NCBI GenBank assembly: GCA_049319825.1
Contig: JBMORT010000009.1
Span: 3,349 to 67,348, forward strand
Direction: 5' to 3'
Source of the DNA: Patescibacteria group bacterium
Lineage (GTDB): Bacteria; Patescibacteriota; Patescibacteriia; UBA11705; DATKZF01
DNA: 64,000 nt
Shown here piece by piece: positions 1 to 64,000 of this stretch; within the stretch, counting starts at the first letter, position 1, and each line of letters starts with the position of its first letter. The notes beneath the pieces were generated by a model that ran no database searches, was not told the DNA's origin, and saw nothing but the letters and a program-made list of their open reading frames with translations. The position numbers were made by a program, and so were the translations under genes.

Positions 1-263
1 TCAACCTGCCCATTCATCACCGCGTCAATAACTTGGTTCGGTGCTTCAAATTTTACAAGTTCAACATCAAAACCTGCGTCTTTGAAATATCCTTTTTCAA
101 CTGCGACATACAATGGCAAAAAGTGTGTAATAGGATAATAGGCAATTTTTACCTGTGTTGTTTCAGTGACCCGCTCTGATGGTTTTTGTTGTATTAGAAA
201 AATGACCCCAATAACTGTAATTATAATAACTGCTCCCAGAATAATTTTTGTTGTTTTGTTCAT
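1..263 (-). CDS. ABC-type substrate-binding protein, NMT1/SsuA-like. The N-terminal fragment runs off the window edge
   Basis: Reverse translation from the ATG at 261-263 gives MNKTTKIILGAVIIITVIGVIFLIQQKPSERVTETTQVKIAYYPITHFLPLYVAVEKGYFKDAGFDVELVKFEAPNQVIDAVMNGQVD. This is a signal/TM anchor followed by an NMT1/THI5-like periplasmic-binding start. Confidence 0.5.
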   Translation of the reverse strand, partial: MNKTTKIILGAVIIITVIGVIFLIQQKPSERVTETTQVKIAYYPITHFLPLYVAVEKGYFKDAGFDVELVKFEAPNQVIDAVMNGQV

Positions 264-420
264 ATTATTATTACATTAGTTAATAGTTTATAAATAATTC
301 GTTTTCGGAGCGTAGCGGAGAAAACACCTTATTTCCCCTCTATTAAAAATAAAATCAAAATTTCACCCCCTTAAAAATTCTATAACAATACCTTATAAAA
401 GAAAAATTTTTAGAAAAATA

Positions 421-640
421 TGTCATATAACGTTAGGGCTATACGAAGTTTTGCGACTGAAAGGAGCAAAATTTGGGTGAGGGGTGAGCCGAGCCCCGAA
501 CCGTATAGCCCTTGTTATACGAGGGTGAGCGACCAACGGGAGCGAAAGCGCAGCGTCCCCCGAGCGACTGAAAGGAGCGAAGGCGTATGATGCAAAATTT
601 TTACCGTTCACTATGTTATTGGTCAAACCGTTAAGGGGTA
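421..640. repeat. Intergenic palindromic element, copy 1 of a local family
   Basis: Inverted arms cATATAACGttaGGGCTATACG and CGTATAGCCCttGTTATACG flank about 65 nt. An internal direct repeat GCGACTGAAAGGAGC occurs twice. The arms resemble copies at 2745-2935 and 4140-4270. Confidence 0.4.
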
Positions 641-643
641 AAT

Positions 644-1354
644 TTATTTCGTCGCAACTATAAGGGCTGTATTGAGATATTCATACCGCACTTCTACATT
701 TGAAAAGCCAACTTCTTTGAGCCAAGCGATTTGATCCTCAATCGGCGCAAGCAGGTTAAGAAATTTATGATGATGTGCCCATTCTTCCAATGATTTTTCG
801 TCGCGAGCATTTTCCACGAGGTGATGATAATGACGAGCATCATTAACGGCTGCCTTGTGATTGTCTTTGTACGTTACAAGGTCTCCAAAGATGAATACAC
901 CCCCAGCTTTGAGTGAATCAAAGATTTTTCTGAACAATAATTTCTTCCCCTCATCTTTTTGATGATGAAGACCAATAACAGAAACGACCATATCGAAATC
1001 AGTATCAAAGTCCATTTCAGAGTAATCGCCCAACAGATAGTTTACTTTGTATTTTGAAAGTCGTTTCTTGGCCCCATCCATCATTTGTTTAGAAAAATCT
1101 ACAGCCGTTAATGTTGCGGTCGGAATAAGTTCAAGAATTTTCTCAGAAGTAAGTCCTGTGCCTATGCCGAGCTCCAAAATCTTCACCACCTCGTGGCTTT
1201 GAGCGTATTCTCGAACAGAATCTACGATTGCTTTATGTAGCTCGTCGTGCCCAGGAATAGAGCGACGAATATCATCATCATAAATTTCGTTGGCGTATTT
1301 ATCGTAGTTCAAATCGCCTGCGTTTACATTTGTTGTTTTAGCCATAGTGTTCAC
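644..1354 (-). CDS. Class I SAM-dependent methyltransferase
   Basis: Glycine-rich SAM-binding motif ILELGIGTGLTS and an acidic loop (AVDFS). Complete ORF of 236 aa. Confidence 0.8.
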   Translation of the reverse strand: MNTMAKTTNVNAGDLNYDKYANEIYDDDIRRSIPGHDELHKAIVDSVREYAQSHEVVKILELGIGTGLTSEKILELIPTATLTAVDFSKQMMDGAKKRLSKYKVNYLLGDYSEMDFDTDFDMVVSVIGLHHQKDEGKKLLFRKIFDSLKAGGVFIFGDLVTYKDNHKAAVNDARHYHHLVENARDEKSLEEWAHHHKFLNLLAPIEDQIAWLKEVGFSNVEVRYEYLNTALIVATK

Positions 1355-2688
1355 TTATTTATAGGTATGAATATCTCCTCGTGTGGTACTGCTTTGTATT
1401 TTAGTTTTGGACCATTTTTTGCAATTTCGGTCAAAGCGCTGAGCAGCAAATCAATATCTTTCTTTGTGTTGTGTATAGCGAAACTTGCCCGCACAATTCC
1501 ATAAGAAGCAAGACGATTACCATTTGCAATTTGTTTTTCTATCTTTTTTTGCTCGGCGTCTGAAATTTTGTGCCAACGTCGAACAAGCCGATGATTGCAA
1601 ATGGTGCCGGCACGTGTTTCTATCCCATACTCGTGTTCCAGAATGGACGCAAGCTGGGCGTGGTGAATGCCTGAAATGTTAAACGGGAAAGTACCGATAC
1701 GATTTTCAGTAAGATATTTTTCAGACGGTACATACATTGTAATGTTTGGGACTTTCGGCAGGCGCTCAGCCATGTACTCGACCAGCTCGCGCTCATGTTT
1801 TTCAACGGCTTTCCAGCTTGCGTCCATAAGAACTTTGCAACTAGAAGCACATGCAACAATTCCAGTAACATTCCACGTGCCGGTTTGGTGACGCTCTTGC
1901 GGCGGTGCCCAGAGAATATCTTTTTCACTTATCATGTCTATTGAGCCACCGCCTGGGTCTGCAGGAATTGTGTCGAGTAGGGATTTTGGTAGAGCGAGGA
2001 CACCAATTCCAAAAGGGGCGTAGACTTTGTGAGCAGAAAAAGCAAGAGCGTCAACACCGTCTTGCTTCATATCCATTTTTCTGTGCGGAGCAAGTTGAGC
2101 GGCGTCTATAAACAAAAGAGCTTTGTGTTTGTGTGCGATTTTCGAAAGTTTTTGAATGTCGGGAATATAGCCAGTCTGGTTTGATGCACCGGTCATGGTA
2201 ATCAGTTTGAGATTTTTGCCATGCTTTGCAGCTTTCTTTTCGAGATCACCGTAGTCAATCGAGCCGTCTTCAAATGCGTGGACTTCGACGACTTGCGCCT
2301 CGGTATTGTAATGCCACGCAAGATTGTTTGATGTATGCTCGATGGACGAAGTGATGACAACATCTGATTTTTTCAGGCGCAACATTCTTGCGAAAAGATT
2401 TATAGCCGCACTTGTATTTTGTGTAAAAAGCAAAGCATGGCTCTCTGGCAAATTCAAAAACTTTCGAATACTGCTCAGCGCGTCCTGAACTTTGAGAAAA
2501 GTAATGTTTGCATGAGGCCCTGCACCCCTGTGCAAGGCTCCGTATGTTTGTAAAAAATGGTTCACCTCTTTGAGAGTTTTCTCAAATGGTGGAGTGGTTG
2601 CGGCATTGTTCAGCAGTACCACACGAGTTTTCTTGCCCGTGGTTAAAGTAATGCTGTCATTTGTGCCGATAACTTTTGGTAGTGTCAT
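1351..2688 (-). CDS. Class V aminotransferase / cysteine desulfurase-like PLP enzyme (SufS/NifS family)
   Basis: 445 aa. The PLP-lysine context SAHKVYAPFGIGVL and the overall length are typical of cysteine desulfurases. There is a 4-nt overlap with the downstream methyltransferase. Confidence 0.75.
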   Translation of the reverse strand: MTLPKVIGTNDSITLTTGKKTRVVLLNNAATTPPFEKTLKEVNHFLQTYGALHRGAGPHANITFLKVQDALSSIRKFLNLPESHALLFTQNTSAAINLFARMLRLKKSDVVITSSIEHTSNNLAWHYNTEAQVVEVHAFEDGSIDYGDLEKKAAKHGKNLKLITMTGASNQTGYIPDIQKLSKIAHKHKALLFIDAAQLAPHRKMDMKQDGVDALAFSAHKVYAPFGIGVLALPKSLLDTIPADPGGGSIDMISEKDILWAPPQERHQTGTWNVTGIVACASSCKVLMDASWKAVEKHERELVEYMAERLPKVPNITMYVPSEKYLTENRIGTFPFNISGIHHAQLASILEHEYGIETRAGTICNHRLVRRWHKISDAEQKKIEKQIANGNRLASYGIVRASFAIHNTKKDIDLLLSALTEIAKNGPKLKYKAVPHEEIFIPINK

Positions 2689-2744
2689 AAGAAATAAATT
2701 TGCCTCAAAGTTAATAAATATTACGGTTTGACCTCGGGATTAGT

Positions 2745-2935
2745 TAGGTAAAAATTTTGCAGCATATGTCGTATAACGTCCCTGCATAGCCGATGTTCGC
2801 TGGCTGTATAATATCGCACGAAGTGCGGTACAGCCAGCGAATATGGGAGAGGGCTTTTGTAAAAAGCCCGAACCGGCTATGCAGTGTTATATGTTGTAAT
2901 TAAATTCAGCGAGCGAAGCGAGCTATTATTGGGGC
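2745..2935. repeat. Intergenic palindromic element, copy 2
   Basis: Outer arms TCGTATAACGtccCTGCATAGCCG and CGGCTATGCAGtGTTATATG. A nested inverted repeat TTCGCTGGCTGTA / TACAGCCAGCGAA lies inside. Confidence 0.4.
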
Positions 2936-2941
2936 AATTTT

Positions 2942-4078
2942 TTACGAAAGTAGCCGTGGTTTTCCATATCTATCCGCTTTGTCGTAGACCATGGAAACAA
3001 AACGCTTTCCTTGTGTATGTTGCGCCCAAATATCCGCTATGTAGTGAGCGATGAGGGACGTGTGGCCTTGTTGTTGTTCAGGCGGCAGTCCTTCATTGTA
3101 TTTGAGCATGTCCAAAATTTGTTTGTCTGGTACTGGAACAACGTCATCAACAAGGCCACGTTCAACCGCTTCTGTCATGAACGGAAACGCAATGTTGCCG
3201 AAGCCACCAGTGCCGGGAAGTTCATGAAAGCTATATCCTTCAGGCACGTCCTCATCGCGAACGAAGCGAGGTGCCACATGTCCCCAACGATCTTTGTATC
3301 TTTTGTAGTACGGGCAGGCCTCCATTGGTTCAAAGCCAATGACTTTTGTGTTTGGATTGATCTGTTTGAGCCGCTCGGCAATACCCAAAATTGTGCTACC
3401 GTTGCCAACCCCACCGATGAAATAATCGATCGGTTGACCAGGATATTTTTGTGCAACTTCATCTGCTAGCGAATGAAAGGCAGAGGGAGTGCGGGGATCT
3501 TGTGAATGATTTGGCATCCAGATTTTATGGCCAGTTGTTTTTACTTTGTCTTTGTTTTCTCGTAAGTAGCGCACCATCATTTCAGCACATGCTTGTAGAT
3601 AGCGTTCTCTGTCATCGCTGTAATGTACTTCTGCTAAATGTTCAAGTTCGGTGCGCCGTGCTTCTGGAATAAAACCAGGTGTAAAAACAACTGGCTTAAA
3701 CCCAAGTTTATTGCACATCCAAGAGAAAGAAATCCCCGCACTCCCGGACGTTGTTTCAAGTAGAGTGTCGCCATGTGCGATGATACCTTCTTTTTCAAGT
3801 TCATGGAGCAGATGAAGATAAACTCTGTCGTAGTGATTTTCGGTGGGGTTGGCTGTCTCATCGCTTTGAATGAGTACGTTGCCATTGACGAGCGGCACTT
3901 CGATTTTGGGGGTATTGCCGACAAGTGTTTCTATGCGCTCATACCTTTGCTCTTGAGTTAAACCCTCAAGTTCTTCGTCAGTAAGGCCTGCCCGTACTTC
4001 TTTTTCATGAAGTCGAGCCTGAAATTCAGTTTGTATTTGTGGCACCTCGCGACTTTCAAATGGGCGTTTTGTTTCCAT
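2942..4078 (-). CDS. PLP-dependent fold-type II enzyme (cysteine synthase / tryptophan synthase beta superfamily)
   Basis: 378 aa. Motifs TSGSAGISFSWMC and GxGxGST (GGVGNGSTILG) match the PALP family. Exact specificity is unknown. Confidence 0.6.
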   Translation of the reverse strand: METKRPFESREVPQIQTEFQARLHEKEVRAGLTDEELEGLTQEQRYERIETLVGNTPKIEVPLVNGNVLIQSDETANPTENHYDRVYLHLLHELEKEGIIAHGDTLLETTSGSAGISFSWMCNKLGFKPVVFTPGFIPEARRTELEHLAEVHYSDDRERYLQACAEMMVRYLRENKDKVKTTGHKIWMPNHSQDPRTPSAFHSLADEVAQKYPGQPIDYFIGGVGNGSTILGIAERLKQINPNTKVIGFEPMEACPYYKRYKDRWGHVAPRFVRDEDVPEGYSFHELPGTGGFGNIAFPFMTEAVERGLVDDVVPVPDKQILDMLKYNEGLPPEQQQGHTSLIAHYIADIWAQHTQGKRFVSMVYDKADRYGKPRLLS

Positions 4079-4139
4079 AGTTTTAAAGTTTAATCTTGTT
4101 ATTTTATCATAAATAAGGTAAAAAATCGACCTTTTTGCG

Positions 4140-4270
4140 GATATTTGGAGTAAAAAATTGCCCCAATAATCTCTTTTGCGTTAGCAAAAGAGGAATTTAA
4201 TTATTGCATATAACTGGTTTCTATACGAAGTTTGTACGTATTAAGTCATTAAATTTGGTTGTTATGCGAA
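4140..4270. repeat. Intergenic palindromic element, copy 3 (degenerate)
   Basis: GCATATAACTGG...CTATACGAAGTT shares the CTATACGAAGTT 12-mer with copy 1. The arms are weaker. Confidence 0.3.
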
Positions 4271-6565
4271 TTATTGTATCGTCAGCATTATATCATTACT
4301 ATACACCCCACAACTGCCGCCGAGGTATTGGCAGACTCGGAAGTGGTAAATTTTCCCGACTTCCAAACCCGTCCACGTGTCCGATGACTGGGTAGGGGAG
4401 GTGAGATAATGATATTCATTGCCCGGATATACCGGATTCGGGCTTTCCGAAACGACCACTTTATAACCTTTGTCAAAACTCAGCGTGCCGCTGGTGCTCC
4501 AGCTCAGATTGGCTTTGCCATCGCTCGAAGATCCGGATAAGCTGATTGATCCGGTTTGCGGCGCCGGAGAAGATTCTGAAATTGTCAGCGCGATGTCATT
4601 GCTGTAAACTCCGCACTTGCCGTCGATGTATTGGCAAGCTCTGAAGTGATAGGTGCCGGCGGCTAGGCCTTCCCAGGTAACGCTTCTGGCGGCGGAATCA
4701 GATAAGTATTTGTAATCATCACCGGGATAAACCGGATTGGGACTGGTTGATTTAACGATTTTAAATCCGTTGGGGGCGTCAACATTGCTGGTTGACCACT
4801 TGAGCACGACGGAATTATTGCTGACCGATCCGGATAAGCTGATGGTACCTGCCGGTGATGGGGCGGATGATTTAATGGTAACGGTAATGTCGTTACTGTA
4901 TATATTGCAGCCGCTGCCGGTATAGTCGCAGACGCGAAAATGATAAGTGCCGGCCGATAGATCTTTCCAGGTAAAACTGCGGGTGGCCGGATCCGACAGA
5001 TAATTATTAGAATCTCCCGGATACGAAGGATTGGCATTGCCGCTTTTGACGACTTTAAATCCTTTTATGGCATCAAGATCGCTGGTCTGCCAAGATAATT
5101 TGGCGCTGCCGCCATCCGTTGAACCGGATAAGCTGATCGAGCCGGATTTTTGAGTTTCTTGTTTATCAATGGTCACTTTGACGTCATTGGAATACGGCTC
5201 GCATTTGCCGCCTTCGGCATAGACGCATACCCGGAAATGCTTAACGCCCTCGCTCACATCTTGCCAGGTGTATGAGCGCGCCTCGTTTTGAACAATATAA
5301 AGCGATTCATTTTGCGGAAAGGCCGGATTTTCCGCGCCGCCCATTACCAGCTTGAATCCCTTTAATGTTTTCGATTCATCGATCGACCATGTCAATTTGA
5401 CGTCATTTTCGCTGACAGCGGCCGTTAATTTAAAATCAGAGTCCGCCGCGGCCGTATCTTTATCGTAATTGATGGTTATCGTTTTTTTCGTTTGCGAATC
5501 TCCCTTGTCGGCAATTATTTCAACGATGTTTTTACCGTCGGACAATTCCAGCTCGTGTTCAAATGAATAATCGTCTGTAACACCGACAGCCACGCCGGCG
5601 ATAGTTATTTTGGCGTCGGCCTCGGTTTGGCCTTTGATAATGAATGAATCTTCGGCCGTGGTTTGCTCCGCCGAAGCCGGGTTGCTGATTTCCAGCTTGA
5701 CCTCTTCGGCGAAAATTCCCAGATTGAAATTCTTTTGATTGTCCTGCTCTTTATTCCAGCTTAGCCATTCGTTTTTAAGTAGAGTTTTGGGATCGGCTTT
5801 TTCGGTGGCAATAATGTCATTTTGATCTTTGGTTTTATCGATCAAACACAGCTCGCCTTGATTGATCGTTTTCATGTTGAGCAGTTTATTATCCTGATAA
5901 ACTTTTACCTTAACTTGGCTTTCGACCACCGTCAGCCTGAGCTCTTTTTCATTTTTCGTTTCAGTGTTAAAAGCCGTGCCTTGAGCCGTTAATTCATTTT
6001 CGTTGGCAATGACTTTATAGGTTATCGATCCACCGGATTTCACGCGATGGTAAGCGCTGCCCGCGAACTGCTCGATGGTTATTTCGGAATCGTCGATTTG
6101 GTTAATGGTCACCAAAGTCTCCTCAGCCAATCGGAGCATACTGCCATTGGGAAAAGAAATTTCCGCTTTGCTCGCCGCCAGAGTTCTGACGGAGTCGCCG
6201 ATATTAATTTTTTGCGTGAAGCTCAGCGCCACCCAGTCGCTCGCGCCGCTGGGCAAATATTCGGCTTGGCCGCTGAGAAATTTTATTTCGGCATCTTGTA
6301 TGACCGCGGTGGGCGCGGCAATATTTTGATCTGCCAGTTGCGGTTGCGGCGCGGGTCCTTTGGCCAAAGACCAAACGACGAAGCCGCCAACGGCCACGAT
6401 GACGATCAGCAGAATATAAAAGCCCTTTGTTTTGTAAAACGGCTTTTTAAAATAATTTTTTTCTCTGTGGTTTGAATTGAATGAGCTGTAAACTTGAGGC
6501 ATACGGTTGAAGTTAAAAGTAAAATTGAAAAGTGAAAAAAATTTTTGTCGCCGGACATCTTTCAA
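4271..6565 (-). CDS. Membrane-anchored surface protein with four tandem ~95-aa Ig/FN3-like repeats
   Basis: The N-terminal TM is ILLIVIVAVGGFVVW. Four repeats each end in a YHFRVC.Y..G.C..YSNDI.(L/V)TI motif with a conserved Cys pair. The true start may be the internal Met (MPQVY). Confidence 0.7.
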   Translation of the reverse strand: MKDVRRQKFFSLFNFTFNFNRMPQVYSSFNSNHREKNYFKKPFYKTKGFYILLIVIVAVGGFVVWSLAKGPAPQPQLADQNIAAPTAVIQDAEIKFLSGQAEYLPSGASDWVALSFTQKINIGDSVRTLAASKAEISFPNGSMLRLAEETLVTINQIDDSEITIEQFAGSAYHRVKSGGSITYKVIANENELTAQGTAFNTETKNEKELRLTVVESQVKVKVYQDNKLLNMKTINQGELCLIDKTKDQNDIIATEKADPKTLLKNEWLSWNKEQDNQKNFNLGIFAEEVKLEISNPASAEQTTAEDSFIIKGQTEADAKITIAGVAVGVTDDYSFEHELELSDGKNIVEIIADKGDSQTKKTITINYDKDTAAADSDFKLTAAVSENDVKLTWSIDESKTLKGFKLVMGGAENPAFPQNESLYIVQNEARSYTWQDVSEGVKHFRVCVYAEGGKCEPYSNDVKVTIDKQETQKSGSISLSGSTDGGSAKLSWQTSDLDAIKGFKVVKSGNANPSYPGDSNNYLSDPATRSFTWKDLSAGTYHFRVCDYTGSGCNIYSNDITVTIKSSAPSPAGTISLSGSVSNNSVVLKWSTSNVDAPNGFKIVKSTSPNPVYPGDDYKYLSDSAARSVTWEGLAAGTYHFRACQYIDGKCGVYSNDIALTISESSPAPQTGSISLSGSSSDGKANLSWSTSGTLSFDKGYKVVVSESPNPVYPGNEYHYLTSPTQSSDTWTGLEVGKIYHFRVCQYLGGSCGVYSNDIMLTIQ

Positions 6566-6570
6566 ATTTT

Positions 6571-8172
6571 TTAAATGTCATTTTTCATTTTTACCTTATA
6601 TTTTATATTCTTTACCATGTAGGTGCCCTGCAGTTTATACCCCAGTTTGCGATAAAAGCCTCTGACGCCCACGCCGGATATCACTGCCATTTTATCATAT
6701 CCTGCTTTTTTCGCAATTTTTTCGGATTCCTTCATCAATTTAGAGCCAAAACCAAGGTGCTGAACAGCCCGGTCTTCCTTCTTTGCTATTGGCACCAGCC
6801 GGCCGTAAGTATGAACTTCGCGGATCAGGGCCGCGTTTTTTAATTCCGGAATGAAGTTGTCTTTTGAGCTGGGTAGGCGCAGCCGCAGGAACGCGTATAA
6901 GATTTTCTGGTCTTTTGACGCGAATTGCAAAAAGTATTCAGTGCCGCCGCTGGCCTGATATTTTCTGGTAAAAAGCTTGGCGTCAGCGACGCGGGAAATA
7001 TTGGTGCGCGCTTCGCGGCAACGGGTGCATTTGCATAATTTTTTTTGAGCGGCCAGCTCGGCTTTCAGATATTGCCGGAGATTGGAAATGACATTGCCGG
7101 CTTCGATCGATTCTTTGGGAATATCTCTGATCAGCCTGATGATTCTCACATAGTCTGGGACTGTCAGTTTTATTTTTAAAAGCAAATCAACCAATTGCTT
7201 GTCAGTATATGGTTTGTATTTGCCCGCGCGCCACCAATTGTAAAGCTCAGATCCTTTGACCACGACGCACGGATAAATTTTAAGCATGTCAGGCTGAAAA
7301 TCCGGATTTGAAAACAATTCTTGGAAAACTTCCAGGTCTTTTTTCGGAGTTGCCCCGGGCAGGTTCGGCATCAGGTGATAGGCGACCTTAAATCCGGCGT
7401 CTTTGAGCAACTTGGTCGCCCGGATGATTTCTTTTCGGCCGTGCCCGCGCTTGTTTAATTTTAAAATGTTATCATCAGTGGTTTGAATGCCGATTTCCAC
7501 TTTGGTGCAGCCGAGCAGGCGATATCTTTTGATTTCTTCTTCGGTAATATAATCAGGCCTGGTCTCGAGAGTTACGCCGACAATGCGATGCTTGGCGGTT
7601 TCGTTCAGCTTTTGCGCTGCTTTCAAACTCGAGGAAACTTTTCCATTGCCGGCGTCAAAGCAGCGCTTGATATAATTGGTCTGATATCTTTTGGGCAGGC
7701 AAGACCAGGTGCCGCCCATGACAATCAGTTCGATTTTATCAGTGGCATGGCCATTGTCAGCCAGCGCTTTGAGTCTGACGGAAACTTGTTTGAAAGGATC
7801 AAACTTAGTCAGCACCGCGCGCATCACTGCCGGTTCGTTTGACAAATAGCTTTTAGGCATTTGCGCTTCAGTCGGGCAGAATGCGCATTTGCCCGGGCAG
7901 GGATAAGATTTTGTCAGCACGGCAATGGGAGCGACTCCGGACAAAGTTCTGATCGCGCGTTTTTTAAGCAGCAGCCGCAGCGACGGATTGTCAGCGATTT
8001 CGTCCAATGACAAAAGCTCCTGATACAAACTTAAAAGTTCAGCATTCGTGACCATGGCGCTGATTTTTTCATCTCTGGCAAATTTGCGTTTTATTTTATT
8101 GAGTCCGGCATGAGTTTTCGGATTTTTTTGAAGCAAAATGCGCAGTAGTTTAGTTGTGTTTTCTTTTGACAT
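6571..8172 (-). CDS. elp3: Elp3-like tRNA-modifying enzyme (radical-SAM domain fused to a C-terminal GNAT acetyltransferase)
   Basis: A radical-SAM CxxxCxxC motif (CPGKCAFCP) precedes a C-terminal GNAT motif ISGVGVRGFYRKLGY. The start is set at MSKENTTKLL (ATG at 8170-8172). The upstream part of the ORF looks like read-through. Confidence 0.7.
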   Translation of the reverse strand: MSKENTTKLLRILLQKNPKTHAGLNKIKRKFARDEKISAMVTNAELLSLYQELLSLDEIADNPSLRLLLKKRAIRTLSGVAPIAVLTKSYPCPGKCAFCPTEAQMPKSYLSNEPAVMRAVLTKFDPFKQVSVRLKALADNGHATDKIELIVMGGTWSCLPKRYQTNYIKRCFDAGNGKVSSSLKAAQKLNETAKHRIVGVTLETRPDYITEEEIKRYRLLGCTKVEIGIQTTDDNILKLNKRGHGRKEIIRATKLLKDAGFKVAYHLMPNLPGATPKKDLEVFQELFSNPDFQPDMLKIYPCVVVKGSELYNWWRAGKYKPYTDKQLVDLLLKIKLTVPDYVRIIRLIRDIPKESIEAGNVISNLRQYLKAELAAQKKLCKCTRCREARTNISRVADAKLFTRKYQASGGTEYFLQFASKDQKILYAFLRLRLPSSKDNFIPELKNAALIREVHTYGRLVPIAKKEDRAVQHLGFGSKLMKESEKIAKKAGYDKMAVISGVGVRGFYRKLGYKLQGTYMVKNIKYKVKMKNDI

Positions 8173-8317
8173 TGGTTGTATTTTATGGTAAATTAAGTTA
8201 AAAGTCAAGATAAATCCGAATGACTCGAATTTCCGACCCCAATACCACGAATATTTACTTTTTTTTATTCGGGGCATTTGGGGTATTCGGGTATATTCGG
8301 GGATTCGGATTATAAAT

Positions 8318-9034
8318 ATGCAGGATACAACAAAAAAAGGCTACAAAGCCATTGCCCATGAATTCGCTGCCAGCCGTGAAAGGTTATGGCCCGAGCTTAA
8401 TATTTTTAAAAAATATATTGGCGATAATGACCAGGTGCTTGATCTGGGCTGCGGAAACGGCCGGCTAATTCAGCTTTTCGAAGGCAGGCAGGTCAAATAT
8501 TTGGGAATAGATAATAATGCCGAGTTGATTGAGTATGCGAAAGAAAAATATCCGGATAAAAAGTTTATTGTCTCGGATGTTTTGGAATTCAATCCTGAAG
8601 AAAAATTCGACGTGATCTTCATGATTGCCGTGCTTAATCATTTTAATCGAGGTGATCGCAAAGATATTTTAAAAAAAGTTTACCAGTGGCTTACGCCCGG
8701 CGGATATTTGCTGATGGCCAATTGGAACATGAATAATTTGAAAAATAAAAAATCCCGCTGGTATTCAAAAACTGAAAACGGCGCGGTGATAACCGAATGG
8801 AAGACAGACAGAGGCGAAGTCGGCAAATTGATTTATTACACCTTAACTAAAAGCAAGATTAAAAAAGAATTAAAGGATTTTGATGTTTTGAAAAACAATT
8901 ATTATACCAATGGCAAAAGGTCCAGTGTGTTGTTTGGCAATAATTTATTGACTGCTGCTAAGAAAATTAATGTCGAGTGTGAAGCGTTTGATAAGGCTGA
9001 GAAAGGAATACAAGGCGCGGCGTGCGCCACGTAG
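8318..9034 (+). CDS. Class I SAM-dependent methyltransferase
   Basis: Motif I VLDLGCGNGRL, 238 aa. Confidence 0.8.
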   Translation: MQDTTKKGYKAIAHEFAASRERLWPELNIFKKYIGDNDQVLDLGCGNGRLIQLFEGRQVKYLGIDNNAELIEYAKEKYPDKKFIVSDVLEFNPEEKFDVIFMIAVLNHFNRGDRKDILKKVYQWLTPGGYLLMANWNMNNLKNKKSRWYSKTENGAVITEWKTDRGEVGKLIYYTLTKSKIKKELKDFDVLKNNYYTNGKRSSVLFGNNLLTAAKKINVECEAFDKAEKGIQGAACAT

Positions 9035-9159
9035 TGAGATTTTTAATTTATAATTTTTCAATTTTACGGCTAATCATGGTTTTTTAAGGTAATTGCCGTG
9101 TCTTTGCCTCGATAAAATTAAAAATTGAAAATTCGCAATCAACCTGCTAAGCTTTCATT

Positions 9160-10548
9160 ATGAATATTGACTTAAATAAAATAAAAAAGGTATATCTCTG
9201 CGGCATCGGCGGCATCGGCGTATCGGCGCTGGCCCGCTATTTTTTGAATTTGGAAAAAGAAGTTTGTGGATCAGACGCGGCGCCTTCTGAAATTACCAGG
9301 GATTTGGAAAGCAAAGGCATCGTGATTAATCAATCTCAGGACGCCAGCAATATCTCGTCTGATATTGATTTGTTCATCTTCTCGTCGGCGGTACCCGAAT
9401 CAAACCCGGAGCGGCAAAGAGCGAGCGAATTGGGAATTGCGGAAATCAGTTATAATGATTTTTTGGGTTGGTTGTCCGGCCAATATGATACGGTGGCGGT
9501 TTGCGGCACCAATGGCAAAACCACCACAACCGGCATGACCGCCGGCATATTGATCGATGCCCGGCTAGATCCGACGGTGGTCATAGGCTCAAATTTACCA
9601 AGGATAAAGGGGAATTTTCGGCTTGGTCAAAGCCCTTGGCTGGTGCTTGAAGCTTGTGAGTATCGGGAGCATTTTCTGAAGCTGTCGCCAAAGGCGGTTG
9701 TCATCACCAATATCGAAGAGGACCATTTGGATTATTTTCGGGATTTAAACCACATTATCGCCGCGTTTCAAAAATTTATCGATAAATTGGAGAAAGAAAA
9801 TGATATTTTGGTGATCAATAAAGATGATGAGCATTCAAAAAAATTGATTATGCCCAAATGTCAGGTGGTCACATACGGTTTTTTGGAAGATGCCGACGTT
9901 CAGGCGAGCAATTATCGCATCGAAGAAGGCCGTCAGCGTTTTTCCGTCAGCTATCTGGGTAATGACTTGGGCGAGTTCGAATTGATGGTCGCCGGAAAAT
10001 TTAACGTGTCCAACGCGCTGGCGGCAATCGCGTTGGCGCTAAAATTAAATATTAGTTTGGCCGATATCAAAAAGTCCTTAGCCAATTTTTCCGGCGCGTG
10101 GCGTCGTTTGGAGGTGATCGGGAAAAATCCGCTGGTCATTTCCGATTACGCCCATCACCCCACGGCGGTGGAAGTTACCAGAAACGCCGTAGATGATTTT
10201 TATCCCGGGAAAAGAAAAATTATCGTTTTTCAGCCGCACCAGCATAATCGAACCAAGAAGCTGTTTGATGAATTCGTGCAGAGTTTATTGCCCAGAAATC
10301 AAGACGAATTGATAATCGTGTCCGAAATATACGACGTTCGCGGCCGAAAAAGCAAGGAAGACGAAAACATCAGTTCTGAAAATCTTGTCCAGGCGATAAA
10401 TGGGAAAAAAAACCCGGATCTGGGCGAAGTTATCTATTCTCCAAACCTTGAATCGACGCTCGGATTGATTCGAAAAAAAGTTAATCCGGATGATTTGGTG
10501 CTGGTGATGGGGGCAGGCGATGTTTATGAATTAGTTGATAAGATTTAG
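9160..10548 (+). CDS. murC: UDP-N-acetylmuramate--L-alanine ligase
   Basis: N-terminal GIGGIGVSALA, Mur ligase P-loop GTNGKTTTTGM, 462 aa. Confidence 0.9.
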   Translation: MNIDLNKIKKVYLCGIGGIGVSALARYFLNLEKEVCGSDAAPSEITRDLESKGIVINQSQDASNISSDIDLFIFSSAVPESNPERQRASELGIAEISYNDFLGWLSGQYDTVAVCGTNGKTTTTGMTAGILIDARLDPTVVIGSNLPRIKGNFRLGQSPWLVLEACEYREHFLKLSPKAVVITNIEEDHLDYFRDLNHIIAAFQKFIDKLEKENDILVINKDDEHSKKLIMPKCQVVTYGFLEDADVQASNYRIEEGRQRFSVSYLGNDLGEFELMVAGKFNVSNALAAIALALKLNISLADIKKSLANFSGAWRRLEVIGKNPLVISDYAHHPTAVEVTRNAVDDFYPGKRKIIVFQPHQHNRTKKLFDEFVQSLLPRNQDELIIVSEIYDVRGRKSKEDENISSENLVQAINGKKNPDLGEVIYSPNLESTLGLIRKKVNPDDLVLVMGAGDVYELVDKI

Positions 10549-10703
10549 AAGGCAGGAGAAGGCATAAGGAGGCTGAAGAAGGATACGTAATAAAGAAGTA
10601 GAGAGGGCAGCCCTGTTTGCCTTCTTTACCTCTTTACCCCATAGCCCTATCACGCCTTCTCTAGCCCCCTTAAGCCTTCTTTCGAATATGATATAATAGT
10701 AGT

Positions 10704-11657
10704 ATGCTAAACAAACTCAAAGAAAACCTACTAGGCATTGAAATACTGGAAAACGAGCCGATGGCCAAGCACACCACTTTTCGGGTGGGCGGGCCGGCCG
10801 AGTATTATTGCGAGGTTAATAACAAAGGGGATTTATATAAAGTTTTATCGACCGCGAGGAATTTGAAGCTGCCGTTTTTTATTTTCGGCGGCGGCAGCAA
10901 TATTTTGGTGACTGACAATGGAATCAAGGGAGTGGTTATTAAATTAGCTGAAGGCGAAATCGATATCAGCGGCAATCGGATAAAAGTTTTCTGCGGAAAT
11001 AATCTGCGACGCCTGATTCTGACGGCGGTTAATAAAGGCTTAGCCGGTTTGGAGTTCGCGGCTAATATTCCCGGCACCGTGGGCGGCGCCATCCGCGGCA
11101 ATGCCGGCGCGTATGGCAAAGGCGTGGGCGAATTCATCGAACAAGTCGAAGCGCTGAATATCGGCACTGATGAAGTGCGGCTGGAAATTTTTTCCAAAAA
11201 TGAATGTGATTTCGATTATCGGCACAGCATGTTCAAAGAACGATCGGAGCTGATAATCGCCGAAGCGGTTTTTACTTTACGGGAAAGTCCAGCTGACATT
11301 GACGAAAGATTGAAGTTGATTGAAGAAGAATTGCGGGATCGCCAGTTAAAGCAGCCGTACGAATGTCCGAGCGCCGGCTGTTCATTTAAGAACTTGGTTT
11401 ATAAGCCGGAATACAAAAATTTAAAGGCCTGGGAAATCCACGGCAAAGTGCCGGCTGCCAAGCTAATTGAAGAAGCCGGCCTGAAAGGCCGGCGCATCGG
11501 CGGAGCCGAAGTTTCGGAAAAACACGCAAATTTCATTTTCAATAGTGACAAAGCCAGCGCGCATGATATAATGGAATTGATGGAGCTGGTTAAAAATGAA
11601 GTGAAGGAAAAGTTCGGCGTGGAGCTGGAAGAAGAAGTGCAGCGGGTCGGTTTTTAA
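10704..11657 (+). CDS. murB: UDP-N-acetylenolpyruvoylglucosamine reductase
   Basis: FAD-binding start FRVGGPAEYY...GGGSNIL and the C-terminal MurB domain, 317 aa, immediately downstream of murC. Confidence 0.9.
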   Translation: MLNKLKENLLGIEILENEPMAKHTTFRVGGPAEYYCEVNNKGDLYKVLSTARNLKLPFFIFGGGSNILVTDNGIKGVVIKLAEGEIDISGNRIKVFCGNNLRRLILTAVNKGLAGLEFAANIPGTVGGAIRGNAGAYGKGVGEFIEQVEALNIGTDEVRLEIFSKNECDFDYRHSMFKERSELIIAEAVFTLRESPADIDERLKLIEEELRDRQLKQPYECPSAGCSFKNLVYKPEYKNLKAWEIHGKVPAAKLIEEAGLKGRRIGGAEVSEKHANFIFNSDKASAHDIMELMELVKNEVKEKFGVELEEEVQRVGF

Positions 11658-11808
11658 AAGAAGTGCAAAGAGTAAGACTCAAAGTGTAAAATTTTAGAGT
11701 TGCTCACTCGCTCGCTCGCAACATTTTATAAAAAAATATAAACGTCCGCGTAGCGGACACCAAATTTTTGCATTTTGCATTTTGCATTTTAACTTTTAAC
11801 TTAAATCT

Positions 11809-12111
11809 ATGCATATCAACATCAAATCAACCAACATGGACCTCACCGCCGCGATCAAAGATTATGTTTTCGAAAAAGTCGACAGCCTGGAAAAATTTTT
11901 TTCCGGCGTACTGCAGGCCGATGTGGAAGTCGGTAAAACCTCTAAGCATCATCAAAAAGGCGATGTGTTTTTCTGCGAAATCAATCTGAGCGTGCCTAAA
12001 ACATTGCTGCGGTCAAGAGAAGAAATGGATGATTTATATAAAGCCATCACCAAAGCAAAGGACAGGATGCAGCGGGAATTGAAAAAGTATAAAGAGAAAA
12101 ACAGTTTTTAA
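11809..12111 (+). CDS. hpf: Ribosome hibernation promoting factor / RaiA family
   Basis: 100 aa. MHINIKSTNMDLTAAIKDYVFEKV...ADVEV is a typical HPF/YfiA start. Confidence 0.8.
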   Translation: MHINIKSTNMDLTAAIKDYVFEKVDSLEKFFSGVLQADVEVGKTSKHHQKGDVFFCEINLSVPKTLLRSREEMDDLYKAITKAKDRMQRELKKYKEKNSF

Positions 12112-12140
12112 TCTCTTGATAATAAAAAGCTGTAAATTAG

Positions 12141-12162
12141 GCCGTCAACGGCCTTTTTTTAT
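12141..12162 (+). terminator. Rho-independent terminator after hpf
   Basis: GGCCGTCAACGGCC hairpin followed by TTTTTTT. Confidence 0.8.
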
Positions 12163-12224
12163 TGTGGGACTTGCTTTTTATGTAAAAAAATGTTAATAAA
12201 TAATGAGTTAAAAAGGAGGAGACC

Positions 12225-12782
12225 ATGGACGATGTTAAAATACGGTTCGGTTTGTCTGATGAACTGGCCAAGTCAGGGGTATGGCAAAGCGTTTGGACGG
12301 ATGTATTGGCCTACGCTTCGGGGTTTCCTTTCGAATGCGTTGGCGACCACAAGCAGGCATGGTTCACGCTGAACCTTAACGGCGATGAATTTTGCGTATC
12401 GCTTAATCGTAATTTTCAAGATTTGTCATGGTTTATGGAGCAGTATTTGCGCAGGAGCCGGATGCCCGATGTTTTTTACGTTCGTCTTCTGGCCGCGTTC
12501 AGCGAGTTTGCCGAACAAGTGATGAAGACAATGCGGATTTTGGTGCTGACCTCGGCAGTTGATTTGCCGGAAAATGCCGAAGCGGAAATTATGATAGGCG
12601 CGGCAACGCGATTGGCCAGAGCCACGGGCAAAGGTTATCTGCGATTTTACGGGATGAGATGCGTGCGTCATGACCCGCGGACTTTGGTGTTTATCTGCGC
12701 CCATCCCGAACTGTATGAAAAAGTAAATCCTTATTTTGTAAGGTTAAACGATGATGGCTGGAAATTCAGTTTATTGTCGTGA
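12225..12782 (+). CDS. Hypothetical protein
   Basis: 185 aa ORF with an SD-like AAAGGAGGAG upstream. No recognisable motif. Confidence 0.5.
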   Translation: MDDVKIRFGLSDELAKSGVWQSVWTDVLAYASGFPFECVGDHKQAWFTLNLNGDEFCVSLNRNFQDLSWFMEQYLRRSRMPDVFYVRLLAAFSEFAEQVMKTMRILVLTSAVDLPENAEAEIMIGAATRLARATGKGYLRFYGMRCVRHDPRTLVFICAHPELYEKVNPYFVRLNDDGWKFSLLS

Positions 12783-12942
12783 GCGGCTTCACTGAGCTGC
12801 TTTTTATTTTAAGTTAAAGTCAAAAATCAAAAGGCAAAGTCGGACAGAAAAGTTAAAAAGTTCTATCGTTGGATTAAAAATTTTTAACATTTCCTTTTTT
12901 AACTTTTGACTTTATTGATAAAATGACCTAGTATACATTAAT

Positions 12943-13422
12943 ATGAAAAAAATAATTTTTATCGTTTTAATTTCAGCTTTAATTTTATCTGGTTGCGCCA
13001 AGCCGGCTGATCCGCTGGCCGGCCGAAGCGATAAAGAAGTCGCCGCCTGTCAACTAATTCAAAAATTCGTGGTTTTTTATAGCGCCGACACCGAACAGGC
13101 TTCTTGGGTCGCTTGTGAATTCGTCGAGGGATCCGTTTATTTTCCCACCGATGACCGCTGGGTAGCCATATCGCCCAAGCCATCGAGCGAGCATCCGAAT
13201 TATCATACCTATCTTAGAAATGTTCAATATCGAAAAGAACAGGGGATAGAAGCGCCGGCTTCGATATTGCTAGTAGATCCCTCTAACCAAATAATCATGG
13301 ATCCGGGCATCGCTGATCCGCAAGCCGGCAGGTTTTTCAGGCTGGGGGAAAATGATCTATTCGAGCGGCCGACAACAGATGAAATCAAGGCGATTTACGG
13401 GGAAGAGATATTGAATCAATAG
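12943..13422 (+). CDS. Putative lipoprotein
   Basis: Signal peptide with lipobox LILSGC, 159 aa. Confidence 0.55.
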   Translation: MKKIIFIVLISALILSGCAKPADPLAGRSDKEVAACQLIQKFVVFYSADTEQASWVACEFVEGSVYFPTDDRWVAISPKPSSEHPNYHTYLRNVQYRKEQGIEAPASILLVDPSNQIIMDPGIADPQAGRFFRLGENDLFERPTTDEIKAIYGEEILNQ

Positions 13423-13621
13423 TAAAAAAGAAATAGTAAATAGTGATAATTAGGAATATTTTATTATATTTATTATGTATCTTTACTATTTACGCTTTTT
13501 ACTGACGCTCCGTATTCAATTTTTATGCTCAACAATCAGCCAAATCATGGCTGTTTTTTATTGACAATATCGTCCCATTGCGCTATAGTGTGATATCACT
13601 GGAAAAAGGAGAACACATGAC

Positions 13622-13999
13622 ATGAGGCACCGGCGTAAAGACCAAGTTTGGGTAGTTACCGATTCTTTAATTGTAGTCCGCTGTTTTATCAGAGATATTG
13701 ATGATTTGGAATATCGGAAAAACAATGAACGTCCAATTTTATATCGGCTGGATGAAGCGGCGTTTGGCTGGGTTTCAGAAGATATTCTGCATGGGACGCG
13801 GGAAAACGCCGTTGCTTTCGCTCAGGAGCAAATGAAAAATAGCCACGCTGAATTGAAAATCGAAACACTGGATGAATTCCGTTACCGAAAGCTGTTCGCC
13901 GCCAATCGGGCAAAAGGATTGCCCGCGCCGAGCTTGGACGACGTGTCTCGTCCAATCAAGCGGCTGGGCGCAGACTGGTTTTATGCGGAAGAAGACTAA
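13622..13999 (+). CDS. Hypothetical protein
   Basis: 125 aa ORF, no motif recognised. Confidence 0.4.
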   Translation: MRHRRKDQVWVVTDSLIVVRCFIRDIDDLEYRKNNERPILYRLDEAAFGWVSEDILHGTRENAVAFAQEQMKNSHAELKIETLDEFRYRKLFAANRAKGLPAPSLDDVSRPIKRLGADWFYAEED

Positions 14000-14069
14000 G
14001 ATGAATAACCGCCAAGCAATAAAATTTGCGAGGCGGTTTTTAATTATAATCAATTTTATCTACGGCAAT

Positions 14070-15047
14070 TTATTGTTTCTTCTCCATGTCTACGGCTAAG
14101 GGGTGGCCGGCGCCGCAATCGAGTTCGGATAAGTCAGAATAAAAATTTATTTCGTATGATCCGTTTTCTCTCTTTATAATATTGCCGGTTTTTTCACCTT
14201 CGCCGGAATACAGTCTGATCCAATTCGCTTCGACGACGGTGACAATGAAAGACGCTTCGCAGATGTGGTCCGTCAGGTAGAGAGCATTCCAGGTGGCGCT
14301 GAGTATGCCGTCCGAATCCGGTTTGACGACCAGATCTGCGGCGATGGCCTCATTTGGCGATTCATAGCTGCCCACGAAATTTTGATATGCGCCGATATAT
14401 TTTTTCAGGCATTCGGCGTTTTCGCAATTTTCATTGAAATAATTTTGCCAAGCATAAAGATCTTCAAAGGCGCTGGATCGCCAATCAAGCACCGCGGTAT
14501 TGTATATCGACCAGCCGTTAGGCCCCTTTTTATAACCTTCATTGAGAATGATTATTTCGTTATCCTGATCAGCGTCAAGATTAGTGAACATCACTGAGGC
14601 GATTTTAATATTATCAACAGTTTGGTTGTCGAATTGATTGAGATCGGGCAAACTCAGCTGTTTGTATCCGGTTTTTTCTTTAATCAACGCTTTACCGGCC
14701 CAACGGCAATGAAAACAGTCTTTTTCTTTATAAAAAAATAAAATGGCTTCCGACCAAGGGCCAAAACTCCCTTTGAGCACTTGGTGTTCAAATTCATACC
14801 CATCCGGCAAATATTGGGTGGCTATTTCCTGGATTGTCGGTTCGACCGTTTGTGTGTTTATCTCTGGTTCCGTCGTAGCTGTAGAGGTTAACGGATCCAA
14901 GATGATATTTTGATTTTCATTTTGTATAGATTCAACGCGATTTAGCTTTTGGAGAAATTTCCAGCCGAAATAGACCCCGGCGGCCAAAAGCAAAGCGATA
15001 ATGATAAGAAAAAAAATAATTAGCGCGCGATTTGATTTTTTTTCCAT
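14070..15047 (-). CDS. Membrane-anchored hypothetical protein
   Basis: 325 aa. N-terminal TM LIIFFLIIIALLLAAGVYFGW and a Cys-containing extracytoplasmic domain. Confidence 0.55.
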   Translation of the reverse strand: MEKKSNRALIIFFLIIIALLLAAGVYFGWKFLQKLNRVESIQNENQNIILDPLTSTATTEPEINTQTVEPTIQEIATQYLPDGYEFEHQVLKGSFGPWSEAILFFYKEKDCFHCRWAGKALIKEKTGYKQLSLPDLNQFDNQTVDNIKIASVMFTNLDADQDNEIIILNEGYKKGPNGWSIYNTAVLDWRSSAFEDLYAWQNYFNENCENAECLKKYIGAYQNFVGSYESPNEAIAADLVVKPDSDGILSATWNALYLTDHICEASFIVTVVEANWIRLYSGEGEKTGNIIKRENGSYEINFYSDLSELDCGAGHPLAVDMEKKQ

Positions 15048-15203
15048 AAAACGATAAATTAATTAATTATAGTTTAGCATTGATTATTAAATTAAAAAAG
15101 ATTGAAAAGTCGCTTTTTTGGTGATAATATATAACAAGTGCGACCAGCCTTCGCCAAGGCTTCGGCTGGCAGGTTGAGTATGTAGATTATAATTCCAGCT
15201 TCC

Positions 15204-17996
15204 ATGCCTAAAAACCAACTTCCAAAAAAATATATGTCAATATTATCAAAAATTTTCGGCGATCCGAATCAAAAAGAAATCAATAAAATAATGAAAGTGG
15301 TTGAGCAGATAAATCAGCTCGAGCCGGAATTTAAAGCGCTTTCAGATGCTGATTTGAAAGCGAAGACTTCGTATTTTAAAAGTCAATTAAAGGACGGAAA
15401 AACACTGGATGATATTTTGCCCGAAGCCTTCGCCGCGGTCCGCGAAGCTTCCAGCCGGACTTTGGGCCAGCGTCATTATGATGTCCAGCTGGTCGGCGCG
15501 ATGGCGCTTTACCGAGGACAAATCGCGGAGATGAGAACCGGTGAAGGCAAGACGTTGACCGCGACCGCGGCTGTATATTTGAACGCGCTCGCCGGCAGGG
15601 GCGTGCATTTGGTGACTGTCAACGATTACTTGTCAAGAAGAGACGCGGTCTGGATGGGGCAGGTTTATAATTTTTTGGGACTATCCGTCGGTTGTCTGCA
15701 GCACGAGAAAGCATTTTTGTATGATGAAAATTTTCTCGGCGAACAAGCGACCGATGAAAAAAGAGACGAAGCGGGATCATATAAAATTCAAGAAAAATTT
15801 TTGCGGCCGGTCGCCAGAAAGGAAGCCTACCTGGCTGACATAACCTACGGCACAAATAATGAATTCGGTTTTGATTTTTTGCGGGACAACATGGTTTCCG
15901 ATATGGAAAACAAGGTTCAGCGTCCGCTTCATTATGCCATTGTCGACGAAGTCGACTCGATATTGATCGACGAAGCCCGGACGCCGCTGATAATATCGGC
16001 TCCAGCCGAAGAATCGGCCGATCTTTATCAAAAATTCGCGCGGCTTGTTCCCCGGCTTATTGAAAACGAGGATTATAATATCGATGAAAAAATGAAAGCG
16101 GCTGCCTTAACGGAAAACGGCATTAACAAAGTCGAGCAATTGATGGGCATTGGTAATTTTTGGACCGAAGGCGGCATGATGTTGGTTCATCATCTTGAGG
16201 AAGCATTAAAAGCGCACGCTTTATTTAAAAAAGATCGTGATTATGTCGTCAAGGACGGGGAAGTGGTGATCATTGATGAATTCACCGGTCGATTGATGGA
16301 AGGCCGTCGTTACTCCGAAGGATTGCATCAAGCTATCGAAGCTAAGGAAGGGGTGGAGGTGAAAAAAGAAAGTCGGACGCTGGCAACTATAACTTTTCAA
16401 AATTATTTCAGAATGTATAAAAAGTTGTCGGGTATGACCGGCACCGCAGAAACCGAAGCGGAGGAATTCGGTAAAATATATCATCTCGAAGTTTTAGTTA
16501 TTCCCACCAATAAGCCGATGATCAGAGAGGATAAACCTGATCGGATTTTTGCTACGGAGCTGGGTAAATTCAAGGCGATCGTCAAAGACGTCAAAGAGCT
16601 TCATGCAAAAGGACAACCGGTTTTGATCGGCACCATTTCCATTGAAAAAAATGAGATGCTCAGCCGTTTCTTAAAGCAGGCTGGCATTCCGCATCAAGTT
16701 TTGAACGCTAAAAATCACGAAAAAGAAGCGCAGATAATTGCTCAAGCCGGTAAAGTCGGGGCGGTAACGGTTGCGACCAACATGGCCGGTCGCGGCGTTG
16801 ATATCATTTTGGGCGGCGCGCCGTTTGATCAAATTGAACACGATAAAGTCAGCGCGCTTGGGGGCTTATTCGTATTGGGCACGGAGCGCCATGAATCCAG
16901 GCGCATTGATAATCAGCTACGCGGCCGATCGGGCCGCCAAGGCGATCCCGGCCGCTCGCAGTTTTATGTCTCCACCGAAGACGATCTGATGAGAATATTC
17001 GGGTCTGATCGAGTGAAGTCGATTATGCAGACACTGCGGGTGCCGGAGGATATGCCGATTGAAAACAGAATGATCAGCCGCGCGCTTGAGAAGGCGCAAA
17101 TTCGGGTTGAGGGCTATCACTTCGACATCCGAAAACATTTGGTTGAATATGACGATGTCATGAATAAACAACGTGAATATGTTTATCGGCGGAGAGATTC
17201 TATTTTAAAAACTTTTCAGCAGAACCCGGCGCACCTATCCGGGATGATCACAGAAATGATCAGCGCGGAAATCGAGCAAGTGGTAACCTTTCATGCCGCC
17301 GATCCCGACCAATCCAAGTGGAACATGAAAGAAATCGCGGAAACCTGCAAAACAATTTTCCCAGTCCCGGATGATTTAGCGCATCAATTGGCCAGCTTGG
17401 AAAAGCTGGCCGGAGATCGAGACAGCGATGTCGCGGCCCGAACGGCCATAATTGAGCATTTGGAGAATATTTTTAAACAGGATTACGCCAGGCTGGCTGA
17501 ACAGATAAATGAGTCGGGCAAAGCGCTCGAGATTGATATGCATTCGGTGGAAAAAGAAATATTGGTCCGCAGCATAGATAATTTATGGGTCGATCATCTG
17601 GACGCGATCGACAGTCTCCGCACAGGCATTGGCTTGCGAGGCTATGGTCAGCGCGATCCGTTGATTGAGTATAAAAGAGAAGCGCGGTTGATGTTCGACC
17701 AGCTGTTGAACATGATCAATCAGCAAGTCGTTTACAGTATTTTTAAGGTCGGCTTGATGCGCGCCGGCACCCGTGGCATCATGGATCGCGACAATGCCAC
17801 CTACGATGCGCCGGCAAAGGATTCGTCAGCTGCCGCATTGAAAAACAGAATGGGTGATCCGTACCAGCAGGCCAAACGGCAAGAAGTTCGGGCGGCCGGC
17901 GACCGAGTGAAAGACGCTTCGGGGAAAAAGGTCGGTCGAAACGATCCGTGCCCCTGCGGCTCTGGCAAAAAGTATAAAAAATGTTGCATAAAATAA
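15204..17996 (+). CDS. secA: Preprotein translocase ATPase SecA
   Basis: 930 aa. DEAD-like motor motifs (MRTGEGKTL, DEVDSILIDEARTPLIIS) and a C-terminal zinc finger CPCGSGKKYKKCC. Confidence 0.95.
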   Translation: MPKNQLPKKYMSILSKIFGDPNQKEINKIMKVVEQINQLEPEFKALSDADLKAKTSYFKSQLKDGKTLDDILPEAFAAVREASSRTLGQRHYDVQLVGAMALYRGQIAEMRTGEGKTLTATAAVYLNALAGRGVHLVTVNDYLSRRDAVWMGQVYNFLGLSVGCLQHEKAFLYDENFLGEQATDEKRDEAGSYKIQEKFLRPVARKEAYLADITYGTNNEFGFDFLRDNMVSDMENKVQRPLHYAIVDEVDSILIDEARTPLIISAPAEESADLYQKFARLVPRLIENEDYNIDEKMKAAALTENGINKVEQLMGIGNFWTEGGMMLVHHLEEALKAHALFKKDRDYVVKDGEVVIIDEFTGRLMEGRRYSEGLHQAIEAKEGVEVKKESRTLATITFQNYFRMYKKLSGMTGTAETEAEEFGKIYHLEVLVIPTNKPMIREDKPDRIFATELGKFKAIVKDVKELHAKGQPVLIGTISIEKNEMLSRFLKQAGIPHQVLNAKNHEKEAQIIAQAGKVGAVTVATNMAGRGVDIILGGAPFDQIEHDKVSALGGLFVLGTERHESRRIDNQLRGRSGRQGDPGRSQFYVSTEDDLMRIFGSDRVKSIMQTLRVPEDMPIENRMISRALEKAQIRVEGYHFDIRKHLVEYDDVMNKQREYVYRRRDSILKTFQQNPAHLSGMITEMISAEIEQVVTFHAADPDQSKWNMKEIAETCKTIFPVPDDLAHQLASLEKLAGDRDSDVAARTAIIEHLENIFKQDYARLAEQINESGKALEIDMHSVEKEILVRSIDNLWVDHLDAIDSLRTGIGLRGYGQRDPLIEYKREARLMFDQLLNMINQQVVYSIFKVGLMRAGTRGIMDRDNATYDAPAKDSSAAALKNRMGDPYQQAKRQEVRAAGDRVKDASGKKVGRNDPCPCGSGKKYKKCCIK

Positions 17997-18033
17997 CTAT
18001 AATAGGCAACAATTAAGCCATTAACGCAAATTA

Positions 18034-18061
18034 ACACTTCGGTTATTCCGAAGTGTTTTTT
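18034..18061 (+). terminator. Rho-independent terminator after secA
   Basis: CACTTCGGTTATTCCGAAGTG hairpin followed by TTTTTT. Confidence 0.75.
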
Positions 18062-18215
18062 GTTCTCTTATATTGTTGGCTATTATGGCTCGATATGTCT
18101 GCCGCACGATTTAATGAGGCCTCTGGCCTCGATTATCAACCTCCTGATAATCATCCGTGCGACAGATATATCGAAAAATAATAATCGACATGCTTGTCGA
18201 AAAAAAGGAGGAAAT

Positions 18216-18377
18216 ATGACGTTCAAACAAAAATTCGGCTATTCGTGGAAAAACAATGTCGAGGGGCGACGAATGACCGCCAAGCAGTGGTTATGGGATT
18301 TCGTTAAGTCGATAACGTGTTGCGTTATCGTGTTCGGCATAATCCTGCTGATAGTCATTTGGAGACGTAATAAATAA
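18216..18377 (+). CDS. Small membrane protein (first gene of the phage block)
   Basis: A strong SD AAGGAGG sits 6 nt before the ATG at 18216. A C-terminal TM is CCVIVFGIILLIVIW. Confidence 0.4.
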   Translation: MTFKQKFGYSWKNNVEGRRMTAKQWLWDFVKSITCCVIVFGIILLIVIWRRNK

Positions 18378-18400
18378 TTCGGCGACTTAGCTGTTCGCCG

Positions 18401-19246
18401 ATGAAAGGAGAAAACAATATGCGTTTACTTAACACGGGAGATCCGCAAGCAAAGCCTCCGGTGGTAATGCTTGTGTATGGCGAGGGTGGTGTCGGCAAGA
18501 CGACATTCACTTCCACGGCGCCAAAGCCGATTCTCGCCGATTGCGAGGGTGGGTCAAAGTATTTCGGCTTGCGAGGCATTTCGATGGACGTGGCCATGAT
18601 CGAGGGCTGGTCAGACATGAAGGATTTTTTAGAGCTGGCCAAAGGAGAAAAGTATGAAACGGTCGTGATTGATCCGATTGGCGAGCTTATGGACAAGCTC
18701 AAGAGATTCATGGTCGCCAAAGGTGATTCAAAATTGGTTCAAAAAGACGGGAGCCCGACAATGGCCGGCTGGGGCTGGCTAAAGAAGACGATGAGAGATT
18801 ATATCAAAGTCTTGCGAGATTCGGGCAAGCACGTGATCATCGTCGCTCACATCGACGAAAAATTCGACGAAGACAAAATGGTCAAACGGCCAATGATCGA
18901 AACCAAGATCAGCACGGAGCTGGTGAATATGGTTGATGTCGTGGCCTACATGACAGTCATCACGAATAACGGGGAAGACAAGAGAGTGTTGGTCGTCGAT
19001 CCGTCAAATGACAAATACACGGCCAAGGACCGGACCGGACAATTGGGCAAATACATCGAGCCGGATTTCACGAAGATTATTCATGCATGTCAAGGAACAA
19101 AAACTTTTTCGTGGTCGAAAAAAACCGAGAAAAAGGTTGAAAAAGTTGAGAAAAAAGAGGAAACTCCCCGGCCTACGGCCAAAGAAGAATTGCAAAAAAA
19201 GATTGAAAAATTAAAGAAAAAGGAGGTTGTATGTCCGAAAAAATAA
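18401..19246 (+). CDS. Phage RecA-like/Sak4-type P-loop ATPase with a K/E-rich tail
   Basis: Walker A GEGGVGKTTF and Walker B VIIVAHIDE. The SD is GAAAGGAG. Confidence 0.65.
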   Translation: MKGENNMRLLNTGDPQAKPPVVMLVYGEGGVGKTTFTSTAPKPILADCEGGSKYFGLRGISMDVAMIEGWSDMKDFLELAKGEKYETVVIDPIGELMDKLKRFMVAKGDSKLVQKDGSPTMAGWGWLKKTMRDYIKVLRDSGKHVIIVAHIDEKFDEDKMVKRPMIETKISTELVNMVDVVAYMTVITNNGEDKRVLVVDPSNDKYTAKDRTGQLGKYIEPDFTKIIHACQGTKTFSWSKKTEKKVEKVEKKEETPRPTAKEELQKKIEKLKKKEVVCPKK

Positions 19247-20013
19247 TCCAGCCGCTTTATAACGGCGAAGTCAAAATCGTATTCTATCCGGAAAGTCATC
19301 GCTACAAACTTGACGGAGAAAAAACTTATCTGGTCAGCGTAACGGCGGCGACTGGGATTCTGGATAAAAGCCGAGTCTTGATTCCGTGGGCTGTAGGATT
19401 GGCCGGGCAACACCTGAGGGAATATCTTGAAGACGCGAAAACAAATCAATTCACGAGAGAGGAATTATATCCGGTGATTGAGGAAGCGTTAAAACAGCAC
19501 GAAATCAAAAAAGAAAAAGCGGCAAATGTCGGAAGCAAAGTCCATGATTGGGTTGAGCGGTTTGCTATCGCGTGCCTGAATGATACTGAGAGGCCAGAAA
19601 TTAACGATATAGACGACGAACAGGTGCTTTTGGGAATCAATGCCTTTGTTGAGTGGTTCAACGCTCACAGCGTCAAATTTCACGCCACGGAGCGACTGCT
19701 CTTTTCGAGAGAGTTCGAATACGCGGGGATCACGGACGCCGTAGCCGAGATCGACAAAAAGAAATATCTGATTGATTACAAGACAAGCAAAGGGATTTAT
19801 TCGGAAATGTATTATCAGGTCGCCGGCTACTGGAAAGCGTACGAAGAAGAAACAAAAGACGAGCTGGCCGGGGCGATTATCTTGAAGTTCGGCAAGGAAG
19901 ACGGGAACTTTGAAACGAAAGAATTTACCAGAGAAGATTTACAAAAGAACTTTGAAATATTCGCCGCCTGCTTGGCGATAAAAAAGCGGGAAAAAGAATT
20001 ATATCGCAAATGA
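19231..20013 (+). CDS. PD-(D/E)XK family nuclease (Cas4/RecB-like phage exonuclease)
   Basis: The motif block GITDAVAEID...LIDYKTSK has the D...D/ExK signature of the family. 260 aa. Confidence 0.65.
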   Translation: MSEKIIQPLYNGEVKIVFYPESHRYKLDGEKTYLVSVTAATGILDKSRVLIPWAVGLAGQHLREYLEDAKTNQFTREELYPVIEEALKQHEIKKEKAANVGSKVHDWVERFAIACLNDTERPEINDIDDEQVLLGINAFVEWFNAHSVKFHATERLLFSREFEYAGITDAVAEIDKKKYLIDYKTSKGIYSEMYYQVAGYWKAYEEETKDELAGAIILKFGKEDGNFETKEFTREDLQKNFEIFAACLAIKKREKELYRK

Positions 20014-20014
20014 T

Positions 20015-20278
20015 ATGACGCTATACGACGACGCGAAATTGCTGTTGTCATACCAGCAAAAAATGAACAGCGATAAAGCCAAAAAAAAACGGCTTGAATT
20101 ACAAATCATCAGAAAAATGGGCAAAAAGAAGCGAATTGATATGAAAGACGTTTCACTTATCCGCCATGAGAACGGCGGTGTTCAGGCAAAAACAGGGTTG
20201 AAAAAATTCAGTCTATTCGGGTTTTTGCGGTTTCCCTGGGAGAGCAACAAAAAACCGCGGCAAACTACAACGCATTGA
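20015..20278 (+). CDS. Hypothetical phage protein
   Basis: 87 aa basic ORF. Confidence 0.35.
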   Translation: MTLYDDAKLLLSYQQKMNSDKAKKKRLELQIIRKMGKKKRIDMKDVSLIRHENGGVQAKTGLKKFSLFGFLRFPWESNKKPRQTTTH

Positions 20279-20460
20279 TATATTTTTTCTGTACAGCTTC
20301 TGATTAAGTGGCGAAAGCCGGCGTCAGGAGGTATCGGCTCGTAGCTAACTGATCGGAGGCTCAATGATGGCCTTGATAAATCCACTTCTCCTCACGGAAG
20401 TGAAATTATCCACACCTCACATAATCAAGGCTATCATCGAGCTTAATAATCCCATGCAAT

Positions 20461-21285
20461 ATGTCAGACAAAATACAAATACAAGATGAGAGTGGAGATC
20501 GAAAATATTTCACTGTAATTCCGAATTATGTGCTTAATCACTCAACGATTTATGATCGAGAGGTTTATATCCAGATGAAACGAATCGCTGGAGAATCAGG
20601 GGAGGTTTGGATGAGCCAAACGAAATTAGCGAAACAATGTGGAATTAGCAAACCTCGGATCATTAAGGCCTTGCGTTATCTTTGCGAACACCAGTGGATC
20701 GAGAAAGTTGGTAAAAAGAAAACAAGTCCGGTAGATAGTCAAGGGACGGATGTTTACAAAATAGTAGATTTATGGGATTTGAATAATAATTTTTATCGAA
20801 AAAGTCAAGGGGTCGGTAAAAAAATAGACCGACAGGTCGGTAAACAATTAGGGGGGGGTCGGTCAAAATCCTGCACAGGGGTCGGTAAAAATCCTGCACA
20901 CAAAGAAGAACCAGTGAAGAAGAACCAAGAAGAAGATAACGTTAAGATATTATTATCTGCTGATAATAATATCTTGCAAGCTGACGCTTGCGACGACACA
21001 AAAGAAATAAATAGTCAAATAACGGAAATAATCACTTTGTTTCGAGATAATGTCAATCCGAATATCAATTACGGAAATAAAACATTTCGCAAAGCTACCA
21101 AGCAGATGATCGATAAATACGGATTCCAGGAATTAAAACGCGGAGTAGAGGCGTCAATTGCGGTGCAAGGCCAGCCTTACGCTCCCGTGATAACAACGCC
21201 TTATCAATTCCAGCTTAAAATGGGCGAGTTAAAAATCTATTTTGATAAAGAAAAAAATAAAACAAATAAATTCGGATCAATATGA
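20461..21285 (+). CDS. Putative phage replication initiator / winged-HTH DNA-binding protein
   Basis: Winged-HTH start MSQTKLAKQCGISKPRIIKALRYLCEHQWIEK. Iteron-like repeats lie inside the gene. Confidence 0.5.
   Translation: MSDKIQIQDESGDRKYFTVIPNYVLNHSTIYDREVYIQMKRIAGESGEVWMSQTKLAKQCGISKPRIIKALRYLCEHQWIEKVGKKKTSPVDSQGTDVYKIVDLWDLNNNFYRKSQGVGKKIDRQVGKQLGGGRSKSCTGVGKNPAHKEEPVKKNQEEDNVKILLSADNNILQADACDDTKEINSQITEIITLFRDNVNPNINYGNKTFRKATKQMIDKYGFQELKRGVEASIAVQGQPYAPVITTPYQFQLKMGELKIYFDKEKNKTNKFGSI
20808..20900 (+). repeat. Iteron-like direct repeats (candidate phage origin) inside the replication initiator gene
   Basis: GGTCGGTAAA at 20811, 20835 and 20879. The variant GGTCGGTCAA is at 20857. 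AATCCTGCACA occurs twice. The palindrome ACCGACAGGTCGGT is at 20827-20840. Confidence 0.6.
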
Positions 21286-21776
21286 AAATAATTTTTTACA
21301 GTTCAAATTCTCAATTCGTGTTATTGGATAATGAATTTGTAAGTTTTATCAAAGAATTAGAGACAAAAAAACGAGTTTGGATCCCACGGCTAAAAGTATT
21401 TTTGAGCGATATGTTTATCTGGGCAGGCGACAAACCACCGGATAAAACAAAGGGCTATTTGCATGACGGGACTTATGTCGAAAAAAGAATGGGTAAATGG
21501 ATTGATCCACTACGTCCCGAAATCAATTTAGATTATAAATATTATCCGGAATTAGCCAAAGATGAAATTTTAACCGAATTGGAATATTTTGGCACTATCT
21601 CAAAAACTTTAAATACGAAAAAAATGAAGCGATTAGAAGAAGCCGAATTTAAAAGACGAAAAGAGAATGATGATGAAAAAACCAAGGAAGCAGAAGCGGT
21701 GGGAATGTCCCGCCAACAATTAGATGAGATTGAAGAAGAATTATGTGCAGGCAAGCTGTTTGATGTGTCAGAATGA
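21282..21776 (+). CDS. Hypothetical phage protein
   Basis: 164 aa ORF. ATGA overlap with the upstream gene. Confidence 0.45.
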   Translation: MKIIFYSSNSQFVLLDNEFVSFIKELETKKRVWIPRLKVFLSDMFIWAGDKPPDKTKGYLHDGTYVEKRMGKWIDPLRPEINLDYKYYPELAKDEILTELEYFGTISKTLNTKKMKRLEEAEFKRRKENDDEKTKEAEAVGMSRQQLDEIEEELCAGKLFDVSE

Positions 21777-21800
21777 AACTATTAACCCAAATTTATTAAT

Positions 21801-22190
21801 ATGGTCCCCAAACACTTAGCCGCGGTGCAAAACGGCAATCTCAAAATGTTCTACCCCGAGCGTTATCAGCAATGGCTGAATAACCTGAATGGATTCGTGG
21901 AAGTGGTGGTGAAGCCGCGCCGGCATGATCGAAGCGATAAGCAGAATAATTATCTCTGGGGCGTAGTGTATAAGCTTATTTCCGAGCATACCGGATACAG
22001 CGACGAGGAAGTCCACTTGATTTTTAAGACGATGTTTCTGAAAAAAAGGATAGGCCAATTCGAGGTTGTGGGAAGCACTGCAAAACTCAATACCAAAGAA
22101 TTTACTGAATATATTAACAAAATAATCGACTGGGCCGCGCGGGAACTGCTGGTTGAAATTCCTTTGCCGGACGCCGTTGAATATGACTGA
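21801..22190 (+). CDS. Hypothetical phage protein
   Basis: 129 aa ORF. Confidence 0.45.
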   Translation: MVPKHLAAVQNGNLKMFYPERYQQWLNNLNGFVEVVVKPRRHDRSDKQNNYLWGVVYKLISEHTGYSDEEVHLIFKTMFLKKRIGQFEVVGSTAKLNTKEFTEYINKIIDWAARELLVEIPLPDAVEYD

Positions 22191-22641
22191 ACAATTACCG
22201 AAATTATTTATATTTCTTTCGCAAAAAGAATTGTCGAATTTTAGCGGAGACTTAAAACCACTGAAAAATTATTCACAAGGAATTTGGGCCCGGGATTTGG
22301 AAGACGCGCTTAATTTACTGGAAACGGATTTCGCTGGCCATAAATACCCGTTTCAATTTCTGAACAGCTATACTTTCGATGATTTGATAAAAAAGTCCGG
22401 AGTGAAAGTCGAGATGAAAAAAGATAAAGAAAATACAAATAAAATAACCATTTTAGCTCAGGCGATTTATTACATTGAATTTTTACTGAATGATAAGGCG
22501 GCCGAGCCATTTCGAGCTTTATTAAACGAAACAGATATAAAAAATTTAGCAAGGATAAAAACAAAATTAAGAAAGTATGACGGAGAAAGAAGCGAAAATG
22601 CTGGACAAGTTATTCCAAACGCACCTGCTCGACAAGTATAA
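22183..22641 (+). CDS. Hypothetical phage protein
   Basis: ATGACTGA start/stop overlap with the previous gene. The protein starts MTEQLPKLF. Confidence 0.4.
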   Translation: MTEQLPKLFIFLSQKELSNFSGDLKPLKNYSQGIWARDLEDALNLLETDFAGHKYPFQFLNSYTFDDLIKKSGVKVEMKKDKENTNKITILAQAIYYIEFLLNDKAAEPFRALLNETDIKNLARIKTKLRKYDGERSENAGQVIPNAPARQV

Positions 22642-22933
22642 TCACATTTCGCTTTTGGGGGGCAGAGCGACCGTGATTCATCACATCAAGCACAAATCGC
22701 AGGGATTGGCGCTTAGATGGTATACGCCGAACGGTATCCCGCTTACGCTTGAACAGCATAATCAAATCCACGGGAAAAACAAGAGCATAATCGAAGCGGA
22801 AATATTCAAAAATAAAAACAATGATTTGAAAAAAAAATTGATTTATCAGGCGCGAACAAAACTGAAATTATCGCAAATAAGATTTGAGGAAGTTAAAAAT
22901 CATATTATCGGCGACGCCGAAAATTATATATAA
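22577..22933 (+). CDS. Hypothetical phage protein (His-rich, possibly nuclease-like)
   Basis: 118 aa. The HHIKHKSQG...EQHNQIHGKN pattern is suggestive, with no firm family assignment. Confidence 0.35.
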   Translation: MTEKEAKMLDKLFQTHLLDKYNHISLLGGRATVIHHIKHKSQGLALRWYTPNGIPLTLEQHNQIHGKNKSIIEAEIFKNKNNDLKKKLIYQARTKLKLSQIRFEEVKNHIIGDAENYI

Positions 22934-22937
22934 AAAT

Positions 22938-23096
22938 ATGTCAGGTTATTTAGAAAAACCGACACAAGAACAAAGAATTTTAAAGATACTACAAGAGGCC
23001 GGGGATTGGGTCGACGGGATGACTTTTTTGAGACTTGATAGCCCAGTTACGCAATATCATGCCCGTATATTTGGCCTTCAACGAAAAGGTTATTAG
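22938..23096 (+). CDS. Small winged-HTH-like DNA-binding protein
   Basis: MSGYLEKPTQEQRILKILQEAGDWVDGMTFL...YHARIFGLQRKGY. Confidence 0.35.
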   Translation: MSGYLEKPTQEQRILKILQEAGDWVDGMTFLRLDSPVTQYHARIFGLQRKGY

Positions 23097-23107
23097 ATTG
23101 AGGGCGA

Positions 23108-23341
23108 TTGGGTAGAGGGCAAAAACTGGAAAAAGTATCGGCTCATTCCCGGCCAGCAGAAATTAGTTTTATGAAAACAATACAAAGTAAAAGGTTTTCA
23201 ATACATATGCTGGACAAAAATTCTCTTGAGCACGATAAGTTTCTGAAAGAATACATCCAGCTTGCAAAAGAAGAAATCGCCGAGTGGCAAAAGTTCAAGA
23301 AGCAGTGCGAGAGGATTTTGAAAAATAAACTAAAAAAATAA
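23108..23341 (+). CDS. Hypothetical small phage protein
   Basis: 77 aa ORF. An alternative start is at 23171. Confidence 0.3.
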   Translation: MGRGQKLEKVSAHSRPAEISFMKTIQSKRFSIHMLDKNSLEHDKFLKEYIQLAKEEIAEWQKFKKQCERILKNKLKK

Positions 23342-23352
23342 ATTATAAATTT

Positions 23353-23559
23353 ATGAAATACACAATCAAAAAAAGAGATTCAGATGAAGTTTTAGTAGAG
23401 GGTGAAGCTGAAAGTTTTAGAGATTTTGTCGAGAAAAACAAAATGGATTTACGGGGAGCGGATTTATCCAAAACGGATTTGTCCGGAGTGGAAATCAAAG
23501 CCTCGCAAAAAGAAGCATTATTAAAAGCATTAAGGATTGACATAACCGAGGAGGAGTAA
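23353..23559 (+). CDS. Small protein with pentapeptide-repeat-like segment
   Basis: LRGADLSKTDLSGVEIK, 68 aa. Confidence 0.3.
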   Translation: MKYTIKKRDSDEVLVEGEAESFRDFVEKNKMDLRGADLSKTDLSGVEIKASQKEALLKALRIDITEEE

Positions 23560-23560
23560 G

Positions 23561-23791
23561 GTGGCAATCAGGGTTGTCTGTTGCGTATGCAGGGAAGTGC
23601 TGGCCTATAAGGACTGTTATACGCCAGGAGTGAAGACGAGCCATGGGTGGTGCGAGCCGTGCTTGCGAGAACACTGTCCTGAGGTGGCAGAGGAGGTGAT
23701 CGAATCATGCAAGACCGAGCCGAGGCCAAGCCAGTTGCAGCTCAAGCTGTGCGAATCATGTATTGCCTCGCGAAATGATTCGCAAGTTTGA
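23561..23791 (+). CDS. Cys-rich zinc-binding small protein (GC-rich islet)
   Basis: CCVCREV...CYTP...HGWCEPCLREHCP. Local GC content is far above the surroundings. Confidence 0.4.
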   Translation: MAIRVVCCVCREVLAYKDCYTPGVKTSHGWCEPCLREHCPEVAEEVIESCKTEPRPSQLQLKLCESCIASRNDSQV

Positions 23792-24668
23792 GAATAAAAG
23801 ACGCATAAACAATTTTATGCGTCGGTCAAAAAAACATTATTTAATATATATGCCAAAAGGTAAACAAGGATTTCAAAAAGGAAACAAGCTTGGCCATTCA
23901 AACAAGGGAAGAAAAATGTCAAGCGCGTTTAAAAAAGCAATAAGTTTAAGACAAACTGGTAGGAAATTATCAGAAAACTGGAAAAGAAATATAAGTGAAT
24001 CTTTGAAAAAAAAGACATATCTTAGATTGCCGTCTTGTCATTCTCAGGGATATATTTTGATTTATAATCCGAAACATATTTATTGTAATAAGGATGGATA
24101 TATTCCTGAGCATAGGTTCAAATTGGAATGTGAATTGGGAATTATCATAAATCCAGTTAAATTTATCGTGCATCATAAAGACGGAAATAAAAAAAACAAT
24201 AAGATAAATAATTTACAATTATTAACACGAAAAGATCATAGGAGATTACATGAGGGTTGGCTCAGAAAAATGGATGGTTGGTATAAGCATTGTCATTCCT
24301 GCGGTGTATTATTAAAAGTTTGTGAGGATAATTTTTATAAAAGAAAATCTGGAAAATTTATTTCATGGTGTAAGAATTGTAATAAAAATGTAGTTTACGA
24401 AAGACGGTTTAGAGAGAAAGAGAGGAGGATGGCGGATGAATGTTCAGCCCAAAAACGACATAACACATTACTTTTATTGTCATGTTTGCGGTCGTGTAGA
24501 ATTACACGAAAGGCTGGGCGTGATACAGACAGGCGATACGCAGACCAAGCAGAGGCTGGTGTTGGTGCAGTGGCAGTGTCCTCGTTGCGGAGACAAGTGC
24601 TATGTGCAGGAAAGGAAGTGAGAACGCGGGGCAGGCCAAGTCTTGCCCCCGAAAATTATGAAAAATAA
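23763..24668 (+). CDS. HNH homing endonuclease with NUMOD3-like motifs
   Basis: HNH core FIVHHKDGNKKNNKINNLQLLTRKDHRRLH. Two SxxxKxxISxxxK NUMOD3-like motifs are present (SSAFKKAISL, SENWKRNISESL). A C-terminal zinc knuckle is CHSCG...CKNCN. The last ~70 codons are GC-rich and look like read-through, so the true 3' end is uncertain. Confidence 0.65.
   Translation: MPREMIRKFENKRRINNFMRRSKKHYLIYMPKGKQGFQKGNKLGHSNKGRKMSSAFKKAISLRQTGRKLSENWKRNISESLKKKTYLRLPSCHSQGYILIYNPKHIYCNKDGYIPEHRFKLECELGIIINPVKFIVHHKDGNKKNNKINNLQLLTRKDHRRLHEGWLRKMDGWYKHCHSCGVLLKVCEDNFYKRKSGKFISWCKNCNKNVVYERRFREKERRMADECSAQKRHNTLLLLSCLRSCRITRKAGRDTDRRYADQAEAGVGAVAVSSLRRQVLCAGKEVRTRGRPSLAPENYEK
24436..24621 (+). CDS. Small zinc-ribbon protein (GC-rich islet), overlaps the tail of the HNH ORF in another frame
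   Basis: SD AGGAGGA 6 nt upstream. CHVCG...CPRCG double CxxC. Confidence 0.4.
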   Translation: MNVQPKNDITHYFYCHVCGRVELHERLGVIQTGDTQTKQRLVLVQWQCPRCGDKCYVQERK

Positions 24669-24887
24669 AATACACACAAAAAAATGGTTTATTCGTCGGA
24701 TAGGTAAGCGAGTATTCAGGGATGCTGACGGGTGTGAATGTGATTTGTGCAGAAATGTCGTTGAAAACGGAATTATTATAAACGACAAGCAACACGCCGA
24801 TTATATGTATGAGATGCAATGGGAATGTGCTAATTTGGGGACTTATTTAAATTATAGAGATAAAAAGTAATAAATAACTAAAACATT

Positions 24888-25232
24888 ATGACAAAAACAA
24901 TTGAGGTGTCAAACGAAACATTTGAGTTAATCAAAGATCAATTAGGTGATGATTTTACTGATGATTCGTTCGATGAATTGGTCGGTAAAAAAGTGTTTAT
25001 GAGGACGGTGACTTATCACATGTTAGGAGAAGTCAAAAAGAAAGTTGGTAATTTTTTATTGTTAAAGGACGCGTCATGGGTAGCGGATTCAAAAAGGTTT
25101 TCCGATTTTATTAAAAAGGGTGTTCAAGATGAAACTCCTGAAATTGAACCAGTAGGAGAAGTGATGGTCAATATGGACTCGGTAGTGGATTTGTATATTT
25201 GGAAACATAAATTACCGACCAAACAACAATAA
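24888..25232 (+). CDS. Hypothetical phage protein
   Basis: 114 aa acidic ORF. Confidence 0.4.
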   Translation: MTKTIEVSNETFELIKDQLGDDFTDDSFDELVGKKVFMRTVTYHMLGEVKKKVGNFLLLKDASWVADSKRFSDFIKKGVQDETPEIEPVGEVMVNMDSVVDLYIWKHKLPTKQQ

Positions 25233-25260
25233 TTTATGAACATTTTTATTAAATATATTG

Positions 25261-25406
25261 GGTCTTGGTCTTGGTCTCGGTCTGGGTCTGGGTCTGGGTC
25301 TCAGTCTTGGTCTTGGTCTTGGTCTCGGTCTTGGTCTTGGTCTCGGTCTTGGTCTGGGTCTCGGTCTTGGTCTGGGTCTCGGTCTTGGTCTGGGTTTTGG
25401 TCTCGG
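25261..25406. repeat. Hexanucleotide microsatellite (GGTCTN) x ~24
   Basis: Near-perfect period-6 tandem array. It encodes (GL)n on + and (RP/KP)n on -. Confidence 0.95.
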
Positions 25407-25595
25407 TAATTTTATGATATATAGACTTCGTGGCAAGGGAAAACTTAATAACAAAAAGCGATGGAAAAATCTAAATATTCTTTGTAAAAAGACTGAAAAA
25501 AGGCACGACCTCTTATGTCGGGGTAGGAATGAATCCTGATTATTATAATACGCATAAAAAATCTAAGAAGTGGTGGCAGATTTGGAAATAATTAT

Positions 25596-25871
25596 ATGAA
25601 AAAACAAAATAACATTTCAGAAGATAGAATTAAGTGGTTATGTGAAAATGTTAAGGGTTGGATGATATATGCAGGATTGCCAAGGCATAAAGATTGTAGG
25701 TTGATTTTAGAGTTTATTGATAAGGATGATTTTTTAGAGGTAGGCAAATTCGAGGTATGGGGAGATAAAGAGATGGACAAACATCAAAAAGCGGAAATTC
25801 AACACTTGAAAAATTTTGCGAAGGAATGTTTAATTTATGCGCGAGACGCAAAAAATATAATTAAAATATGA
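25596..25871 (+). CDS. Hypothetical phage protein
   Basis: 91 aa ORF. Confidence 0.4.
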   Translation: MKKQNNISEDRIKWLCENVKGWMIYAGLPRHKDCRLILEFIDKDDFLEVGKFEVWGDKEMDKHQKAEIQHLKNFAKECLIYARDAKNIIKI

Positions 25872-25899
25872 TTATTGATAATTCAAATAATTAAAATTT

Positions 25900-26199
25900 A
25901 TGAATGAAAAAATTAATCAACCTGATTTTATTGGTATGCCGGATAGGGATGTTTTATTGGGTGCCCTACACACCGCCCGGGTGGAGTGTTTATCGCAGAT
26001 AGCATTATTTACGACAAACAGAAAGTTTTTAGAAAAAAGACAATTTCGGGAAGGATTAAATCCAAAGCACAACAAGAATGAGTATCAAAAATTATTAGGA
26101 GAATTACAAAAACAAAAACGAAATTTAGAAACAACAGAAATTCAATTGGAAGCGATAAAAGAAGTAATCAAGGATGTTGGCAAGATTTTAGAAGAATAA
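25900..26199 (+). CDS. Hypothetical phage protein
   Basis: 99 aa ORF. Confidence 0.4.
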   Translation: MNEKINQPDFIGMPDRDVLLGALHTARVECLSQIALFTTNRKFLEKRQFREGLNPKHNKNEYQKLLGELQKQKRNLETTEIQLEAIKEVIKDVGKILEE

Positions 26200-26523
26200 A
26201 GTTATCCACTTGCATTATTTTTTATAATACTATAAGCAGAGATTAGTCAGGGGGATGATAATCTGTACGAAAGGCCTCGTTAAAGGACGGGGTTATTTTT
26301 GTTTAAAAATTGTAGTATTGCGCCTTCTTGAAAAAAGAAGGTTTGACAACGCATTTTGTCTTTCTCACAAAGCCTTTAACTCACTCTTTCGACCAGTGGG
26401 TTGAGGGCGCAAGACTATAACTTATGCCGTATAAAAAACCAAAAAAGGTTAAAGGGGGCTGCAAAATAATCAGATATAAATCCAAAGAAAAAGCAGCCCG
26501 CGCGGCCCGGGCCATAAAATAGT

Positions 26524-26823
26524 ATGCCTATACAAACAATAGAAGAATATTGCGTTATATGCGACAACAAAACGACATGGATGGCCTCCCAGATAGTCGG
26601 CCAGCAAACATCCACGACTTTTCGTGATTTTACAAAAGAAAATGAAACAAAAGACGGTTATGACAAAAAAATGGAAAAAGGGCTGAAGTATACGGCAGAG
26701 ATAATGTTTATCTGCCAATCTTGTTTGAAAAATAAATTAACAAAACAAATTGAAGTTAAAAAAATAGCTGAGACTAAACTCACTAAAATGAAATATGAAG
26801 AAACCGCAAAAATTGACAATTAA
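26524..26823 (+). CDS. Small zinc-finger protein
   Basis: CVICDN...CQSC pairs, 99 aa. Confidence 0.35.
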   Translation: MPIQTIEEYCVICDNKTTWMASQIVGQQTSTTFRDFTKENETKDGYDKKMEKGLKYTAEIMFICQSCLKNKLTKQIEVKKIAETKLTKMKYEETAKIDN

Positions 26824-27169
26824 ACAGCGAAAACTGCAAAAGTTAATATTGGAAAATTTGGGAAAAGAGGGGGGATCAATGACGATGACCGAAATGATGA
26901 TAAAGGCCGGATATTCTAAAAGTACCGCTCATGAACAGTCCAGAACCTTGTGCGGCATTAAAGACAAAATTGAACCTTTTATTGAAAAATTAGAATCAGA
27001 AAAAGAGGCGATTTTAGATGAAATGATAAAAAAACGGAGTAAGGCGAGATATGCCGATCTTACTACGGCCTTTGATAAAATATCAAAACACGCTCAATTA
27101 TTGCGAGGAAAACCCACGGAAATCAATGAACATAGCATTTCTGCGATATTAGATAAATTGGAGCAATAG
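26795..27169 (+). CDS. Putative terminase small subunit
   Basis: Basic HTH-like N-terminus (LTIKQRKLQKLILENLGKEGGSMTMTEMMIKAGYSKSTAH) immediately upstream of the large terminase. Confidence 0.45.
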   Translation: MKKPQKLTIKQRKLQKLILENLGKEGGSMTMTEMMIKAGYSKSTAHEQSRTLCGIKDKIEPFIEKLESEKEAILDEMIKKRSKARYADLTTAFDKISKHAQLLRGKPTEINEHSISAILDKLEQ

Positions 27170-27171
27170 AT

Positions 27172-28764
27172 ATGGATAAGAGATTAGCAGATAAAAAATG
27201 GCGTATAAACCATTTATATAAAATTAAAGATAAAGACGGGAAAACAATTCAATTCAAATTGAATCGAGCGCAAAAGGAGTTTTTTGAAAAAAAGCACACG
27301 AAAAATATTATCTTAAAGTCAAGGCAGTTGGGATTTACGACGCTGGAAGCCATAGACATGCTGGATGACGCCTTATTCACAAGGAATTACGACGGATTAT
27401 TGATAGCTCACGAAAAGGAAGAGGCGCTCGATATATTCGACAATAAAATAGATTTTAGCTGGAAAAACTTGCCGGAGCCGATTCAGCGATTATACCAAGT
27501 CGATACTGATCGCGCGAATAAAATCAAGTTTGGTTTTGGGGATAATACTTTCAGCAGTTTATCGGTAAAATTATCCGGTCGTTCTGGGACATATATGCGA
27601 GTCCACATTTCGGAATTTGCTAAGATTTGTAGGAAATATCCCATAAAAGCAAAGGAAATTATAAGCGGAACGTTTCCGTCCGTGCCGATTGACGGCAGAA
27701 TAGACATTGAAAGCACGGCAGAGGGCGAATACGGGGAGTTTTATGAGATGTTTTGGGAAGTATGGAATAGAGGAGAGCCGGAAAACGAATCGGAATATAA
27801 GGCGTTTTTCTTTAATTGGACTTATGATGACGCCGAAATAAACAAAATAATTCATATAATTCCGATTGAAGAAATGGATCAATCGAATAAATTCGCTGAA
27901 ATAAAAGCAAGATATTCATTATCGGATAAACAAATTACATATTATTATCAGAAATGGTTATCGTTAAAAAAAGATTGGAATGTTCTGAAGCAAGAATATC
28001 CCACGACCCCGGAGGAAGCCTTTGTCAGTTCCGGCGGGAAACACTTTGACATAGAGAGTATTGAAAGGCAAAGACAATACATTAAGCAGGGCGAGAAAGT
28101 CGGATATTGGATATTTTTCAAAGAATACCGGCCAAATCATAATTATGGTATTGGATCCGATGTCAGTGAGGGAGTAGGTCAAGACGCAAGCTCGGCCCAA
28201 ATAATTGACTTTTCATTGAAGACGCCGGCAATTGTGGGAGCATATTATAACGATAAAATAGCTCCGGATTTATTCGCCTATGAGCTTAAAATGGGCGGTG
28301 AAAAGTATGGAATGGCGGTTATAGCGGTAGAGAGAAACAATCACGGTTTTGTTACTTTAACCAAACTAAAAGAAATTTATCCCGTTCACAAGATTTTTAA
28401 AGAAGTTGTCCCCGATGTTTTAACTCAAAAACCGACGGATAGGCTGGGCTGGAAAACGACTTTATCAAGCAAACCTAAAATGTTATACGATTTGAAGACT
28501 GCATTGATTGATGACGCAATAGAAATACCTTGCGAGGCGACGATTCATGAATTAAGAACATACCCAAGCGAGGACATTCAAGCATTAAAGGTTAAAGATG
28601 ACGTGGGGAAGCATTGGGACCGAGTAATGGCGCTGGCGATCGCATACCAAATGAAAAATCACATTGATCAATATGAAGATATTGAGGACGAAATAGATTG
28701 GGAGCGTGAAGTGCGGGAGTTCCGTGGTAAAAAAGAGAAAAACATTCATAATAGATTTAGATAA
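27172..28764 (+). CDS. Terminase large subunit
   Basis: 530 aa. N-terminal ATPase with LKSRQLGFTT, a C-terminal nuclease-like half and the packaging-module position. Confidence 0.7.
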   Translation: MDKRLADKKWRINHLYKIKDKDGKTIQFKLNRAQKEFFEKKHTKNIILKSRQLGFTTLEAIDMLDDALFTRNYDGLLIAHEKEEALDIFDNKIDFSWKNLPEPIQRLYQVDTDRANKIKFGFGDNTFSSLSVKLSGRSGTYMRVHISEFAKICRKYPIKAKEIISGTFPSVPIDGRIDIESTAEGEYGEFYEMFWEVWNRGEPENESEYKAFFFNWTYDDAEINKIIHIIPIEEMDQSNKFAEIKARYSLSDKQITYYYQKWLSLKKDWNVLKQEYPTTPEEAFVSSGGKHFDIESIERQRQYIKQGEKVGYWIFFKEYRPNHNYGIGSDVSEGVGQDASSAQIIDFSLKTPAIVGAYYNDKIAPDLFAYELKMGGEKYGMAVIAVERNNHGFVTLTKLKEIYPVHKIFKEVVPDVLTQKPTDRLGWKTTLSSKPKMLYDLKTALIDDAIEIPCEATIHELRTYPSEDIQALKVKDDVGKHWDRVMALAIAYQMKNHIDQYEDIEDEIDWEREVREFRGKKEKNIHNRFR

Positions 28765-28766
28765 TT

Positions 28767-30545
28767 ATGACGCAAGACAATGTTTTTGAGCGAATAAGAA
28801 ATTACGAAAATGATTTTTTGAATAAAAAGGCCAAGATTGTTGGCGGATATTATTTCGATCAGCTTGAGACGATAAAAAGAATCCATTTATATTACGCCTC
28901 GCAGTTTGATAACGGCAACAGCGATGAGTTTGGATATAAATATTTTTATAATGAATCGAAGCCGCGCTGTAAAAACGCCACTAAAAACATAGATTTTGAT
29001 ACAAAGGATATTCAAATTAAGGCGGTAAACGGCGGGCTTGATTATCATAAGGCGATGATAATGAGAACGGATGTCCGGAGGTGGATGCGCCAAAGACAAT
29101 TAGGCAAGGTTATAAACGAATCCGTGATCAAGGTGCCGCGATATGGAACGTTTGTTTTAAAAAAATCAAATTCAAAAAAAATAGTTGAGCCGGTGGATTT
29201 GAGAAATATCAAATGCGATACCACGGCGAACTCATTGCAGGATACTTGGGTAGTAGAAGATCATTATTACACCACCTCGGAATTGCGGAAAATGAAGGAT
29301 ATTTGGAATAGTGAGGCAATAGAGCTCGCGATTAAAAGCTTTATAACGCATAGAAAAGAAAATTATGATGATGGCGAGATAAGCGAGAGTGGAGAAAAAG
29401 GAAACGCGCAATATATTTTGGTTAAAGAGTTTTATGATGATGTCCCCGAAAATTGGGTTGTAGATAATGGAGACAATGAAAAACAGGTTTTGGCGCAGTT
29501 CGTGGTGATTATGCCGGAGGATTCTGAGAAAAAAGGAAGCCAAAATGATAATAAAAAACAAGGATTAACCCTGTTTAAAGAGGTTTTAGAAGACGGAAAA
29601 AAGGATTATAAAGAAGTTCATTATGACAGAATTGACGGCCGCTGGCTTGGATGTGGAATCGTCGAGGATAGTTTTGATGGCCAGATGATGAAAAATGAAT
29701 ATATCAATCAAATAATGTTATCAATTAGATTGTCGAATTTAATTCTTTTTCAGACCGAAGACAAGACTTTGGCTAAAAACATTTTATCTGATTTGATGAA
29801 TGGTGACATTTTAAAAGTGAAAGGAATTATTAACCGAATAGACACAACGAATAGAGGAACGCAGGAAAACACGATATTAAACTCTGAAATAGAAAATTTA
29901 TTAAATAAATTATCAAATTCGTTCGAGGTTACTACCGGTGAAAGCATGCCGTCGGGGACGCCGCTGGGACTTGGTCAAATGCTAAATCAAAACGCGAATA
30001 AATTATTTGATTTTATTCGTGAAGAAATAGGGATGTTTTGGCAAGAAGTTTTTGAAGATTGGATCATGCCGGAAATAGAAAAAGATTTAAATAAAGAACA
30101 TATTTTAGAAATTTTAGATAAGGATCAAATAATTTTACTTAACGAAGCGGTAAAAAAAGACAAAGTTTGGGAAGCTATTAAAAAACGAATATTGCAGGGG
30201 CGCGGCACTCCGACACAAGAAGACATACAAAACGCAATGCAGATTATTGATGATCAATTCGCGACAAAAGACACTATTTATCTTGATTTGCCTAAGGATT
30301 TTTACAATTTCAAAAAGTCCGTTGAATGCTATATAACAGACGAAAGGTATAATAAAATGGAGCGCTCTCAAACGCTGATGACGATATTGCAAACAGTTGG
30401 CGGGAATCCGCAATTACTCGATCATCCGATATTCAAACAATTACTTGATTGGGCTCAGGTGGCCCCGTTTAACATGCCAAAGCAAGGCGCGCCAGAGCCA
30501 AATGTAAATAACGCGCCAATGCCGGCGCCGGCGATGAATAAATAA
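28767..30545 (+). CDS. Putative portal protein
   Basis: 592 aa gene directly after the large terminase. No diagnostic motif. Confidence 0.5.
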   Translation: MTQDNVFERIRNYENDFLNKKAKIVGGYYFDQLETIKRIHLYYASQFDNGNSDEFGYKYFYNESKPRCKNATKNIDFDTKDIQIKAVNGGLDYHKAMIMRTDVRRWMRQRQLGKVINESVIKVPRYGTFVLKKSNSKKIVEPVDLRNIKCDTTANSLQDTWVVEDHYYTTSELRKMKDIWNSEAIELAIKSFITHRKENYDDGEISESGEKGNAQYILVKEFYDDVPENWVVDNGDNEKQVLAQFVVIMPEDSEKKGSQNDNKKQGLTLFKEVLEDGKKDYKEVHYDRIDGRWLGCGIVEDSFDGQMMKNEYINQIMLSIRLSNLILFQTEDKTLAKNILSDLMNGDILKVKGIINRIDTTNRGTQENTILNSEIENLLNKLSNSFEVTTGESMPSGTPLGLGQMLNQNANKLFDFIREEIGMFWQEVFEDWIMPEIEKDLNKEHILEILDKDQIILLNEAVKKDKVWEAIKKRILQGRGTPTQEDIQNAMQIIDDQFATKDTIYLDLPKDFYNFKKSVECYITDERYNKMERSQTLMTILQTVGGNPQLLDHPIFKQLLDWAQVAPFNMPKQGAPEPNVNNAPMPAPAMNK

Positions 30546-30548
30546 AAT

Positions 30549-30779
30549 ATGAATGAGCAATTGGAAAATATAAGTATTGCTGAGTTGGTTAAGGAGAAAT
30601 TGGATAAATACGCAAGAGAGATGCTGTCTAAGTCTTATAATACGGCGGATAACAACGAAATAGCGATCGAAGCGCTGGGCCGACAAAAGGCGTTCGAGAT
30701 AATACAAGATTTAATCAAAGATATTGATATTGAAATTTCGGCAAAAGACAAAAAAAAGATAATGAATCGGTATAGATAA
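30549..30779 (+). CDS. Hypothetical phage protein
   Basis: 76 aa ORF. Confidence 0.35.
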   Translation: MNEQLENISIAELVKEKLDKYAREMLSKSYNTADNNEIAIEALGRQKAFEIIQDLIKDIDIEISAKDKKKIMNRYR

Positions 30780-30867
30780 ATTGACAATCAATAAACAGGG
30801 TTGAAATTCAAGGCGATCAGCTGAGCCTTGAAAGAGATTAGCTCAACCCTGTTCTCTTTCAAAAGCT

Positions 30868-30897
30868 CGGCAGATCACCTTGATCTGCCGTTTTTTT
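30868..30897 (+). terminator. Rho-independent terminator
   Basis: CGGCAGATCACCTTGATCTGCCG followed by TTTTTTT. A second hairpin AACAGGGTTGA...TCAACCCTGTT lies upstream. Confidence 0.8.
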
Positions 30898-30947
30898 ATC
30901 GGCAAATACGAGAAAAAACTCGAATTAAAAATTAAATTGTCAATTTT

Positions 30948-31610
30948 ATGTCTATTGAAGACAAAGATGGTTATCAAGACCATAACGCAAATCTTGATGA
31001 AGACGACACTTCTAAAAACGAAGACAAGCTTGATGAAGAAGAGTTTGAAGATGATGAAGATGAAGAAAAATCAAACGAACCAGATTCAAGCAAAAAAACA
31101 GAGGATAAAACCTCTAAAAAAGACCTTGATGCAAAAACAATTCTCGCGCAGAAAAAAAGGTGGCGCGAGAAAGCTCAAAAACTTGAGCAAGAGTTGGCCG
31201 AATATAGAAAGAAACAAGATGAGAGCGAGAAGGCCGAGGACAAGACTCCGAAAAAAATAAATTCCGAAACAAGATTGCTTCGAATGGAATTGAGACAGAC
31301 GTTTTCCGATAAGCAATTGACCGACGAAGACATTGATAAAGCGGTTGCTTTATCAAAAGTCGAAGGGTCGTCGCCCGAAGACGTCATAAAATCTCCTTTA
31401 TTTGAGGCTTATTTGGAAAAAAGAGCGAAAAAAGAGTTAAGGGAAAAAGCAACGCCCTCGCCGTCAAATCGTGGTGGCCAGGCCAAACATGATTTTTCCG
31501 ATATTACTCCGGAGAAAATTCGCAATATGGACGAAAAGGAGTATGCGGAATATCAAAAATGGCGAAAATCACAGGATTCCGGTGGAAGGTTGCGGTTTAT
31601 TCAAGATTAA
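30948..31610 (+). CDS. Putative scaffolding protein
   Basis: Highly acidic coiled-coil-rich 220 aa protein (DEDDTSKNEDKLDEEEFEDDEDEEK) upstream of the capsid candidate. Confidence 0.45.
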   Translation: MSIEDKDGYQDHNANLDEDDTSKNEDKLDEEEFEDDEDEEKSNEPDSSKKTEDKTSKKDLDAKTILAQKKRWREKAQKLEQELAEYRKKQDESEKAEDKTPKKINSETRLLRMELRQTFSDKQLTDEDIDKAVALSKVEGSSPEDVIKSPLFEAYLEKRAKKELREKATPSPSNRGGQAKHDFSDITPEKIRNMDEKEYAEYQKWRKSQDSGGRLRFIQD

Positions 31611-31629
31611 ATAACTAAACATTTATCGT

Positions 31630-32820
31630 ATGGCGAATAGTTTAACCGCGCTAAATAAAGAGATATGGTCTCGGAACATGCAACTCGTCCGAGAAAAAAC
31701 TCTTTGCGCGATGAGAATTTGTAATTTCGAGTTGCGCAAGGGATTAAGTGATGGAGATAAAGCAAATAAACCTTATAGATCAACACTGAAAGCCGTTGAT
31801 TATACTAAGGGATCGGATGTCACGGCGCAGGATGTTACCGCGACTAACGAATATTTGGATGTCGATCAGGTAAAATGCGTGCCGATTTACGTGGATAACG
31901 TTGATAAGGTCCAGAATAGTTATAAGACGATGGAAGATTTTTCAAAAGACATGCAGGCCGATTTGTCCAGACAAGTCGACGCGAAAGTGTTATCTGAATA
32001 TGATAACGCTACATCTGATGTCGACGATGGCGATATTGGCGGCACGGCATCCAGTTCAGCTGTAATTACTCCATCGAACGTAAACAGATTATTTACTGCG
32101 GCAGGTAAAAAATTAACCAATCAAAATGTGGGTATGGATAGCAGGTTCGCTGTTATCTCTCCGTCAATCCTTGAGATGATCCAGTTATATTTGGGTTCAA
32201 AGGATACTGATTTTGGCGAAAAAGTGGCGATGAATGGTCTTGTCGGCAACAGGTTCGGCTTCGAGGTGTATGTGTCGACTAACTTGACTTATACCGCCAA
32301 ATGGACTCCGGCCGATAATCCCGCTGATACCGCAACGATTACCATTAACGGAGTAACGTTCACCTTCGTTGCAACGATTGGCACGACTCCTGGGAATGTT
32401 TTACAAACCACCAGTTTAGCGGTTACTCTCGATAATTTGGTGGACTTAATCAATAATCCATCTTCGACTACGGCTAATCATGTGGCGTTAAGTCAGGCCA
32501 GTCAGGTTTTGCTGGAAGGATGTGTTGCTACTGATGGAACAACTTACTTGGGTATTGAGTTTGTGGGCGGCGGAGAAGTGGCCGTTACAACATCAGAGGC
32601 TGCGGATGTATGGTCTGTCGAAACTGTCCATTGCTTATTCGGTCAAAAGGGAGCGATTGACTTAGTTTTGCAAAGAGCGCCCGGAATTGGCTTTAACCAA
32701 GAGCCGAAGAGACTGCCGGGTTCTGGTAATTTGATTGCATGGGATTTATACGGGCTGAAAACCTTCGCGGATGGCGCGAAAGGCCTTGTCGATGTCAATG
32801 TTGATAGTTCAGCTTTCTAA
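31630..32820 (+). CDS. Putative major capsid protein
   Basis: 396 aa gene following the scaffold, with an SD-less tight junction. Assigned by position only. Confidence 0.45.
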   Translation: MANSLTALNKEIWSRNMQLVREKTLCAMRICNFELRKGLSDGDKANKPYRSTLKAVDYTKGSDVTAQDVTATNEYLDVDQVKCVPIYVDNVDKVQNSYKTMEDFSKDMQADLSRQVDAKVLSEYDNATSDVDDGDIGGTASSSAVITPSNVNRLFTAAGKKLTNQNVGMDSRFAVISPSILEMIQLYLGSKDTDFGEKVAMNGLVGNRFGFEVYVSTNLTYTAKWTPADNPADTATITINGVTFTFVATIGTTPGNVLQTTSLAVTLDNLVDLINNPSSTTANHVALSQASQVLLEGCVATDGTTYLGIEFVGGGEVAVTTSEAADVWSVETVHCLFGQKGAIDLVLQRAPGIGFNQEPKRLPGSGNLIAWDLYGLKTFADGAKGLVDVNVDSSAF

Positions 32821-32877
32821 GTAATTAAAGAGGGGTAGCTTAACCTACCCCTCTTAAAAATAATTAACATTAATTTT

Positions 32878-33240
32878 ATGGGCAAATACGAATCTAAAGA
32901 GGTTGCTTTCGCGAAGGATTCCGGAATAAGTCAGCAGGTCGTGTCTGGCACGGACTCTTCGCAGGCAATTACTCAGCATTCTCGCGCCGGAAAAATAACA
33001 AGCTCGACGACAAACTTGGGGGCCAAAACGACACAAGACATTACGGTCACGAATAGATACTGTAAATCCGGTTCAATCATTTTATGTTCAGTGTCTGGTG
33101 GCGGCACTGGTGATGTGGTGGTGTCGAGGGTTACTCCATCCGCCGGTTCATTTATTGTCACGATATTAAACGCGGATCCTTCAAACGCGTGCAATGCCGC
33201 TTATGTCGTTCGATATATTATTTTCAACGTGACTGTTTAA
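32878..33240 (+). CDS. Hypothetical virion protein
   Basis: 120 aa, Thr/Ser-rich, beta-like. Confidence 0.35.
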   Translation: MGKYESKEVAFAKDSGISQQVVSGTDSSQAITQHSRAGKITSSTTNLGAKTTQDITVTNRYCKSGSIILCSVSGGGTGDVVVSRVTPSAGSFIVTILNADPSNACNAAYVVRYIIFNVTV

Positions 33241-33401
33241 TTCATAACTTAATATTTATGGCTCCAGAAAAAGAAAAATGGGACGCGCACGAAAAGGCGA
33301 GATTGGCGGCATTGGGCATAGAAGCTAAGACCGACGCCGAGCCAGTATCCGACTCCGAATCGAAGCCGGCCCGAAAAAGAAGGGTTAAGAAATAAAGTTA
33401 A

Positions 33402-33420
33402 GGGGAGGGATCCCCTCCCC
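33402..33420 (+). terminator. Perfect 19-nt palindrome hairpin (terminator-like)
   Basis: GGGGAGGGATCCCCTCCCC then TCTCTAT. Confidence 0.4.
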
Positions 33421-33432
33421 TCTCTATAAAAT

Positions 33433-33759
33433 ATGATTACTCATAAATTACCGAACGCAAGCGCGACTATCATAACCGTTACGGCTACGGCGACCTTGTT
33501 ATATAGCTTGATCGCAACGGCGGCGTCCGCGGCGCATGGATTGCCAAATACACTTGATGAGGCGGAAATAACACCGATTGACGGCGATGTCCGGTTTATG
33601 CTCGACGGCAACACTCCAACCGGAGCAACGGGACAAAAGGTGGTTATTGGCCAGACGATGACCGTGAAGGGTGTTTTGGCGAAAATGAAACTTATTAGAG
33701 ACAGCGGGGAGAGTTCCAACGTAACCGTGGCTGTTCGGGTAGGGTGGCAAGAATATTAA
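33433..33759 (+). CDS. Hypothetical virion protein
   Basis: 108 aa ORF. Confidence 0.35.
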   Translation: MITHKLPNASATIITVTATATLLYSLIATAASAAHGLPNTLDEAEITPIDGDVRFMLDGNTPTGATGQKVVIGQTMTVKGVLAKMKLIRDSGESSNVTVAVRVGWQEY

Positions 33760-33765
33760 AAATCT

Positions 33766-34797
33766 ATGCGAAAAAAATTATTTATTATCTCAATCGTAGC
33801 ATTCATCGTCGTTGTTTCGACGCTGAGCTGGTTAAAATTGACCAACGCTCAAGTTTCTAACCCTATTTTTTGGAAGAGAACGGGAACCACGGTGCAATTA
33901 CTTAAAGACACTTGGAGCTTGCTCGTGAATAACTTGACCGTAGACGGGACGTTCACTTTCAGCGGTGCTGTTTCTGGTGGGAATTTGACCGGCATTCAGA
34001 GGATGTTTGGATCGAGTGACGCAATTTTGGTTGGATATGGCTCAGATAGTCATTCTTTAGCCGCCAGCGATGATTTATATGTTGGTGGAAAATTCGAGGT
34101 CGACGGCGCGTCTTATATCGACGGCGCGATGACTGTTTATACGGCAAACGGGATTGACATTACGCCAGGGTCTGATACGGACACGGATTTACTGACTTTG
34201 AATGTAACGGGAACGCCAAAACTATGGTGGGACGAAAGCGAAGATTATTTAACGACTTCATCGTCTTTCGCCACCGGGCCGATAGTATTGACGACCGACG
34301 CCGGCCTCGTGCCGTTCGTGGATATGTCGATTACGAGCTCCTCGGCAATAAATACGGAGCATAGTATTCTATTTTCATTAGATAATGATTATTTTTTGAA
34401 AGTATACGCTGAATCCGACGGAGCTGGGGGAATACAGAAGCCGTCCATTAGAATGTATAAACCAGTCGCTTATCCAACGACGGGTATAAATAGCTATGCC
34501 ACGGCAGACACGATTACTGCAACGGCAACGAGAATGAGAATAACAAGCTCAGTCGGCAATGTATCTATGACGGCCACGCCCACGATCGCCGACGGCTCGG
34601 TTGACGGCCAGATGTTGATATTGCAAGGGACTGATGACGGGAATGTTTTGACCTTGCAGGACGAAAGCAGTTTGGCAAATTCGGGCTTACAGCTTACAGG
34701 CGGGTCGGATTGCGCCTTGGCGAGCGGAGATATTTTAATGGTTATGTATAATTACGCGACTGATAAATGGTTAGGAATGGTTTGCTCAAATAATTAA
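33766..34797 (+). CDS. Putative tail/fiber structural protein with N-terminal hydrophobic segment
   Basis: 343 aa, Thr/Ser/Gly-rich beta-strand character. Confidence 0.4.
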   Translation: MRKKLFIISIVAFIVVVSTLSWLKLTNAQVSNPIFWKRTGTTVQLLKDTWSLLVNNLTVDGTFTFSGAVSGGNLTGIQRMFGSSDAILVGYGSDSHSLAASDDLYVGGKFEVDGASYIDGAMTVYTANGIDITPGSDTDTDLLTLNVTGTPKLWWDESEDYLTTSSSFATGPIVLTTDAGLVPFVDMSITSSSAINTEHSILFSLDNDYFLKVYAESDGAGGIQKPSIRMYKPVAYPTTGINSYATADTITATATRMRITSSVGNVSMTATPTIADGSVDGQMLILQGTDDGNVLTLQDESSLANSGLQLTGGSDCALASGDILMVMYNYATDKWLGMVCSNN

Positions 34798-34802
34798 AAA
34801 TT

Positions 34803-36149
34803 ATGATGAAACGGTTCAAATTATTATTTATCGTGTTTCTCATAGCGATTACAACGCTTGTCAGTTTTGGATTCGCGGATGCCGCACAACAAAAAATAGC
34901 GTTCAAAAACCTGCTGGTGGACGGGAATATGGAAAAATCTGGCGTGACGGATTGGACTACGGGCGGGTCGCCGACGGTAACCAAGTCGACATCAAATCCA
35001 TTTTCTGGGACACAAGTTTTGCGCGTCGCAATAGGCGGCACGGCGAATCCTTATGTATATCAATCGGTATTAACCAACGGACAAACATATAGAATACAGG
35101 GACGGACACGAGGAGACGCAACGGCTTATCCCGAATTTAGGTCGGCCACTGATTCGATGGTATGGACGGGAACTACAAGCACTACTTGGCAGCCTTTCAA
35201 TTTTACGCATACGGCGACAGGAACTTATATCCGAATGAATACGAGAGGGAATGCTGGCGGTGGGAATTACGTTGAATGGGAAGACGTAACGATAACGCTG
35301 GAAGCGCCTCCCCAGAAAGTCGCGTTCAAAAATCTGTGGGCAGACGGGAATTGCGAGGCCAGCGGAGTTACGGCATGGTATGCGTATCGAGATAACGCCA
35401 GCAAATCAAAACAAACGGCCAATCCATTCAAGGGGACGCAGTCTTTTCGTTCCACTATTCAGGCCGGATGGGTAGACGAAGGTGTGTCTTCTGGTCCCGT
35501 TCTAACCGTTGGTAAAATATACCAAATTAAATATCGCGGACATGGCGACGGGACTATTGGCACGACATTATATCAAGGAACGGGACAGAGTTTACTTGGC
35601 GCGGCATTCTCAAGCTCTACTTCATGGCAAGTTGGGACTACTTATACTTTCACTGCGGCATATACCAGCGTTATGTTTTATATTTCCGGTTCGCCGGGCA
35701 ATTACATCGAGCTGGACGATATAACGTTGACCGAATACACCCCTCCCCAAAAAGTCGCGTTCAAAAACCTGCTGGTGGACGGGAATATGGAAGCCAGCGG
35801 GACGACGGCGTGGACGTCCAGTAGTGGTGCTGTAATAACTAAACAAACAACAAACCCATATTCGGGGACGCAATGTATAAGGATTGCTACTAGTGGATAT
35901 GCCTATAATAGTTTTGCAATAACGGTCGGTCAAACATATAGATTGCAAGGTCGAGCAAGGAGTGATGGGACAAGCACGCCAGTAATTGGTCAAGGTGGGA
36001 ATACTCTGTGGACGGGGACGACTTCGACGGCATGGCAACCGATAAATGTTTCTTTCACCGCAAGTGGACTGACTTCATTTAGGCTGTATGCGAATCCCGG
36101 CGGAGGAACATATAGCGAATACGATGATTTGACATTAACACTCGAATAA
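34803..36149 (+). CDS. Secreted protein with three tandem CBM4/9-like carbohydrate-binding repeats (candidate receptor-binding protein)
   Basis: Signal peptide. Three ~145-aa repeats each start QK(I/V)AFKNL(L/W)(V/A)DGN(M/C)E.SG.T.W and end in GG(G)(N/T)Y.E(W/Y)(E/D)D(V/L)T(I/L)T. Repeats 1 and 3 share more than 30 identical nucleotides. Confidence 0.6.
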   Translation: MMKRFKLLFIVFLIAITTLVSFGFADAAQQKIAFKNLLVDGNMEKSGVTDWTTGGSPTVTKSTSNPFSGTQVLRVAIGGTANPYVYQSVLTNGQTYRIQGRTRGDATAYPEFRSATDSMVWTGTTSTTWQPFNFTHTATGTYIRMNTRGNAGGGNYVEWEDVTITLEAPPQKVAFKNLWADGNCEASGVTAWYAYRDNASKSKQTANPFKGTQSFRSTIQAGWVDEGVSSGPVLTVGKIYQIKYRGHGDGTIGTTLYQGTGQSLLGAAFSSSTSWQVGTTYTFTAAYTSVMFYISGSPGNYIELDDITLTEYTPPQKVAFKNLLVDGNMEASGTTAWTSSSGAVITKQTTNPYSGTQCIRIATSGYAYNSFAITVGQTYRLQGRARSDGTSTPVIGQGGNTLWTGTTSTAWQPINVSFTASGLTSFRLYANPGGGTYSEYDDLTLTLE

Positions 36150-36152
36150 TAT

Positions 36153-36410
36153 ATGGAAAGCAGCATATTAAAAATCTTGGTGGAAGGCGGCTCGATTTGT
36201 GTAATGATAGTTGTGCTTGTCTATTTTCGATATAAAGATGGTTTGGTTCACGAGGAGCGAATGGCTTATAACAAGACGATTAACAATCACCTTGACCACC
36301 AGACCGCGGCGGATATTCAGAGAGCGCAAGCGGATAAAGAGCTGGCTATGGCGATAACGGAATTGAAAGACGCCGTGCAAGGATGCCCGACGAATTACAA
36401 ACACAAGTAG
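36153..36410 (+). CDS. Holin-like small membrane protein
   Basis: 85 aa, single TM GGSICVMIVVLVYF, charged C-terminus. Confidence 0.35.
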   Translation: MESSILKILVEGGSICVMIVVLVYFRYKDGLVHEERMAYNKTINNHLDHQTAADIQRAQADKELAMAITELKDAVQGCPTNYKHK

Positions 36411-36912
36411 AACATTGACATAAAGGAGGTAAACGATGAGATGCGATGACGTGAGGCGGACGCTCAACAACAGCAAAACGCATAAAAGCAGACCATTGCT
36501 ATTATCTTGTTTGATTCATTTGCGAGAGTGTGAATCGTGCGAGAATTGGTGGAAAAACAAAAAAAAGAAACGGCAGACAAAACTGAAAGTGAGCTGGGAA
36601 TGCAGGTAATAACAAAAATTGAGCATTGGTGCTGTAAATGCGACACTCCAAGAGTGTGTTACATATTGCGGCGCAAAGTCTCGGACAAAGAAGTCATCAT
36701 CTATTACTGCTCATATTGCGGTAGTGAAGTCGAAAAAGAAATAATACCTCCTTTACAGGCGGAAGTTAACGCGTGTTAACTTCCTTTTAACAAGTTAACA
36801 AGAAAAATATTCAAATTATTGATTCGATAATTAACGGAATTATTGATTATTGGTAAATAGTTTTGATTTCGACGCTTTTTATCTTCCTATTGATTTATTT
36901 ATTTAAAAAAAT

Positions 36913-37797
36913 ATGAAAACACTTACTTCTGGACAAATAGCCGAAGTCATTAAGGTTATTCGTCCAGTCAAAAAGTCCAAAGTGTCTCAAGGATTCGGCC
37001 CAAGCCCTTATTCAAAACTCCAAGCGTGGTATACAAGCTTTGGTTGGCGCGGACACAATGGAATTGACTTCGTGGATATGAGAGGGACGCCGTGCCAGGC
37101 CACGACGAGTGGAGTGATTACGAAAGTATATTCCACTGAGGGGGCGGGCAATATCGTGGCGCTCGAAACGGACTGGATGCAATACGGCCAAATTACATTC
37201 AAATTGAGATTTTATTATCTTCATCTTTTGAAGGCATTGGTCAAAGCCGGCGATAAGGTGGTCGAGGGGCAAGACATTTGTCAAATGGACAACACCGGGC
37301 ATTACACGACGGGAACTCATCTTCATTTCCATTGCGTGCCGGTTTATCGAGTTGGATATAAAGAAGTTATTGATAGCGCGAACGGATATGACGGAGCGGT
37401 CAATCCTGCGCCGATGTTTAAAGAAGACCATTGGGATAAAATTCCGGTCGAAAGTTTTTACGGAAAAAAAAGGAATTGGATTTTGGAATATACATTTAGA
37501 TTCGCGAATACCCCGCTCGGCACATTATTGACGCCATTTTTGTCGGAAAGAATAAAAGCGGCGCGATTTGTCCATAAAAAGTTGATGTCATTGAATAGAA
37601 TACCGCCATTACTCACTGATCAAGAGACGAACGCTTTGATATATGGGTCATGGGATTTGGAGACAGTATTAGATCCAGCATTATTTATTATGTGGGGCTG
37701 GTATACGAAAAAAGAGGTTATAGATGCGAAAGCAGAAGGTAGAGAGCTTAAAAGTCCACTGTTCGCGGGTGGAGATATAACAAATTTATTACAATAA
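36913..37797 (+). CDS. M23 family metallopeptidase (phage peptidoglycan hydrolase)
   Basis: HxxxD motif GHNGIDF and HxH motif THLHFH. Confidence 0.75.
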   Translation: MKTLTSGQIAEVIKVIRPVKKSKVSQGFGPSPYSKLQAWYTSFGWRGHNGIDFVDMRGTPCQATTSGVITKVYSTEGAGNIVALETDWMQYGQITFKLRFYYLHLLKALVKAGDKVVEGQDICQMDNTGHYTTGTHLHFHCVPVYRVGYKEVIDSANGYDGAVNPAPMFKEDHWDKIPVESFYGKKRNWILEYTFRFANTPLGTLLTPFLSERIKAARFVHKKLMSLNRIPPLLTDQETNALIYGSWDLETVLDPALFIMWGWYTKKEVIDAKAEGRELKSPLFAGGDITNLLQ

Positions 37798-37799
37798 AT

Positions 37800-38234
37800 A
37801 TGCAAGAAAAAAATCAACTTTATTTGTTATTGTCTATCATGTTTGAAGTTTTGTTGGTTGTTTTGATTGTCTGTATCGGTTTTATATATTCACTTAAATT
37901 GCTTGGGGAATTGGCGAATGATTTGCAAGCGTTGAATGAGCCTATCATTGGCGGGGCCGGCGAAGTGGAAGAAATAATTGAAAAGCCCGTTGAATCGAAA
38001 ATAAGCATTGGAGAACGGCAAGATTTATTGAATATCTTGAATTACGAAATGGGAAAGCTCGGCACCATAACACTAAACGGTTTTGACGGCCGGCCTGAAA
38101 CTCTCATAAAAGCAATTTTAATAGAGGCGCAAGAAAGAGAAGTCAAAGAGGCGGAAATAGATTTGGGAGACAAAACATTAAGCGTTGAGGAATATAGCGC
38201 AGAAAAAGCGGATTTTATAAATAAACTTCAATAA
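37800..38234 (+). CDS. Membrane-anchored hypothetical protein
   Basis: 144 aa, N-terminal TM LLLSIMFEVLLVVLIVCIGFIY. Confidence 0.4.
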   Translation: MQEKNQLYLLLSIMFEVLLVVLIVCIGFIYSLKLLGELANDLQALNEPIIGGAGEVEEIIEKPVESKISIGERQDLLNILNYEMGKLGTITLNGFDGRPETLIKAILIEAQEREVKEAEIDLGDKTLSVEEYSAEKADFINKLQ

Positions 38235-38235
38235 T

Positions 38236-38499
38236 ATGGATATTTTTGCCGTATTAAAAGAAATTTTACCCTTAGTAGGAAGCGCGATTGCTTTACCTAT
38301 TATTCAAGAACTACTTAAAAAATACATTCCTGAAAAATGGAGACACATCGTCGCTGGGACTTTAGCGTTCGGCGCTTCCGTATTTTGGGCTCTTGTTTTG
38401 CAGGGAAGCTGGGAAATTACGCTACTCAATTTTAGCGTGGTGTATGGCTTGTCTCAAACTTTTTTCCAAAAGATTATAAAAAATTGGAGGTCAGAATAA
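38236..38499 (+). CDS. Two-TM holin-like protein
   Basis: 87 aa with two hydrophobic helices. Confidence 0.4.
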   Translation: MDIFAVLKEILPLVGSAIALPIIQELLKKYIPEKWRHIVAGTLAFGASVFWALVLQGSWEITLLNFSVVYGLSQTFFQKIIKNWRSE

Positions 38500-38502
38500 T
38501 TT

Positions 38503-39180
38503 ATGCAATTTAGCGCTTTACGAACCAAAGCTCGCTGGTGGAGCAAAACGGACTCAGATTCCTTTTCGGACACGGATTTGAATTTGTGTTTGAACGAAAA
38601 TCAGAAAATAGTTACCTGTTGGATTTTGGATAGTATGGATGAATGGGAGTTTAATGAAGAAATTGGCACGGCCAGTTTGGTCGCTGATCAAAGAGAGTAT
38701 TCATTCCCAACGGATATTCTAAAAATAAAAGAGGTTTATTTAAAACTTGACGGCACGAATTGGGTGCGAGCTTTGCCGCTTGAAGGGGCTATGCAGGATT
38801 ATATCGATAATACTGATATTAAAGACCACTATTCGAACGAACAGCCCTATTATGACGTATATAACACGGACGGGGTGGGGTATTTTAAAATATATTGCGG
38901 GGCGATTATCGCGGTAACCGGCGGCATTAAACTTGTTTACGAAAAAGCCGGCAATGATATGAGCGCGGATGCCGACACTCCGGCCTTTAATGTGTTGTTT
39001 CATGAAGTTTTAGCGCTTATATCGGCCCAGGATTACGCGAGCAGAGAAAGCTTGGCAAGTTTATATAATTCATTAGAGGTCAAAAAAATTGAATATAAAG
39101 AACGAATCGAAAATTTCTATTCACGCCGGCAATTGGATCGGCCGTTAAGATTAGAACCTAAAACACGAAATATGAGATAA
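38503..39180 (+). CDS. Hypothetical virion protein
   Basis: 225 aa ORF. Confidence 0.4.
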   Translation: MQFSALRTKARWWSKTDSDSFSDTDLNLCLNENQKIVTCWILDSMDEWEFNEEIGTASLVADQREYSFPTDILKIKEVYLKLDGTNWVRALPLEGAMQDYIDNTDIKDHYSNEQPYYDVYNTDGVGYFKIYCGAIIAVTGGIKLVYEKAGNDMSADADTPAFNVLFHEVLALISAQDYASRESLASLYNSLEVKKIEYKERIENFYSRRQLDRPLRLEPKTRNMR

Positions 39181-39284
39181 ATATGGCTACTTCATACACC
39201 GAAAGCTCAAAACCAACAACGAGCACGACGGAAAGCTCAAAGCCCGCGGCGACAAGCTATACCGAAAGCTCAAAACCATAAATT

Positions 39285-40943
39285 ATGCCCAGACACACAA
39301 TCACACAATTTACGGGCGTAAAAGACAATGGTTATTATTGGCTTTTGGGATTAACGCCGAGACGGGACGCGGGAAAATCTTTTTTAATCCAAAGGCCAAA
39401 ATTAGTAAAAATTAAAAAGACAGGCGAAACAAGCGTTACGAATTTATCTCTAATACAAGGATTTACGATTTCAGATGTGAGTGGTTCTGCCAAGGTTTAT
39501 GCTATTGATAAGGCCGGCTATGTGTATGACGCGATACGCGGGACTTTAAGCAGTTTTGCCCAGCTCAAAGACTTGACTGATGTTGCCTCAAATTATCCAG
39601 ATATAACCGAAGACCCTGACGGAGATTTAATGGTAACCACGGCAAGATATTTAGTTTTGTGGACAGGATCCGCGTGGACAGAAACAACGCATGATTTCGG
39701 GGCGGAGCAGGCGAATTATGTCAGACAAATCATCAAGGTAGATGATTATAGATATATTGGCAATGGCAATTATTTGGCGAGTTGGGACGGGACGACTTTT
39801 ACGGCCCAGGCAAAACAACTGCCGGAAGGATATTTATTCGCTTGCGGATCATACCATAACGATTACATGGCGATTGGATGTAATTTGAATGGTAAAGGAA
39901 TGGTGGTGTTTTGGGACTCGTATTCGCCAGGATTTCAAAACCAAATATATTTAGAAGATGAAATTAAAGCGATTTATCCATATAAGGGGGGCTGGCTCGC
40001 GATAGCTTCGGAGAAATTATTATATATCACCCTATCCAGTTATGAAGAAATTTCAAGAATACCTGATTATGGTTTCGCTTCCGTCATGGACATTAATCAT
40101 AATGGAATGGTTGTTGTTGGTGAAGATGTTTTTATCAATGGCGGATTGAACATGTATACGCGAGGAAAAACCGGAGTATGGCGATTTAACATGCCGACAA
40201 GGAGCTGGTCTTTTATTCCTTATGACGATGGCGGATTGCGGCTTTTATATAACACATCGGCTGGCGCGATATATTATGATATAGGGACAATGCGGTCTTT
40301 ATATGTCGGTTATGCCGGAAAACCCTCCGCAAGCACTTTATATTATGTTGGAACATTAAGAGATATAAACAACACTTATGCGGAAGTGGTATTACCAATA
40401 ATTGAATTTAGCAATAAAACAAAAATCAGTAAAATCTGGTTGAATTTAGCCGAGCACTTATATCATACAGATTGCGCCACGCCGAATATTTCAGTCGTGG
40501 CCAAAATAGCTGACGCTCGTGAGTTCGTGTGGGGATATGCTTTAACGAATAACGCTGCCAGCGCGAGCAATAAAATTAAAATAGACGGAACGATTAGCAC
40601 GTATAGAGGGGCGGTAGGCGATGAAGTTTTGGTATTGGAGGGGCAAAATGCCGGTTTAACTGCTCATATAAGTTCAATAGCCAATGAGGGCACGAATACG
40701 GAAGAATGGACATTAGATACCAGTTTGAATGGGAATACGGAAAGCGGAGTATTGGTGAATGTTTTACCATTCAAAAAATTGGATGTGCGGACAATATCAG
40801 CTAATCCATATTCGCAATTAATGTTTGACGCTAAAAGAATTGAATCAACACACTTTTTGATAAAATTTATAATTACAGCAACGGCCGGGACGATACAAAT
40901 TAACTCAGTAGAATTTGAATATGAGCAATCTTCAAACAGATAA
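39285..40943 (+). CDS. Hypothetical virion structural protein
   Basis: 552 aa ORF. Confidence 0.45.
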   Translation: MPRHTITQFTGVKDNGYYWLLGLTPRRDAGKSFLIQRPKLVKIKKTGETSVTNLSLIQGFTISDVSGSAKVYAIDKAGYVYDAIRGTLSSFAQLKDLTDVASNYPDITEDPDGDLMVTTARYLVLWTGSAWTETTHDFGAEQANYVRQIIKVDDYRYIGNGNYLASWDGTTFTAQAKQLPEGYLFACGSYHNDYMAIGCNLNGKGMVVFWDSYSPGFQNQIYLEDEIKAIYPYKGGWLAIASEKLLYITLSSYEEISRIPDYGFASVMDINHNGMVVVGEDVFINGGLNMYTRGKTGVWRFNMPTRSWSFIPYDDGGLRLLYNTSAGAIYYDIGTMRSLYVGYAGKPSASTLYYVGTLRDINNTYAEVVLPIIEFSNKTKISKIWLNLAEHLYHTDCATPNISVVAKIADAREFVWGYALTNNAASASNKIKIDGTISTYRGAVGDEVLVLEGQNAGLTAHISSIANEGTNTEEWTLDTSLNGNTESGVLVNVLPFKKLDVRTISANPYSQLMFDAKRIESTHFLIKFIITATAGTIQINSVEFEYEQSSNR

Positions 40944-41574
40944 TCAAAATAATAATGAAAAGATAATAATTGAGAAGGATGATTCGAAACCTAAAATTCA
41001 AATAGACGACACCCCAAAGGAATTTTCATTTACCAAAGAAGAATTGGATATATTGTCGCAGCTGATGCATTTGGTCAAATCGATTAAAAAACCTTTATCG
41101 GCGTCCCCGACATATAGCCCTAAAAATTTTTTTGAACAAATAGCTTTTTATAGCGGACATCTTTATGCTCACATAAATAATAGTTGGGTAGATGTTGGCC
41201 CGCCAACAGCAGCCGCTCAATATGCTTCCGGTCAAAGTTCAAGAAACGCAGACGGCGATCAGGCGATTACAGTCGGATTTGAGGCCAAACTTATAAAAAT
41301 AACCGCGTATTACGCGCAAGATAATGGCGGCTGGAGCGAAGGACACGGCAAAACCACTTCAGATTTCGCGTGTCTCGCTCGATATTATGATAGTGGCGTA
41401 CCCGCATGGATCTATTCGAACACAACGAGCTATATAATATACGCCGTAAATGTAGGCGGAACGGCGTTTAGACAAGCGATAATTTCGGCAATAGGCGCGA
41501 CAACGTTCACTCTTACTTGGTCATCATCGGGCAGTCCGGGAACGGTATATTTTAATTGGGAAGCATGGGGATAA
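40915..41574 (+). CDS. Hypothetical virion protein
   Basis: 219 aa ORF. Confidence 0.4.
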   Translation: MNMSNLQTDNQNNNEKIIIEKDDSKPKIQIDDTPKEFSFTKEELDILSQLMHLVKSIKKPLSASPTYSPKNFFEQIAFYSGHLYAHINNSWVDVGPPTAAAQYASGQSSRNADGDQAITVGFEAKLIKITAYYAQDNGGWSEGHGKTTSDFACLARYYDSGVPAWIYSNTTSYIIYAVNVGGTAFRQAIISAIGATTFTLTWSSSGSPGTVYFNWEAWG

Positions 41575-41597
41575 TATAATTCAATAATTTTATAAAT

Positions 41598-43721
41598 ATG
41601 GCGCAAGCAACGCTTATCAATAAAACAGGACAAAAAGTGGTAGTCGAATCCGGCTCGCAAGACGCTCAGAAATATTTCGGGCAAGGTTATCAATTAATGA
41701 GTAAAAGCGGTAAATATGAAGAGCCGACTACGCCTGATCAATTAAAACAGGGGGTTCCCGGATTCGTACAAAATAGACCATTGACGCAGACCGTGCAACA
41801 GCAAGCCCAGCAATTCGGGAATACAAAACTTGCCAATCAAGACTATGTGCAAGGCACTTTTAAGGCTTTGCATGGCAGACCCGCCAATGCCAACGAATTG
41901 CAGGAATTTACGAATAAGGGTGTTTTGGATGTATATAAGGCAATAAAAGCCGGTATTCCCAAAACGACAAGTCTTGATGTCGGTAAAATCGGGAATACTT
42001 TCTCGCCGGATGTTATAGGCAAATCCGAATCCGTGCCGGACTTATCGCAAGTTCCACAGCCGACCGCGCCAAAAACAGCGGAAGCTTTTAAGACTGCCAT
42101 TGATCAAAACTTAACCGGCCTGGCCAATCAGATGGGCAGTTTGTATAACATGATGCAATCCGAGGCGGAGACAAAGCGCCGGGAAGAAGAATTAAAATTG
42201 AAAGATAGAGAAGGTAAATTTGAGGCGACATTAGACGAAACGCCACGTTCGGATTACTTCGAGGCTAAAAGCGAGGAATTTAAGATAAAGGAGAAATTCG
42301 ACGCGCTTAGTGAGATATATAATAAAATCAATACTCATAAATCAGCGCTGGATTACGGATTGATACAGGAAGCCGGCAAGCCAATTTCTTATAGATTGAT
42401 TCAGGGACGCTCGGCCGAAATGAAAATGCAGGCTTCGGCGGCTATTTCGGCATTATCAGCGACAGCCTCGGTTATTGAAGGCGACATTAACGCGGCCCAG
42501 AATTTCATTCAAATGGGCGTAGAAATGATTGACGCGGACAGACAAGATCAAATTGACGGATTAAAATGGCTGATTGGATTAAGTGAAGATAGGATTATCA
42601 GACTTGACGAAAAAGAAACCGAAATGGCCGAAGCTCAAATCGCTTTGCTTGAAGATGAGAGACAGCAGCAAAAAGAAGACCTTAACTTTGTCAGGGAGCT
42701 TATAATGTCAAATCCCGTTGAAGCACAGGATGCAGGAATTACTTTATTAGATGGTATTGATGAGGCAATAACCAAAATACAGCCAGTGTTAGCTGATACA
42801 GTGAGGCAGGAAAGATTATTGGCAGCAGAAAAAACACTTGGAGATGAATGGGTTTCGATTCCAGAAGGCAGGATATTGAATAAAAAGACTGGTGAAGTAA
42901 GAAGTGCGACAGGATTTCAAGGAGATGTAACAGTAACTCATCCACAAGTTGGACAATGGTCCGGTCAATGCGGAAGCTTTGCGCGTTCTCAGTACAGTTA
43001 TATTGCCAATGGCGAACCAATGGGCGATTTATACACACAAAAACAGGCGTGGGTAAATAAGCATGGAACAGTTGGTGTTGACGGCTTGCAGGTTGGTGAT
43101 TTGATGATTACAAGCGAAGATAGTAAATATGGGCATGCTTTAATAGTGGCTGAAATAAAAGACGGTAAAATGAGATGCTTAGAATCGAATTATAATCTGG
43201 ACGAAAAAGTCACTGATAGCCGCTGGTTATCTTTGGATAGCAGCAAAATTTACGGTTATGTCAGGGGTACTTTGAAGCCCGGACTTCTAAATGTGCCGGC
43301 AATAAACGAAAAAGAAGAAATGAGGAATGAATTAGCAACGCTTGCGGGTTCAGACGGTTTTGTCTCGCCAGATGATTATACAGTAGCTCGAAAGGCATGG
43401 ATAGACGCCGGGCTTGATCCCAGCGAATTTGATAAAGAATACGCCGGATTTAGAAATCCAAACAATCCATATTACGTGACAAATAAACAAAAAGAAGGAG
43501 AGGTCGCTGGACAATTTTTAAGTATGGATTGGTTTAAACAAACATATTCACAGGATCAATTAAAAGAAGCAGCTAAAAACGCCGGATATGCGAGTATTTG
43601 GAAAGGATCGGAAAAAGAAATAGAAGCTTATTTAGACGCGACGATGAAAACAATTGAAGCGTGGAGACAAGCAGGTAAAACGGATTCGGAAATATTAGAG
43701 GAAATGATGAAAAATAAATAA
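41598..43721 (+). CDS. Virion-associated protein with a CHAP/NlpC-P60-like cysteine peptidase domain
   Basis: Cys motif QCGSFARSQY and His motif GHALIV about 55 aa apart (nt ~42930-43230). A long coiled-coil lies N-terminal. Confidence 0.6.
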   Translation: MAQATLINKTGQKVVVESGSQDAQKYFGQGYQLMSKSGKYEEPTTPDQLKQGVPGFVQNRPLTQTVQQQAQQFGNTKLANQDYVQGTFKALHGRPANANELQEFTNKGVLDVYKAIKAGIPKTTSLDVGKIGNTFSPDVIGKSESVPDLSQVPQPTAPKTAEAFKTAIDQNLTGLANQMGSLYNMMQSEAETKRREEELKLKDREGKFEATLDETPRSDYFEAKSEEFKIKEKFDALSEIYNKINTHKSALDYGLIQEAGKPISYRLIQGRSAEMKMQASAAISALSATASVIEGDINAAQNFIQMGVEMIDADRQDQIDGLKWLIGLSEDRIIRLDEKETEMAEAQIALLEDERQQQKEDLNFVRELIMSNPVEAQDAGITLLDGIDEAITKIQPVLADTVRQERLLAAEKTLGDEWVSIPEGRILNKKTGEVRSATGFQGDVTVTHPQVGQWSGQCGSFARSQYSYIANGEPMGDLYTQKQAWVNKHGTVGVDGLQVGDLMITSEDSKYGHALIVAEIKDGKMRCLESNYNLDEKVTDSRWLSLDSSKIYGYVRGTLKPGLLNVPAINEKEEMRNELATLAGSDGFVSPDDYTVARKAWIDAGLDPSEFDKEYAGFRNPNNPYYVTNKQKEGEVAGQFLSMDWFKQTYSQDQLKEAAKNAGYASIWKGSEKEIEAYLDATMKTIEAWRQAGKTDSEILEEMMKNK

Positions 43722-43723
43722 AT

Positions 43724-46700
43724 ATGTTTCAGGGTTTATTTACGCAATCAAAAACAGTAGCTACAAATCAGAAAACGGGGGGGACTGCAAAGCCCTCTTT
43801 TTCTGGTTTGTTTAGTAATAGAGGGGAACAAAAAGCTCAAAAAAACAATAAATTTGCTGGAGCGGTTATCAGCGCTGATCAAAAAAAGGTCGGGATGTTT
43901 AAAGATTTATTTAAGGTTGGGAAAAAAGGATATGAACGGGCTGGTGATATAGCCAGTAAAAAATGGAGCGAGACGAAAGAATTTGTAAAAAAATATCCGA
44001 CCCCACTTGAGTATATATCTCAAAGGAAATATGAGGGGTGGGCCGGACAAAATAAAAGTTTATCAATTCGGAAACAATATGGATTCGCACTGCCGGAAAT
44101 AACCGATTTAACAAAATCGGGGTTTGATCCCGAATTATTGGAAAAAGCGAATGACTTTAAAAGTATTCCATTAAGACATAAAATAACTCAATTTTCTCTG
44201 CGTACTCAAACGCAATTAGTGGATCAAGTATCAAGAAGTTTTGCTTTTACTACGGATTATATAATGAAAGACCCTGTTCGCGCGGCCGCATTACGAGATA
44301 TGGCAAAGAATCCTTCGATTTTGGGGGGATTTAAAGCCGGGGCTACTTACGCTGCTGGGAAGTTTGTAGAAAAAACAAATACGGGAAAAATGTTAAAAGA
44401 TAAATGGGTTAATTTTTATGATGGCCTCAAAGAAAAAGGGATTATTCCAACAGATAAGGCAGTCCAGCTTGCGAATACAATGAAGCAATTACCATATATG
44501 CAGAATAGAAAAGAATGGGAAGGTGCTCCACTAAAAGATAAAATGACAAAATATTTAGGAGAAACTTTATATAATCTTGGACCAAGTTTATTTGCGTCTG
44601 TGGCGACTTATGCCGCCAGTCCGTCTTTTGGTTTTTCCGTAACGGCCAGTTCAACCGCATATGATGTAAAAGAAGATGCCATAAGATATGGCGTTGATGA
44701 AAAAAAAGCTGAAAATTTGGGATTAATAACGGGTTTGTTGGTAGCGTCGCTTGATAAGATTGTGCCGGATAAAGCTTTCTCGAAGAATATAAAAAATAAA
44801 TTCATCGGAAACTTTGCAAAAAGGATTATAAAAAGTAATGTGCTTGAAGCCGGAACGGAAATGGGACAGGAGAATATTCAAATTTTAGCTGAAGCGACTT
44901 TCAGGGATGATTTGGGTTGGGACGAAATCAAGACGCGCAATGCGATGGCGGCTTTGGGTGGGTTGGCCGGTGGTAGTGCAATGGAATCAATAAGCACGTT
45001 TAGTAATACAGTCCAGAGAGACGCGCTTTTTGAGGATATACGAAATATAAAACCCGGATTTACAGTAGAAGAGGTTTATGATGATAATTTAATGAATGAG
45101 GCGAAAAAATATAAAACGGCAGAGGATTTTATTGTAGCGGCTGAAAATAAAAAGATTGATGTATCTTCTATTGCAGAATGGTCGGATTTAAAATTTTCTG
45201 ATTTGGGGAAAATAGGAAATATTAAAACAAAAAGTCCGATATTTAAAAAGAAAGTGAAAGATGTTTCAACCGAGATATACGAAAAAACGGCACGGGAAAT
45301 TTTTGAGAATGCAAAAAAGAATGGGGAAAGTTGGGCCAAAAACAGAAGATATGAAAGCGTGTTTTCGGAAGCATTCGCCCGTGCAACAGAAAAGTTGACT
45401 CGTGGAGGTAGAATTGGAGAAAAGGAAGTATTGGATGGTTGGAGTAGAAAGGTATTAAAAGAAATATGGACTACAGCACAATATAAAACAAAATCACCTT
45501 CTGACACAAAACGTGCTCTGTCTGAAGACCGCCTCGTCAATGTTAATAATAAAACTCATAAATACAAGAGTGTGAAGGAGCAAGTAAAAATACCTTATGC
45601 AAAGTCGCTTATACAAAAAGCATTTGATAAAGACTTGCCAAACAAGACGCCAGAATATATCCAAGACTTACTTGTTAAATTACGAGATGAAGAAGCACGG
45701 GCAATTAGAAACGGGGTTGATACGAGCAAAACTTCTTATACACAGGCTGGATTTATCAACGAAAATCTCAAACAGGCACTTGACAACGTAATAAAAACCA
45801 AATCTCAACTCCAAGAAAAATTTGAATATAACACGCCAGCGATCATAGAAGCCCGGGAAAAGGCAATGTCTATTCCCGAGACAATAAATATACAAACAGA
45901 AGAACGAAATAATTTGAGAGATAAAATTGTTCGAGAATATTACGGAACGGGAGCAAAAAATAAAAACCGACGCGCCGATTTAGTTTTAGGCGTGCCTGCT
46001 TCTGGAAAATCGACCTTTTTTGGCGACCATTTAGTTAATAAGTATGGTTCACTATTGGTTGATTCTGACCAAATTAAAAAGATGTTGCCGGAATATGAAA
46101 ATGGCATTGGCGCCAGTTCGTTACACTTAGAGTCTGCTATGCTTGCCGATGATATTATCCTATCCAATGCGATACAAAATGGTGATAATGTTGTGTTGCC
46201 CAGACTTGGGAAAAACGAAAAAACGATGATTGAGCTTATAAATTTATTGAATGATTCGGGGTATGATGTTCACTTGCATTACATGGATTTACCAATAAAA
46301 GAAGCGGTCAAGCGTATAATATCAAGATTCAATGAAACGGGGCGTTTTGTTGACCCACAATTTTTAATAGAAAAAGTTGACGGAAAACCCAAAATAGTGT
46401 ATAATGCAATCAAGAGTAGAAAGGAGATTAGATCTTATGAAGCATACTCAAACGATGTTCCAAAAGGAACAAAGCCAAAACTCATCGAAAAGTCAGTATA
46501 TGACGCTGGACGAGATGGACGAATACAGCAATCTCGTGGCGATCAGGACTTTGCGAAGATTCGTAGCAAAAAAGAAAGGGAAATAAAACAGACTCAAAAA
46601 AAATCTGAAAATGAGTATTTTTCGGATAACGGGTCTGTTTTTGAATACAAAGAAATGTCTAAGGAAGAAACAAAAACAATGCAACAAGCATTTGGCGTAG

Positions 46701-49252
46701 TGGACGGAAAATCTGGATTTAGTTTTTCACAAGAAAAAGAAGAACAATATAAACAATTCAAAAAATTAAAATTAAGAAAATTAGACGAAATCGAAGATGC
46801 TACACAACTAAAAGAAAAATATCCGAACATGAATATTGATAATATTTTATATTCGCAAGAGCAATCAGGGGATGAAGTATTTGATGATTTTAAGGACAGA
46901 CTTTTAGCCGAGAGGGAAGCAAAAAAACAACAGATCGAAATACGGAGAGAAAAAGCTGAAAAAAACTGGGCCGTAAAATTGGAAAGGTCCAGAATTTACA
47001 AAACTATAATCAAAAGAAGGAAAGAGGTTAAAAATATAAAAGGTTTTTTCAAACTATCCGATGTTGACTTGAAACGCATAAATGGCAAGGATTGGCGATT
47101 TATGGATGAGGTTGAATATAAAATGTTTTTAGATGAAATAAAAAGAAAAGCCATGCAATTCACGGAAAAGAGAGAAGCTAAAAATAAATTGATGGCCACT
47201 ATACAAAGTAAAGAATTGAAAAATACCGACGATCTAAGAAAAGCAATGAAGCTCCCGTCAATTGATCAAATGACAGTCGCGCAAATGGAGCAATTCAATA
47301 AAGCACTCGAGCCGTACATGGAAGGAGATGTGTTTTTAAGTCAAAGGTTATTGGAGACTGTTGAAAATACAGAGCTGGGAGAATATAAAACATATAGGGA
47401 AGTTCAAGAACATCTATCTAAAAAGCTGGGGGTTCCGATCGCCGAATTAAAAGAAATTAAAGCCGGCTGGGTTGAAAAGTCTTTATATGACACTGCTTTG
47501 GCAAGGAAAAATCCATTTTATGCTTATGTTATAGATCAATTCAATAAATATGAATTGCAAGCTACAAAGGAATATTTGGATAGGAAAAAAGAAATAAATG
47601 TATTGGTTAATAAGGCAAGGAAATCCAGAGAACGAAGTTTGTTTGATAAACTTATTCCTACGGATAAAATCGTATTTGAATATTTGGAAAGCAACGATGC
47701 TTTAAAAGAGAAGTTATCGGAAGGAATGACAAAAGAAGAATTGGACTTGGCTGGATTTCTACAAGCTGATTTTTTCAGGATGCGCAATGAATTGATAAAA
47801 AAAGAAGCGTTAAAAAAATATAGAGAAAATTATATTACTCATGTGCAGCGAGGATTTTTAGAAGCGGTTAAGGATGGTGGATTAAAGGCTGGATTTGTGG
47901 AAATGTTTAAAAAATATAAATTTGAGGAAGCATATTTTAATATCATTGATGAAACCGGAAACGTCCTTGCGCTTGAAAAATTCTTTTCAAATTCATTACA
48001 TAGGACTGGGGAAGTCAGCCCTACTCAAAATGTCGCAAAAGCTTATTTAACTTATGTAAAATCTTTTGAAAAGAAGATGGCTTTAGATTCTGTAATTCCG
48101 GAAATAATGGCATATTCTCAGGTTTTAACAAAGGATGTCCGGACCCCGCGGGGACTTGTAAAAGATAAAACATTGATTACTTTTATGAAAAAGTGGATCA
48201 ATAATAAAAAGGGGCGGCGTCATAAATTATTTATTGAACAGGGAAATAGATTAGACGCTTTCATAAAAATATTAAATTCATTTATTACGCTTCGAGACCT
48301 GGGTTTTAATGTATATACTTCAATAGCTTCAAGGGTCGGAGAAAATGTAACAAATTTCGCTACGTTGGGCTTGAAAAAGTATGCTCTTGGTAGGGCGAGG
48401 GCAACCACTCAAAATGGCAGAAAAATATCAAAGCAATATGAAAATTTCATTGGAGAAAATCCGTTTTTAGATATAATACATGATTCAAGTCAGCACATTG
48501 GCGAAAAAACAATGAGGATGGCTTTTATTGGATTTGCGGACGCCACATATAGGTCAAATAAACACTTTCTCCTTGGATCAATGACGAAAGAAGAATATGA
48601 AAGCGGGGAAATTTCGGACCAAAGATTGGCTGAATTGAGACGCGAAATGGGCAAGTATAGAGTCGTGGAAGGAGCAAAATCAATAATGGGAAGCACGACT
48701 GAGGGCGAAATGTTTTTGAAGTATAGAAGTTGGGCCGTGCCGACTTTGATGACAACTTATAGCAATATCAAAACATTGATTAAAATGGCCGGACAGAAAA
48801 AATTCGCAAAAACTGAATTTTTAGAATTGACAAGAATAACACTTATATCAATAAGTATGTATTTATTAATGGCTACTTTGTTTGATGACGATGATGATAG
48901 CTTTTTGGGGAAACTGGCAACAAAGGCAAAAAGAGAATCGATGTCTTTAATTGAAGCATTAAAACCCACAACGTGGGCGAGTACATTTAGGATGCAAGCT
49001 TTTTTCATTGACTTGGCAAAAAACGTTATGTCAATGATCAATATGGAAAAATATAAAACAAAAGAGGGATATAAGGGGTGGGAGGGATTGAAAAAAACAT
49101 TAAAGCCGACTATGGTCAGTCAGATACAAGGATTTTTTGGAAACGAAAAAGAAGACGAAAAGTCTTCTGCGTTGCCAAGCCTGCCCAAATTACCGTCCCT
49201 TCCTCAATTACCCGGCTTGCCGGCGTTGCCGTCTTTACCTTCCTTACCATAA
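43724..49252 (+). CDS. Giant virion/ejection-type protein (1842 aa) with an embedded zeta-toxin-like P-loop kinase domain and a C-terminal (LPxLP)n repeat
   Basis: Walker A GVPASGKST. The LVDSDQIKKMLPEY and ASSLHLESAMLADD blocks (nt ~45950-46420) fit the zeta-toxin/PezT UNAG-kinase fold. C-terminal TM helices are ITLISISMYLLMATLF followed by a DDDDD stretch. The tail is LPSLPKLPSLPQLPGLPALPSLPSLP. Confidence 0.7.
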   Translation: MFQGLFTQSKTVATNQKTGGTAKPSFSGLFSNRGEQKAQKNNKFAGAVISADQKKVGMFKDLFKVGKKGYERAGDIASKKWSETKEFVKKYPTPLEYISQRKYEGWAGQNKSLSIRKQYGFALPEITDLTKSGFDPELLEKANDFKSIPLRHKITQFSLRTQTQLVDQVSRSFAFTTDYIMKDPVRAAALRDMAKNPSILGGFKAGATYAAGKFVEKTNTGKMLKDKWVNFYDGLKEKGIIPTDKAVQLANTMKQLPYMQNRKEWEGAPLKDKMTKYLGETLYNLGPSLFASVATYAASPSFGFSVTASSTAYDVKEDAIRYGVDEKKAENLGLITGLLVASLDKIVPDKAFSKNIKNKFIGNFAKRIIKSNVLEAGTEMGQENIQILAEATFRDDLGWDEIKTRNAMAALGGLAGGSAMESISTFSNTVQRDALFEDIRNIKPGFTVEEVYDDNLMNEAKKYKTAEDFIVAAENKKIDVSSIAEWSDLKFSDLGKIGNIKTKSPIFKKKVKDVSTEIYEKTAREIFENAKKNGESWAKNRRYESVFSEAFARATEKLTRGGRIGEKEVLDGWSRKVLKEIWTTAQYKTKSPSDTKRALSEDRLVNVNNKTHKYKSVKEQVKIPYAKSLIQKAFDKDLPNKTPEYIQDLLVKLRDEEARAIRNGVDTSKTSYTQAGFINENLKQALDNVIKTKSQLQEKFEYNTPAIIEAREKAMSIPETINIQTEERNNLRDKIVREYYGTGAKNKNRRADLVLGVPASGKSTFFGDHLVNKYGSLLVDSDQIKKMLPEYENGIGASSLHLESAMLADDIILSNAIQNGDNVVLPRLGKNEKTMIELINLLNDSGYDVHLHYMDLPIKEAVKRIISRFNETGRFVDPQFLIEKVDGKPKIVYNAIKSRKEIRSYEAYSNDVPKGTKPKLIEKSVYDAGRDGRIQQSRGDQDFAKIRSKKEREIKQTQKKSENEYFSDNGSVFEYKEMSKEETKTMQQAFGVVDGKSGFSFSQEKEEQYKQFKKLKLRKLDEIEDATQLKEKYPNMNIDNILYSQEQSGDEVFDDFKDRLLAEREAKKQQIEIRREKAEKNWAVKLERSRIYKTIIKRRKEVKNIKGFFKLSDVDLKRINGKDWRFMDEVEYKMFLDEIKRKAMQFTEKREAKNKLMATIQSKELKNTDDLRKAMKLPSIDQMTVAQMEQFNKALEPYMEGDVFLSQRLLETVENTELGEYKTYREVQEHLSKKLGVPIAELKEIKAGWVEKSLYDTALARKNPFYAYVIDQFNKYELQATKEYLDRKKEINVLVNKARKSRERSLFDKLIPTDKIVFEYLESNDALKEKLSEGMTKEELDLAGFLQADFFRMRNELIKKEALKKYRENYITHVQRGFLEAVKDGGLKAGFVEMFKKYKFEEAYFNIIDETGNVLALEKFFSNSLHRTGEVSPTQNVAKAYLTYVKSFEKKMALDSVIPEIMAYSQVLTKDVRTPRGLVKDKTLITFMKKWINNKKGRRHKLFIEQGNRLDAFIKILNSFITLRDLGFNVYTSIASRVGENVTNFATLGLKKYALGRARATTQNGRKISKQYENFIGENPFLDIIHDSSQHIGEKTMRMAFIGFADATYRSNKHFLLGSMTKEEYESGEISDQRLAELRREMGKYRVVEGAKSIMGSTTEGEMFLKYRSWAVPTLMTTYSNIKTLIKMAGQKKFAKTEFLELTRITLISISMYLLMATLFDDDDDSFLGKLATKAKRESMSLIEALKPTTWASTFRMQAFFIDLAKNVMSMINMEKYKTKEGYKGWEGLKKTLKPTMVSQIQGFFGNEKEDEKSSALPSLPKLPSLPQLPGLPALPSLPSLP

Positions 49253-49449
49253 TCTTTCTCCAACGCTTTATAAACGGAATACCATGAAAAAATAAAGAAT
49301 ATTGGCAAGAGTATTTCTTTATAATTTCCTTTATCTGTAATAAGGAAAATAACAAAAAACCAGATACACGCTCCTATAAAACTTTTGATATATAATTTTT
49401 TTTGTGGGGACATATTATGATATTTTATAATTCGTATTCTCGATAACAA
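49204..49449 (-). CDS. Small two-TM membrane protein
   Basis: 81 aa. It overlaps the 3' end of the giant gene on the opposite strand. Confidence 0.35.
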   Translation of the reverse strand: MLSRIRIIKYHNMSPQKKLYIKSFIGACIWFFVIFLITDKGNYKEILLPIFFIFSWYSVYKALEKDYGKEGKDGNAGKPGN

Positions 49450-49799
49450 TTATCAATTTTAGTTTGTTTATCAGCATCGGCTTTATTCCATGTGCTTGTA
49501 GCGGCCGAAATTGTGCCGTCATCGTTTTTAATGCCATTTAATTCCATATAAGTCCAATAACTTTCCTCAACTTTACTTAAACAATTATCAAGGCTCCATT
49601 TTTTCATTTTTTGTTTAAATTCCGTAGCTTCTTTTTCTTTTTGTTCGGCTTCAAAAATTGATTTTTCTTGATCTATTTGCATTTGTGTTTGTTTTTCTAT
49701 GGAATTTTGTTTGTTTAATTGAATGAGAATAAGACTGCCGCCAATGATCAACCCGCACATAATTATAGCTATTGATAAAATGATATATTTTTTATCCAT
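49425..49799 (-). CDS. Membrane-anchored coiled-coil protein (minus-strand moron-like gene)
   Basis: 124 aa. N-terminal TM ILSIAIIMCGLIIGGSLILI. It is driven by the minus-strand promoter at 49843-49871. Confidence 0.45.
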   Translation of the reverse strand: MDKKYIILSIAIIMCGLIIGGSLILIQLNKQNSIEKQTQMQIDQEKSIFEAEQKEKEATEFKQKMKKWSLDNCLSKVEESYWTYMELNGIKNDDGTISAATSTWNKADADKQTKIDNCYREYEL

Positions 49800-49842
49800 A
49801 ATTTTTAATTGATAATAATCCTATCTTCAAAATAACACCGAA

Positions 49843-49871
49843 TCATAGCAGTTGGCAATAGGGATGTCAAC
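49843..49871 (-). promoter_or_regulatory. Sigma70-like promoter (TTGACA-17-TATGAT) reading leftward
   Basis: On the minus strand, TTGACA is the reverse complement of 49866-49871 and TATGAT the reverse complement of 49843-49848. The spacer is 17 nt. Confidence 0.5.
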
Positions 49872-49878
49872 AGGGGGT

Positions 49879-49907
49879 TGACGATAAATAAAAAAGGCGA
49901 TATAATG
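49879..49907 (+). promoter_or_regulatory. Sigma70-like promoter (TTGACG-17-TATAAT) reading rightward
   Basis: TTGACG 49879-49884, 17-nt spacer, TATAAT 49902-49907. It lies 7 bp from the divergent promoter. Confidence 0.55.
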
Positions 49908-50495
49908 TTATCCACTTATCAGATTGAGTAATAGGCAATAAATTTGATATAGTGTGAATATAACAAAGACATTCCCTGAAAAGGGAACGTCTTTGCGAAT
50001 CCTAAGAAGCCGCCATTTTGGCGTCTTCTTCTATTTTCTTGCGTTTCCAGTAATCTGGATCAGCGAGAAAACAGAAGGCGCGACGGCCGACTTCTCTTGC
50101 CCATAATACTCGTCCATTGCGGAGAGTAATGTAGGGCCGGCAAATTATTTCTGCCATATTTTATGGTTAAATCCCAATAAACTATGTCAGAAACGAGGGA
50201 ATATTTCGTCTTCTGAGAATAGTTGGTATAGGAAACCTAATCCCAAAAGACAAAAAAAATCCCTTAGCCCGTATCCTGCAACCAACATTTTGGAAGAAAA
50301 TGATTGGCCGTAGTTGTCCTGGCAACCATTTAAGCTATGGCGCAGGATACCAGCTAAGGGATTCTTACTCTGGAATAACGGGCTTCATAGATAGAAAGAG
50401 GACAACTTTCTTTCTATGAACTGTAATTATAATTTATCAAAAGTTTTAAAATATGTCAAATATCCACAGCGAAAACGGCTAAAAATAGGGCAATA

Positions 50496-50524
50496 TTGAC
50501 AAATCGGTTTGCGTAAAGTATAAT
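50496..50524 (+). promoter_or_regulatory. Consensus sigma70 promoter (TTGACA-17-TATAAT)
   Basis: TTGACA 50496-50501, 17-nt spacer, TATAAT 50519-50524. It reads into the antisense of the tRNA. Confidence 0.55.
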
Positions 50525-50567
50525 GCTTTGTTATGGTAGAAGTGGAGACAAAAAAATACCTAGATAA

Positions 50568-50640
50568 AGGGGCGGGCAGACTCGAACTGCCAACTTAGGG
50601 ATTAGTAGTCCCTTGATCTGTCCAATTGATCTACGCCCCC
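50568..50640 (-). tRNA. tRNA with a canonical cloverleaf but an atypical anticodon loop CUACUAA (nominal anticodon ACU)
   Basis: The reverse strand folds into a complete cloverleaf: GGGGGCG TA GATC AATTGGACA GATC A AGGGA CUACUAA UCCCU AAGUU GGCAG UUCGAGU CUGCC CGCCCC U. The D-loop GG, the T-loop TTCGAGT, a 5-bp anticodon stem and a short variable loop are all present. Position 1-72 is a G-U wobble pair. CCA is not encoded. Confidence 0.6.
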
Positions 50641-50654
50641 TTATCTGGGTATTT

Positions 50655-50830
50655 TTATTTTAAACAAAACACGTCAATGGCAGACACTTCGCAGGGCGTT
50701 CCGGACATTCCGTTTACGACCCCACGATTTACCACTCGCGAGGCTCTTTCCTAAGAAAGTTAGCCCGACGAAGTGGCCACCATTAACGTGTTATTGACCT
50801 TGAAGTCTGCCATGCCTTGGTAAAGGCAAA
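50655..50830 (-). ncRNA. Candidate structured RNA upstream of (co-oriented with) the tRNA
   Basis: On the minus strand the 5' end ATGGCAGAC pairs with the 3' end GTCTGCCAT, enclosing about 125 nt. Nested complementarity includes GGCT...AGCC, CTTTC-TTAG-GAAAG and CCAC...GTGG. No ORF is present. Confidence 0.3.
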
Positions 50831-50951
50831 AATATTTCTTAATAATATTATATCACGCCTAAAAATCTTCTGCAAATAATTGTGGACAGCCGACTTGACA
50901 AACGATATTATCAATGTTAAATTATAAATAATAAAATAACAATGCGGTGAA

Positions 50952-50985
50952 CCCCTCTATATTTTCGAGGGGTTTTATTTTTCAA
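50952..50985 (+). terminator. Hairpin plus T-run terminator
   Basis: CCCCTC TATATTTTC GAGGGG followed by TTTTATTTTT. Confidence 0.5.
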
Positions 50986-51019
50986 AAAGTGTCCAACGAA
51001 TGTCCAAAAAATAAAACGA

Positions 51020-51208
51020 TTATAGAAATTTTTTCAAATTCTTTTTTAATTCTTCGCAGTTGATGTCTTTCGTGTAGTGATAATAAGTAGAGCGAGAAAG
51101 ACCAAGAAAATCAATAATATCCTGCGTTTTGATATTCTCATTGTCTTTAAGGCAATGCAAAATGCAGGCGCATATTTTTATAATTTTTTCTCTTTTTTCT
51201 TTGGTCAT
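51020..51208 (-). CDS. Small HTH regulator (excisionase/repressor-like)
   Basis: MTKEKREKIIKICACILHCLKDNENIKTQDIIDFLGLSRSTYYHYTKD. The start is at 51206-51208. TGTCCAA repeats flank the gene. Confidence 0.5.
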   Translation of the reverse strand: MTKEKREKIIKICACILHCLKDNENIKTQDIIDFLGLSRSTYYHYTKDINCEELKKNLKKFL

Positions 51209-51235
51209 AATGTCCAAGGAGTGTCCAAAAACGAC

Positions 51236-51265
51236 TTGACGATATTTTAAAATCAATGTTAAAAT
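51236..51265 (+). promoter_or_regulatory. Putative integrase promoter
   Basis: TTGACG 51236-51241, 17-18-nt spacer, TAAAAT-like -10. Tandem TGTCCAA repeats sit immediately upstream at 51211-51228. Confidence 0.4.
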
Positions 51266-51268
51266 CCA

Positions 51269-52192
51269 TTGTTATTTCAATTATACAATATGCGGTTAAG
51301 TTTGGCAATAAAACAATTTACGGAGTGGCGCGCGTTGAAGGTCGGGCAAAACACGAATCAAGGCTACGAATTGGTTTTGAAGCAATTTTGTTTGTTTATG
51401 AAAAACTGCGAGATTGAAGATGTGCAATTATCGCATATTGTTGAATGGTTTTCGATGATGCAAGAGCTCGGCTGGGATTCAAATAGTTTTGTAATCAAAT
51501 CAACCGCGTTGCGCAAATTTTTTGAGTTTAATAAAAAGCAGGGATTTGAGGTTTTGGATCCATGGTTTATTTTCACGCCCAAGGCAAAATTCAAAATTCC
51601 TCGCATTATTACCGAGGAAAACTACCAGAAGTTATTATCAGCCATACCTGATAATAACGATCCCCGTCATATACGAAACAAGGCTATAATTTCGCTTCTG
51701 TGGGACACGGGAGCCAGAAACGGGGAAATTGTCAGCTTAGATATTCAAGGCCTCGATTTGGTCAATTTCAAGGCTTTAATCTACACAGAAAAGTCGAAAG
51801 GGGCAAGGCCGGTGAGGGAGATGTTCTGGACAGAGGAAACGAATAAAAATCTCCTGCGATGGATTGACCGGCGAGAGCATTTGTCGCAAAAAATGAAATG
51901 GATTGATCCCGAGGCTCTTTTCGTCTGCGTCAGCTTCCATGCCGGAGAGAGATTGACGATCAAGGGTGTTGGAGAAATGCTACGCCGGTATTCTAATCAA
52001 GCAGGAATCGAAACGATGAACGCGCATAGTTTCCGTCATCACTTGGGCCGCGAAATTATTAAACGGGGCGGGACTAATGCCGATGTGATGAATGTTCTCG
52101 GCCATGCGACGCTGGAAAGCACGAAGCCCTATACATGGCTTGAAAATAAAGAAATCGAGAAGCGATATAGGAGTCTCAAGTTATCCACATAA
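51269..52192 (+). CDS. int: Tyrosine-type site-specific recombinase (phage integrase)
   Basis: 307 aa. An N-terminal SAM-like core-binding domain and a C-terminal catalytic domain with R (WDTGARNGE), HxxR (HSFRHHLGR) and the Y of TKPYTWL. Confidence 0.85.
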   Translation: MLFQLYNMRLSLAIKQFTEWRALKVGQNTNQGYELVLKQFCLFMKNCEIEDVQLSHIVEWFSMMQELGWDSNSFVIKSTALRKFFEFNKKQGFEVLDPWFIFTPKAKFKIPRIITEENYQKLLSAIPDNNDPRHIRNKAIISLLWDTGARNGEIVSLDIQGLDLVNFKALIYTEKSKGARPVREMFWTEETNKNLLRWIDRREHLSQKMKWIDPEALFVCVSFHAGERLTIKGVGEMLRRYSNQAGIETMNAHSFRHHLGREIIKRGGTNADVMNVLGHATLESTKPYTWLENKEIEKRYRSLKLST

Positions 52193-52198
52193 TAAAGG

Positions 52199-52453
52199 TT
52201 GGCAATAATTTTAAAGGGTGTTATCATACATATAGATAATAAAGAAAATTACTATATGTCTAAAGCATTCGGGTCAAAACCAGATTATAAAAGTATTAAA
52301 AAGGCGAAAAGATTAAGAAAAAGGGGGCTATCTTATCGGAATATAGTTAAAGTAATGGGGCGTCAAGATATCAAGACGATATTCCGCTGGATCAATAATT
52401 ACGACGAAAATCTTAAACGAATCAAAGTGGATAACTCGCTTGACAAAGTATAA
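52199..52453 (+). CDS. Small HTH-like basic protein
   Basis: KRLRKRGLSYRNIVKVMGRQDIKTIFRWIN. The start is possibly at 52256. Confidence 0.3.
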   Translation: MAIILKGVIIHIDNKENYYMSKAFGSKPDYKSIKKAKRLRKRGLSYRNIVKVMGRQDIKTIFRWINNYDENLKRIKVDNSLDKV

Positions 52454-52638
52454 AAGGTTGGCTATAATACAATCAAGAACATTGAAAACTTAAAATCAAA
52501 ACAAAGGATAACTGAGGTGTTTATTCCATGCGGTTCTGGCCAATAATATAAAAAATGCTGCGGTGGCTAATAAAAAGTCCGAAAAAGACTCAATGTTTTG
52601 TTGCTTTTAAAATGAAAAAGAAGCTTGTTAAGCTTCTT

Positions 52639-52998
52639 TTATTTTTTAGAAAAATTATTCAGACGCCACTGTCCGGCTTCCGGCCCACTGGTTGGCGGTA
52701 GCATGTCGCTCAGTTCTTCAGGATAGTATTTGGTGATGGTGACAGGGGGTGATTTCGTCGATGGAATGACCATTTTCTGTTCGAAGAAAATTCGAATCGC
52801 CTCGATAACCTGTTCGCCAAGCTCCGCCGGATGATCAAAATTTCTCATCAGGCATTGCCTGTCGGTGTGAATGTGCCCGGATTGATCGGCGTATTCAACA
52901 AACAGAAAAAGTCCATATTGCGTCCTTTTGGGAAATCCGGTGACAATATCCCACTTCAAGTAGATTTCCCTAATCGTTACTTCGATCGGGTAGGGCAT
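52639..52998 (-). CDS. queD: 6-pyruvoyl-tetrahydropterin synthase / QueD-like protein
   Basis: 119 aa, the right size for QueD/PTPS. It has a Cys (RQC), a His pair in GHIHTD and an FDHP Asp-His motif resembling the PTPS catalytic triad arrangement. The assignment is tentative. Confidence 0.4.
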   Translation of the reverse strand: MPYPIEVTIREIYLKWDIVTGFPKRTQYGLFLFVEYADQSGHIHTDRQCLMRNFDHPAELGEQVIEAIRIFFEQKMVIPSTKSPPVTITKYYPEELSDMLPPTSGPEAGQWRLNNFSKK

Positions 52999-53221
52999 GG
53001 AGTTCTCCTTTCCCTTTTTTCATGAAGGTTTTGTTAAATTACCAATTTTATTTTGATTTGTCAAATGCTGTTTGTGCACATTTTATTGTTGCATTTCAGG
53101 AAAAAGTTGAGTATACTAAACATCGATATCAATCTTCAAAATGATATAAGCCTGCTGCGATGCGGGCAAATGACATTAAATTCGTATAATTTGCATCAAA
53201 TAGTGCATTTGAATCGCTATT

Positions 53222-55249
53222 ATGGCAAAGCTGAAAAGCAGAACAAAAATCAGAATTTCAGTCGGCATAATTATCGTCTTGGCTTTGGTCATGGCTGTCT
53301 TTGATTTTCCTCAGCCGATAAACAACGCCTTAGCCAAATTGGGGATCGATAAAAAGATACAAGGCACTGATTTTCATTTGGGGCTTGATCTTTTGGGTGG
53401 CACCCACTTGGTTTATGAGGCGGATACATATCAGATAGAAGAATCCGAAAAAGGCGCGGCGCTTGAAGGCGTCAGAGATGTAATTGAAAGAAGGGTGAAT
53501 GAACTTGGTGTGGCAGAGCCGTTGGTTCAAGTTAATCGGTCGGGGGAGAAATGGCGGGTGATAGTCGAGCTGGCCGGCATCAAAGATGTTGGAGAGGCAA
53601 TCGACATGATCGGCGATACGCCGCTTTTGGAATTTAAAGAAAAAAATAATGAAGTCCCAAGAGATTTGACAGCCGCTGAAAGGACCGACCTCGAAGCTTA
53701 TAATAAGAACGCCCAGAACCGAGCCAATGATATTTTAAGCAAAGCGCTGGCCGGAGAAGATTTCGGCGAGTTGGTCAAATTATATTCGGAAGACGATGAT
53801 ACTAAGTCCAATCAGGGTGAATTAGGATATATATCCGCTGACGGTCTCTATTCTGACATATATACGTTAGCCGATAAAACAGAGGTAGGGCGGGTGATAA
53901 ACAGCGTCATCGAAAATCCGGAAGGGTTAAACATTGTCAAAGTATTGGCAAAAAGAGACGGTCCGGAGGAAATACGCGCCAGCCATATTTTAATATGTTA
54001 TGAAGGAATTGATTTCTGTCAGGATCAAATATCAAAGGAGGACGCCAGAAAAAAGATCGAAGAAATCAGAAGTCAGGCGACATCGGAAAATTTCGCTCAG
54101 CTGGCTAAAGATAATTCCGCTGATCCGGGCTCGAAAGATAATGGCGGTGAGCTGGGTTGGTTTACTAAGGAAATGATGATCGAGCCGTTCGCCACCACCG
54201 CGTTTGATCTTGCGAAGGATCAGATTTCCGAGGTGATTGAAACGGATTTTGGCTATCATATTATTTATAAAGCCGATGAGCGTGTTCGGCCAGAGTACCA
54301 AGTGGCCAGACTGCTGGTTGATTTGAGAGATCAATACGATTATGTCCCGCCGGTCGAGGAATGGAAAAATACCGGCCTGTCTGGCAAGCAGCTCAAGCAC
54401 GCCGAGGTTGTTTTTGACCCCAACACCAATTTGCCTCAGGTCAGTTTGGAATTTAATGAAGAAGGTAAAAATTTATTTTCGGAAATTACTAAACGCAATG
54501 TCGGCCAGCAAGTGGCGATATTTTTGGACGGTTCGGCCATCAGCATTCCGCGCGTTAATGAAGCTATTACCGATGGTCGCGCGGTGATATCCGGCAGTTT
54601 TAACATCAAAGACGCTAAACTTTTGGCTCAGCGGCTCAACGCCGGTGCTTTGCCGGTGCCCATTCAGCTCGTCAGCCAGCAAACGGTTGGAGCGACTCTG
54701 GGCCATGAATCGCTCAATAAAAGTTTAGTTGCCGGGTTGATCGGATTGATCTGCGTCGCGCTGTTCATGATTGCTTTTTACCGCCTGCCGGGTCTGTTAG
54801 CGACTGTCGCGCTGTTCATTTACGGAGTAATCGTCTTGTTTTTATTCAAATATATCCCGGTGACGCTTACTTTATCGGGAATTGCCGGCTTTCTGCTGTC
54901 TATCGGCATGGCTGTCGATGCCAATATTTTGATTTTTTCCAGAATGAAAGAGGAAGTGGCTGAGGGCAAACCGCTTGATTTGTCGGTACAGGAAGGCTTT
55001 CGTCGCGCTTGGCCGTCCATTCGCGATGGCAACATATCCACGCTGTTGACTTGTTTCATATTGGCTTGGTTTGGCACCAGCATGATTCGCGGGTTTGCCA
55101 TCACTTTAATAGTCGGCGTGTTAATCAGCATGCTCTCGGCGATTGTCATTACGCGGCAATTGCTGAAAGTGTTGGTGACTCCGAAAAGACAGGAAAATTC
55201 CAAGTTTTTATGGTTGTTTGGTGTGAAAAGCCGTGTAGTTAAAAAATAG
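53222..55249 (+). CDS. secD: Protein translocase subunit SecD with an inserted PpiC/parvulin-type PPIase domain
   Basis: SecD start [14 protein letters not shown] and C-terminal TM bundle. A parvulin signature block, ASHILI...[22 protein letters not shown]...FGYHIIYK, sits at nt ~53960-54285. Confidence 0.85.
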
Positions 55250-55250
55250 T

Positions 55251-56168
55251 ATGAAGGAAATAATACAAAAAAGGAAAATTTGGCTTATTTTTTCCGGCAC
55301 GCTGGTAGTGCTCAGTATTTTAGCGTTGATCGCTTTTGGCCTAAAACTGGGCATTGATTTTACCGGCGGCAGTTTATATGAAGTCAAATTCCGGCAGCAA
55401 GTTCCGGCCCCATCCGATATTCGTCAATCATTATCCGAATTGACCATTGAAGGTGAGATTGTCGTTCAACCGGCTGGAGACGACGGGTTTATAATTCGAA
55501 TGAAGCCGGATGATGAGCAGACTCACCAGCAAGTTATTGAAAAGCTGCGCGCCGCATTTGACGCCAATGACGCTCAAAATTTGGAGGAATTGAGATTCGA
55601 ATCAATCGGACCATCAATCGGCGCTGAATTGCGAGACAAAGCGGTAATCTCCATAATTTTAGTGCTCATCGCCATAATTTTATATATCGCCTGGTCTTTT
55701 CGAAAGGTTTCCTGGCCGATCGCTTCTTGGAAATACGGAGTGATCGCCGTGATCGCTTTGTTCCACGACATACTGATTACCATGGGCGTTTTCGCGGTGC
55801 TGGGTCGGTTCATGAATATTGAAGTCGGTTTGCCATTCGTGGCCGCGTTGCTGACCATTTTGGGTTATTCGGTTAACGATACTATCGTGGTGTTTGACCG
55901 CGTGCGCGAGAATTTGGCCAAGCACGGCCGAGGAGATTTTGAAAAATTGGTCAATTCCAGCGTCAATCAAACATTGTTAAGATCGATGAATACCTCTTTG
56001 ACCACACTATTAGTTTTAATAGTGATATTCATTTTTGGCGGCGCTTCGATTAAGTATTTCGTCTTGGCCCTGATAATCGGCATCGGCTTTGGCACCTACT
56101 CATCAATTTTCGTGGCCAGTCCGTTGCTAGTTGTTTGGCATAAGCTGACCAGGAAGCTTAAGGAATAA
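55251..56168 (+). CDS. secF: Protein translocase subunit SecF
   Basis: 305 aa, GIDFTGGS start, six-TM core, tightly coupled to secD. Confidence 0.85.
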   Translation: MKEIIQKRKIWLIFSGTLVVLSILALIAFGLKLGIDFTGGSLYEVKFRQQVPAPSDIRQSLSELTIEGEIVVQPAGDDGFIIRMKPDDEQTHQQVIEKLRAAFDANDAQNLEELRFESIGPSIGAELRDKAVISIILVLIAIILYIAWSFRKVSWPIASWKYGVIAVIALFHDILITMGVFAVLGRFMNIEVGLPFVAALLTILGYSVNDTIVVFDRVRENLAKHGRGDFEKLVNSSVNQTLLRSMNTSLTTLLVLIVIFIFGGASIKYFVLALIIGIGFGTYSSIFVASPLLVVWHKLTRKLKE

Positions 56169-56247
56169 ATGTAAAATAAAATATCAATGGTAGTCTTTTG
56201 GGCTATTTTATTTTTTTGCGATACGTCCTTGATATTAAATCCATCGT

Positions 56248-56955
56248 ATGAAAATATTACTGATACAAATAAGGAAAGATAAAATGAAAGAGCATGAATA
56301 TCGATGCATTCTTTCTGGTATGCAATTGTCCACCGACGAGCTGATCTCGTATGATATGTTCGAACGAGGTGGAATCAAACAATCGGAAATTGATAAATAT
56401 GATGCGGTGATCGTCGGCGGTAGTGGAGATTTTTCTGTTTATGACAGTTCGTCCCTGCCGTTTTTGGATGAACTGAAAGGCGCGGTCAGATATTGTTATG
56501 AAAAAAATATTCCATTTCTGGGCATTTGTTTTGGTATTCAGCTGGCCGCGGTTGCGTTTGGCGGCACCGTGCAGAAAATTCCAGAACAAAAAGAAGCCGG
56601 TAGTTTCAAAATATATTTAACCGCTGCGGGAAAAAACAGTCCGATTTTTGCCGATATGCCCGATGAGTTTTATGCGGTGACCGGACATATGGACAGTGTT
56701 ACCGCCTTGCCAGCGAGCGCCCGCCTGCTGGCCAAATCCGATCTTTGTCCGATTCATGCTTTCGATTTTCCCGAAAAAAAATTTTTTGTGTTTCAATTCC
56801 ATCCGGAGCTTGATAAGAATGGCTTGGTCGAGCGTCTGACTTTTTATTACAAAAAGGGCTATGCTCGCCAAGATGAAATCGATGATATCGTGAAGAATGC
56901 CCATGAAGCGCCTGAGACTAAAAAAATATTGTATAATTTTAAAAGAATGATCTAA
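56248..56955 (+). CDS. Class I glutamine amidotransferase-like protein
   Basis: Nucleophile elbow GICFGIQL and FQFHPE His motif. Confidence 0.7.
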   Translation: MKILLIQIRKDKMKEHEYRCILSGMQLSTDELISYDMFERGGIKQSEIDKYDAVIVGGSGDFSVYDSSSLPFLDELKGAVRYCYEKNIPFLGICFGIQLAAVAFGGTVQKIPEQKEAGSFKIYLTAAGKNSPIFADMPDEFYAVTGHMDSVTALPASARLLAKSDLCPIHAFDFPEKKFFVFQFHPELDKNGLVERLTFYYKKGYARQDEIDDIVKNAHEAPETKKILYNFKRMI

Positions 56956-57216
56956 ATCACCTAAAATAGCGGTCAACCACCTTCGGAAACGAAGGTTTTT
57001 TAAGTTTAAAAAATAAATTGACAATATCGCCGATTATTGTTAAGATAGCTGTTCAATACCGATAATTTCCATATTTATTATCTAAATTTGAATGATTTTA
57101 TGAATATTTTACTGATTGTTAGTATTGTCCTTGACAGTTTGCCGTAAAGATGATATTCTTAATTTAATATTATCAGATAAATTATAGCGACGCTTGTCCA
57201 CTATTGAGTAATAATT

Positions 57217-58329
57217 ATGCTTAATTACAGCATTAAAAACAAACAAGCTGTTCGACAGCTTTTGGATAACCTTTTCTCTGGCTTGCCTAGTCGCGAAAAG
57301 GATGTTTTGATTAGACGAAATCATCTTTTAAGCGAGCTTTCCGCTCGCGAGACTTTGAAGGAAATCGGCGATGAGTATAATATTACCAGAGAAAGAGTCC
57401 GTCAGATTGAAAATGAAGGCATTAAAAAATTACTTCGGGCCAGACAAGCGGAAAAGGAATTAATCACCATGATTGAAGATGATATTTTGAATTATTTCAA
57501 GCGAAACGGCGGTATCGTGCTGGAAAGACATTTGATCGATAATTTTGTCGGCCAATTGGATTTAAAGCATTACAATCAAAACGCGGCTATTTTTGTCCTG
57601 GATATTTTGATCGATCCGATTCAAAGGATAAATGAAACGGAAGAGTTCCACGATCACTGGAAGTTAATTGATTTGGAAATCAATCATGTGGCCGAGCTGA
57701 TCCGCAATTTGGTGTCCCAGCTTGAAGAAAAAAATGAGCCGATCGCTCATCAGGAGCTGATTGATATGCTGGCCGGACATGAATTGGTGTCTTCAAATCG
57801 AGAGCAGTTTGATCGTTTTTTAACTGAATATCAAGACGTTCAATTGGAGCAGCTGCTGCAGAATTATCTTAATCTGAGCAAGCGAGTCAATAAAAATATT
57901 TTAGATCAATGGGGATTGAGTCAATGGCCGCAGATCAGACCGAAAAAATTATCTGAAAAAATCGCTTTGGTTTTTCAGCGCCATAATAAACCGCTGCACT
58001 TTTCACAAGTCGCGGAAAATATCAATCAGGCCGGATTTGATAAAAAGTCAATTTGCGCGGCCACGGTTCACAATGAATTGATCGCCAATCCGGATTACAC
58101 ATTGGTTGGCCGGGGGATATACGCCATGAAAGATTGGGGATATGAATCAGGCACGGTCGCTGAAGTGATTGAAAAAATCCTTAAAGAAAACGGACCGATG
58201 TCCAAGGATGATTTATATGAGCGGGTGCTCAAACAGCGCCTGGTTAATAAATCAACGATTTATCTTTCTTTGATCAATAAAAATAAGTTTGTCAAAATTG
58301 ACGGCAATAAGTTCACCTTAAAAGCTTAA
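57217..58329 (+). CDS. Protein with N-terminal sigma-70 region-4-like HTH
   Basis: REKDVLIRRNHLLSELSARETLKEIGDEYNITRERVRQIENEGIKKL. The rest of the 370 aa is unassigned. Confidence 0.5.
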   Translation: MLNYSIKNKQAVRQLLDNLFSGLPSREKDVLIRRNHLLSELSARETLKEIGDEYNITRERVRQIENEGIKKLLRARQAEKELITMIEDDILNYFKRNGGIVLERHLIDNFVGQLDLKHYNQNAAIFVLDILIDPIQRINETEEFHDHWKLIDLEINHVAELIRNLVSQLEEKNEPIAHQELIDMLAGHELVSSNREQFDRFLTEYQDVQLEQLLQNYLNLSKRVNKNILDQWGLSQWPQIRPKKLSEKIALVFQRHNKPLHFSQVAENINQAGFDKKSICAATVHNELIANPDYTLVGRGIYAMKDWGYESGTVAEVIEKILKENGPMSKDDLYERVLKQRLVNKSTIYLSLINKNKFVKIDGNKFTLKA

Positions 58330-58446
58330 TCTTAATAGTTCGTAAGCAAAAAACGGTCCGCCCTGGACGCGTTTTTTGTTTTATATTAACTTTTTAAATG
58401 GCCGCTGCTTTCTTTTTTACACAATAATTTTTCATCTCTCATAATA

Positions 58447-60141
58447 ATGTGGTATAATAATTGCAGTATGGATTCACTCGAATTCGGATTATTTTCTATT
58501 GACTTGAGTTTTGTCGAAAAACTGGCAAACCAGCCTTTGTATCAGGTTTTTTTATATATCTTCTTCAATTTGTACGGCTGGGTTTTATTTTCGGTATTAC
58601 TGATTTGGGGGTTATCTCAGATTTGGATGTTTTGGCGGCAAAATGTTTTCGCTTCCAAGCAAAGCTACATTTTATTGGCCGTGGATATTCCCAGGGAAAG
58701 CATCCAGACCCCAAAGGCGGTGGAAAATGTTTTTGCCAATTTGGCTGGCGCGCATGCCGATCCGAATTGGAAGGAAAAATACATTGATGGCTATTTTCAG
58801 GTCGGATTTAGCTTGGAAATCGTCAGCATCGACGGCTTTATTCAATATTTGATCAGAACGCCGGTCAAGTTCAGGGAATTGGCCGAAGCCGCCATTTACG
58901 CGCAATATCCTGACGCGGAAATCACTGAGGTTAATGATTACGCCAAAGCAATGGATATCAAATTTCCAAATGATGAATACGGATTGTGGGGAAGCGATAT
59001 CACTTTGGCCAAACCATACTATTATCCGATAAGAACATATCCCGAATTTGAACATCAGATGTCGCAGGAATTTAAAGATCCGATGGCGTCGCTATTGGAA
59101 ATCATGAGTAAAATAGGTAAAGGCGAGCAGATTTGGTTTCAAATTTTAATAGTGCCGGTGCTCGGCTCTGCTTGGGTTGAGGACGGCGTCAAGGAAATCA
59201 ATAAATTGGTGGGAGTGGCCACACCCGTAAAAAAGACAGCGCTATCCAAGATCGCCGAAGCGCCGATCAGCGCGCTGCAGATGATCAGCGAACAAATTAC
59301 CGGCGGCGGGGGCGGCCCAGAAGAAAAGAAAAAGGAAGCCAATATGCTGGCTTATATGCCGCCAAATCAGAAAGTTAAAGTTGATGGCATTTCCAGAAAA
59401 ATCAGCAAGATTGGGTACAAAACAAAAATGCGGTTTATATATTTGTCGAAAAAGGAAGTGATGAGGAAGGGATTGGGTGTTTCCGGTATATTTGGCGCGC
59501 TGAAGCAATTTAACACCGAAGATTTGAATTCGATGAAGCCCCATAAAAAAACCAAAACCGTGGCGAATTATTTTTTCATCAATCGTCGAATGGCGAGTAA
59601 ACAAAATCATATCATGAGTTTTTACAAAGGACGATCGATGGATTCATACGGCTCGCCTTTCTATTTGAATATCGAAGAATTGGCCACGCTTTATCATTTC
59701 CCGGCGATCGAGCTGAAAGCGCCGCTGATCCAGCGCATCGAAAGTAAAAAAGCGAGCGCCCCGATTTCTCTGCCGACCGAAGAAGAAGAATATATCCCGA
59801 CGCTGGGCGCGCCGCCGGCAGAAACGCCGCAACCGACGCCCGAACCGGTGATTGATTTTGACACTGATGAATTTGAAAAAAGATTCGCCAAGGATAAAAC
59901 CGGTCAAACCGCGGCCATAAGAAAAAAAATCATCAAGCAAAAATATCATCTTGAAGAAAAAAATGACGCGATTGAGCCGGCGGATAATCGGGTCGGCGAA
60001 ACCGAGGAATCAATAATGCCGGCGGGTGAAGAAATCGCCGCGCCGGCCGGAACGATTTTTAAAAAAGGTGATGTTCCCGCGTCTTCACGAAAAGCGACTG
60101 ATGATCACGGTCAAGCGCCCGATAATTTACCCTTTATCTGA
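58447..60141 (+). CDS. Membrane protein (two N-terminal TM helices, large cytoplasmic domain, Pro/Glu-rich tail)
   Basis: TMs are YQVFLYIFFNLYGWVLFSVLLIWGL. It lies directly upstream of a coupling-protein-like ATPase. Confidence 0.5.
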   Translation: MWYNNCSMDSLEFGLFSIDLSFVEKLANQPLYQVFLYIFFNLYGWVLFSVLLIWGLSQIWMFWRQNVFASKQSYILLAVDIPRESIQTPKAVENVFANLAGAHADPNWKEKYIDGYFQVGFSLEIVSIDGFIQYLIRTPVKFRELAEAAIYAQYPDAEITEVNDYAKAMDIKFPNDEYGLWGSDITLAKPYYYPIRTYPEFEHQMSQEFKDPMASLLEIMSKIGKGEQIWFQILIVPVLGSAWVEDGVKEINKLVGVATPVKKTALSKIAEAPISALQMISEQITGGGGGPEEKKKEANMLAYMPPNQKVKVDGISRKISKIGYKTKMRFIYLSKKEVMRKGLGVSGIFGALKQFNTEDLNSMKPHKKTKTVANYFFINRRMASKQNHIMSFYKGRSMDSYGSPFYLNIEELATLYHFPAIELKAPLIQRIESKKASAPISLPTEEEEYIPTLGAPPAETPQPTPEPVIDFDTDEFEKRFAKDKTGQTAAIRKKIIKQKYHLEEKNDAIEPADNRVGETEESIMPAGEEIAAPAGTIFKKGDVPASSRKATDDHGQAPDNLPFI

Positions 60142-60194
60142 CTTATTCAAATAAATTTAAGCCATCGGTGATATTATTTTAAGGCTTACATTAT

Positions 60195-62126
60195 ATGCCA
60201 GAGATAAATTCACAAATCGCGGTTTTTGCCGAGACCAACTTTCGCAATGAAAGGCGGCGTTTTGGGATTAAAGTCGATGACCGCCGGCGTCACATGTATT
60301 TTGTCGGAAAAACCGGCATGGGCAAATCCGTGGTTTTGGAAAATTTGATTTATCACGACATTATTTCCGGCAATGGCGTGGCCGTGGTTGATCCGCACGG
60401 CGATTTGGCGGAAAAAGTCATCGAATTCATCCCGGCCAATAGGATTAACGACGTTATCTATTTCAATCCTGCGGACATTGATTTTCCGATAGCTTTCAAC
60501 GTGCTCGAGAAGGTGGATCCCAAATACCGGCACTTGGTCGCGTCCGGTTTGATCGGCGTATTCAAAAAAATATGGGCGGACAGTTGGGGCCCGCGCTTGG
60601 AGTATCTCTTAAGAAACGCGATATTGGCTTTGCTCGATTATCCGGACAGCACTTTGCTGGGTGTCAATAGAATTTTAGTGGATAAGGAATATAGAAAAAA
60701 AGTGGTGGCCAAAATTCAGGATCCGGTGGTCAAAGCATTTTGGCTGGATGAGTTCACCAAATACAATCAGCAATTTTTGGTCGAGGCCATCGCTCCGATT
60801 CAAAACAAAGTCGGCCAATTTTTATCAACTTCGCTGATCAGAAACATTGTCGGTCAGGTGAAATCGACCATCAGCATGAGAGATATAATGGACAATCGAA
60901 AAATTTTGATATTGAATTTGTCCAAGGGCAGAATCGGCGAGGATTCTTCCAGCTTGCTCGGCGCGATGATCATCACGAAAATTCAGCTGGCGGCCATGTC
61001 CCGGGTCGATATTCCGGAATCGGAGAGAAAAGATTTTTATCTGTACGTCGATGAGTTCCAGAATTTCGCCACCGAAAGCTTTGCCGGCATTCTGTCCGAG
61101 GCCAGAAAATACCGGCTAAATTTGACTATCGCCCATCAATACATCGAGCAGCTGGGCGACGTGGTTAAGGCGGCCGTGTTCGGCAATGTCGGCACGATTA
61201 TCTGTTTTCGTGTCGGCGCCGCCGATGCGGAAGAGTTGGAAAAGGAATTTACGCCGCGTTTTACACCGGAGGATTTGGTTAATTTGCCCAAATACAATAT
61301 TTATTTGAAATTGATGATCGACGGTGTCGCTTCTGATCCTTTCAGCGCCAATACATTGCCGCCGCGCCATGAAAATACGGGCAATGTCGATAAAATTGTG
61401 ACGATATCTCGTGAACGCTACGCCAAATCCCGCGAAGTGGTCGAGGAAAAGATCGCCCGCTGGAGCGGTGTCGAGACCGAGGCGATGTTGCTGCGCGAGG
61501 AAAAGAAATTAAAGGAAATGAAGGCCGGTGAAAAACAGATTGAATCCGGTGATGTTTTTAAAAAATCAATTGATTTTTTGGATATTTTACGAAGAAAAAT
61601 TATGCCGCCGAAGGAATTGGCCAAAGCGGAACAGGAAATAGCCGATGTTAAGGAACAAATCGAGGCTGAACCGCAGGAAACCAAAGCCGATGTTGAAAAA
61701 ATTGTCAAGTGTGACTGGTGTTCCGCCAGGACTCGAATAAATTTCGAGCCGGATCCGGAAAAACCGGTTTTATGCAAAGAGTGCCTGAAGGATTATCGCC
61801 GCATGCAAGCCAAGGGAATTGAACCGCCGAAAAAACTAAAAGGCACACCGCAAAAAATGCTGTCCGCCAGCCGTCCGGAGCGGCCGCGGCCGGCGGATCG
61901 CCGACCCAAAAATCAGTCGGTGATCAGCATTAACGAGGCCCTGAGTAAAAAACCGGTGGCTTTTTCGAGGCGTCGGTCGGAATCGGGCAGTCGATCAGCG
62001 CGGCCGGTGATTAGCGGCCCGAAGCAAGCGGTCGGCTTGTCGTCATTGCTCAATAAAACAAAATTTGAAAAAAAAATAAATAATGACGATATCGAATTGC
62101 AGTCGGGGGAGGAAGTGAAATTGTGA
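60195..62126 (+). CDS. VirD4/TraG/TraD-like (FtsK-HerA superfamily) P-loop ATPase with C-terminal zinc ribbon
   Basis: Walker A GKTGMGKS and a VVDPHGD block. Walker B is LYVDEFQNF. The C-terminal ribbon is CDWCS...CKEC. Confidence 0.6.
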   Translation: MPEINSQIAVFAETNFRNERRRFGIKVDDRRRHMYFVGKTGMGKSVVLENLIYHDIISGNGVAVVDPHGDLAEKVIEFIPANRINDVIYFNPADIDFPIAFNVLEKVDPKYRHLVASGLIGVFKKIWADSWGPRLEYLLRNAILALLDYPDSTLLGVNRILVDKEYRKKVVAKIQDPVVKAFWLDEFTKYNQQFLVEAIAPIQNKVGQFLSTSLIRNIVGQVKSTISMRDIMDNRKILILNLSKGRIGEDSSSLLGAMIITKIQLAAMSRVDIPESERKDFYLYVDEFQNFATESFAGILSEARKYRLNLTIAHQYIEQLGDVVKAAVFGNVGTIICFRVGAADAEELEKEFTPRFTPEDLVNLPKYNIYLKLMIDGVASDPFSANTLPPRHENTGNVDKIVTISRERYAKSREVVEEKIARWSGVETEAMLLREEKKLKEMKAGEKQIESGDVFKKSIDFLDILRRKIMPPKELAKAEQEIADVKEQIEAEPQETKADVEKIVKCDWCSARTRINFEPDPEKPVLCKECLKDYRRMQAKGIEPPKKLKGTPQKMLSASRPERPRPADRRPKNQSVISINEALSKKPVAFSRRRSESGSRSARPVISGPKQAVGLSSLLNKTKFEKKINNDDIELQSGEEVKL

Positions 62127-62235
62127 CCAATAGATGACTGATTTTAATGCGAATATTAAAAGAACGCCGCATGAATCAAGGCCTGGAAAATATTTTATAA
62201 AATTTTAATCTTCACACTTTTTTTAACTTTGTTAT

Positions 62236-63990
62236 ATGAAAAGAATTTTTCACTTGGGAGGCTTGATCGCTTTCTTTTTATTTATCCCCAATATTTCGCT
62301 GGCGCAAAATGTTGGCGCTCCGACCGGTGCCGGCCAGCTTTACGGTTGGGACATTGTCGATTATCAGACGGAGATCGCCGTGAGAACAACCGGCGAGTTT
62401 GAAGTGACGGAAAATATTTTAACCGATTTTTATCAGCTCAAGCACGGAATTTTTCGCTATATCCCGCTGAAATATAAAGTCGGCGGCATTTTTAATTATT
62501 ATTTGGGAATCGATTTGATCGGAATTTACCGTCAGGACGGTGCCGAATGGGATTACCAGCAAACCAAAAGCGGAAAATTTTGGGAATATAAAATCGGCAG
62601 CCCGGACCAAACGATTCAGGGGCGGCAGCTTTATAAAATAAAATATAACGTCAAACGCGGCATCAGATATTTTGGCGACCACGATGAGCTGTATTGGAAC
62701 GTCACCGGCACTGATTGGGAAGTGCCGCGCCAAAACGTCGGCGCGGTGGTTTCTTTGCCCAAAGAAGTTTCGGAAAATGAACTGAAATTCGCTTGCTACA
62801 CGGGATTTGAGGGATCAACCGAGCAAAATTGCAATTATCTTTATGATCCCTCGGAAAATTCAGTGACCTTCACCAGTGTGGAAAAAGACCCGGCTCAAAA
62901 TTATTTGACCATTGCCGTCTGGTTGCCCAAAGGATACTTGATCGAGCCGAGTTTGCCAATGAAAGTTTGGTATTTTATCGGCGATAATTACGTATTATTT
63001 TTGCCAATTTTGATTTGCGCCACCATGTTTTTTATCTGGCGTAAAAAAGGAAAAGATCCGAAGTCGAACAAACCGATTGTGGCTCAATACGATGCCTGCG
63101 ACCTTTTAACCCCGGGTCTGGTCGGCGTGATTGAAAAAGAGCGGCCGTTCAATGCCCATGACCTGCCGGCGGAAATAGTTTTACTGGCCACCATGAGAAT
63201 ATTAAAAATTAAAGAAGTTGACGCTGAAAAGAAGAAGTATCAATTGATCAAGCGGCGCGATTGGCAAGGAAACAGCAAAGTCACTTCGTATCAAACTTAT
63301 TTGCTGGAAAAGCTTTTCCCGAGAGGCCAAACCGAGATTGATTTGGATGAGTTGAAAAATAATTTCAGCCATACCGACTCGGTTCAATTTAAAATGCTGG
63401 CCGACGCGCATATTAAAGCGCAGGGGTATTATCAAACGTCAGTGGCCGCCAAGGGCGCGATTGTCGGGATTGGGGCGCTGCTGTTGATGCTCAGCGTTAT
63501 TTGGGCGGCCGCGTCTCAGAGCGGATTGAATTTTTTCATTGGAGCGTTGTGCGCGGTGATTGTAATAGTTTTCGGCATTTTTATGCCCAAAAAGACTCCG
63601 GCAGGCATCGAGATGCTCAATTACATCAAAGGTTTGAAGGAATACATAAACGTAGCGGAAAAGGATAGAATCAAAGACGAAGAAGCGGCCAATATTTTCA
63701 GCAAGGTGCTGCCTTTCGCCATGGTGATGGGACTAACCGACAAGTGGGTAACGCTGTTTAGCGGCATACTGAAAGAGCCGCCTGAATGGCTCGAAGTCAG
63801 CGACCTGAAAGCTTTTTCCGGCGCATATTTGGCCGGCGCGTTGACACGTTTTGAAAATCAAACCAACAGCGGTTTCGCGCCGGCGTACCGAAGCGGCGGC
63901 AGCGCGGGGTCGAGCGGCTTTTCGAGCGGCGGCAGCGGCGGCGGCTCATCAGGCGGCGGATTTGGCGGAGGGGGAGGAGGATCGTGGTAA
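62236..63990 (+). CDS. DUF2207-type membrane protein with Gly-rich C-terminal tail
   Basis: Signal peptide, extracytoplasmic domain, multiple TMs and a terminal SGGSGGGSSGGGFGGGGGGSW tail characteristic of DUF2207 proteins. Confidence 0.6.
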   Translation: MKRIFHLGGLIAFFLFIPNISLAQNVGAPTGAGQLYGWDIVDYQTEIAVRTTGEFEVTENILTDFYQLKHGIFRYIPLKYKVGGIFNYYLGIDLIGIYRQDGAEWDYQQTKSGKFWEYKIGSPDQTIQGRQLYKIKYNVKRGIRYFGDHDELYWNVTGTDWEVPRQNVGAVVSLPKEVSENELKFACYTGFEGSTEQNCNYLYDPSENSVTFTSVEKDPAQNYLTIAVWLPKGYLIEPSLPMKVWYFIGDNYVLFLPILICATMFFIWRKKGKDPKSNKPIVAQYDACDLLTPGLVGVIEKERPFNAHDLPAEIVLLATMRILKIKEVDAEKKKYQLIKRRDWQGNSKVTSYQTYLLEKLFPRGQTEIDLDELKNNFSHTDSVQFKMLADAHIKAQGYYQTSVAAKGAIVGIGALLLMLSVIWAAASQSGLNFFIGALCAVIVIVFGIFMPKKTPAGIEMLNYIKGLKEYINVAEKDRIKDEEAANIFSKVLPFAMVMGLTDKWVTLFSGILKEPPEWLEVSDLKAFSGAYLAGALTRFENQTNSGFAPAYRSGGSAGSSGFSSGGSGGGSSGGGFGGGGGGSW

Positions 63991-64000
63991 ATTCTAAATC

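Follow-up and report, generated by a model that had tools for sequence, protein, structure and literature searches.

Gene block between secA and secD

The window analysed here, a 64,000-nucleotide stretch of a contig that NCBI names 'Patescibacteria group bacterium', raises the question of what separates secA from secD, which lie 35 kb apart. In 20 of 32 related genomes with secD downstream, the gap is at most 1.5 kb (53-1463 bp), and the largest reaches 9.6 kb. The sequence at 17973-52557 is very probably a temperate tailed phage, likely short-tailed, integrated in a Patescibacteria chromosome. A sequence-only reading had proposed a prophage bracketed by these genes in a CPR host, and both parts are supported: the block encodes a large terminase subunit (TerL), a portal, a major capsid protein and an integrase, its boundary repeat duplicates the 3' end of the target gene, and both brackets are genuine host genes by Pfam.

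15204-17996, plus strand: host secA, five SecA Pfam domains, protein terminus CCIK-stop
53222-55249 and 55251-56168, plus strand: host secD (with a PPIC rotamase insert) and secF, Pfam SecD and SecF domains, adjoining secA in relatives

In a Pfam search, the five SecA domains include the SEC-C motif, and SecA_DEAD is matched at E 8e-128. Among 185,579 species genomes, the nearest SecA relative is from Ca. Falkowbacteria (65% identity), and the best 80 are Patescibacteria- or Parcubacteria-type metagenome-assembled genomes (MAGs), some mislabelled in their titles, which agrees, like the contig name, with a CPR host. No homologue of a block protein was found within 10 kb on either side of secA in these 80 related genomes, and integrases of the prophage's integrase clade are absent near their secA genes. 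Relative to related genomes, the block is therefore, as had been claimed, an insertion and not conserved chromosomal content.

Attachment sites and the end of secA

The ends of the block were refined to about 17973-52557, which gives 34.6 kb, and carry the following features.

17952-17987: attL, the left of two imperfect direct repeats of 36 bp, which share the exact 11-bp core TATAAAAAATG (here 17973-17983)
18033-18057, plus strand: intrinsic-terminator hairpin on the phage side of attL, a 10-pair stem followed by a T run, now 3' of the secA stop
52526-52561: attR, right repeat copy and secA pseudo-tail, core at 52547-52557, translating as IPCGSGQ-stop-YKKCCGG-stop

The two copies are identical at 30 of 36 bases, and their local alignment score of 42 compares with a null maximum of 28 over 1940 windows. 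Located about 330 bp from the integrase gene, attR is the sole strong match to the secA tail within the window; a scan of the window found no third att or SEC-C copy in the interior of the block, and the runner-up score (26) is within the noise. Direct repeats at both ends, as the earlier reading anticipated, were thus found by alignment, and its ends at 18000 and 52600 lie within about 50 bp of them. The locus it gave also holds; the position does not, as the insertion lies within the last secA codons and not just after the gene.

The attR copy is a frame-broken SEC-C motif. At the C-terminal position of SecA, C[CH]G occurs in 75 of 78 relatives; the live gene here is atypical, its final codons after the core being TGT TGC ATA AAA TAA (C C I K stop), whereas the attR pseudo-tail keeps the family-typical CCG. 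Because the pseudo-tail retains CCG while the working secA ends in CCIK, the comparison indicates that the phage would have supplied the new final codons of secA, as e14 does at icd, and that the tail was probably replaced in this direction. Since the repeat is imperfect, with just 11 bp exact, we infer the point of crossover rather than read it directly.

Early, packaging and head genes

Every gene from 18.2 to 49.25 kb lies on the plus strand; a minus-strand segment follows at 49.4-51.26 kb, and the integrase gene is again on the plus strand. The phage-type block described earlier between the flanks is therefore real, though not confined to one strand, and the gene order given for it (recombination, replication, HNH, terminases, portal, scaffold, capsid, lysis, giant protein, integrase) is reproduced. 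The early genes are as follows.

18213-18377, plus strand: small membrane protein, first prophage ORF, GGAGG ribosome-binding site before ATG, hydrophobic C-terminal segment
18401-19246, plus strand: Sak4-like single-strand annealing ATPase (AAA_24; PF13479 E 2.9e-36, phrog_124 E 2.4e-52)
19231-20013, plus strand: recombination exonuclease (phrog_298 E 9.3e-30)
20461-21285, plus strand: replication initiator with lambda O-like HTH (PF13730 E 2.4e-8, phrog_270 E 1.8e-11)
21801-22190, plus strand: NinB/Orf recombination mediator (phrog_72 E 8.7e-19)
23763-24668, plus strand: HNH endonuclease ORF, domain at aa 75-166 (PF13392 E 4.3e-9, phrog_7545 E 1e-15)

By analogy with lambda O and its ori, tandem repeats inside the initiator gene (20855-20936; 23 bp x2 and 14 bp x2.5) may mark the origin. 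The 3' part of the HNH ORF is overlapped, as the sequence reads, by a Zn-ribbon ORF in another frame (24436-24621). Packaging and head genes come next.

26795-27169, plus strand: candidate small terminase subunit (TerS), weak Terminase_2 match (E 0.0022) plus HTH
27172-28764, plus strand: large terminase subunit TerL (phrog_2 E 7.5e-30)
28767-30545, plus strand: portal protein of SU10-like type, from homologue P0294 and an AlphaFold model
30948-31610, plus strand: candidate scaffold protein, acidic, coiled-coil, between the portal and capsid genes, conserved in relatives
31630-32820, plus strand: major capsid protein, HK97 fold family (phrog_267 E 4.6e-28, PDB 9jwb E 3.2e-9)

The TerS candidate is 33% identical to the same-position ORF of IMG/VR relatives, and TerL is 32-33% identical to that of 933W-type Stx phages (E about 1e-70). 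The portal homologue P0294 (40% identity) matches PF23899 SU10_portal (E 1.3e-9); the top Foldseek match of the portal model (pLDDT 83.9, pTM 0.80) is the SU10 portal 7z44 (E 9.5e-15), followed almost exclusively by podovirus portals. The scaffold candidate, which has no family match, is 29-40% identical to same-slot ORFs of related viral contigs. The capsid protein has 597 homologues, many of them on 35-41 kb contigs, and is nearest to other podoviruses (24-29% identity).

Surface, lysis and connector genes

33766-34797, plus strand: fibre- or spike-like protein, hydrophobic N-terminus, weak Phage_depo_C match (E 0.0012)
34803-36149, plus strand: protein with three CBM_4_9 repeats (E 3.8e-6), hydrophobic N-terminus
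36153-38499, plus strand: lysis cassette, an M23 peptidase endolysin and three small membrane proteins
36913-37797, plus strand: M23 peptidase endolysin (PF01551 E 5.1e-15, endolysin PHROGs)
36153-36410, 37800-38234 and 38236-38499, plus strand: three holin-like candidates with transmembrane segments
38503-39180, plus strand: head-to-tail adaptor of SU10 type (PF24175 SU10_adaptor E 1.7e-8, bit score 35.6, cut-off 27)
39285-40943, plus strand: Kelch-motif beta-propeller protein (Kelch_6 E 2.4e-6)
41598-43721, plus strand: 707-aa protein with a CHAP peptidoglycan-hydrolase domain (PF05257 E 2.1e-6)
43724-49252, plus strand: 1842-aa protein with a P-loop kinase domain, zeta-toxin/PNK-like, at aa 747-889 (PF06414 E 2.6e-11, AAA_33 E 4.5e-7)

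A receptor-binding or surface role is likely for the protein with CBM_4_9 repeats; in this stretch (33766-36149) the C-terminus shares 44% identity with an 805-aa ORF of relatives. The three small membrane proteins of the lysis cassette may act as holins. A short tail with an SU10/T7-like connector is most likely, as suggested by the SU10_adaptor match above the Pfam cut-off and by best portal matches that are nearly all podoviruses. This predicted tail type also draws partly on a negative result: Pfam and PHROG searches matched no tail tube, sheath or tape-measure family. By its position, and by analogy with the T7 and SU10 gene orders, the beta-propeller protein is a candidate nozzle or tail protein; position likewise makes the 707-aa protein a candidate ejected core protein. 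The 1842-aa protein, with a Walker A motif (GVPASGKST) and a PDB match to Pnkp1 (E 2e-4), is a candidate for a giant virion protein, either ejected or internal.

Minus-strand segment and integration genes

49425-49799, minus strand: small protein of the lysogeny-side strand, membrane-bound or secreted, N-terminal hydrophobic segment
50566-50641, minus strand: phage-borne tRNA, anticodon ACU, short variable arm (ARAGORN; Rfam tRNA 61.6 bits)
51020-51256, minus strand: small HTH protein, repressor candidate, divergent from the integrase gene, weak HTH_24/HTH_23 and repressor PHROG matches
51269-52192, plus strand: tyrosine integrase (PF00589 E 8.7e-24, phrog_1 E 9e-22)
52199-52453, plus strand: 84-aa HTH protein, candidate excisionase or directionality factor, adjoining the integrase gene, weak HTH_29 match (E 0.0066)

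Pfam and PHROG profile searches matched no family for the protein at 49425-49799, and profile searches gave weak HTH matches but no confident repressor or excisionase family. The HTH protein at 51020-51256 may serve as the repressor; divergent promoter-like sites lie at 51236-51308. By its position, the 84-aa HTH protein may act as an excisionase or directionality factor. On Patescibacteria contigs, homologues of the integrase (52-58% identity) are found at the ends of further mobile elements.

Proposed integration and lytic cycle

In the proposed mechanism, the tyrosine integrase would join the phage attP with attB in the last secA codons, crossing over within the 11-bp core. New final codons (C-C-I-K-stop) and the terminator would come from the phage arm that lies right of the core, while the original tail (C-C-G-G-stop) would be displaced to attR and persist beside the integrase gene as a pseudo-copy. 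The four zinc-binding cysteines of SEC-C would be kept, and secA should therefore stay functional. In the lysogen, the minus-strand segment, with the small HTH protein, the tRNA and the small membrane protein, is probably the part expressed. If the prophage can be induced, excision of the circle would fall to the integrase, possibly assisted by the neighbouring 84-aa HTH protein; the lambda O-like initiator would start replication with host enzymes, TerS and TerL would package the genome via the portal, and the M23 peptidase and putative holins would lyse the cell.

Alternative explanations

As judged from its sequence, the prophage is apparently complete: all functional modules are present, the ORFs are uninterrupted under the standard code, and 34.6 kb is in line with the 35-41 kb contigs of the closest capsid and portal homologues. 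These same features, the intact long ORFs and a size equal to that of related, putatively complete genomes, argue against a cryptic or 'grounded' prophage that has lost excision and particle production and is kept as chromosomal cargo, a reading that is less probable. It would account for the failure to find the predicted attB empty site and attP circle junction in IMG/VR and JGI metagenome contigs, but missing junction strings in unrelated metagenomes carry little information. Mismatches between the att copies, 6 in 36 bp, might reflect decay; however, such arm differences are expected of B/P versus P/B' hybrid sites. Loss of function would also be consistent with the odd 3' extension of the overlapped HNH ORF and the abnormal tRNA anticodon. 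Moreover, Logan contigs from SRR32167788 show no branching at the junctions, so the population that was sampled gives no hint of excision.

The strand switch at 49.3 kb could instead separate two tandem elements, an integrase-less phage (18-49.3 kb) and a small integrative island (49.3-52.6 kb) with the membrane protein, tRNA, HTH protein and integrase. The integrase clade is found in many kinds of mobile element, and the contigs of the best 120 integrase homologues match, by listed size, none of those of the capsid and portal relatives, which points to a mosaic origin. Nevertheless, two elements are improbable: there is no third att copy between the ends, an integrase with regulators at one end is the usual layout of a single temperate phage, and a homologous integrase also closes a tailed prophage in L101.

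The source is a MAG, and GC content differs between the block (39.5%) and its flanks (44.1% and 44.0%), as it might had a free phage genome been wrongly joined between secA and secD by assembly or binning. This is very improbable, as Logan contigs 4938, 27217 and 8604, made by a different assembler, possibly from the same reads, are base-identical to the window and span both junctions, without a mismatch along 20 kb in each case. The only breaks in them fall in internal repeats, one a microsatellite and one within a gene that contains repeats; both phage-host junctions lie in unique sequence, outside repeats. A mis-join would, moreover, not yield a degenerate second secA tail at the far end beside the integrase. 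The chimeric join at about 18 or 52.6 kb against which the earlier reading had cautioned is thus not seen, and the insertion stands.

Systems domesticated from phages usually do without genes for replication, lysogeny and integration. Chromosomal content conserved in this way, for instance a gene transfer agent or a tailocin, is the least probable reading, for although the block's mobility is predicted from sequence, the block is absent at the secA locus in 80 of 80 related genomes, has its own genes for those three functions, and has capsid and portal relatives that lie mostly on contigs of phage size.

Relationship to known systems

According to the account in PMC6379469 that cites Hill et al. 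1989, e14 inserts in the 3' end of icd in E. coli and carries a near-copy of it, so that the gene stays intact and a pseudo-tail is displaced. The integrated phage at secA resembles e14 and coliphage 21 at icd in being a tyrosine-integrase element at the 3' terminus of an essential housekeeping gene whose end is resupplied; by the same logic, the live secA with its putative phage-supplied tail lies at attL and the pseudo-tail at attR. It differs in its target, in replacing about 4 codons as against 163 bp at icd, in host phylum and phage type, and in being known only as sequence.

Phages of such hosts had been called poorly described, which is only partly true now. The sections available of two surveys report 10 prophages with a mean of 43.7 kb in Paceibacteria MAGs and cite further ones in Absconditabacteria, Gracilibacteria and Saccharibacteria (PMC12455944), and list more than 1000 Patescibacteria phages, with 1,162 linked to 2,439 MAGs, 63.8% of them called temperate and the hosts including class ABY1 (PMC12911398). 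Like the prophages surveyed there, the secA element is an integrated member of the Caudoviricetes of about 35-45 kb in a small CPR genome; those phages were called by software, and in these sections att sites and target genes are not defined (PMC12455944; PMC12911398). The secA element is a clean example of these already documented Patescibacteria prophages.

The portal model (best PDB match 7z44), the 40%-identical homologue matching SU10_portal and the SU10_adaptor match all link the element to Escherichia phage SU10 (Kuravirus). The element is, however, not a Kuravirus: portal sequence identity to SU10 is only about 12%, the closest matches of TerL are in 933W-type phages, and the capsid protein most resembles those of other podoviruses. 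SU10 is virulent and has a genome of about 77 kb.

In T7, the gp11 adaptor and gp12 nozzle are followed by the core proteins gp13-16, of which gp16 carries a lytic transglycosylase and is ejected into the host. The order here (adaptor, beta-propeller, a 219-aa protein, the 707-aa protein with its hydrolase domain, then a very large protein) parallels gp11-gp16 in position only, and no block protein matches the T7 core proteins in sequence. Unlike in T7, the hydrolase domain is of the CHAP type and belongs to the second-largest protein, and the largest carries a zeta-toxin/PNK-like kinase domain, for which T7 has no counterpart.

Integration of the prophage at the 3' end of secA

The block of phage-type genes lies between the host genes secA (15204-17996) and secD (53222-55249), where the sequence-only reading had placed a prophage of approx. 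34 kb. A scan of 185,579 species, each represented by one genome, provided the 80 best SecA loci for comparison, the closest being that of a Ca. Falkowbacteria MAG (65% identity). The distance between secA and secD is 53-1463 bp in 20 of the related genomes and no more than 9.6 kb in all 32 with secD downstream; in the closest relatives it amounts to 742 bp (locus L002) and 605 bp (locus L005), and in the window to 35.2 kb. Had the same genes been conserved chromosomal content, as that reading itself allowed, homologues would be expected nearby; none of the 45 block proteins gave a tblastn match within 10 kb on either side of secA in the 80 related genomes, and a profile HMM of 120 integrase homologues found nothing in the same intervals. 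These comparisons indicate that the block is absent from this locus in relatives, the nearest compared genome having 65% SecA identity.

The other possibility raised earlier, a chimeric join in the assembly, is not borne out by the Logan contigs, which were produced from run SRR32167788 by a different assembler and cross both junctions unbroken. Contig 4938 spans the window to 25368, contig 27217 corresponds to 25366-34928, and the first window position in contig 8604 is 35763. Over the fetched 20,165 and 20,360 bases, in which both attL and attR (the left and right attachment-site repeats) are crossed, there are 0 mismatches to the window. Because the Logan breaks fall at a (GGTCTT)24 microsatellite and inside a three-repeat CBM gene, away from the junctions, they argue against a chimeric join. 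The Logan contigs of this run contain no hint of an alternative path (an empty site or a circle).

The boundaries were compared by k-mer and local alignment. Positions 17952-17987 (attL), inside the end of secA, are repeated at 52526-52561 (attR) over 36 bp with 30/36 bases identical and an exact 11-bp core, TATAAAAAATG. Its alignment score is 42 (highest score among 1940 random windows, 28), and the secA tail has no other strong match within the whole window. The number of other exact 10-11-bp matches between the two ends is near the rough chance expectation, which is approx. 3 for uniform base composition and higher in AT-rich sequence. The end of secA encodes a SEC-C zinc motif, which is intact in the live gene (CPCGSGKKYKKCC), and secA remains an intact ORF after the insertion. 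Translation of the right copy gives IPCGSGQ*YKKCCGG*, in which the SEC-C motif is broken. A glycine directly follows the final Cys/His pair in 75 of 78 relatives (CHG in 50, CCG in 25); the working secA ends in CCIK*, which is unique in this comparison, and the pseudo-copy ends in CCGG*.

The simplest reading is site-specific integration with a crossover inside the 11-bp core. To the right of the core at attL, phage DNA would then complete secA, including the last two zinc-ligand cysteines, and this phage arm would add the terminator hairpin at 18033-18057; attR would retain the host's original tail, with the old terminator (52616-52640) after it. On the basis of the repeat and of a crossover within the core, the element would extend from about 17973 to 52557 (34.6 kb). 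The arrangement is the same as that of e14 in E. coli icd (PMC6379469), an insertion into the 3' end of a protein gene with tail replacement, of which phage 21 at icd is another example.

The tRNA carried by the block was rejected as the attachment site, as an element ending at the tRNA 3' end would exclude the integrase and no repeat supports it. The predicted attP string (...CCATGCGGTTCTGGCCAATAATATAAAAAATGTTGCATAAAATAACTATAATAGGC...) has no exact match in IMG/VR or in JGI metagenome contigs, and the predicted attB string (...CCCTGCGGCTCTGGCAAAAAGTATAAAAAATGCTGCGGTGGCTAATAAAAAGTCCG...) has none in JGI metagenome contigs. SEC-C-like coding segments are missing from the fetched parts of related viral contigs, and a literature search for phage integration at the secA end returned nothing usable.

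At the extreme end of the prophage, a perfect 12/12 sigma-70 consensus promoter (52440-52468, + strand) points outwards across attR. In a circular phage it would read over attP toward the early genes, and what lies in its path in the lysogen is the secA pseudo-tail (the displaced, frame-broken copy of the SEC-C end) and the terminator at 52616-52640.

Gene content of the prophage

The ORF layout was derived from a six-frame ORF listing together with composition and tRNA scans, and phage genes were identified by Pfam and PHROGs scans. Tightly packed plus-strand ORFs occupy 18.2-49.25 kb and are followed by a short minus-strand segment (49.4-51.26 kb) and two further plus-strand ORFs. The following genes were recognized:

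Sak4-like AAA_24 ATPase (E 2e-52)
Exonuclease (E 9e-30)
Lambda-O-like replication initiator (E 2e-11)
NinB/Orf (E 9e-19)
HNH nuclease, between NinB/Orf and the TerS candidate in gene order
TerS candidate (weak match)
TerL (phrog_2, E 7.5e-30)
Major capsid protein (phrog_267, E 4.6e-28; PDB 9jwb, E 3e-9)
CBM_4_9 protein with three repeats
M23 peptidase, with small membrane proteins on either side
SU10-type adaptor, above the Pfam cut-off
39285-40943, Kelch-motif protein, nozzle candidate
CHAP-domain protein of 707 aa
43724-49252, + strand, protein of 1842 aa with a zeta-toxin/AAA_33 P-loop kinase domain at aa 747-889
49.2-53.3 kb region, minus strand, small membrane protein
49.2-53.3 kb region, 51-aa ORF preceded by a long, structured leader
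Small HTH protein, divergent from the integrase
Tyrosine integrase (PF00589, E 8.7e-24), its gene ending approx. 330 bp from attR

TerL, a portal and an HK97-type major capsid protein are thus all present in the block. Since the Pfam and PHROGs identities and the portal evidence (see below) agree with it, the gene order proposed from the sequence alone, from recombination and replication genes through packaging and virion genes to the integrase, is right. The accompanying remark that most genes lack a recognisable family was also fair, a family being recognisable in approx. 18 of approx. 45 ORFs.

The initiator gene contains two short tandem repeats at 20855-20936 (23 bp x 2 and 14 bp x 2.5). 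By analogy with lambda gene O, in which the origin iterons likewise lie inside the gene, these repeats are likely to be the origin. A PADLOC scan for defence systems returned no match for the giant protein or the small accessory ORFs.

Two stretches upstream of the packaging genes deserve separate description. The HNH ORF (23763-24668) runs approx. 400 nt beyond its domain into a GC-rich stretch, where a 61-aa Zn-ribbon protein having two CxxC pairs is encoded in another frame (24436-24621); automatic gene calling picked the latter ORF and skipped the former, and the gene boundaries here are predicted. A (GGTCTT) x 24.5 hexanucleotide microsatellite at 25261-25407 would code for (Gly-Leu)n if the surrounding TTG-start ORF is real, and it is absent from every fetched relative.

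Portal, virion type and the giant protein

The 592-aa ORF between TerL and a scaffold-like ORF has no direct family match, and neither the single sequence nor two profiles (8 and 76 sequences) gave a usable match to PDB sequences. It has 373 homologues, one of which is titled 'Portal protein' in UniRef, and a homologue with 40% identity matches Pfam SU10_portal. An AlphaFold model based on 76 sequences (pLDDT 83.9, pTM 0.80) has the SU10 portal as its best PDB match in a structure search (E 9.5e-15), and podovirus portals (T7, N4, P22, Pan3, VP1, and others) account for nearly all of the 49 further matches listed. The UniRef-named homologue, the SU10_portal match of a homologue, and the structure match of the predicted model together identify the ORF as the portal. 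The SU10 portal shares only approx. 12% identity with it in the structural alignment.

Membership of the Kuravirus/SU10-like phages was rejected, there being no close genome-wide relationship to SU10: among 50,697 phage records, the best matches of the capsid protein and TerL are phages other than SU10. For the capsid protein these are Pelagibacter, Anabaena, and Clostridium phages; its identity to deposited phages does not exceed 24-29%, and most of the phages matched are podoviruses. TerL is 32-33% identical (E approx. 1e-70) to TerL of 933W-type Stx phages. No family match to a tail tube, sheath, or tape measure was obtained with Pfam or PHROGs, which is absence of evidence only. A short-tailed (podovirus) virion is favoured because the portal and adaptor are of SU10 type, the capsid relatives among deposited phages are mostly podoviruses, TerL is of 933W type, and a tube, sheath, or tape-measure match is lacking, so that the case is in part a negative one. 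A single-sequence AlphaFold model of the nozzle candidate (39285-40943) reached a pLDDT of 32.7 and was discarded.

Downstream, the adaptor is followed by the propeller protein and by proteins of 219 aa, 707 aa (CHAP), and 1842 aa, an order that parallels T7 gp11-gp16. By this analogy, the 707-aa and 1842-aa proteins are probably ejected internal proteins. The middle of the 1842-aa protein is rich in Lys and Glu, its C-terminus carries a (P-x-L-P) repeat, and there is a single hydrophobic segment; in the NCBI annotation it is a 'zeta toxin family protein'. Zeta toxin, a type II toxin and UNAG kinase, is a stand-alone protein of approx. 280 aa that is paired with an epsilon-type antitoxin. A zeta toxin-antitoxin system was ruled out, as the domain here occupies aa 747-889 of an 1842-aa protein in the virion module; this reading is further weakened by the lack of a PADLOC match and by a match to the polynucleotide kinase Pnkp1 in PDB (E 2e-4) that is better than the match to zeta. 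The domain shares the P-loop kinase fold family and does not belong to a toxin-antitoxin system. A kinase inside a probable ejected protein is unusual, and the literature searched yielded no usable account of zeta-toxin domains in polyvalent phage proteins.

The regulatory end and the prophage tRNA

The region 49.2-53.3 kb contains 30 sigma-70-like promoter matches, compared with 13.7 +/- 3.7 in shuffled sequences, and two of the 30 are perfect 12/12 sites. Because Pfam and PHROGs scans of the block returned no confident repressor or excisionase family, a lysogeny switch enters the mechanism as something that we infer.

A tRNA is encoded at 50566-50641 (minus strand). Its anticodon ACU, combined with a short variable arm and A20, sets it apart from a canonical tRNA-Ser; the tRNA body is similar to that of tRNA-Trp, with 76% identity to Salmonella tRNA-Trp genes. 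AGT, AGA, and AGG codons are 1.5-2x commoner in the phage genes than in the flanking host genes. When IMG/VR was searched for this anticodon stem-loop, the three matches were due to chance and none (0/3) was a tRNA.

Two unusually stable RNA folds, at 50158-50430 (z -7.8) and 50642-50846 (z -6.0) relative to shuffles, were detected in non-coding sequence of the lysogeny-side region. One is the leader of the 51-aa ORF; the other is multi-branched, closed by a stem of approx. 25 bp, and lies immediately upstream of the tRNA. With the threshold set permissively, an Rfam scan of 49.75-51.35 kb still detected the tRNA only. On the plus strand, a perfect consensus promoter (50496-50524) and a terminator near 50950-50985 could also frame a transcript of approx. 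450 nt, so that either strand may be the transcribed one.

Relatives of the phage and its integrase

The capsid protein has 597 homologues at E <= 1e-10. Many capsid and portal homologues lie on contigs of 35-41 kb and a few on long contigs, e.g., of 1.117 Mb (NCBI) and 1.38 Mb ('Patescibacteria group bacterium'); such phages are therefore common, and some of them, at least, are prophages. In IMG/VR relatives, the order portal-scaffold-capsid-small protein is kept at 28-67% identity, and two loci add the adaptor. A peptide-pattern scan for TerL in IMG/VR found none; TerL is not common to the capsid/portal relatives, and the modules are therefore mosaic.

The integrase is a member of a large clade in Patescibacteria, in which it has more than 350 homologues (52-58% identity); for some of these, the sources give the name XerC/XerD. 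A role as housekeeping XerC/XerD was rejected, because all three inspected homologue contexts are mobile-element settings and no homologue occurs near secA in relatives. One context is an island with a relaxase, a transposase, and a serine recombinase; another is a methylase island; and the third is the end of an unrelated tailed prophage, beside host genes. Given these settings, we treat the enzyme as a putative mobile-element integrase swapped between elements.

Relation to known prophages of Patescibacteria

In an older view, such genomes carry few prophage genes (PMC7137472). A later report describes ten prophages from MAGs of Paceibacteria, citing further ones from three additional lineages (PMC12455944), and another links 1,162 phages, 63.8% of which were called temperate, to 2,439 groundwater MAGs, with hosts of class ABY1 included (PMC12911398). 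As prophages in Patescibacteria are already documented, the element is a well-resolved case and not the first, and general knowledge of prophage biology is unchanged by it. What is new is the base-pair definition of the prophage ends and the secA tail replacement. Prophages of CPR/Patescibacteria resolved to the base pair are few, most reports being software calls on draft genomes; here, the ends and the target (the final codons of secA, an essential translocase gene) are defined, the tail-replacement logic is clear, the gene set is complete, and hundreds of uncultivated relatives exist. The prophage can serve as a reference genome for widespread, unclassified phages with an SU10-type connector that are linked to CPR hosts. 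Moreover, the candidate attB/attP pair and the small integrase are a possible genetic tool for organisms that have almost none.

The secA tail as a possible recurrent landing site

In 3 of 78 related genomes, a second, degenerate copy of the genome's own secA tail lies 0.5-1.1 kb downstream. At locus L014 (12733-13315), 38/42 bases are identical, bases past the stop codon included, and the insert, a single gene, reads on into the former SEC-C tail. At locus L060 (12766-13937), a HicA toxin (E 3e-16) and a partner gene lie between the tail copies, and locus L030 (2762-3302) has a shorter remnant. The three loci resemble scars of, or small cargo at, the same attachment site. A testable idea is that secA tails are reused as landing sites; that the secA 3' end (the SEC-C zinc-finger tail) is a recurrent attachment site across Patescibacteria, with elements bringing their own replacement tail, is a tentative proposal that we consider rather unlikely. 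If true, secA would be an integration hotspot in these tRNA-poor, reduced genomes, as tRNA genes are elsewhere, and SecA C-termini would be chimeric records of past infections.

Host and flanking genes

All 80 SecA relatives from the species scan are of Patescibacteria/Parcubacteria type, and exact-sequence look-up traced the window proteins to Logan contigs of run SRR32167788 and to an NCBI contig of 259,546 bp (locus tags ACOZBH_...), the name of which is 'Patescibacteria group bacterium'. The SecA relatives and the name of the NCBI contig show that the host was correctly described as a CPR-like, small-genome bacterium. According to Pfam, the left flank carries murC, murB, hpf, four ORFs without a match, and secA, which encodes a 930-aa protein with five SecA domains; the right flank carries secD, secF, GATase, a sigma-70-like protein, a TrwB-like ATPase, and DUF2207.

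The four ORFs without a Pfam match (185, 159, 125, and 325 aa) fill the hpf-secA interval at 12225-15047. None of the 80 related genomes has a homologue of them near secA, and in several of these genomes hpf is the gene immediately upstream of secA; the interval may represent a further small insertion specific to the lineage. Between attR and secD, to the host side of the right junction, a 119-aa ORF (52639-52998, minus strand) is a singleton among 15 billion proteins and has no family match in Pfam, PHROGs, or PADLOC.

The secD gene (plus strand) encodes a protein with an inserted PPIC rotamase (peptidyl-prolyl isomerase) domain (E 5e-39). Sequence similar to this insert, as judged by eye, is present in SecD of at least one relative (locus L060), and the insert may be a trait of the lineage.

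Follow-up and report, generated by a model that had tools for sequence, protein, structure and literature searches.

A giant Patescibacteria prophage protein with an embedded zeta/AvrRxo1-type kinase: a candidate virion-delivered polyvalent protein

Here, we show that the largest gene of a Patescibacteria prophage encodes a mosaic protein of 1842 amino acids, in which a P-loop kinase of the zeta/PezT/AvrRxo1 type is embedded between N- and C-terminal modules shared with other giant phage proteins. On balance, we think it rather likely that this giant is a 'polyvalent' internal-virion (ejection) protein, whose cargo kinase is catalytically intact and probably engages its substrate in a mode other than that known for UDP-GlcNAc (UNAG) in zeta toxins. 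The notion of an injected effector, raised by the original prediction, appears to be the best reading of the gene position combined with the virion proteomics of a relative from the cyanophage P-SS2; packaging, ejection, timing and substrate class are the parts of the model that we infer.

The window, i.e., the whole stretch of DNA analyzed here, comprises 64,000 nucleotides; coordinates are counted from its first nucleotide, and all features listed with coordinates lie on the plus strand. The giant gene (43724..49252) is a single, uninterrupted open reading frame with an ATG start and zero internal stops. Its product is identical to NCBI MFZ5365442.1, which derives from a 259,546-bp contig and is recorded as 'MAG: zeta toxin family protein [Patescibacteria group bacterium]'. 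Homologue alignments define a conserved N-module (aa ~149-439; 44168..45040), all-alpha in an AF2 model, which constitutes the family signature common to other giant phage proteins. It is followed by a variable region (aa 440-692; 45041..45799), in which neither homologues nor domains were detected, by the P-loop kinase domain of the zeta/AvrRxo1 fold (aa 693-945; 45800..46558), recognized by Pfam, profile, AF2 and Foldseek analyses, by a charge-rich linker (aa 946-1096; 46559..47011) with no detected homologues, and by a conserved C-module (aa 1097-1817; 47012..49174), which is 39% identical to the giant protein P0002 over 744 aa. Within the C-module, a hydrophobic TM-like helix (aa 1702-1720) directly precedes the acidic patch DDDDD (aa 1721-1725; together 48827..48898). 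An LPxLP-type repeat forms the C-terminus of the protein (aa 1817-1842; 49172..49249). The Asp run and the repeat had been noted before; of the several TM helices noted with them, the Kyte-Doolittle scan of the giant retained one strong segment. The kinase is the sole effector domain recognizable by Pfam and PHROGs. Phage_Mu_F gave no Pfam match at E≤1, and PHROGs returned only a function-less family covering the kinase and a marginal 'methyltransferase' match (E=0.007), which we disregarded. The approximately 1500 residues that carry no domain assignment could conceal undetected domains. A compositional break flanking the kinase region was looked for, and none was found.

[quoted passage not shown] Pfam Zeta_toxin (PF06414) matches aa 747-889 (45962-46390) with 43.8 bits (cut-off 22.3, E=2.6e-11), well above what chance would give, and AAA_33 scores 30.7 bits. 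When a profile of the kinase clade was compared with PDB sequences, zeta (1gvn) came first (E=7.9e-13), followed by Pnkp1 (3e-8), PezT (4.7e-6) and AvrRxo1 (6e-4). The AF2 model of aa 693-945 is of high confidence (pLDDT 92.3, pTM 0.88), and the first twelve Foldseek matches in the PDB are all zeta (3q8x/1gvn), AvrRxo1 and PezT structures, with E values from 1.5e-9, obtained for zeta, to 2.7e-7 and TM-scores of 0.53-0.61. The domain shares the fold, the Walker A Lys, the catalytic Asp and the two lid Arg residues with zeta and PezT (1gvn, 3q8x, 2p5t), albeit at TM-scores of only ~0.57, and it is larger by a helical extension of ~55 residues at the N-terminus and by a beta unit at the C-terminus. 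Unlike the toxins of the epsilon-zeta and PezAT systems, it is embedded in an 1842-aa protein, is not accompanied by an antitoxin and does not conserve E116 and the GTXR motif.

The three motifs by which the kinase was first recognized are all present: the Walker A GVPASGKST (aa 756-764; 45989..46015), LVDSDQIKKMLPEY (aa 778-791; 46055..46096) and HLESAMLADD (aa 801-810; 46124..46153). In the alignment with zeta, the first of these supplies K762 (zeta K46), and the second holds the catalytic D782 (zeta D67), K785 and the PEY signature; the third contains the HLES clade signature (H801, E803, S804) on the same helix that bears E100 in zeta. The lid arginines R868 (zeta R158) and R874 (zeta R171) lie within RIISRFNETGRFVDP (46313..46357). 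Conservation of the catalytic positions among 142 clade members is nearly complete (K762 in 142, D782 in 140, R868 in 142 and R874 in 125), and that of the HLES signature is comparable (H 141/142, E 141/142, S 134/142); the motifs of the clade can be written as D-x-D-xx-K-xx-L-P-E-Y, H-x-E-S and R-F-xx-T-G-R-F-V-D-P. Judged by these residues, the kinase is catalytically intact and apparently active.

The substrate site differs. In zeta and PezT, UNAG binding is defined by E116/E100 together with the GTXR motif G117-T121 (PMC6362051). The zeta positions E116-T121 align to P826-R-L-G-K-N831 of the giant, so that LPRLGKN (46196..46216) stands in place of the E116-GTGR-T motif, which is not conserved. 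Within the 142 members, the E116 position is occupied by P in 118, G is found at the G117 position in 6 and T at the T118 position in 11, while the E100 position is variable (D810 in the giant). Given the lack of the GTXR motif throughout the clade, the substrate is probably not bound as zeta and PezT bind UDP-GlcNAc, and the earlier view that these motifs are typical of UDP-GlcNAc-phosphorylating zeta/PezT toxins is not supported. Since G119 is retained and most members have K in place of R120, UNAG may nevertheless be bound in an altered mode.

A search with the clade profile matched 8361 proteins, 745 clusters of them at E≤1e-30; among the best 150 of the 8361 matches, nearly all carry the kinase embedded in proteins of 500-4866 aa. 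In 67 sister proteins scanned, we found Phage_Mu_F (6), ddrB-ParB (6), ART-PolyVal (5) and LPD38 (3), and further Acb1, MuF_C, InPase, LPD3, NUDIX and RadC; clade members are fused to the ADP-ribosyltransferase domains ART-PolyVal, ADPrib_exo_Tox and DRAT. The clade includes cyanophage P-SS2 ORF030 (E=1.5e-57 with the clade profile) and gp109 of the haloarchaeal virus HCTV-1 (E=1.8e-35). By these sequence comparisons, the embedded kinases constitute a clade of their own, which is very large, tightly conserved and reaches archaeal viruses. As the catalytic machinery is kept, the UDP-GlcNAc motif is absent and archaeal viruses are included, the annotation of embedded kinases as agents of 'cell-wall poisoning' is probably wrong. 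One member, P0165, is a stand-alone chromosomal gene with neither a mobile context nor an antitoxin, and such members indicate that the kinase is not necessarily an effector. Our literature search for experiments on zeta-like kinases from phages, or on their substrate, found nothing past 'role unknown'; the function of this compact 250-residue domain, once assigned, could extend to hundreds of protein families.

P-SS2 ORF030 (1499 aa) and HCTV-1 gp109 (1210 aa, 'zeta toxin domain protein') resemble the giant in their PEY, HxES and RFxxTGR motifs, and in both the kinase is embedded in a protein of more than 1000 aa belonging to a head-gene cluster, although the kinase domains are only about 26-28% identical to ours. 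P-SS2 is a long-tailed phage and HCTV-1 an archaeal virus, and their kinases are fused to, or encoded beside, MuF/gpF head proteins near the portal; the giant, in contrast, occupies the terminal 'ejection-protein' position of a podovirus and has an unrelated scaffold. ORF030, in which MuF is combined with a kinase of the same clade, was found in purified virions with 96.5 peptides on average, a count for the whole protein; since these peptides are not domain-resolved and the original annotation of ORF030 was that of a capsid protein, its kinase part might be removed by cleavage.

Such proteins fall into a class that has been described before. Polyvalent proteins, which occur in phages as well as conjugative elements, combine several effector domains, 2-15 per polypeptide, and a zeta-toxin-like kinase is explicitly listed among their cargo (Iyer, Burroughs, Anand, de Souza and Aravind, 2017, J Bacteriol; PMC5512222). 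The giant belongs to this widespread class: it is very large and built of several modules, its gene lies among late/virion genes, its co-delivery with the DNA is predicted and its enzymatic cargo is exchangeable, and its sister proteins bear ART-PolyVal, LPD38, LPD3, ddrB-ParB, InPase, MuF and PBECR5. It departs from the classic members, which carry several effectors, in having one recognizable effector domain, and also in lacking a MuF, metallopeptidase or ArdC hub domain, in its N- and C-terminal scaffold without Pfam or PDB match, and in its host, a Patescibacteria genome. Toxin-type kinases in virion-delivered giants represent no new principle, having been computationally described in 2017 (PMC5512222), and the effector is less unusual than the original prediction suggested, as giant proteins that contain the same clade number in the hundreds among phages and mobile elements and the NCBI label already reads zeta toxin family. 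What the present case adds is a prophage-borne example from a Patescibacteria genome and the scaffold in which the kinase is set. The biology of Patescibacteria phages is scarcely explored.

The N-module is 27-41% identical to those of P0003-P0006 and 24% identical to that of P0002; these homologues (P0002-P0006) are 1171-2289 aa long, and the N-module protein of locus L007 has only 572 aa. The module also occurs in four IMG/VR contigs and in one metagenome contig, the single extra locus that a metagenome scan with the N-module added; a scan of species-representative genomes found no relatives. The hydrophobic helix with the acidic patch recurs in P0002, and P0064 and P0093, two giants that bear the kinase, share the C-module as well. 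The centres differ: P0004 has a PBECR5 nuclease, matched above threshold, and P0003 a ParB_N match that is weak and falls below threshold. Sequence comparison brings out a previously undescribed N-/C-terminal scaffold whose cargo varies across a set of phage genomes of ~40 kb, which look podovirus-like where tail or capsid genes can be assigned. The other structural proteins of the window showed no detectable similarity to the contigs carrying the N-module (tblastn), and since the module is shared without similar neighbour proteins, it may travel among otherwise divergent phages. No Pfam family matched the N- or C-module, and PDB searches gave no sequence or fold match to solved ejection proteins. 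For the N-module, the profile search of the PDB yielded nothing below E=0.09, and its AF2 model, all-helical and of low confidence (pLDDT 60), yielded nothing below E=0.9 in Foldseek. A DsbA-like PDB match of the C-module (E=7e-4, ~110 residues) was marginal and judged spurious, and no other PDB relative of this module was found.

The prophage, ~34 kb in length, is integrated between secA and secDF. Its ends are approximate; the search for att sites gave only an 11-bp repeat, as expected by chance. The structural block runs from TerL, portal and MCP through fibres, an M23 protein, an SU10 adaptor, a Kelch protein and a CHAP protein to the giant, its last gene, and this order agrees with the predicted placement of the largest prophage gene among virion genes. 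The large terminase, putative portal and major capsid protein (27172..32820) have podovirus-like relatives, and the SU10-type podovirus adaptor (38503..39180) is assigned by PF24175 (39.2 bits, cut-off 27). The gene adjoining the giant upstream encodes a 707-aa protein with a CHAP peptidoglycan-hydrolase domain (41598..43721), itself a candidate ejection protein. On the 3' side follow an ORF for a 124-aa membrane-anchored protein on the opposite strand, without family match, a tRNA and the tyrosine integrase (51269..52192) at the right prophage end. Homologues in loci L001, L004 and L005 hold the same terminal gene position, behind adaptor and LysM proteins. The related phage MW202577 has, at the equivalent place in its genome, an 878-aa protein with a Zeta_toxin domain, which shows no similarity to the giant in direct comparison.

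In the podovirus SU10, the genes following the tail genes encode head-borne ejection proteins, one of which is a peptidoglycan hydrolase (PMC9509320). The giant gene likewise comes after adaptor/nozzle-type tail genes, as do SU10 gp20-24, its neighbour contains a peptidoglycan hydrolase domain as does gp20, and the giant itself is large, helical and equipped with a hydrophobic segment, like podovirus ejection proteins. The ejection or internal/ejection proteins of podoviruses also include T7 gp14-16, and none of these SU10 or T7 proteins is known to carry a P-loop kinase. The podovirus-type adaptor, the CHAP protein and the last position of the giant fit an internal/ejection protein and not a tape measure, so that of the two alternatives first offered, ejection or tape-measure protein, the former is retained; by analogy, the giant is probably carried in the virion. 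In the mechanism that we propose, the helical N-module and the C-module, with its hydrophobic helix and acidic patch, would form a structural scaffold that brings the giant into the capsid and then out via the tail with the DNA, and the protein centre would be a swappable cargo slot, here filled by the P-loop kinase. The giant would be made late and packaged; in the next infection, it would be expelled into the new host along with its CHAP-bearing neighbour, and the kinase, on reaching cytoplasmic ATP, would act early in infection, adding a phosphate to a hydroxyl of a small metabolite of nucleotide type.

One candidate class of metabolites is suggested by AvrRxo1, a Xanthomonas type III effector that acts as NAD/NAAD 3'-kinase (PDB 4z8q-4z8v) and shows that a kinase of the zeta fold can serve as a delivered effector and not as a TA toxin. 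It matches the kinase model as well as zeta does (TM 0.59-0.61), the viral protein that fits the fold best, 1134 aa long, bears the name Anti-CBASS Acb1, and clade fusions to ADP-ribosyltransferases, NUDIX and Acb1, along with a probably non-UNAG substrate pocket, point in the same direction. Possibly, then, the kinase phosphorylates NAD+/NAAD, ADP-ribose derivatives or cyclic-oligonucleotide signals and thereby blunts NAD-depleting or nucleotide-signalling defences. The argument, however, is one of association; AvrRxo1 is a single-domain protein secreted into plant cells with a chaperone/antitoxin, its sequence match is weak, and none of its substrate-binding residues are known for comparison. 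We regard this reading, which is a sub-case of the preferred explanation and not a true alternative, as conceivable but rather unlikely, and grant the same low chance to its extension to the whole PEY/HxES clade, as enzymes delivered against NAD+/ADP-ribose-type or nucleotide immune signals at DNA entry and not as cell-wall-precursor kinases. If true, the latter would mean that immunity is evaded by a chemistry of a new kind, employed in this case by a phage of the poorly studied Patescibacteria.

We consider it unlikely that the kinase acts as a canonical zeta/PezT toxin, which would phosphorylate the 3'-OH of UDP-GlcNAc, block MurA and peptidoglycan synthesis and so weaken the wall for DNA entry, takeover or lysis. 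This role was proposed by Iyer et al. for the zeta-like kinases of polyvalent proteins (PMC5512222), and it accords with zeta being the closest solved relative by sequence and fold, with the conserved catalytic K, D, R and R, with the retained G119, the conservative K at R120 and D810 aligned to E100, as well as with the peptidoglycan hydrolases encoded nearby, which lend the region a cell-wall theme. Against it stand the replacement of E116, G117, T118 and T121 by P, R, L and N, a site at which T118 is so rarely kept in the clade, the lack of an epsilon/PezA-type antitoxin among the neighbours and the stand-alone chromosomal member without antitoxin; moreover, MurA poisoning takes a generation, too slow to aid DNA entry. 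The same clade also occurs in HCTV-1, and haloarchaeal hosts are not known to have murein or a MurA pathway.

A polynucleotide 5'-kinase, which in the manner of T4 Pnk and Pnkp1 would phosphorylate the 5'-OH ends of RNA or DNA and repair host-nuclease damage to tRNA or phage DNA ends on entry, appears improbable. The kinase domain of Pnkp1 is indeed the second-best PDB sequence match (E=2e-4 when the single sequence of the giant served as query), several PNKs occur among the fold matches and domains directed at RNA, PBECR5 for one, are found in sister giants; yet zeta, AvrRxo1 and PezT all rank above every PNK by fold, the catalytic Asp is followed by D-xx-K, as in zeta, and not by D-xx-R, and no phosphatase or ligase partner domain was detected in the giant or its neighbours.

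Slightly less credence still can be given to a giant that is not injected, being a non-virion or assembly-only factor whose kinase acts late in the producing cell, as a lysis helper or in nucleotide metabolism, or as an addiction/abortive-infection toxin. Through late co-expression with structural genes, the cytoplasm would contain active kinase until the protein is packaged, zeta toxins are classic addiction toxins, and the virion evidence for the giant itself is indirect. The fixed terminal position in the structural blocks of unrelated phages, the MuF fusions, the presence of P-SS2 ORF030 in virions and a conserved, TM-bearing C-module typical of ejection proteins nevertheless favour delivery in the virion. 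A TA toxin was rejected, as the gene lies within a structural operon and lacks an antitoxin gene.

That the giant is the tape measure of a long-tailed phage with an incidental enzymatic domain is highly improbable, and we rejected it on tail type and gene order: great length, a largely helical make-up, hydrophobic segments and the frequency of lytic domains in tape measures would suit it, but the adaptor is of the SU10 podovirus type, the MCP relatives are mostly short-tailed phages (podoviruses), tail-tube, sheath, chaperone and tape-measure families were found in no ORF, the genes after the giant (small membrane protein, tRNA, integrase) include no distal tail genes, and homologues ranging from 572 to 2289 aa by cargo swapping are unfit as a length ruler.

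The giant protein of this prophage is, as had been predicted, encoded by a single ATG-initiated reading frame of 1842 codons without stops (43724..49252, forward strand), and it is identical to GenBank MFZ5365442.1, 'MAG: zeta toxin family protein [Patescibacteria group bacterium]', from a 259,546-bp contig. The motifs quoted in the original prediction lie on the forward strand where it had placed them, namely the Walker A GVPASGKST at aa 756-764 (nt 45989-46015), LVDSDQIKKMLPEY at aa 778-791 and HLESAMLADD at aa 801-810. Of the predicted C-terminal features, the acidic run DDDDD (aa 1721-1725) and the LPxLP-type repeat (aa 1817-1842) are present, but in place of several TM helices the protein contains a sole strongly hydrophobic 19-mer (aa 1702-1720), immediately N-terminal to the acidic run.

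The giant belongs to Pfam Zeta_toxin (PF06414; aa 747-889, E=2.6e-11, 43.8 bits, cut-off 22.3) and also matches AAA_33 (30.7 bits), the two families proposed for it. An AlphaFold2 model of aa 693-945, based on an alignment of 41 homologous sequences, was confident (pLDDT 92.3, pTM 0.88), and a Foldseek search of the PDB with this model returned zeta toxin (3q8x/1gvn; E=1.5e-9) at the top, followed by AvrRxo1 and PezT, with adenylate and polynucleotide kinases ranking below them. A profile built from 36 sequences of the clade and searched against all PDB chains yielded zeta (7.9e-13), Pnkp1 (3e-8), PezT (4.7e-6), Neisseria zeta_1 (5.5e-4) and AvrRxo1 (6e-4). Since both searches place zeta first, the kinase fold claimed in the original prediction stands, and we consider the domain to be a zeta-fold kinase, predicted from sequence and model to be active. 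The same searches bear on two alternative substrates. A kinase acting on NAD or an immune signal would be in keeping with AvrRxo1, which ranks second by structure and last of the five named matches by profile; a polynucleotide kinase would be in keeping with the second rank of Pnkp1 by profile, and polynucleotide kinases rank lower by structure.

Kinases of this clade, marked by PEY and HxES motifs, are very abundant and uncharacterised, which is part of the residual value of the finding. Among 1.84 billion cluster representatives, the kinase profile matched 8361 (745 at E<=1e-30), and the best 150 of these were nearly all embedded in proteins of 500-4866 aa. Pfam found Zeta_toxin in 67/67 clade giants scanned, together with Phage_Mu_F (6), ddrB-ParB (6), ART-PolyVal (5), LPD38 (3), RadC (2) and one case each of Acb1, MuF_C, InPase, LPD3, NUDIX, ADPrib_exo_Tox and DRAT. 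Among viral structures, the kinase model was matched best by BFVD A0A6J5LTH6 (TMq 0.78), a segment of an 'Anti-CBASS protein Acb1' of 1134 aa from an uncultured phage; this name and the Acb1 domain in 1/67 giants link the clade to anti-CBASS phosphodiesterases in the same polypeptides. Stand-alone members also occur: a 337-aa protein of a conjugative element (L010, 8001-9014) adjoins T4SS coupling-protein and VirB4 genes and has many near-identical clusters among the matches listed. A late intracellular or addiction role is a rival reading. A 230-aa member in L011 (4412-5104) is an ordinary-looking chromosomal gene directly 3' of a purU-like gene and without an antitoxin, which speaks against the clade being toxic by nature.

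The kinase motifs were originally described as typical of zeta and PezT toxins, which phosphorylate UDP-GlcNAc (UNAG). Using the zeta numbering (K46, D67, E100, E116-T121, R158, R171), confirmed against a printed alignment, we found the catalytic residues K46, D67, R158 and R171 retained as K762, D782, R868 and R874, but the UDP-GlcNAc-binding E116-G-T-G-R-T121 replaced by P826-R-L-G-K-N831. UNAG kinases are defined by their UDP-GlcNAc-binding residues, GTXR plus E116/E100 (PMC6362051), and the giant departs from this definition both at the substrate motif and in the antitoxin test. Counts over 142 domains from a representative library show that absence of the motif is a property of the clade: K762, D780 and R868 are kept in 142/142 and D782 and K785 in 140/142, while the E116 position is Pro in 118/142 and the T118 position is Thr in only 11/142. 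The clade has a near-invariant signature of its own, PE(Y/F), H801 (141/142), E803 (141/142), S804 (134/142) and RFxxTGRFVDP, also borne by cyanophage P-SS2 ORF030 (clade-profile E=1.5e-57) and haloarchaeal virus HCTV-1 gp109 (1.8e-35). Haloarchaea are not known to have murein. The role of such viral 'zeta toxins' has been reviewed as unknown (PMC4284463). Thus, the fold of the original proposal holds, but UNAG phosphorylation with MurA poisoning is not supported for this domain and is an unlikely mechanism.

Around the kinase, the giant is a mosaic of previously undescribed scaffold modules. A whole-protein search retrieved five relatives (1171-2289 aa, on 26-42-kb contigs). The N-module (aa ~149-439) shows 27-41% pairwise identity to four of them and 24% to P0002, and the C-module (aa 1097-1817), including the hydrophobic helix and following acidic patch, is common to the giant and P0002 (39% identity over 744 aa). 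The centres are unrelated, with a PBECR5 nuclease domain in P0004 and a weak ParB_N in P0003. A few kinase-clade proteins contain the modules (N-module in P0010 and P0019, C-module in P0064 and P0093). In IMG/VR phages, the N-module occurs in proteins down to 572 aa (L007, 9818-14378, followed by a separate 946-aa ORF) and 995 aa (L008, 6636-9623), so some relatives may have the giant in separate pieces or without its cargo. The protein belongs with, and works like, the polyvalent proteins: Iyer et al. (2017; 'Polyvalent proteins') discuss PBECR and ddrB-ParB and place such phage proteins among virion genes, as probably injected (PMC5512222), and these domains, along with ART-PolyVal, LPD3 and LPD38, whose Pfam names refer to polyvalent proteins, recur in relatives of the giant or in kinase-clade giants. 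Because this concept is published and the protein was already annotated as zeta-family, the 'unusual effector' of the original prediction is not a new principle. An identity as a MuF fusion was rejected by the membership test.

The Patescibacteria (CPR; NCBI assignment) prophage context adds to what remains new. The element is a complete-looking, podovirus-like prophage of ~34 kb (about 18.0-52.5 kb of the window), flanked by host secA (15204-17996) and secDF (53222-56168), with AAA_24, PD-(D/E)XK and HTH/DnaD-like replication/recombination genes and a tyrosine-type integrase as its last gene (51269-52192). Its att sites were not established, since the sole flanking direct repeat, the 11-bp GCTATTATGGC at 18079 and 53216, is about as expected by chance. 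The structural genes run from small and large terminase through a putative portal (592 aa), major capsid protein, fibre-like proteins (depolymerase-C, CBM_4_9), M23 peptidase, SU10-type adaptor (PF24175, 39.2 bits), Kelch-motif protein (552 aa), a 219-aa protein and a CHAP protein (707 aa) to the giant. Cultured relatives of the capsid protein include Pelagibacter HTVC phages, HMO-2011, Anabaena A-4L and Clostridium perfringens phages, which we take to be podoviruses. A tape measure, as the place of the giant might suggest, was rejected on tail type and gene order; family searches of the ORFs matched none to tail tubes, sheaths, tail chaperones or tape measures.

Homologous giants in contigs L001, L004 and L005 also close the structural block, after genes for an adaptor, a protein of ~600 aa, a LysM protein and one of ~540 aa. 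Virions of phage SU10 contain five proteins (gp20-24, gp20 being a peptidoglycan hydrolase) that are gone after genome release (PMC9509320). In MW202577.1 (39.6 kb), which comes closest among GenBank phages when portal and capsid are compared, the same genome position (27283-29919) encodes an 878-aa protein annotated 'thymidylate kinase' with its own Zeta_toxin domain (aa 735-816, 31.5 bits), yet direct comparison revealed no similarity to the giant, which suggests independent recruitment of a zeta-type kinase to the terminal slot. Experimental evidence that such a protein is in the virion is limited to one relative: P-SS2 ORF030 (Phage_Mu_F, aa 154-270; same-clade kinase, aa 427-597) gave on average 96.5 peptides, not mapped to domains, in purified virions (PMC2784084, Table 2). 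We propose that the giant, as an injected polyvalent-type protein, would be made late, packed inside the capsid and expelled along with the DNA; its CHAP neighbour would open the wall, its helical and TM-bearing modules may take part in trans-envelope passage, and the kinase, on gaining access to cytoplasmic ATP, could, at an early stage of infection, phosphorylate a small substrate of nucleotide type.

Several other genes of the region deserve mention. A tRNA-Ser (50566-50641, reverse strand) is not at an edge of the element but within it, in the interval from the giant to the integrase, and may be phage-encoded or mark a composite element. Just downstream of the giant, on the opposite strand, a 124-aa ORF (49425-49799) with an N-terminal membrane anchor, its own promoter-like sites and no family match may serve in lysogenic conversion or superinfection exclusion. 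The terminase genes are preceded, at a distance of a few kb, by an HNH_3 endonuclease gene (23763-24668, forward strand), an arrangement common among cos/HNH-dependent packaging systems. Finally, in the 675-aa SecD homologue of the host (53222-55249, forward strand), a peptidyl-prolyl isomerase domain of PPIC type (Rotamase, aa ~237-352) is inserted between SecD P1 sub-domains, an unusual fusion of translocon subunit and foldase.

Follow-up and report, generated by a model that had tools for sequence, protein, structure and literature searches.

The question raised by this locus is what a tRNA gene with the anticodon ACU could be doing in a bacterial prophage. An ACU anticodon, with A34 in the split AGN box, stands outside any normal bacterial decoding set, and phage tRNA genes as such are common. 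Several alternatives had to be distinguished: the gene could be a decoder of the codon that it pairs with, a mutated tRNA of another identity, a stop-codon suppressor, a processing device for a neighbouring RNA, or a trace of integration. An earlier note on this DNA had proposed either an unusual phage-borne tRNA or a tRNA-derived terminator or attachment structure. The first of these stands, as the gene sits within a complete prophage. Below, the window is the whole 64-kb stretch analysed; the features discussed are collected in Table 1.

Table 1. Features of the tRNA locus and of the prophage junctions (positions in the window).
Feature	Position	Strand	Basis and remarks
attL, intact 3' end of secA (SEC-C motif CGSGKKYKKCC)	17952..17987	+	direct repeat D9
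Perfect sigma-70-type promoter TTGACA-17-TATAAT	50496..50524	+	12/12 match; points into the tRNA antisense strand
Leader-trailer inverted repeat, 3'-side arm (tRNA sense)	50552..50574		inverted repeat I2 and folds; includes the acceptor 3' strand
Class I tRNA gene	50567..50640	-	ARAGORN, full-length Rfam RF00005 alignment and sequence reading
Leader-trailer inverted repeat, 5'-side arm	50634..50656		inverted repeat I2 and folds; includes the acceptor 5' strand
Structured RNA-like element	50664..50797	-	inverted repeat I1 and folds; directly 5' of the tRNA, same strand
Promoter-like site TTTGCA-18-TATAAT with TG	50847..50876	-	10/12 match
Tyrosine integrase of the prophage	51290..52192	+	Pfam Phage_integrase; ATG start at 51290
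attR, degenerate secA SEC-C copy (PCGSGQ*YKKCC)	52526..52561	+	direct repeat D9; just past the integrase and a small HTH gene

The gene is a genuine, structurally intact, canonical class I tRNA. The minus-strand cloverleaf described earlier is recovered by ARAGORN, which reports tRNA 'Ser'(act) at 50566-50641 (-), and by the Rfam tRNA model RF00005, whose match at 50567-50640 (-) scores 61.6 bits, well beyond the gathering score of 29 (E 6e-11, calculated for the whole window; model positions 1-71 of 71 covered). There is no second tRNA in the window or in a further ~15 kb of flanking sequence. The acceptor stem is GGGGGCG/CGCCCCU, followed by U8 and A9, a GAUC/GAUC D stem with the D loop AAUUGGACA, which includes A20, and a 5-bp anticodon stem AGGGA/UCCCU. 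The 7-nt anticodon loop reads C32-U33-A34-C35-U36-A37-A38; the variable loop is AAGUU, and the T stem GGCAG/CUGCC closes the T loop UUCGAGU. The discriminator is U73, and CCA is not encoded. All tertiary-pair positions are intact (U8-A14, A15-U48, G18G19/U55C56, U54-A58, C13-G22-G46). The G1.U72 pair at the end of the acceptor stem is unusual. In the folds of both tools the anticodon ACU (50604-50606) occupies positions 34-36, which bears out the reading of an A34 anticodon abnormal for bacteria.

The nominal reading as a serine tRNA does not hold. As the earlier note had seen, the long variable arm of serine tRNAs is absent: the variable loop has 5 nt, so the gene is not a class II tRNA-Ser, and both its body and its identity nucleotides are those of arginine tRNAs. 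The bacterial arginine determinants are A20, C35, U or G36, A/G73 or U73, G2-C71 and C3-G70 (PMC9976931). The tRNA has A20, C35, U36, U73 and G2-C71, with G3-C70 in place of C3-G70, although these rules derive from E. coli and T. thermophilus rather than from CPR bacteria. A20 is found in 9 of 10 arginine versus 5 of 33 non-arginine tRNAs among those compared. From its sequence the tRNA thus appears to be of the arginine type, and of the group that reads AGA and AGG. Its anticodon is none of those of tRNA-Arg (ICG, CCG, UCU, CCU), being the Watson-Crick partner of the serine codon AGU, and it is one substitution away from UCU, CCU or ACG.

Comparison with true phage tRNAs points to the same isotype. 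Over the D and anticodon arms, the only such tRNAs that BLAST matched are tRNA-Arg genes, and the three groups of phages that carry them (phiEco32-like, My1 and Vibrio phage Her-like) are not related to one another. The D stem and loop TCAATTGGACAGA, with A20 and C20a, are identical to those of the class I tRNA-Arg(UCU) of Escherichia phage phiEco32, Pectobacterium phage My1 and Vibrio phage Her. The anticodon loops share U33, C35, U36, A37 and A38 and differ at positions 32 and 34 only (TT-TCT-AA vs CT-ACT-AA), the window tRNA having C32 instead of U32 and A34 instead of U34; the 5-nt variable loop ends in GUU in both. Of the 17 tRNAs annotated in phage My1, Arg(UCU) matches best (51/74 positions overall, 28/36 in the D and anticodon arms).

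The remainder of the molecule is different. Unlike in the phage tRNA-Arg(UCU), the acceptor stem and the T arm are GC-rich and Trp-like, the discriminator is U73, and there is a long leader-trailer helix. The best overall BLAST match is the enterobacterial tRNA-Trp (76.4% over 72 nt), which is also the sole match among E. coli tRNAs and shares the acceptor GGGGCG/CGCCCCU, the D loop AAUUGG and the T arm AGUUCGAGUCU. This match rests on the acceptor stem and the T arm, hence the body is mosaic, and tRNA-Arg(UCU) is a candidate ancestor rather than a proven one. Membership in tRNA-Trp was rejected: that tRNA has the anticodon CCA, G73 and A1 where the window tRNA has ACU, U73 and G1, it lacks A20, and the tryptophan determinants are absent from the window gene.

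The only normal bacterial tRNA gene with A34 is tRNA-Arg(ACG), whose loop in E. coli is CUACGAA. The window tRNA shares its A34-C35 within the loop CUAC-AA, as well as A20, and one substitution, G36 to U, separates the two anticodons; however, U36 places the window tRNA in the split AGN box, where either A34 or I34 would mix serine and arginine codons. The deaminase TadA requires U33-A34-C35-G36, with a strict preference for G36 (PMC10586758), and no bacterial A34 tRNA except Arg(ACG) is deaminated (PMC3711424). Since position 36 is U here, TadA would leave A34 unmodified. Natural bacterial tRNAs with unmodified A34 are known, namely tRNA-Thr(AGU) of Mycoplasma capricolum and tRNA-Arg(ACG) of Mollicutes that lack TadA (PMC3711424); these serve four-codon boxes, where promiscuous reading by A34 is harmless, whereas the window tRNA belongs to a split box. 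Where A34 stays unmodified, it reads every codon of a box, with the A-ending codon read least well (PMC3711424). The predicted order of pairing for the window tRNA is AGU first, then AGC and AGG, with AGA last. ArgRS should nevertheless charge the tRNA, since position 34 does not belong to the arginine identity elements, and as a decoder it would then be a Ser-to-Arg missense tRNA.

The tRNA is embedded in a larger structure. The leader and the trailer lengthen the acceptor stem to a 23-bp helix (arms of 23 nt, 91% complementary), in agreement with the extended inverted repeat and T-run noted earlier, and T-runs follow the helix on both strands. The A7 run at 50550-50556 is the U-run (U7) of the minus-strand transcript, and on the plus strand the 5'-side arm leads into TTTTTATTTT (50652-50661; U5AU4). 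Folded in full, the element forms a stalked cloverleaf on either strand (-47.3 kcal/mol, z -6.3; -50.7 kcal/mol, z -8.6). A simple terminator scanner does not call the helix with its U-run, because the "loop" of this hairpin is the entire tRNA. It is plausible from these folds that the hairpin terminates transcription in both directions. A leader-trailer pairing of 16 bp is absent from seven CPR tRNA genes in a crude ungapped comparison, which mis-scored the helix of the window itself.

Transcripts may enter this element from both sides. The perfect consensus promoter facing the tRNA antisense strand, reported in the earlier note, was confirmed, and its predicted transcript of ~125 nt would end at the hairpin and T-run. 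Only one other perfect consensus match occurs in the window, at 52440; allowing at most one mismatch, there are seven sites versus 0.64 expected from shuffles, and four of the seven cluster at 49.8-51.3 kb. On the tRNA strand, inspection by eye revealed no acceptable promoter between 50641 and 50668, and the promoter-like site at 50847-50876 is, judging by its sequence, the sole good candidate for transcription of the tRNA together with the structured RNA-like element 8-24 nt upstream of it. This element folds as an imperfect stem of ~32 bp enclosing three hairpins, with a minimum free energy of -67.1 kcal/mol (z -7.7) on the minus strand vs -47.8 on the plus strand; its 49 pairs include 7 G.U pairs that exist on the minus strand alone.

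We consider the most likely explanation, at about even chances, to be an anticodon-mutant phage tRNA-Arg within a bidirectional terminator hairpin. The minus-strand transcript would probably start from the 50876-50847 site, include the structured RNA and end at the leader-trailer helix with its U-run, and the same helix, with the T-run of the other strand, would also halt the convergent transcript of the perfect promoter. As the helix would stop transcription on both strands, the tRNA would sit in the loop of a bidirectional terminator. The 23-bp helix could be opened first by RNase III, the precursor then being trimmed by RNase P and RNase Z, with CCA added afterwards, and the product charged by ArgRS.

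Under this explanation a point mutation specific to this lineage would most likely have given ACU to a phage tRNA-Arg(UCU) that once compensated for codon use; function would thereby have been lost or corrupted, and the change tolerated or kept at low expression. We favour a point mutation because the phage AGU codons do not behave like arginine codons (below) and because no relative carries the gene. Codon use fits such an ancestor, since the frequencies per 1000 codons in the phage and the host are 15.7 vs 10.1 for AGA and 7.0 vs 3.8 for AGG. The tRNA-Arg(UCU) of the phages compared likewise occur where AGA and AGG use exceeds that of the host. Against the mutant reading stand the Trp-like overall match, the lack of C3-G70 and the unusual G1.U72 pair. 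A neutral or harmful point mutation also leaves both the leader-trailer pairing and the perfect antisense promoter unexplained. Moreover, selection should act against a Ser-to-Arg missense tRNA, but apart from its anticodon the gene has no flaw.

The tRNA is a single, unconserved instance. No tRNA lies beside the integrase in any of 73 related loci, nor was one found in the phages closest by the head protein, including a 35.6-kb viral contig that was walked, or in those closest by the 1842-aa protein. An exact-pattern scan with a free anticodon (AAGGGACTNNNAATCCCTAAG) gave no match in viral contigs and 17 in metagenome contigs, none of them related: these were intron-containing tRNA-Leu(UAA), tRNA-Asn or sequences other than tRNA. 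The T-arm and acceptor pattern matched one GC-rich viral contig, with no tRNA at that spot, and BLAST of the 3.3-kb region against the phage collection gave no match. The neighbouring 124-aa protein is an orphan as well, and a literature search for ACU anticodons in phages yielded nothing relevant. No relative thus carries the tRNA, and none offers evidence of selection on ACU.

Classical missense-suppressor tRNAs are anticodon point mutants, for example of glyT, glyU or glyV reading AGA or AGG. The logic of a mutated tRNA-Arg would be the same: a single change in the anticodon redirects the tRNA to a codon for a different amino acid without altering its charging identity. However, the classical suppressors are products of selection in the laboratory and in many cases are charged poorly, whereas full charging would be expected here, as position 34 is not an ArgRS determinant. 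If expressed and charged as the identity nucleotides predict, the gene would represent a Ser-to-Arg missense tRNA that occurs in nature and is carried by a mobile element. It would then be relevant to the way in which new decoding arises from anticodon mutations, to mistranslation, whether weapon or cost, and to the tRNA biology of the poorly known Patescibacteria phages; in the simplest reading it is a point-mutated tRNA-Arg of modest interest.

An unlikely alternative, although one with several features in its favour, is that the gene is a pseudo-tRNA that does not decode at all: the cloverleaf would be a processing handle for RNase P and RNase Z and, with the stalk, a terminator for the structured RNA. 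The latter would then be the true product, such as an RNA that acts in immunity or regulation, and the anticodon would be free to drift. Such maturation has parallels, since RNase P matures the CI RNA of P4 and the C4 RNA of P1, and mascRNA is known from MALAT1. A strongly structured, strand-specific element so close upstream with no promoter in between, the unusual 23-bp stalk with T-runs, and an anticodon that makes no sense for the identity set of the tRNA would all be explained. A precedent is tRNAOther of Bacillus cereus, a pseudo-tRNA gene beside a genomic island, at the edge of mobile DNA, with an anticodon mismatched to its charging and a proposed role outside translation (PMC3399842); it differs in having a non-canonical structure and experimental support, whereas the window gene is canonical and known from its sequence alone. 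On the other hand, the anticodon arm is without fault (stem of 5 bp, loop of 7 nt, U33, A37, A38), which a mere handle would not need. Moreover, the structured RNA matches no Rfam family even at permissive thresholds, the sole Rfam match in the region being the tRNA, and a covariance-model search of ~0.9 Mb of related loci found no homologue; hence nothing marks it as a functional product.

It is improbable that the tRNA is a true AGU decoder, charged with serine or another small residue and serving a raised AGU use of the phage. ACU is indeed the exact Watson-Crick partner of AGU, and AGU is 1.7-fold commoner in the phage genes than in the host genes (11.3 vs 6.6 per 1000), but AGA and AGG are equally enriched. 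The phage AGU sites with aligned homologues, a small sample (n = 12), are aligned with N, D, K, A, T, S and others, never with R; these are small or polar residues, as such a decoder would have it. The host AGU codons are aligned with serine in 57% of cases. Thus a reassignment of AGU to arginine was rejected. Against an AGU decoder stand also the arginine identity nucleotides and the variable loop of 5 nt, since bacterial SerRS relies on a long arm there (Table 1 of PMC9976931).

Slighter still seems the case for a toxic tRNA, or one that mistranslates on purpose. It would be charged with arginine, read AGY and be silenced by antisense RNA from the convergent promoter, to be released as a weapon resembling type I toxin-antitoxin or abortive-infection systems, or turned to corrupting the translation of competitors or of the host itself. 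The perfect promoter would yield an RNA fully complementary to the tRNA and ending at the same hairpin, and the neighbours of the module at this end of the prophage are accessory genes. This idea agrees with the predicted charging and AGY reading, the identity set, the presumably unmodified A34, the lack of structural flaws and the antisense promoter. However, it is pure inference, with neither precedent nor conservation and nothing positive in its support, and prophage ends often have convergent promoters and terminators, as the cluster of near-consensus sites at 49.8-51.3 kb and the perfect one at 52440 illustrate.

That the anticodon is an assembly or sequencing error is very hard to credit: the sequence is metagenome-assembled and known from a single sample, but the NCBI-derived window and the independent Logan assembly (SRR32167788) are identical at 1491 of 1491 positions (49800-51290), in a non-repetitive region.

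We do not think that the gene is a designed suppressor or recoding device, and we give a stop-codon suppressor or code-changing tRNA next to no credence. Phage suppressor tRNAs are known, and CUA does occur twice in the loop CUACUAA, as was noted earlier; the suspected suppressor anticodon, however, fails, as ACU alone occupies positions 34-36 in both folds of a 7-nt loop with U33, with no CUA, UCA or UUA there. Code 11 leaves the phage ORFs intact, one of them running without a break for 1842 codons, no phage gene has in-frame stops, and stop usage is normal (TAA 17, TGA 4, TAG 1 in the phage; TAG also ends four host genes).

Equally negligible is an attachment site or integration scar derived from the tRNA. 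Many phages integrate into tRNA genes, and this one adjoins the integrase, but it lies 1.9 kb inside attR, and the far end of the prophage holds no copy of any part of it: its 3' 21 nt have no match there even when up to 3 mismatches are allowed, and no word of at least 9 nt is shared. Instead, the junction repeats are a segment encoding the SEC-C motif of secA (83% identity over 36 nt; shared core TATAAAAAATG), so that the tRNA was rejected as the att site; attL and attR both lie in secA.

The prophage, of ~34.6 kb and carried by a tiny, uncultured Patescibacteria (CPR) bacterium, is thus inserted into the 3' end of secA. It encodes Sak4, an exonuclease, a replication initiator, NinB, HNH, terminase, portal, major head and adaptor proteins, endolysin-type domains and the integrase. 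The tRNA is placed between the virion genes and the integrase, at the accessory or lysogeny end. Relatives have their integrase gene behind virion and endolysin genes and ahead of secD. Synteny with secD in several CPR genomes had suggested that the integrase is a host Xer gene; this reading was dropped because the genes upstream of it there are those phage genes. The context thus adds an orphan structured RNA beside the tRNA and a family of CPR prophages that insert at the 3' end of secA, upstream of secD, and supply a replacement SEC-C tail.

ARAGORN, which the earlier note had proposed running, calls only one tRNA gene across the 64 kb of the window (50566-50641, minus strand, anticodon ACT), and the Rfam tRNA model covers 50567-50640 end to end (61.6 bits vs the gathering score of 29; E-value 6e-11 for the window). 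The two programs thus bear out the canonical minus-strand cloverleaf with the anticodon ACU that had been read from the sequence alone. The minus strand reads GGGGGCG UA GAUC AAUUGGACA GAUC A AGGGA CUACUAA and continues UCCCU AAGUU GGCAG UUCGAGU CUGCC CGCCCCU U, hence a 7/4/5/5 cloverleaf whose variable loop has 5 nt and whose positions 34-36 are ACU (window 50604-50606). The acceptor end has G1.U72, the discriminator U73 and no encoded CCA, and the set of tertiary-contact nucleotides is complete (U8-A14, A15-U48, G18G19 with U55C56, U54-A58, G46). The segment 49800-51290 is identical in the separate Logan assembly of run SRR32167788.

The host is a metagenome-assembled genome of Patescibacteria (CPR), with CPR-typical genes in the flanks (RuBisCO, AMP phosphorylase, R15P isomerase), and secA (15204-17996) is separated from secD/secF (53222-56168) by a complete prophage. 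The prophage evidently inserted in the secA 3' end, supplying a replacement SEC-C tail; the two copies of the secA end share the core TATAAAAAATG, and the displaced one, judging from its sequence, has decayed. Integrase homologues of approximately 55% identity share this position by secD in eight other CPR genomes. This synteny initially suggested a host Xer gene, which was ruled out, as phage genes lie upstream of the integrase in at least two of these genomes. In the two scanned against PHROGs (L066 and L021) the large phage virion protein phrog_9854 is encoded just upstream of it, in L066 together with an endolysin, and in three others (L016, L025 and L046) ORFs of the same size occur there in the same order; L066 also has a small HTH gene after the integrase, as does our prophage. 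Therefore the integrase belongs to a prophage family with a conserved insertion locus, which in several other CPR genomes is immediately upstream of secD. The 1842-aa virion-module protein has a C-terminal tail rich in Pro, Leu and Ser; the search for its relatives gave just four, all distant, with 38-41% identity across 14-39% of its length.

Features of the prophage and of the surroundings of the tRNA gene
Feature	Position	Strand	Remarks
attL	17952-17987		last 36 nt of secA (SEC-C motif)
GGTCTN hexanucleotide tandem array	25237-25431		~30 units, between phage early genes
Sak4-to-HNH genes			Sak4-like annealing protein, exonuclease, replication initiator, NinB, HNH
Terminase-to-adaptor genes			large terminase, portal, major head protein, adaptor
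M23 and CHAP domain proteins			in prophage
Internal direct repeats	34890-35813		inside CBM-containing tail-fibre-like gene 34803-36149
1842-aa virion-module protein	43724-49252	+	zeta-toxin/AAA_33 P-loop kinase domain, residues ~747-889
Near-consensus promoter cluster	49842-51308	both	4 of the 7 window sites with at most one mismatch
Structured RNA-like element	50664-50797	-	134 nt, directly 5' of the tRNA, same strand
Tyrosine integrase	51290-52192		in prophage
Second perfect promoter (TTGACA-17-TATAAT)	52440-52468	+	right prophage edge, directed outwards to secD/secF
attR	52526-52561		degenerate SEC-C copy PCGSGQ*YKKCC

A non-coding stretch of 1.5 kb separates the virion genes from the integrase, and it is here, about 1.9 kb inward of attR, that the tRNA gene is situated. 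Its place within a complete prophage makes it phage-borne, and the earlier suggestion of an unusual phage-borne tRNA is thus right. Another suggestion, an attachment structure, is not supported: no fragment of the tRNA was found repeated at the other prophage end, so it is not the attachment site, the att copies being those of the secA end.

Although the anticodon would nominally read a serine codon, the serine-type assignment does not hold, since without the long variable arm it cannot be a bacterial-type serine tRNA. Compared by BLAST with the phage, plasmid and E. coli collections, it had one significant match, the enterobacterial tRNA-Trp (76.4% over 72 nt), which was also the only tRNA match among all 5,426 E. 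coli genomes. The likeness is in the acceptor stem, D loop and T arm, and the Trp determinants (CCA, G73) are missing. In a permissive search with positions 8-62, matches among genuine phage tRNAs were almost all tRNA-Arg, coming from three unrelated phage groups. In this alignment the D stem and loop are identical (TCAATTGGACAGA = G18 G19 A20 C20a A21) and the anticodon-loop frame is the same, with differences only at position 32 and the wobble base (UU-UCU-AA in phage tRNA-Arg vs CU-ACU-AA here); the closest of the 17 annotated tRNAs of phage My1 is Arg(UCU). The bacterial arginine identity set comprises A20, C35, U/G36, A/G73 or U73, G2-C71 and C3-G70 (PMC9976931). All of these elements but C3-G70 are present in our tRNA. 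Among the tRNAs compared, the base after G18G19 is A in nine of ten Arg tRNAs, two of them from CPR, vs 5 of 33 others. ACU is one substitution away from three arginine anticodons (UCU, CCU and ACG), and the phage uses AGA and AGG approximately 1.6-1.8 times as much as the host, as is usual where a phage carries tRNA-Arg(UCU). Given the Arg-like D and anticodon arms, the identity set and the codon use, we classify the gene, from its sequence features, as an arginine-type tRNA whose wobble base has changed from U to A; the acceptor and T-arm halves may have a different origin.

Natural Arg isoacceptors differ at position 34, which is outside the Arg identity set, so ArgRS should charge the tRNA. 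The sequence that TadA recognises is U33-A34-C35-G36, in which G36 is strictly preferred (PMC10586758), and the only bacterial A34 tRNA known to be deaminated is Arg(ACG) (PMC3711424); therefore A34 should stay unmodified here. Unmodified A34 reads U best, C and G also, and A worst (PMC3711424). If so, arginine would be inserted at AGU and AGC, AGG would be read somewhat and AGA poorly, and the predicted product would be a missense tRNA (Ser to Arg) that does not usefully supplement AGA decoding.

The genetic code is not changed. Homologues have Ser at 57% of host AGU and 64% of AGC codons, and host AGA and AGG align with Arg. None of the 12 alignable phage AGU codons, a small sample, has Arg at homologous positions; these positions are variable (N, D, K, A, T, S, G and other residues). 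The in-frame stops, also singled out for checking in the earlier note, gave the same picture: read with code 11 the phage genes are intact, among them an ORF of 1842 codons without interruption, and they end with TAA (17), TGA (4) and TAG (1). With positions 34-36 being ACU, the proposed stop-suppressor or recoding role thus has no basis.

The long inverted repeat around the tRNA is confirmed: the flanks prolong the acceptor stem (arms 50552-50574 and 50634-50656, 23 nt, 91% complementary), and a T-run follows the stalk on each strand. On either strand the predicted fold of the tRNA with its flanks is a long stalk topped by the cloverleaf, much more stable than that of shuffled sequences (z of -6.3 and -8.6). 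No comparable leader-trailer pairing was seen in seven tRNA genes of other Patescibacteria loci, in a crude ungapped comparison that failed to score the window helix correctly. The perfect promoter facing the antisense strand is also real (50496-50524, plus strand; 12/12 match to TTGACA-17-TATAAT), with one more such site in the window, which could restore secDF transcription, the prophage having parted secDF from secA. Overall, seven sites with at most one mismatch were observed vs 0.64 expected from shuffles; four of them form the cluster at 49842-51308, which includes divergent overlapping promoters between a small HTH gene (51020-51256, minus strand) and the integrase.

The only decent minus-strand promoter, 50876-50847, is upstream of the structured element, hence element and tRNA are probably co-transcribed. 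In the predicted fold of the element, an imperfect stem (about 32 bp) encloses three hairpins, and the energy for the minus strand is -67.1 kcal/mol (z -7.7) vs -47.8 for the plus strand; of the 49 pairs, 7 are G.U in the minus strand but not in the plus strand, which suggests that the RNA is transcribed from the same strand as the tRNA. The element matched no Rfam family and had no relatives in the loci examined. Minus-strand transcription would end at the tRNA stalk with its U7 run, while the perfect promoter would yield an approximately 125-nt RNA complementary to the entire tRNA, stopping at the same stalk with a U5AU4 run. The tRNA thus sits in the loop of a putative bidirectional terminator between convergent transcription units. 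Termination at the predicted hairpin is plausible, as is RNase III cleavage of both long helices.

Our best explanation, to which we give an even chance, is that the gene is an AGR-reading phage tRNA-Arg whose wobble base mutated to A in this lineage, so that its decoding value would be corrupted or lost, and that it is housed in a terminator hairpin. If, alternatively, it were a non-decoding handle for processing and termination of the adjoining structured RNA, the anticodon would no longer matter, but the still-perfect anticodon arm would be left unaccounted for, and we consider this main rival unlikely. A purposeful missense or "toxic" tRNA restrained by the antisense promoter would suit the predicted Ser-to-Arg decoding, but this explanation seems highly improbable.

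The searches for relatives covered 73 related loci, none with a tRNA beside the integrase, and the viral contigs closest by the head protein (57-61% identity) and those closest by the 1842-aa protein, which had none either. The adjacent 124-aa gene had no homologues among 5.8 billion proteins, and exact-pattern scans of viral and metagenome collections returned unrelated sequences only. Within these searches no relative of the tRNA was found, so that selection on ACU cannot be demonstrated; the accessory region of the prophage is unique, and a single unconserved ACU tRNA is of modest interest.

A GC-rich viral contig (IMGVR_UViG_3300027635_000001, 9428-9520) has the same 23-nt T arm and acceptor 3' strand (GGCAGTTCGAGTCTGCCCGCCCC), with GGGGGCG 19 nt upstream of it and neither D nor anticodon arm; ARAGORN and Rfam call no tRNA there, and the sequence is perhaps the 3' fragment of a tRNA or what remains of an att site. 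On a CPR contig (L036, 3838-3908, minus strand), 2.7 kb from an integrase homologue, ARAGORN calls a 71-nt A34 tRNA, "Asp"(ATC), with an atypical D region; this could be another odd tRNA or else a false positive.

The GGTCTN array reads (Gly-Leu)n on the plus strand or (Pro-Arg)n on the minus strand, and the Logan assembly breaks at about this array. The direct repeats of the tail-fibre-like gene are 117-nt and 45-nt units, 71-96% identical at a spacing of about 430 nt; a second Logan contig begins near them, probably an assembly break.
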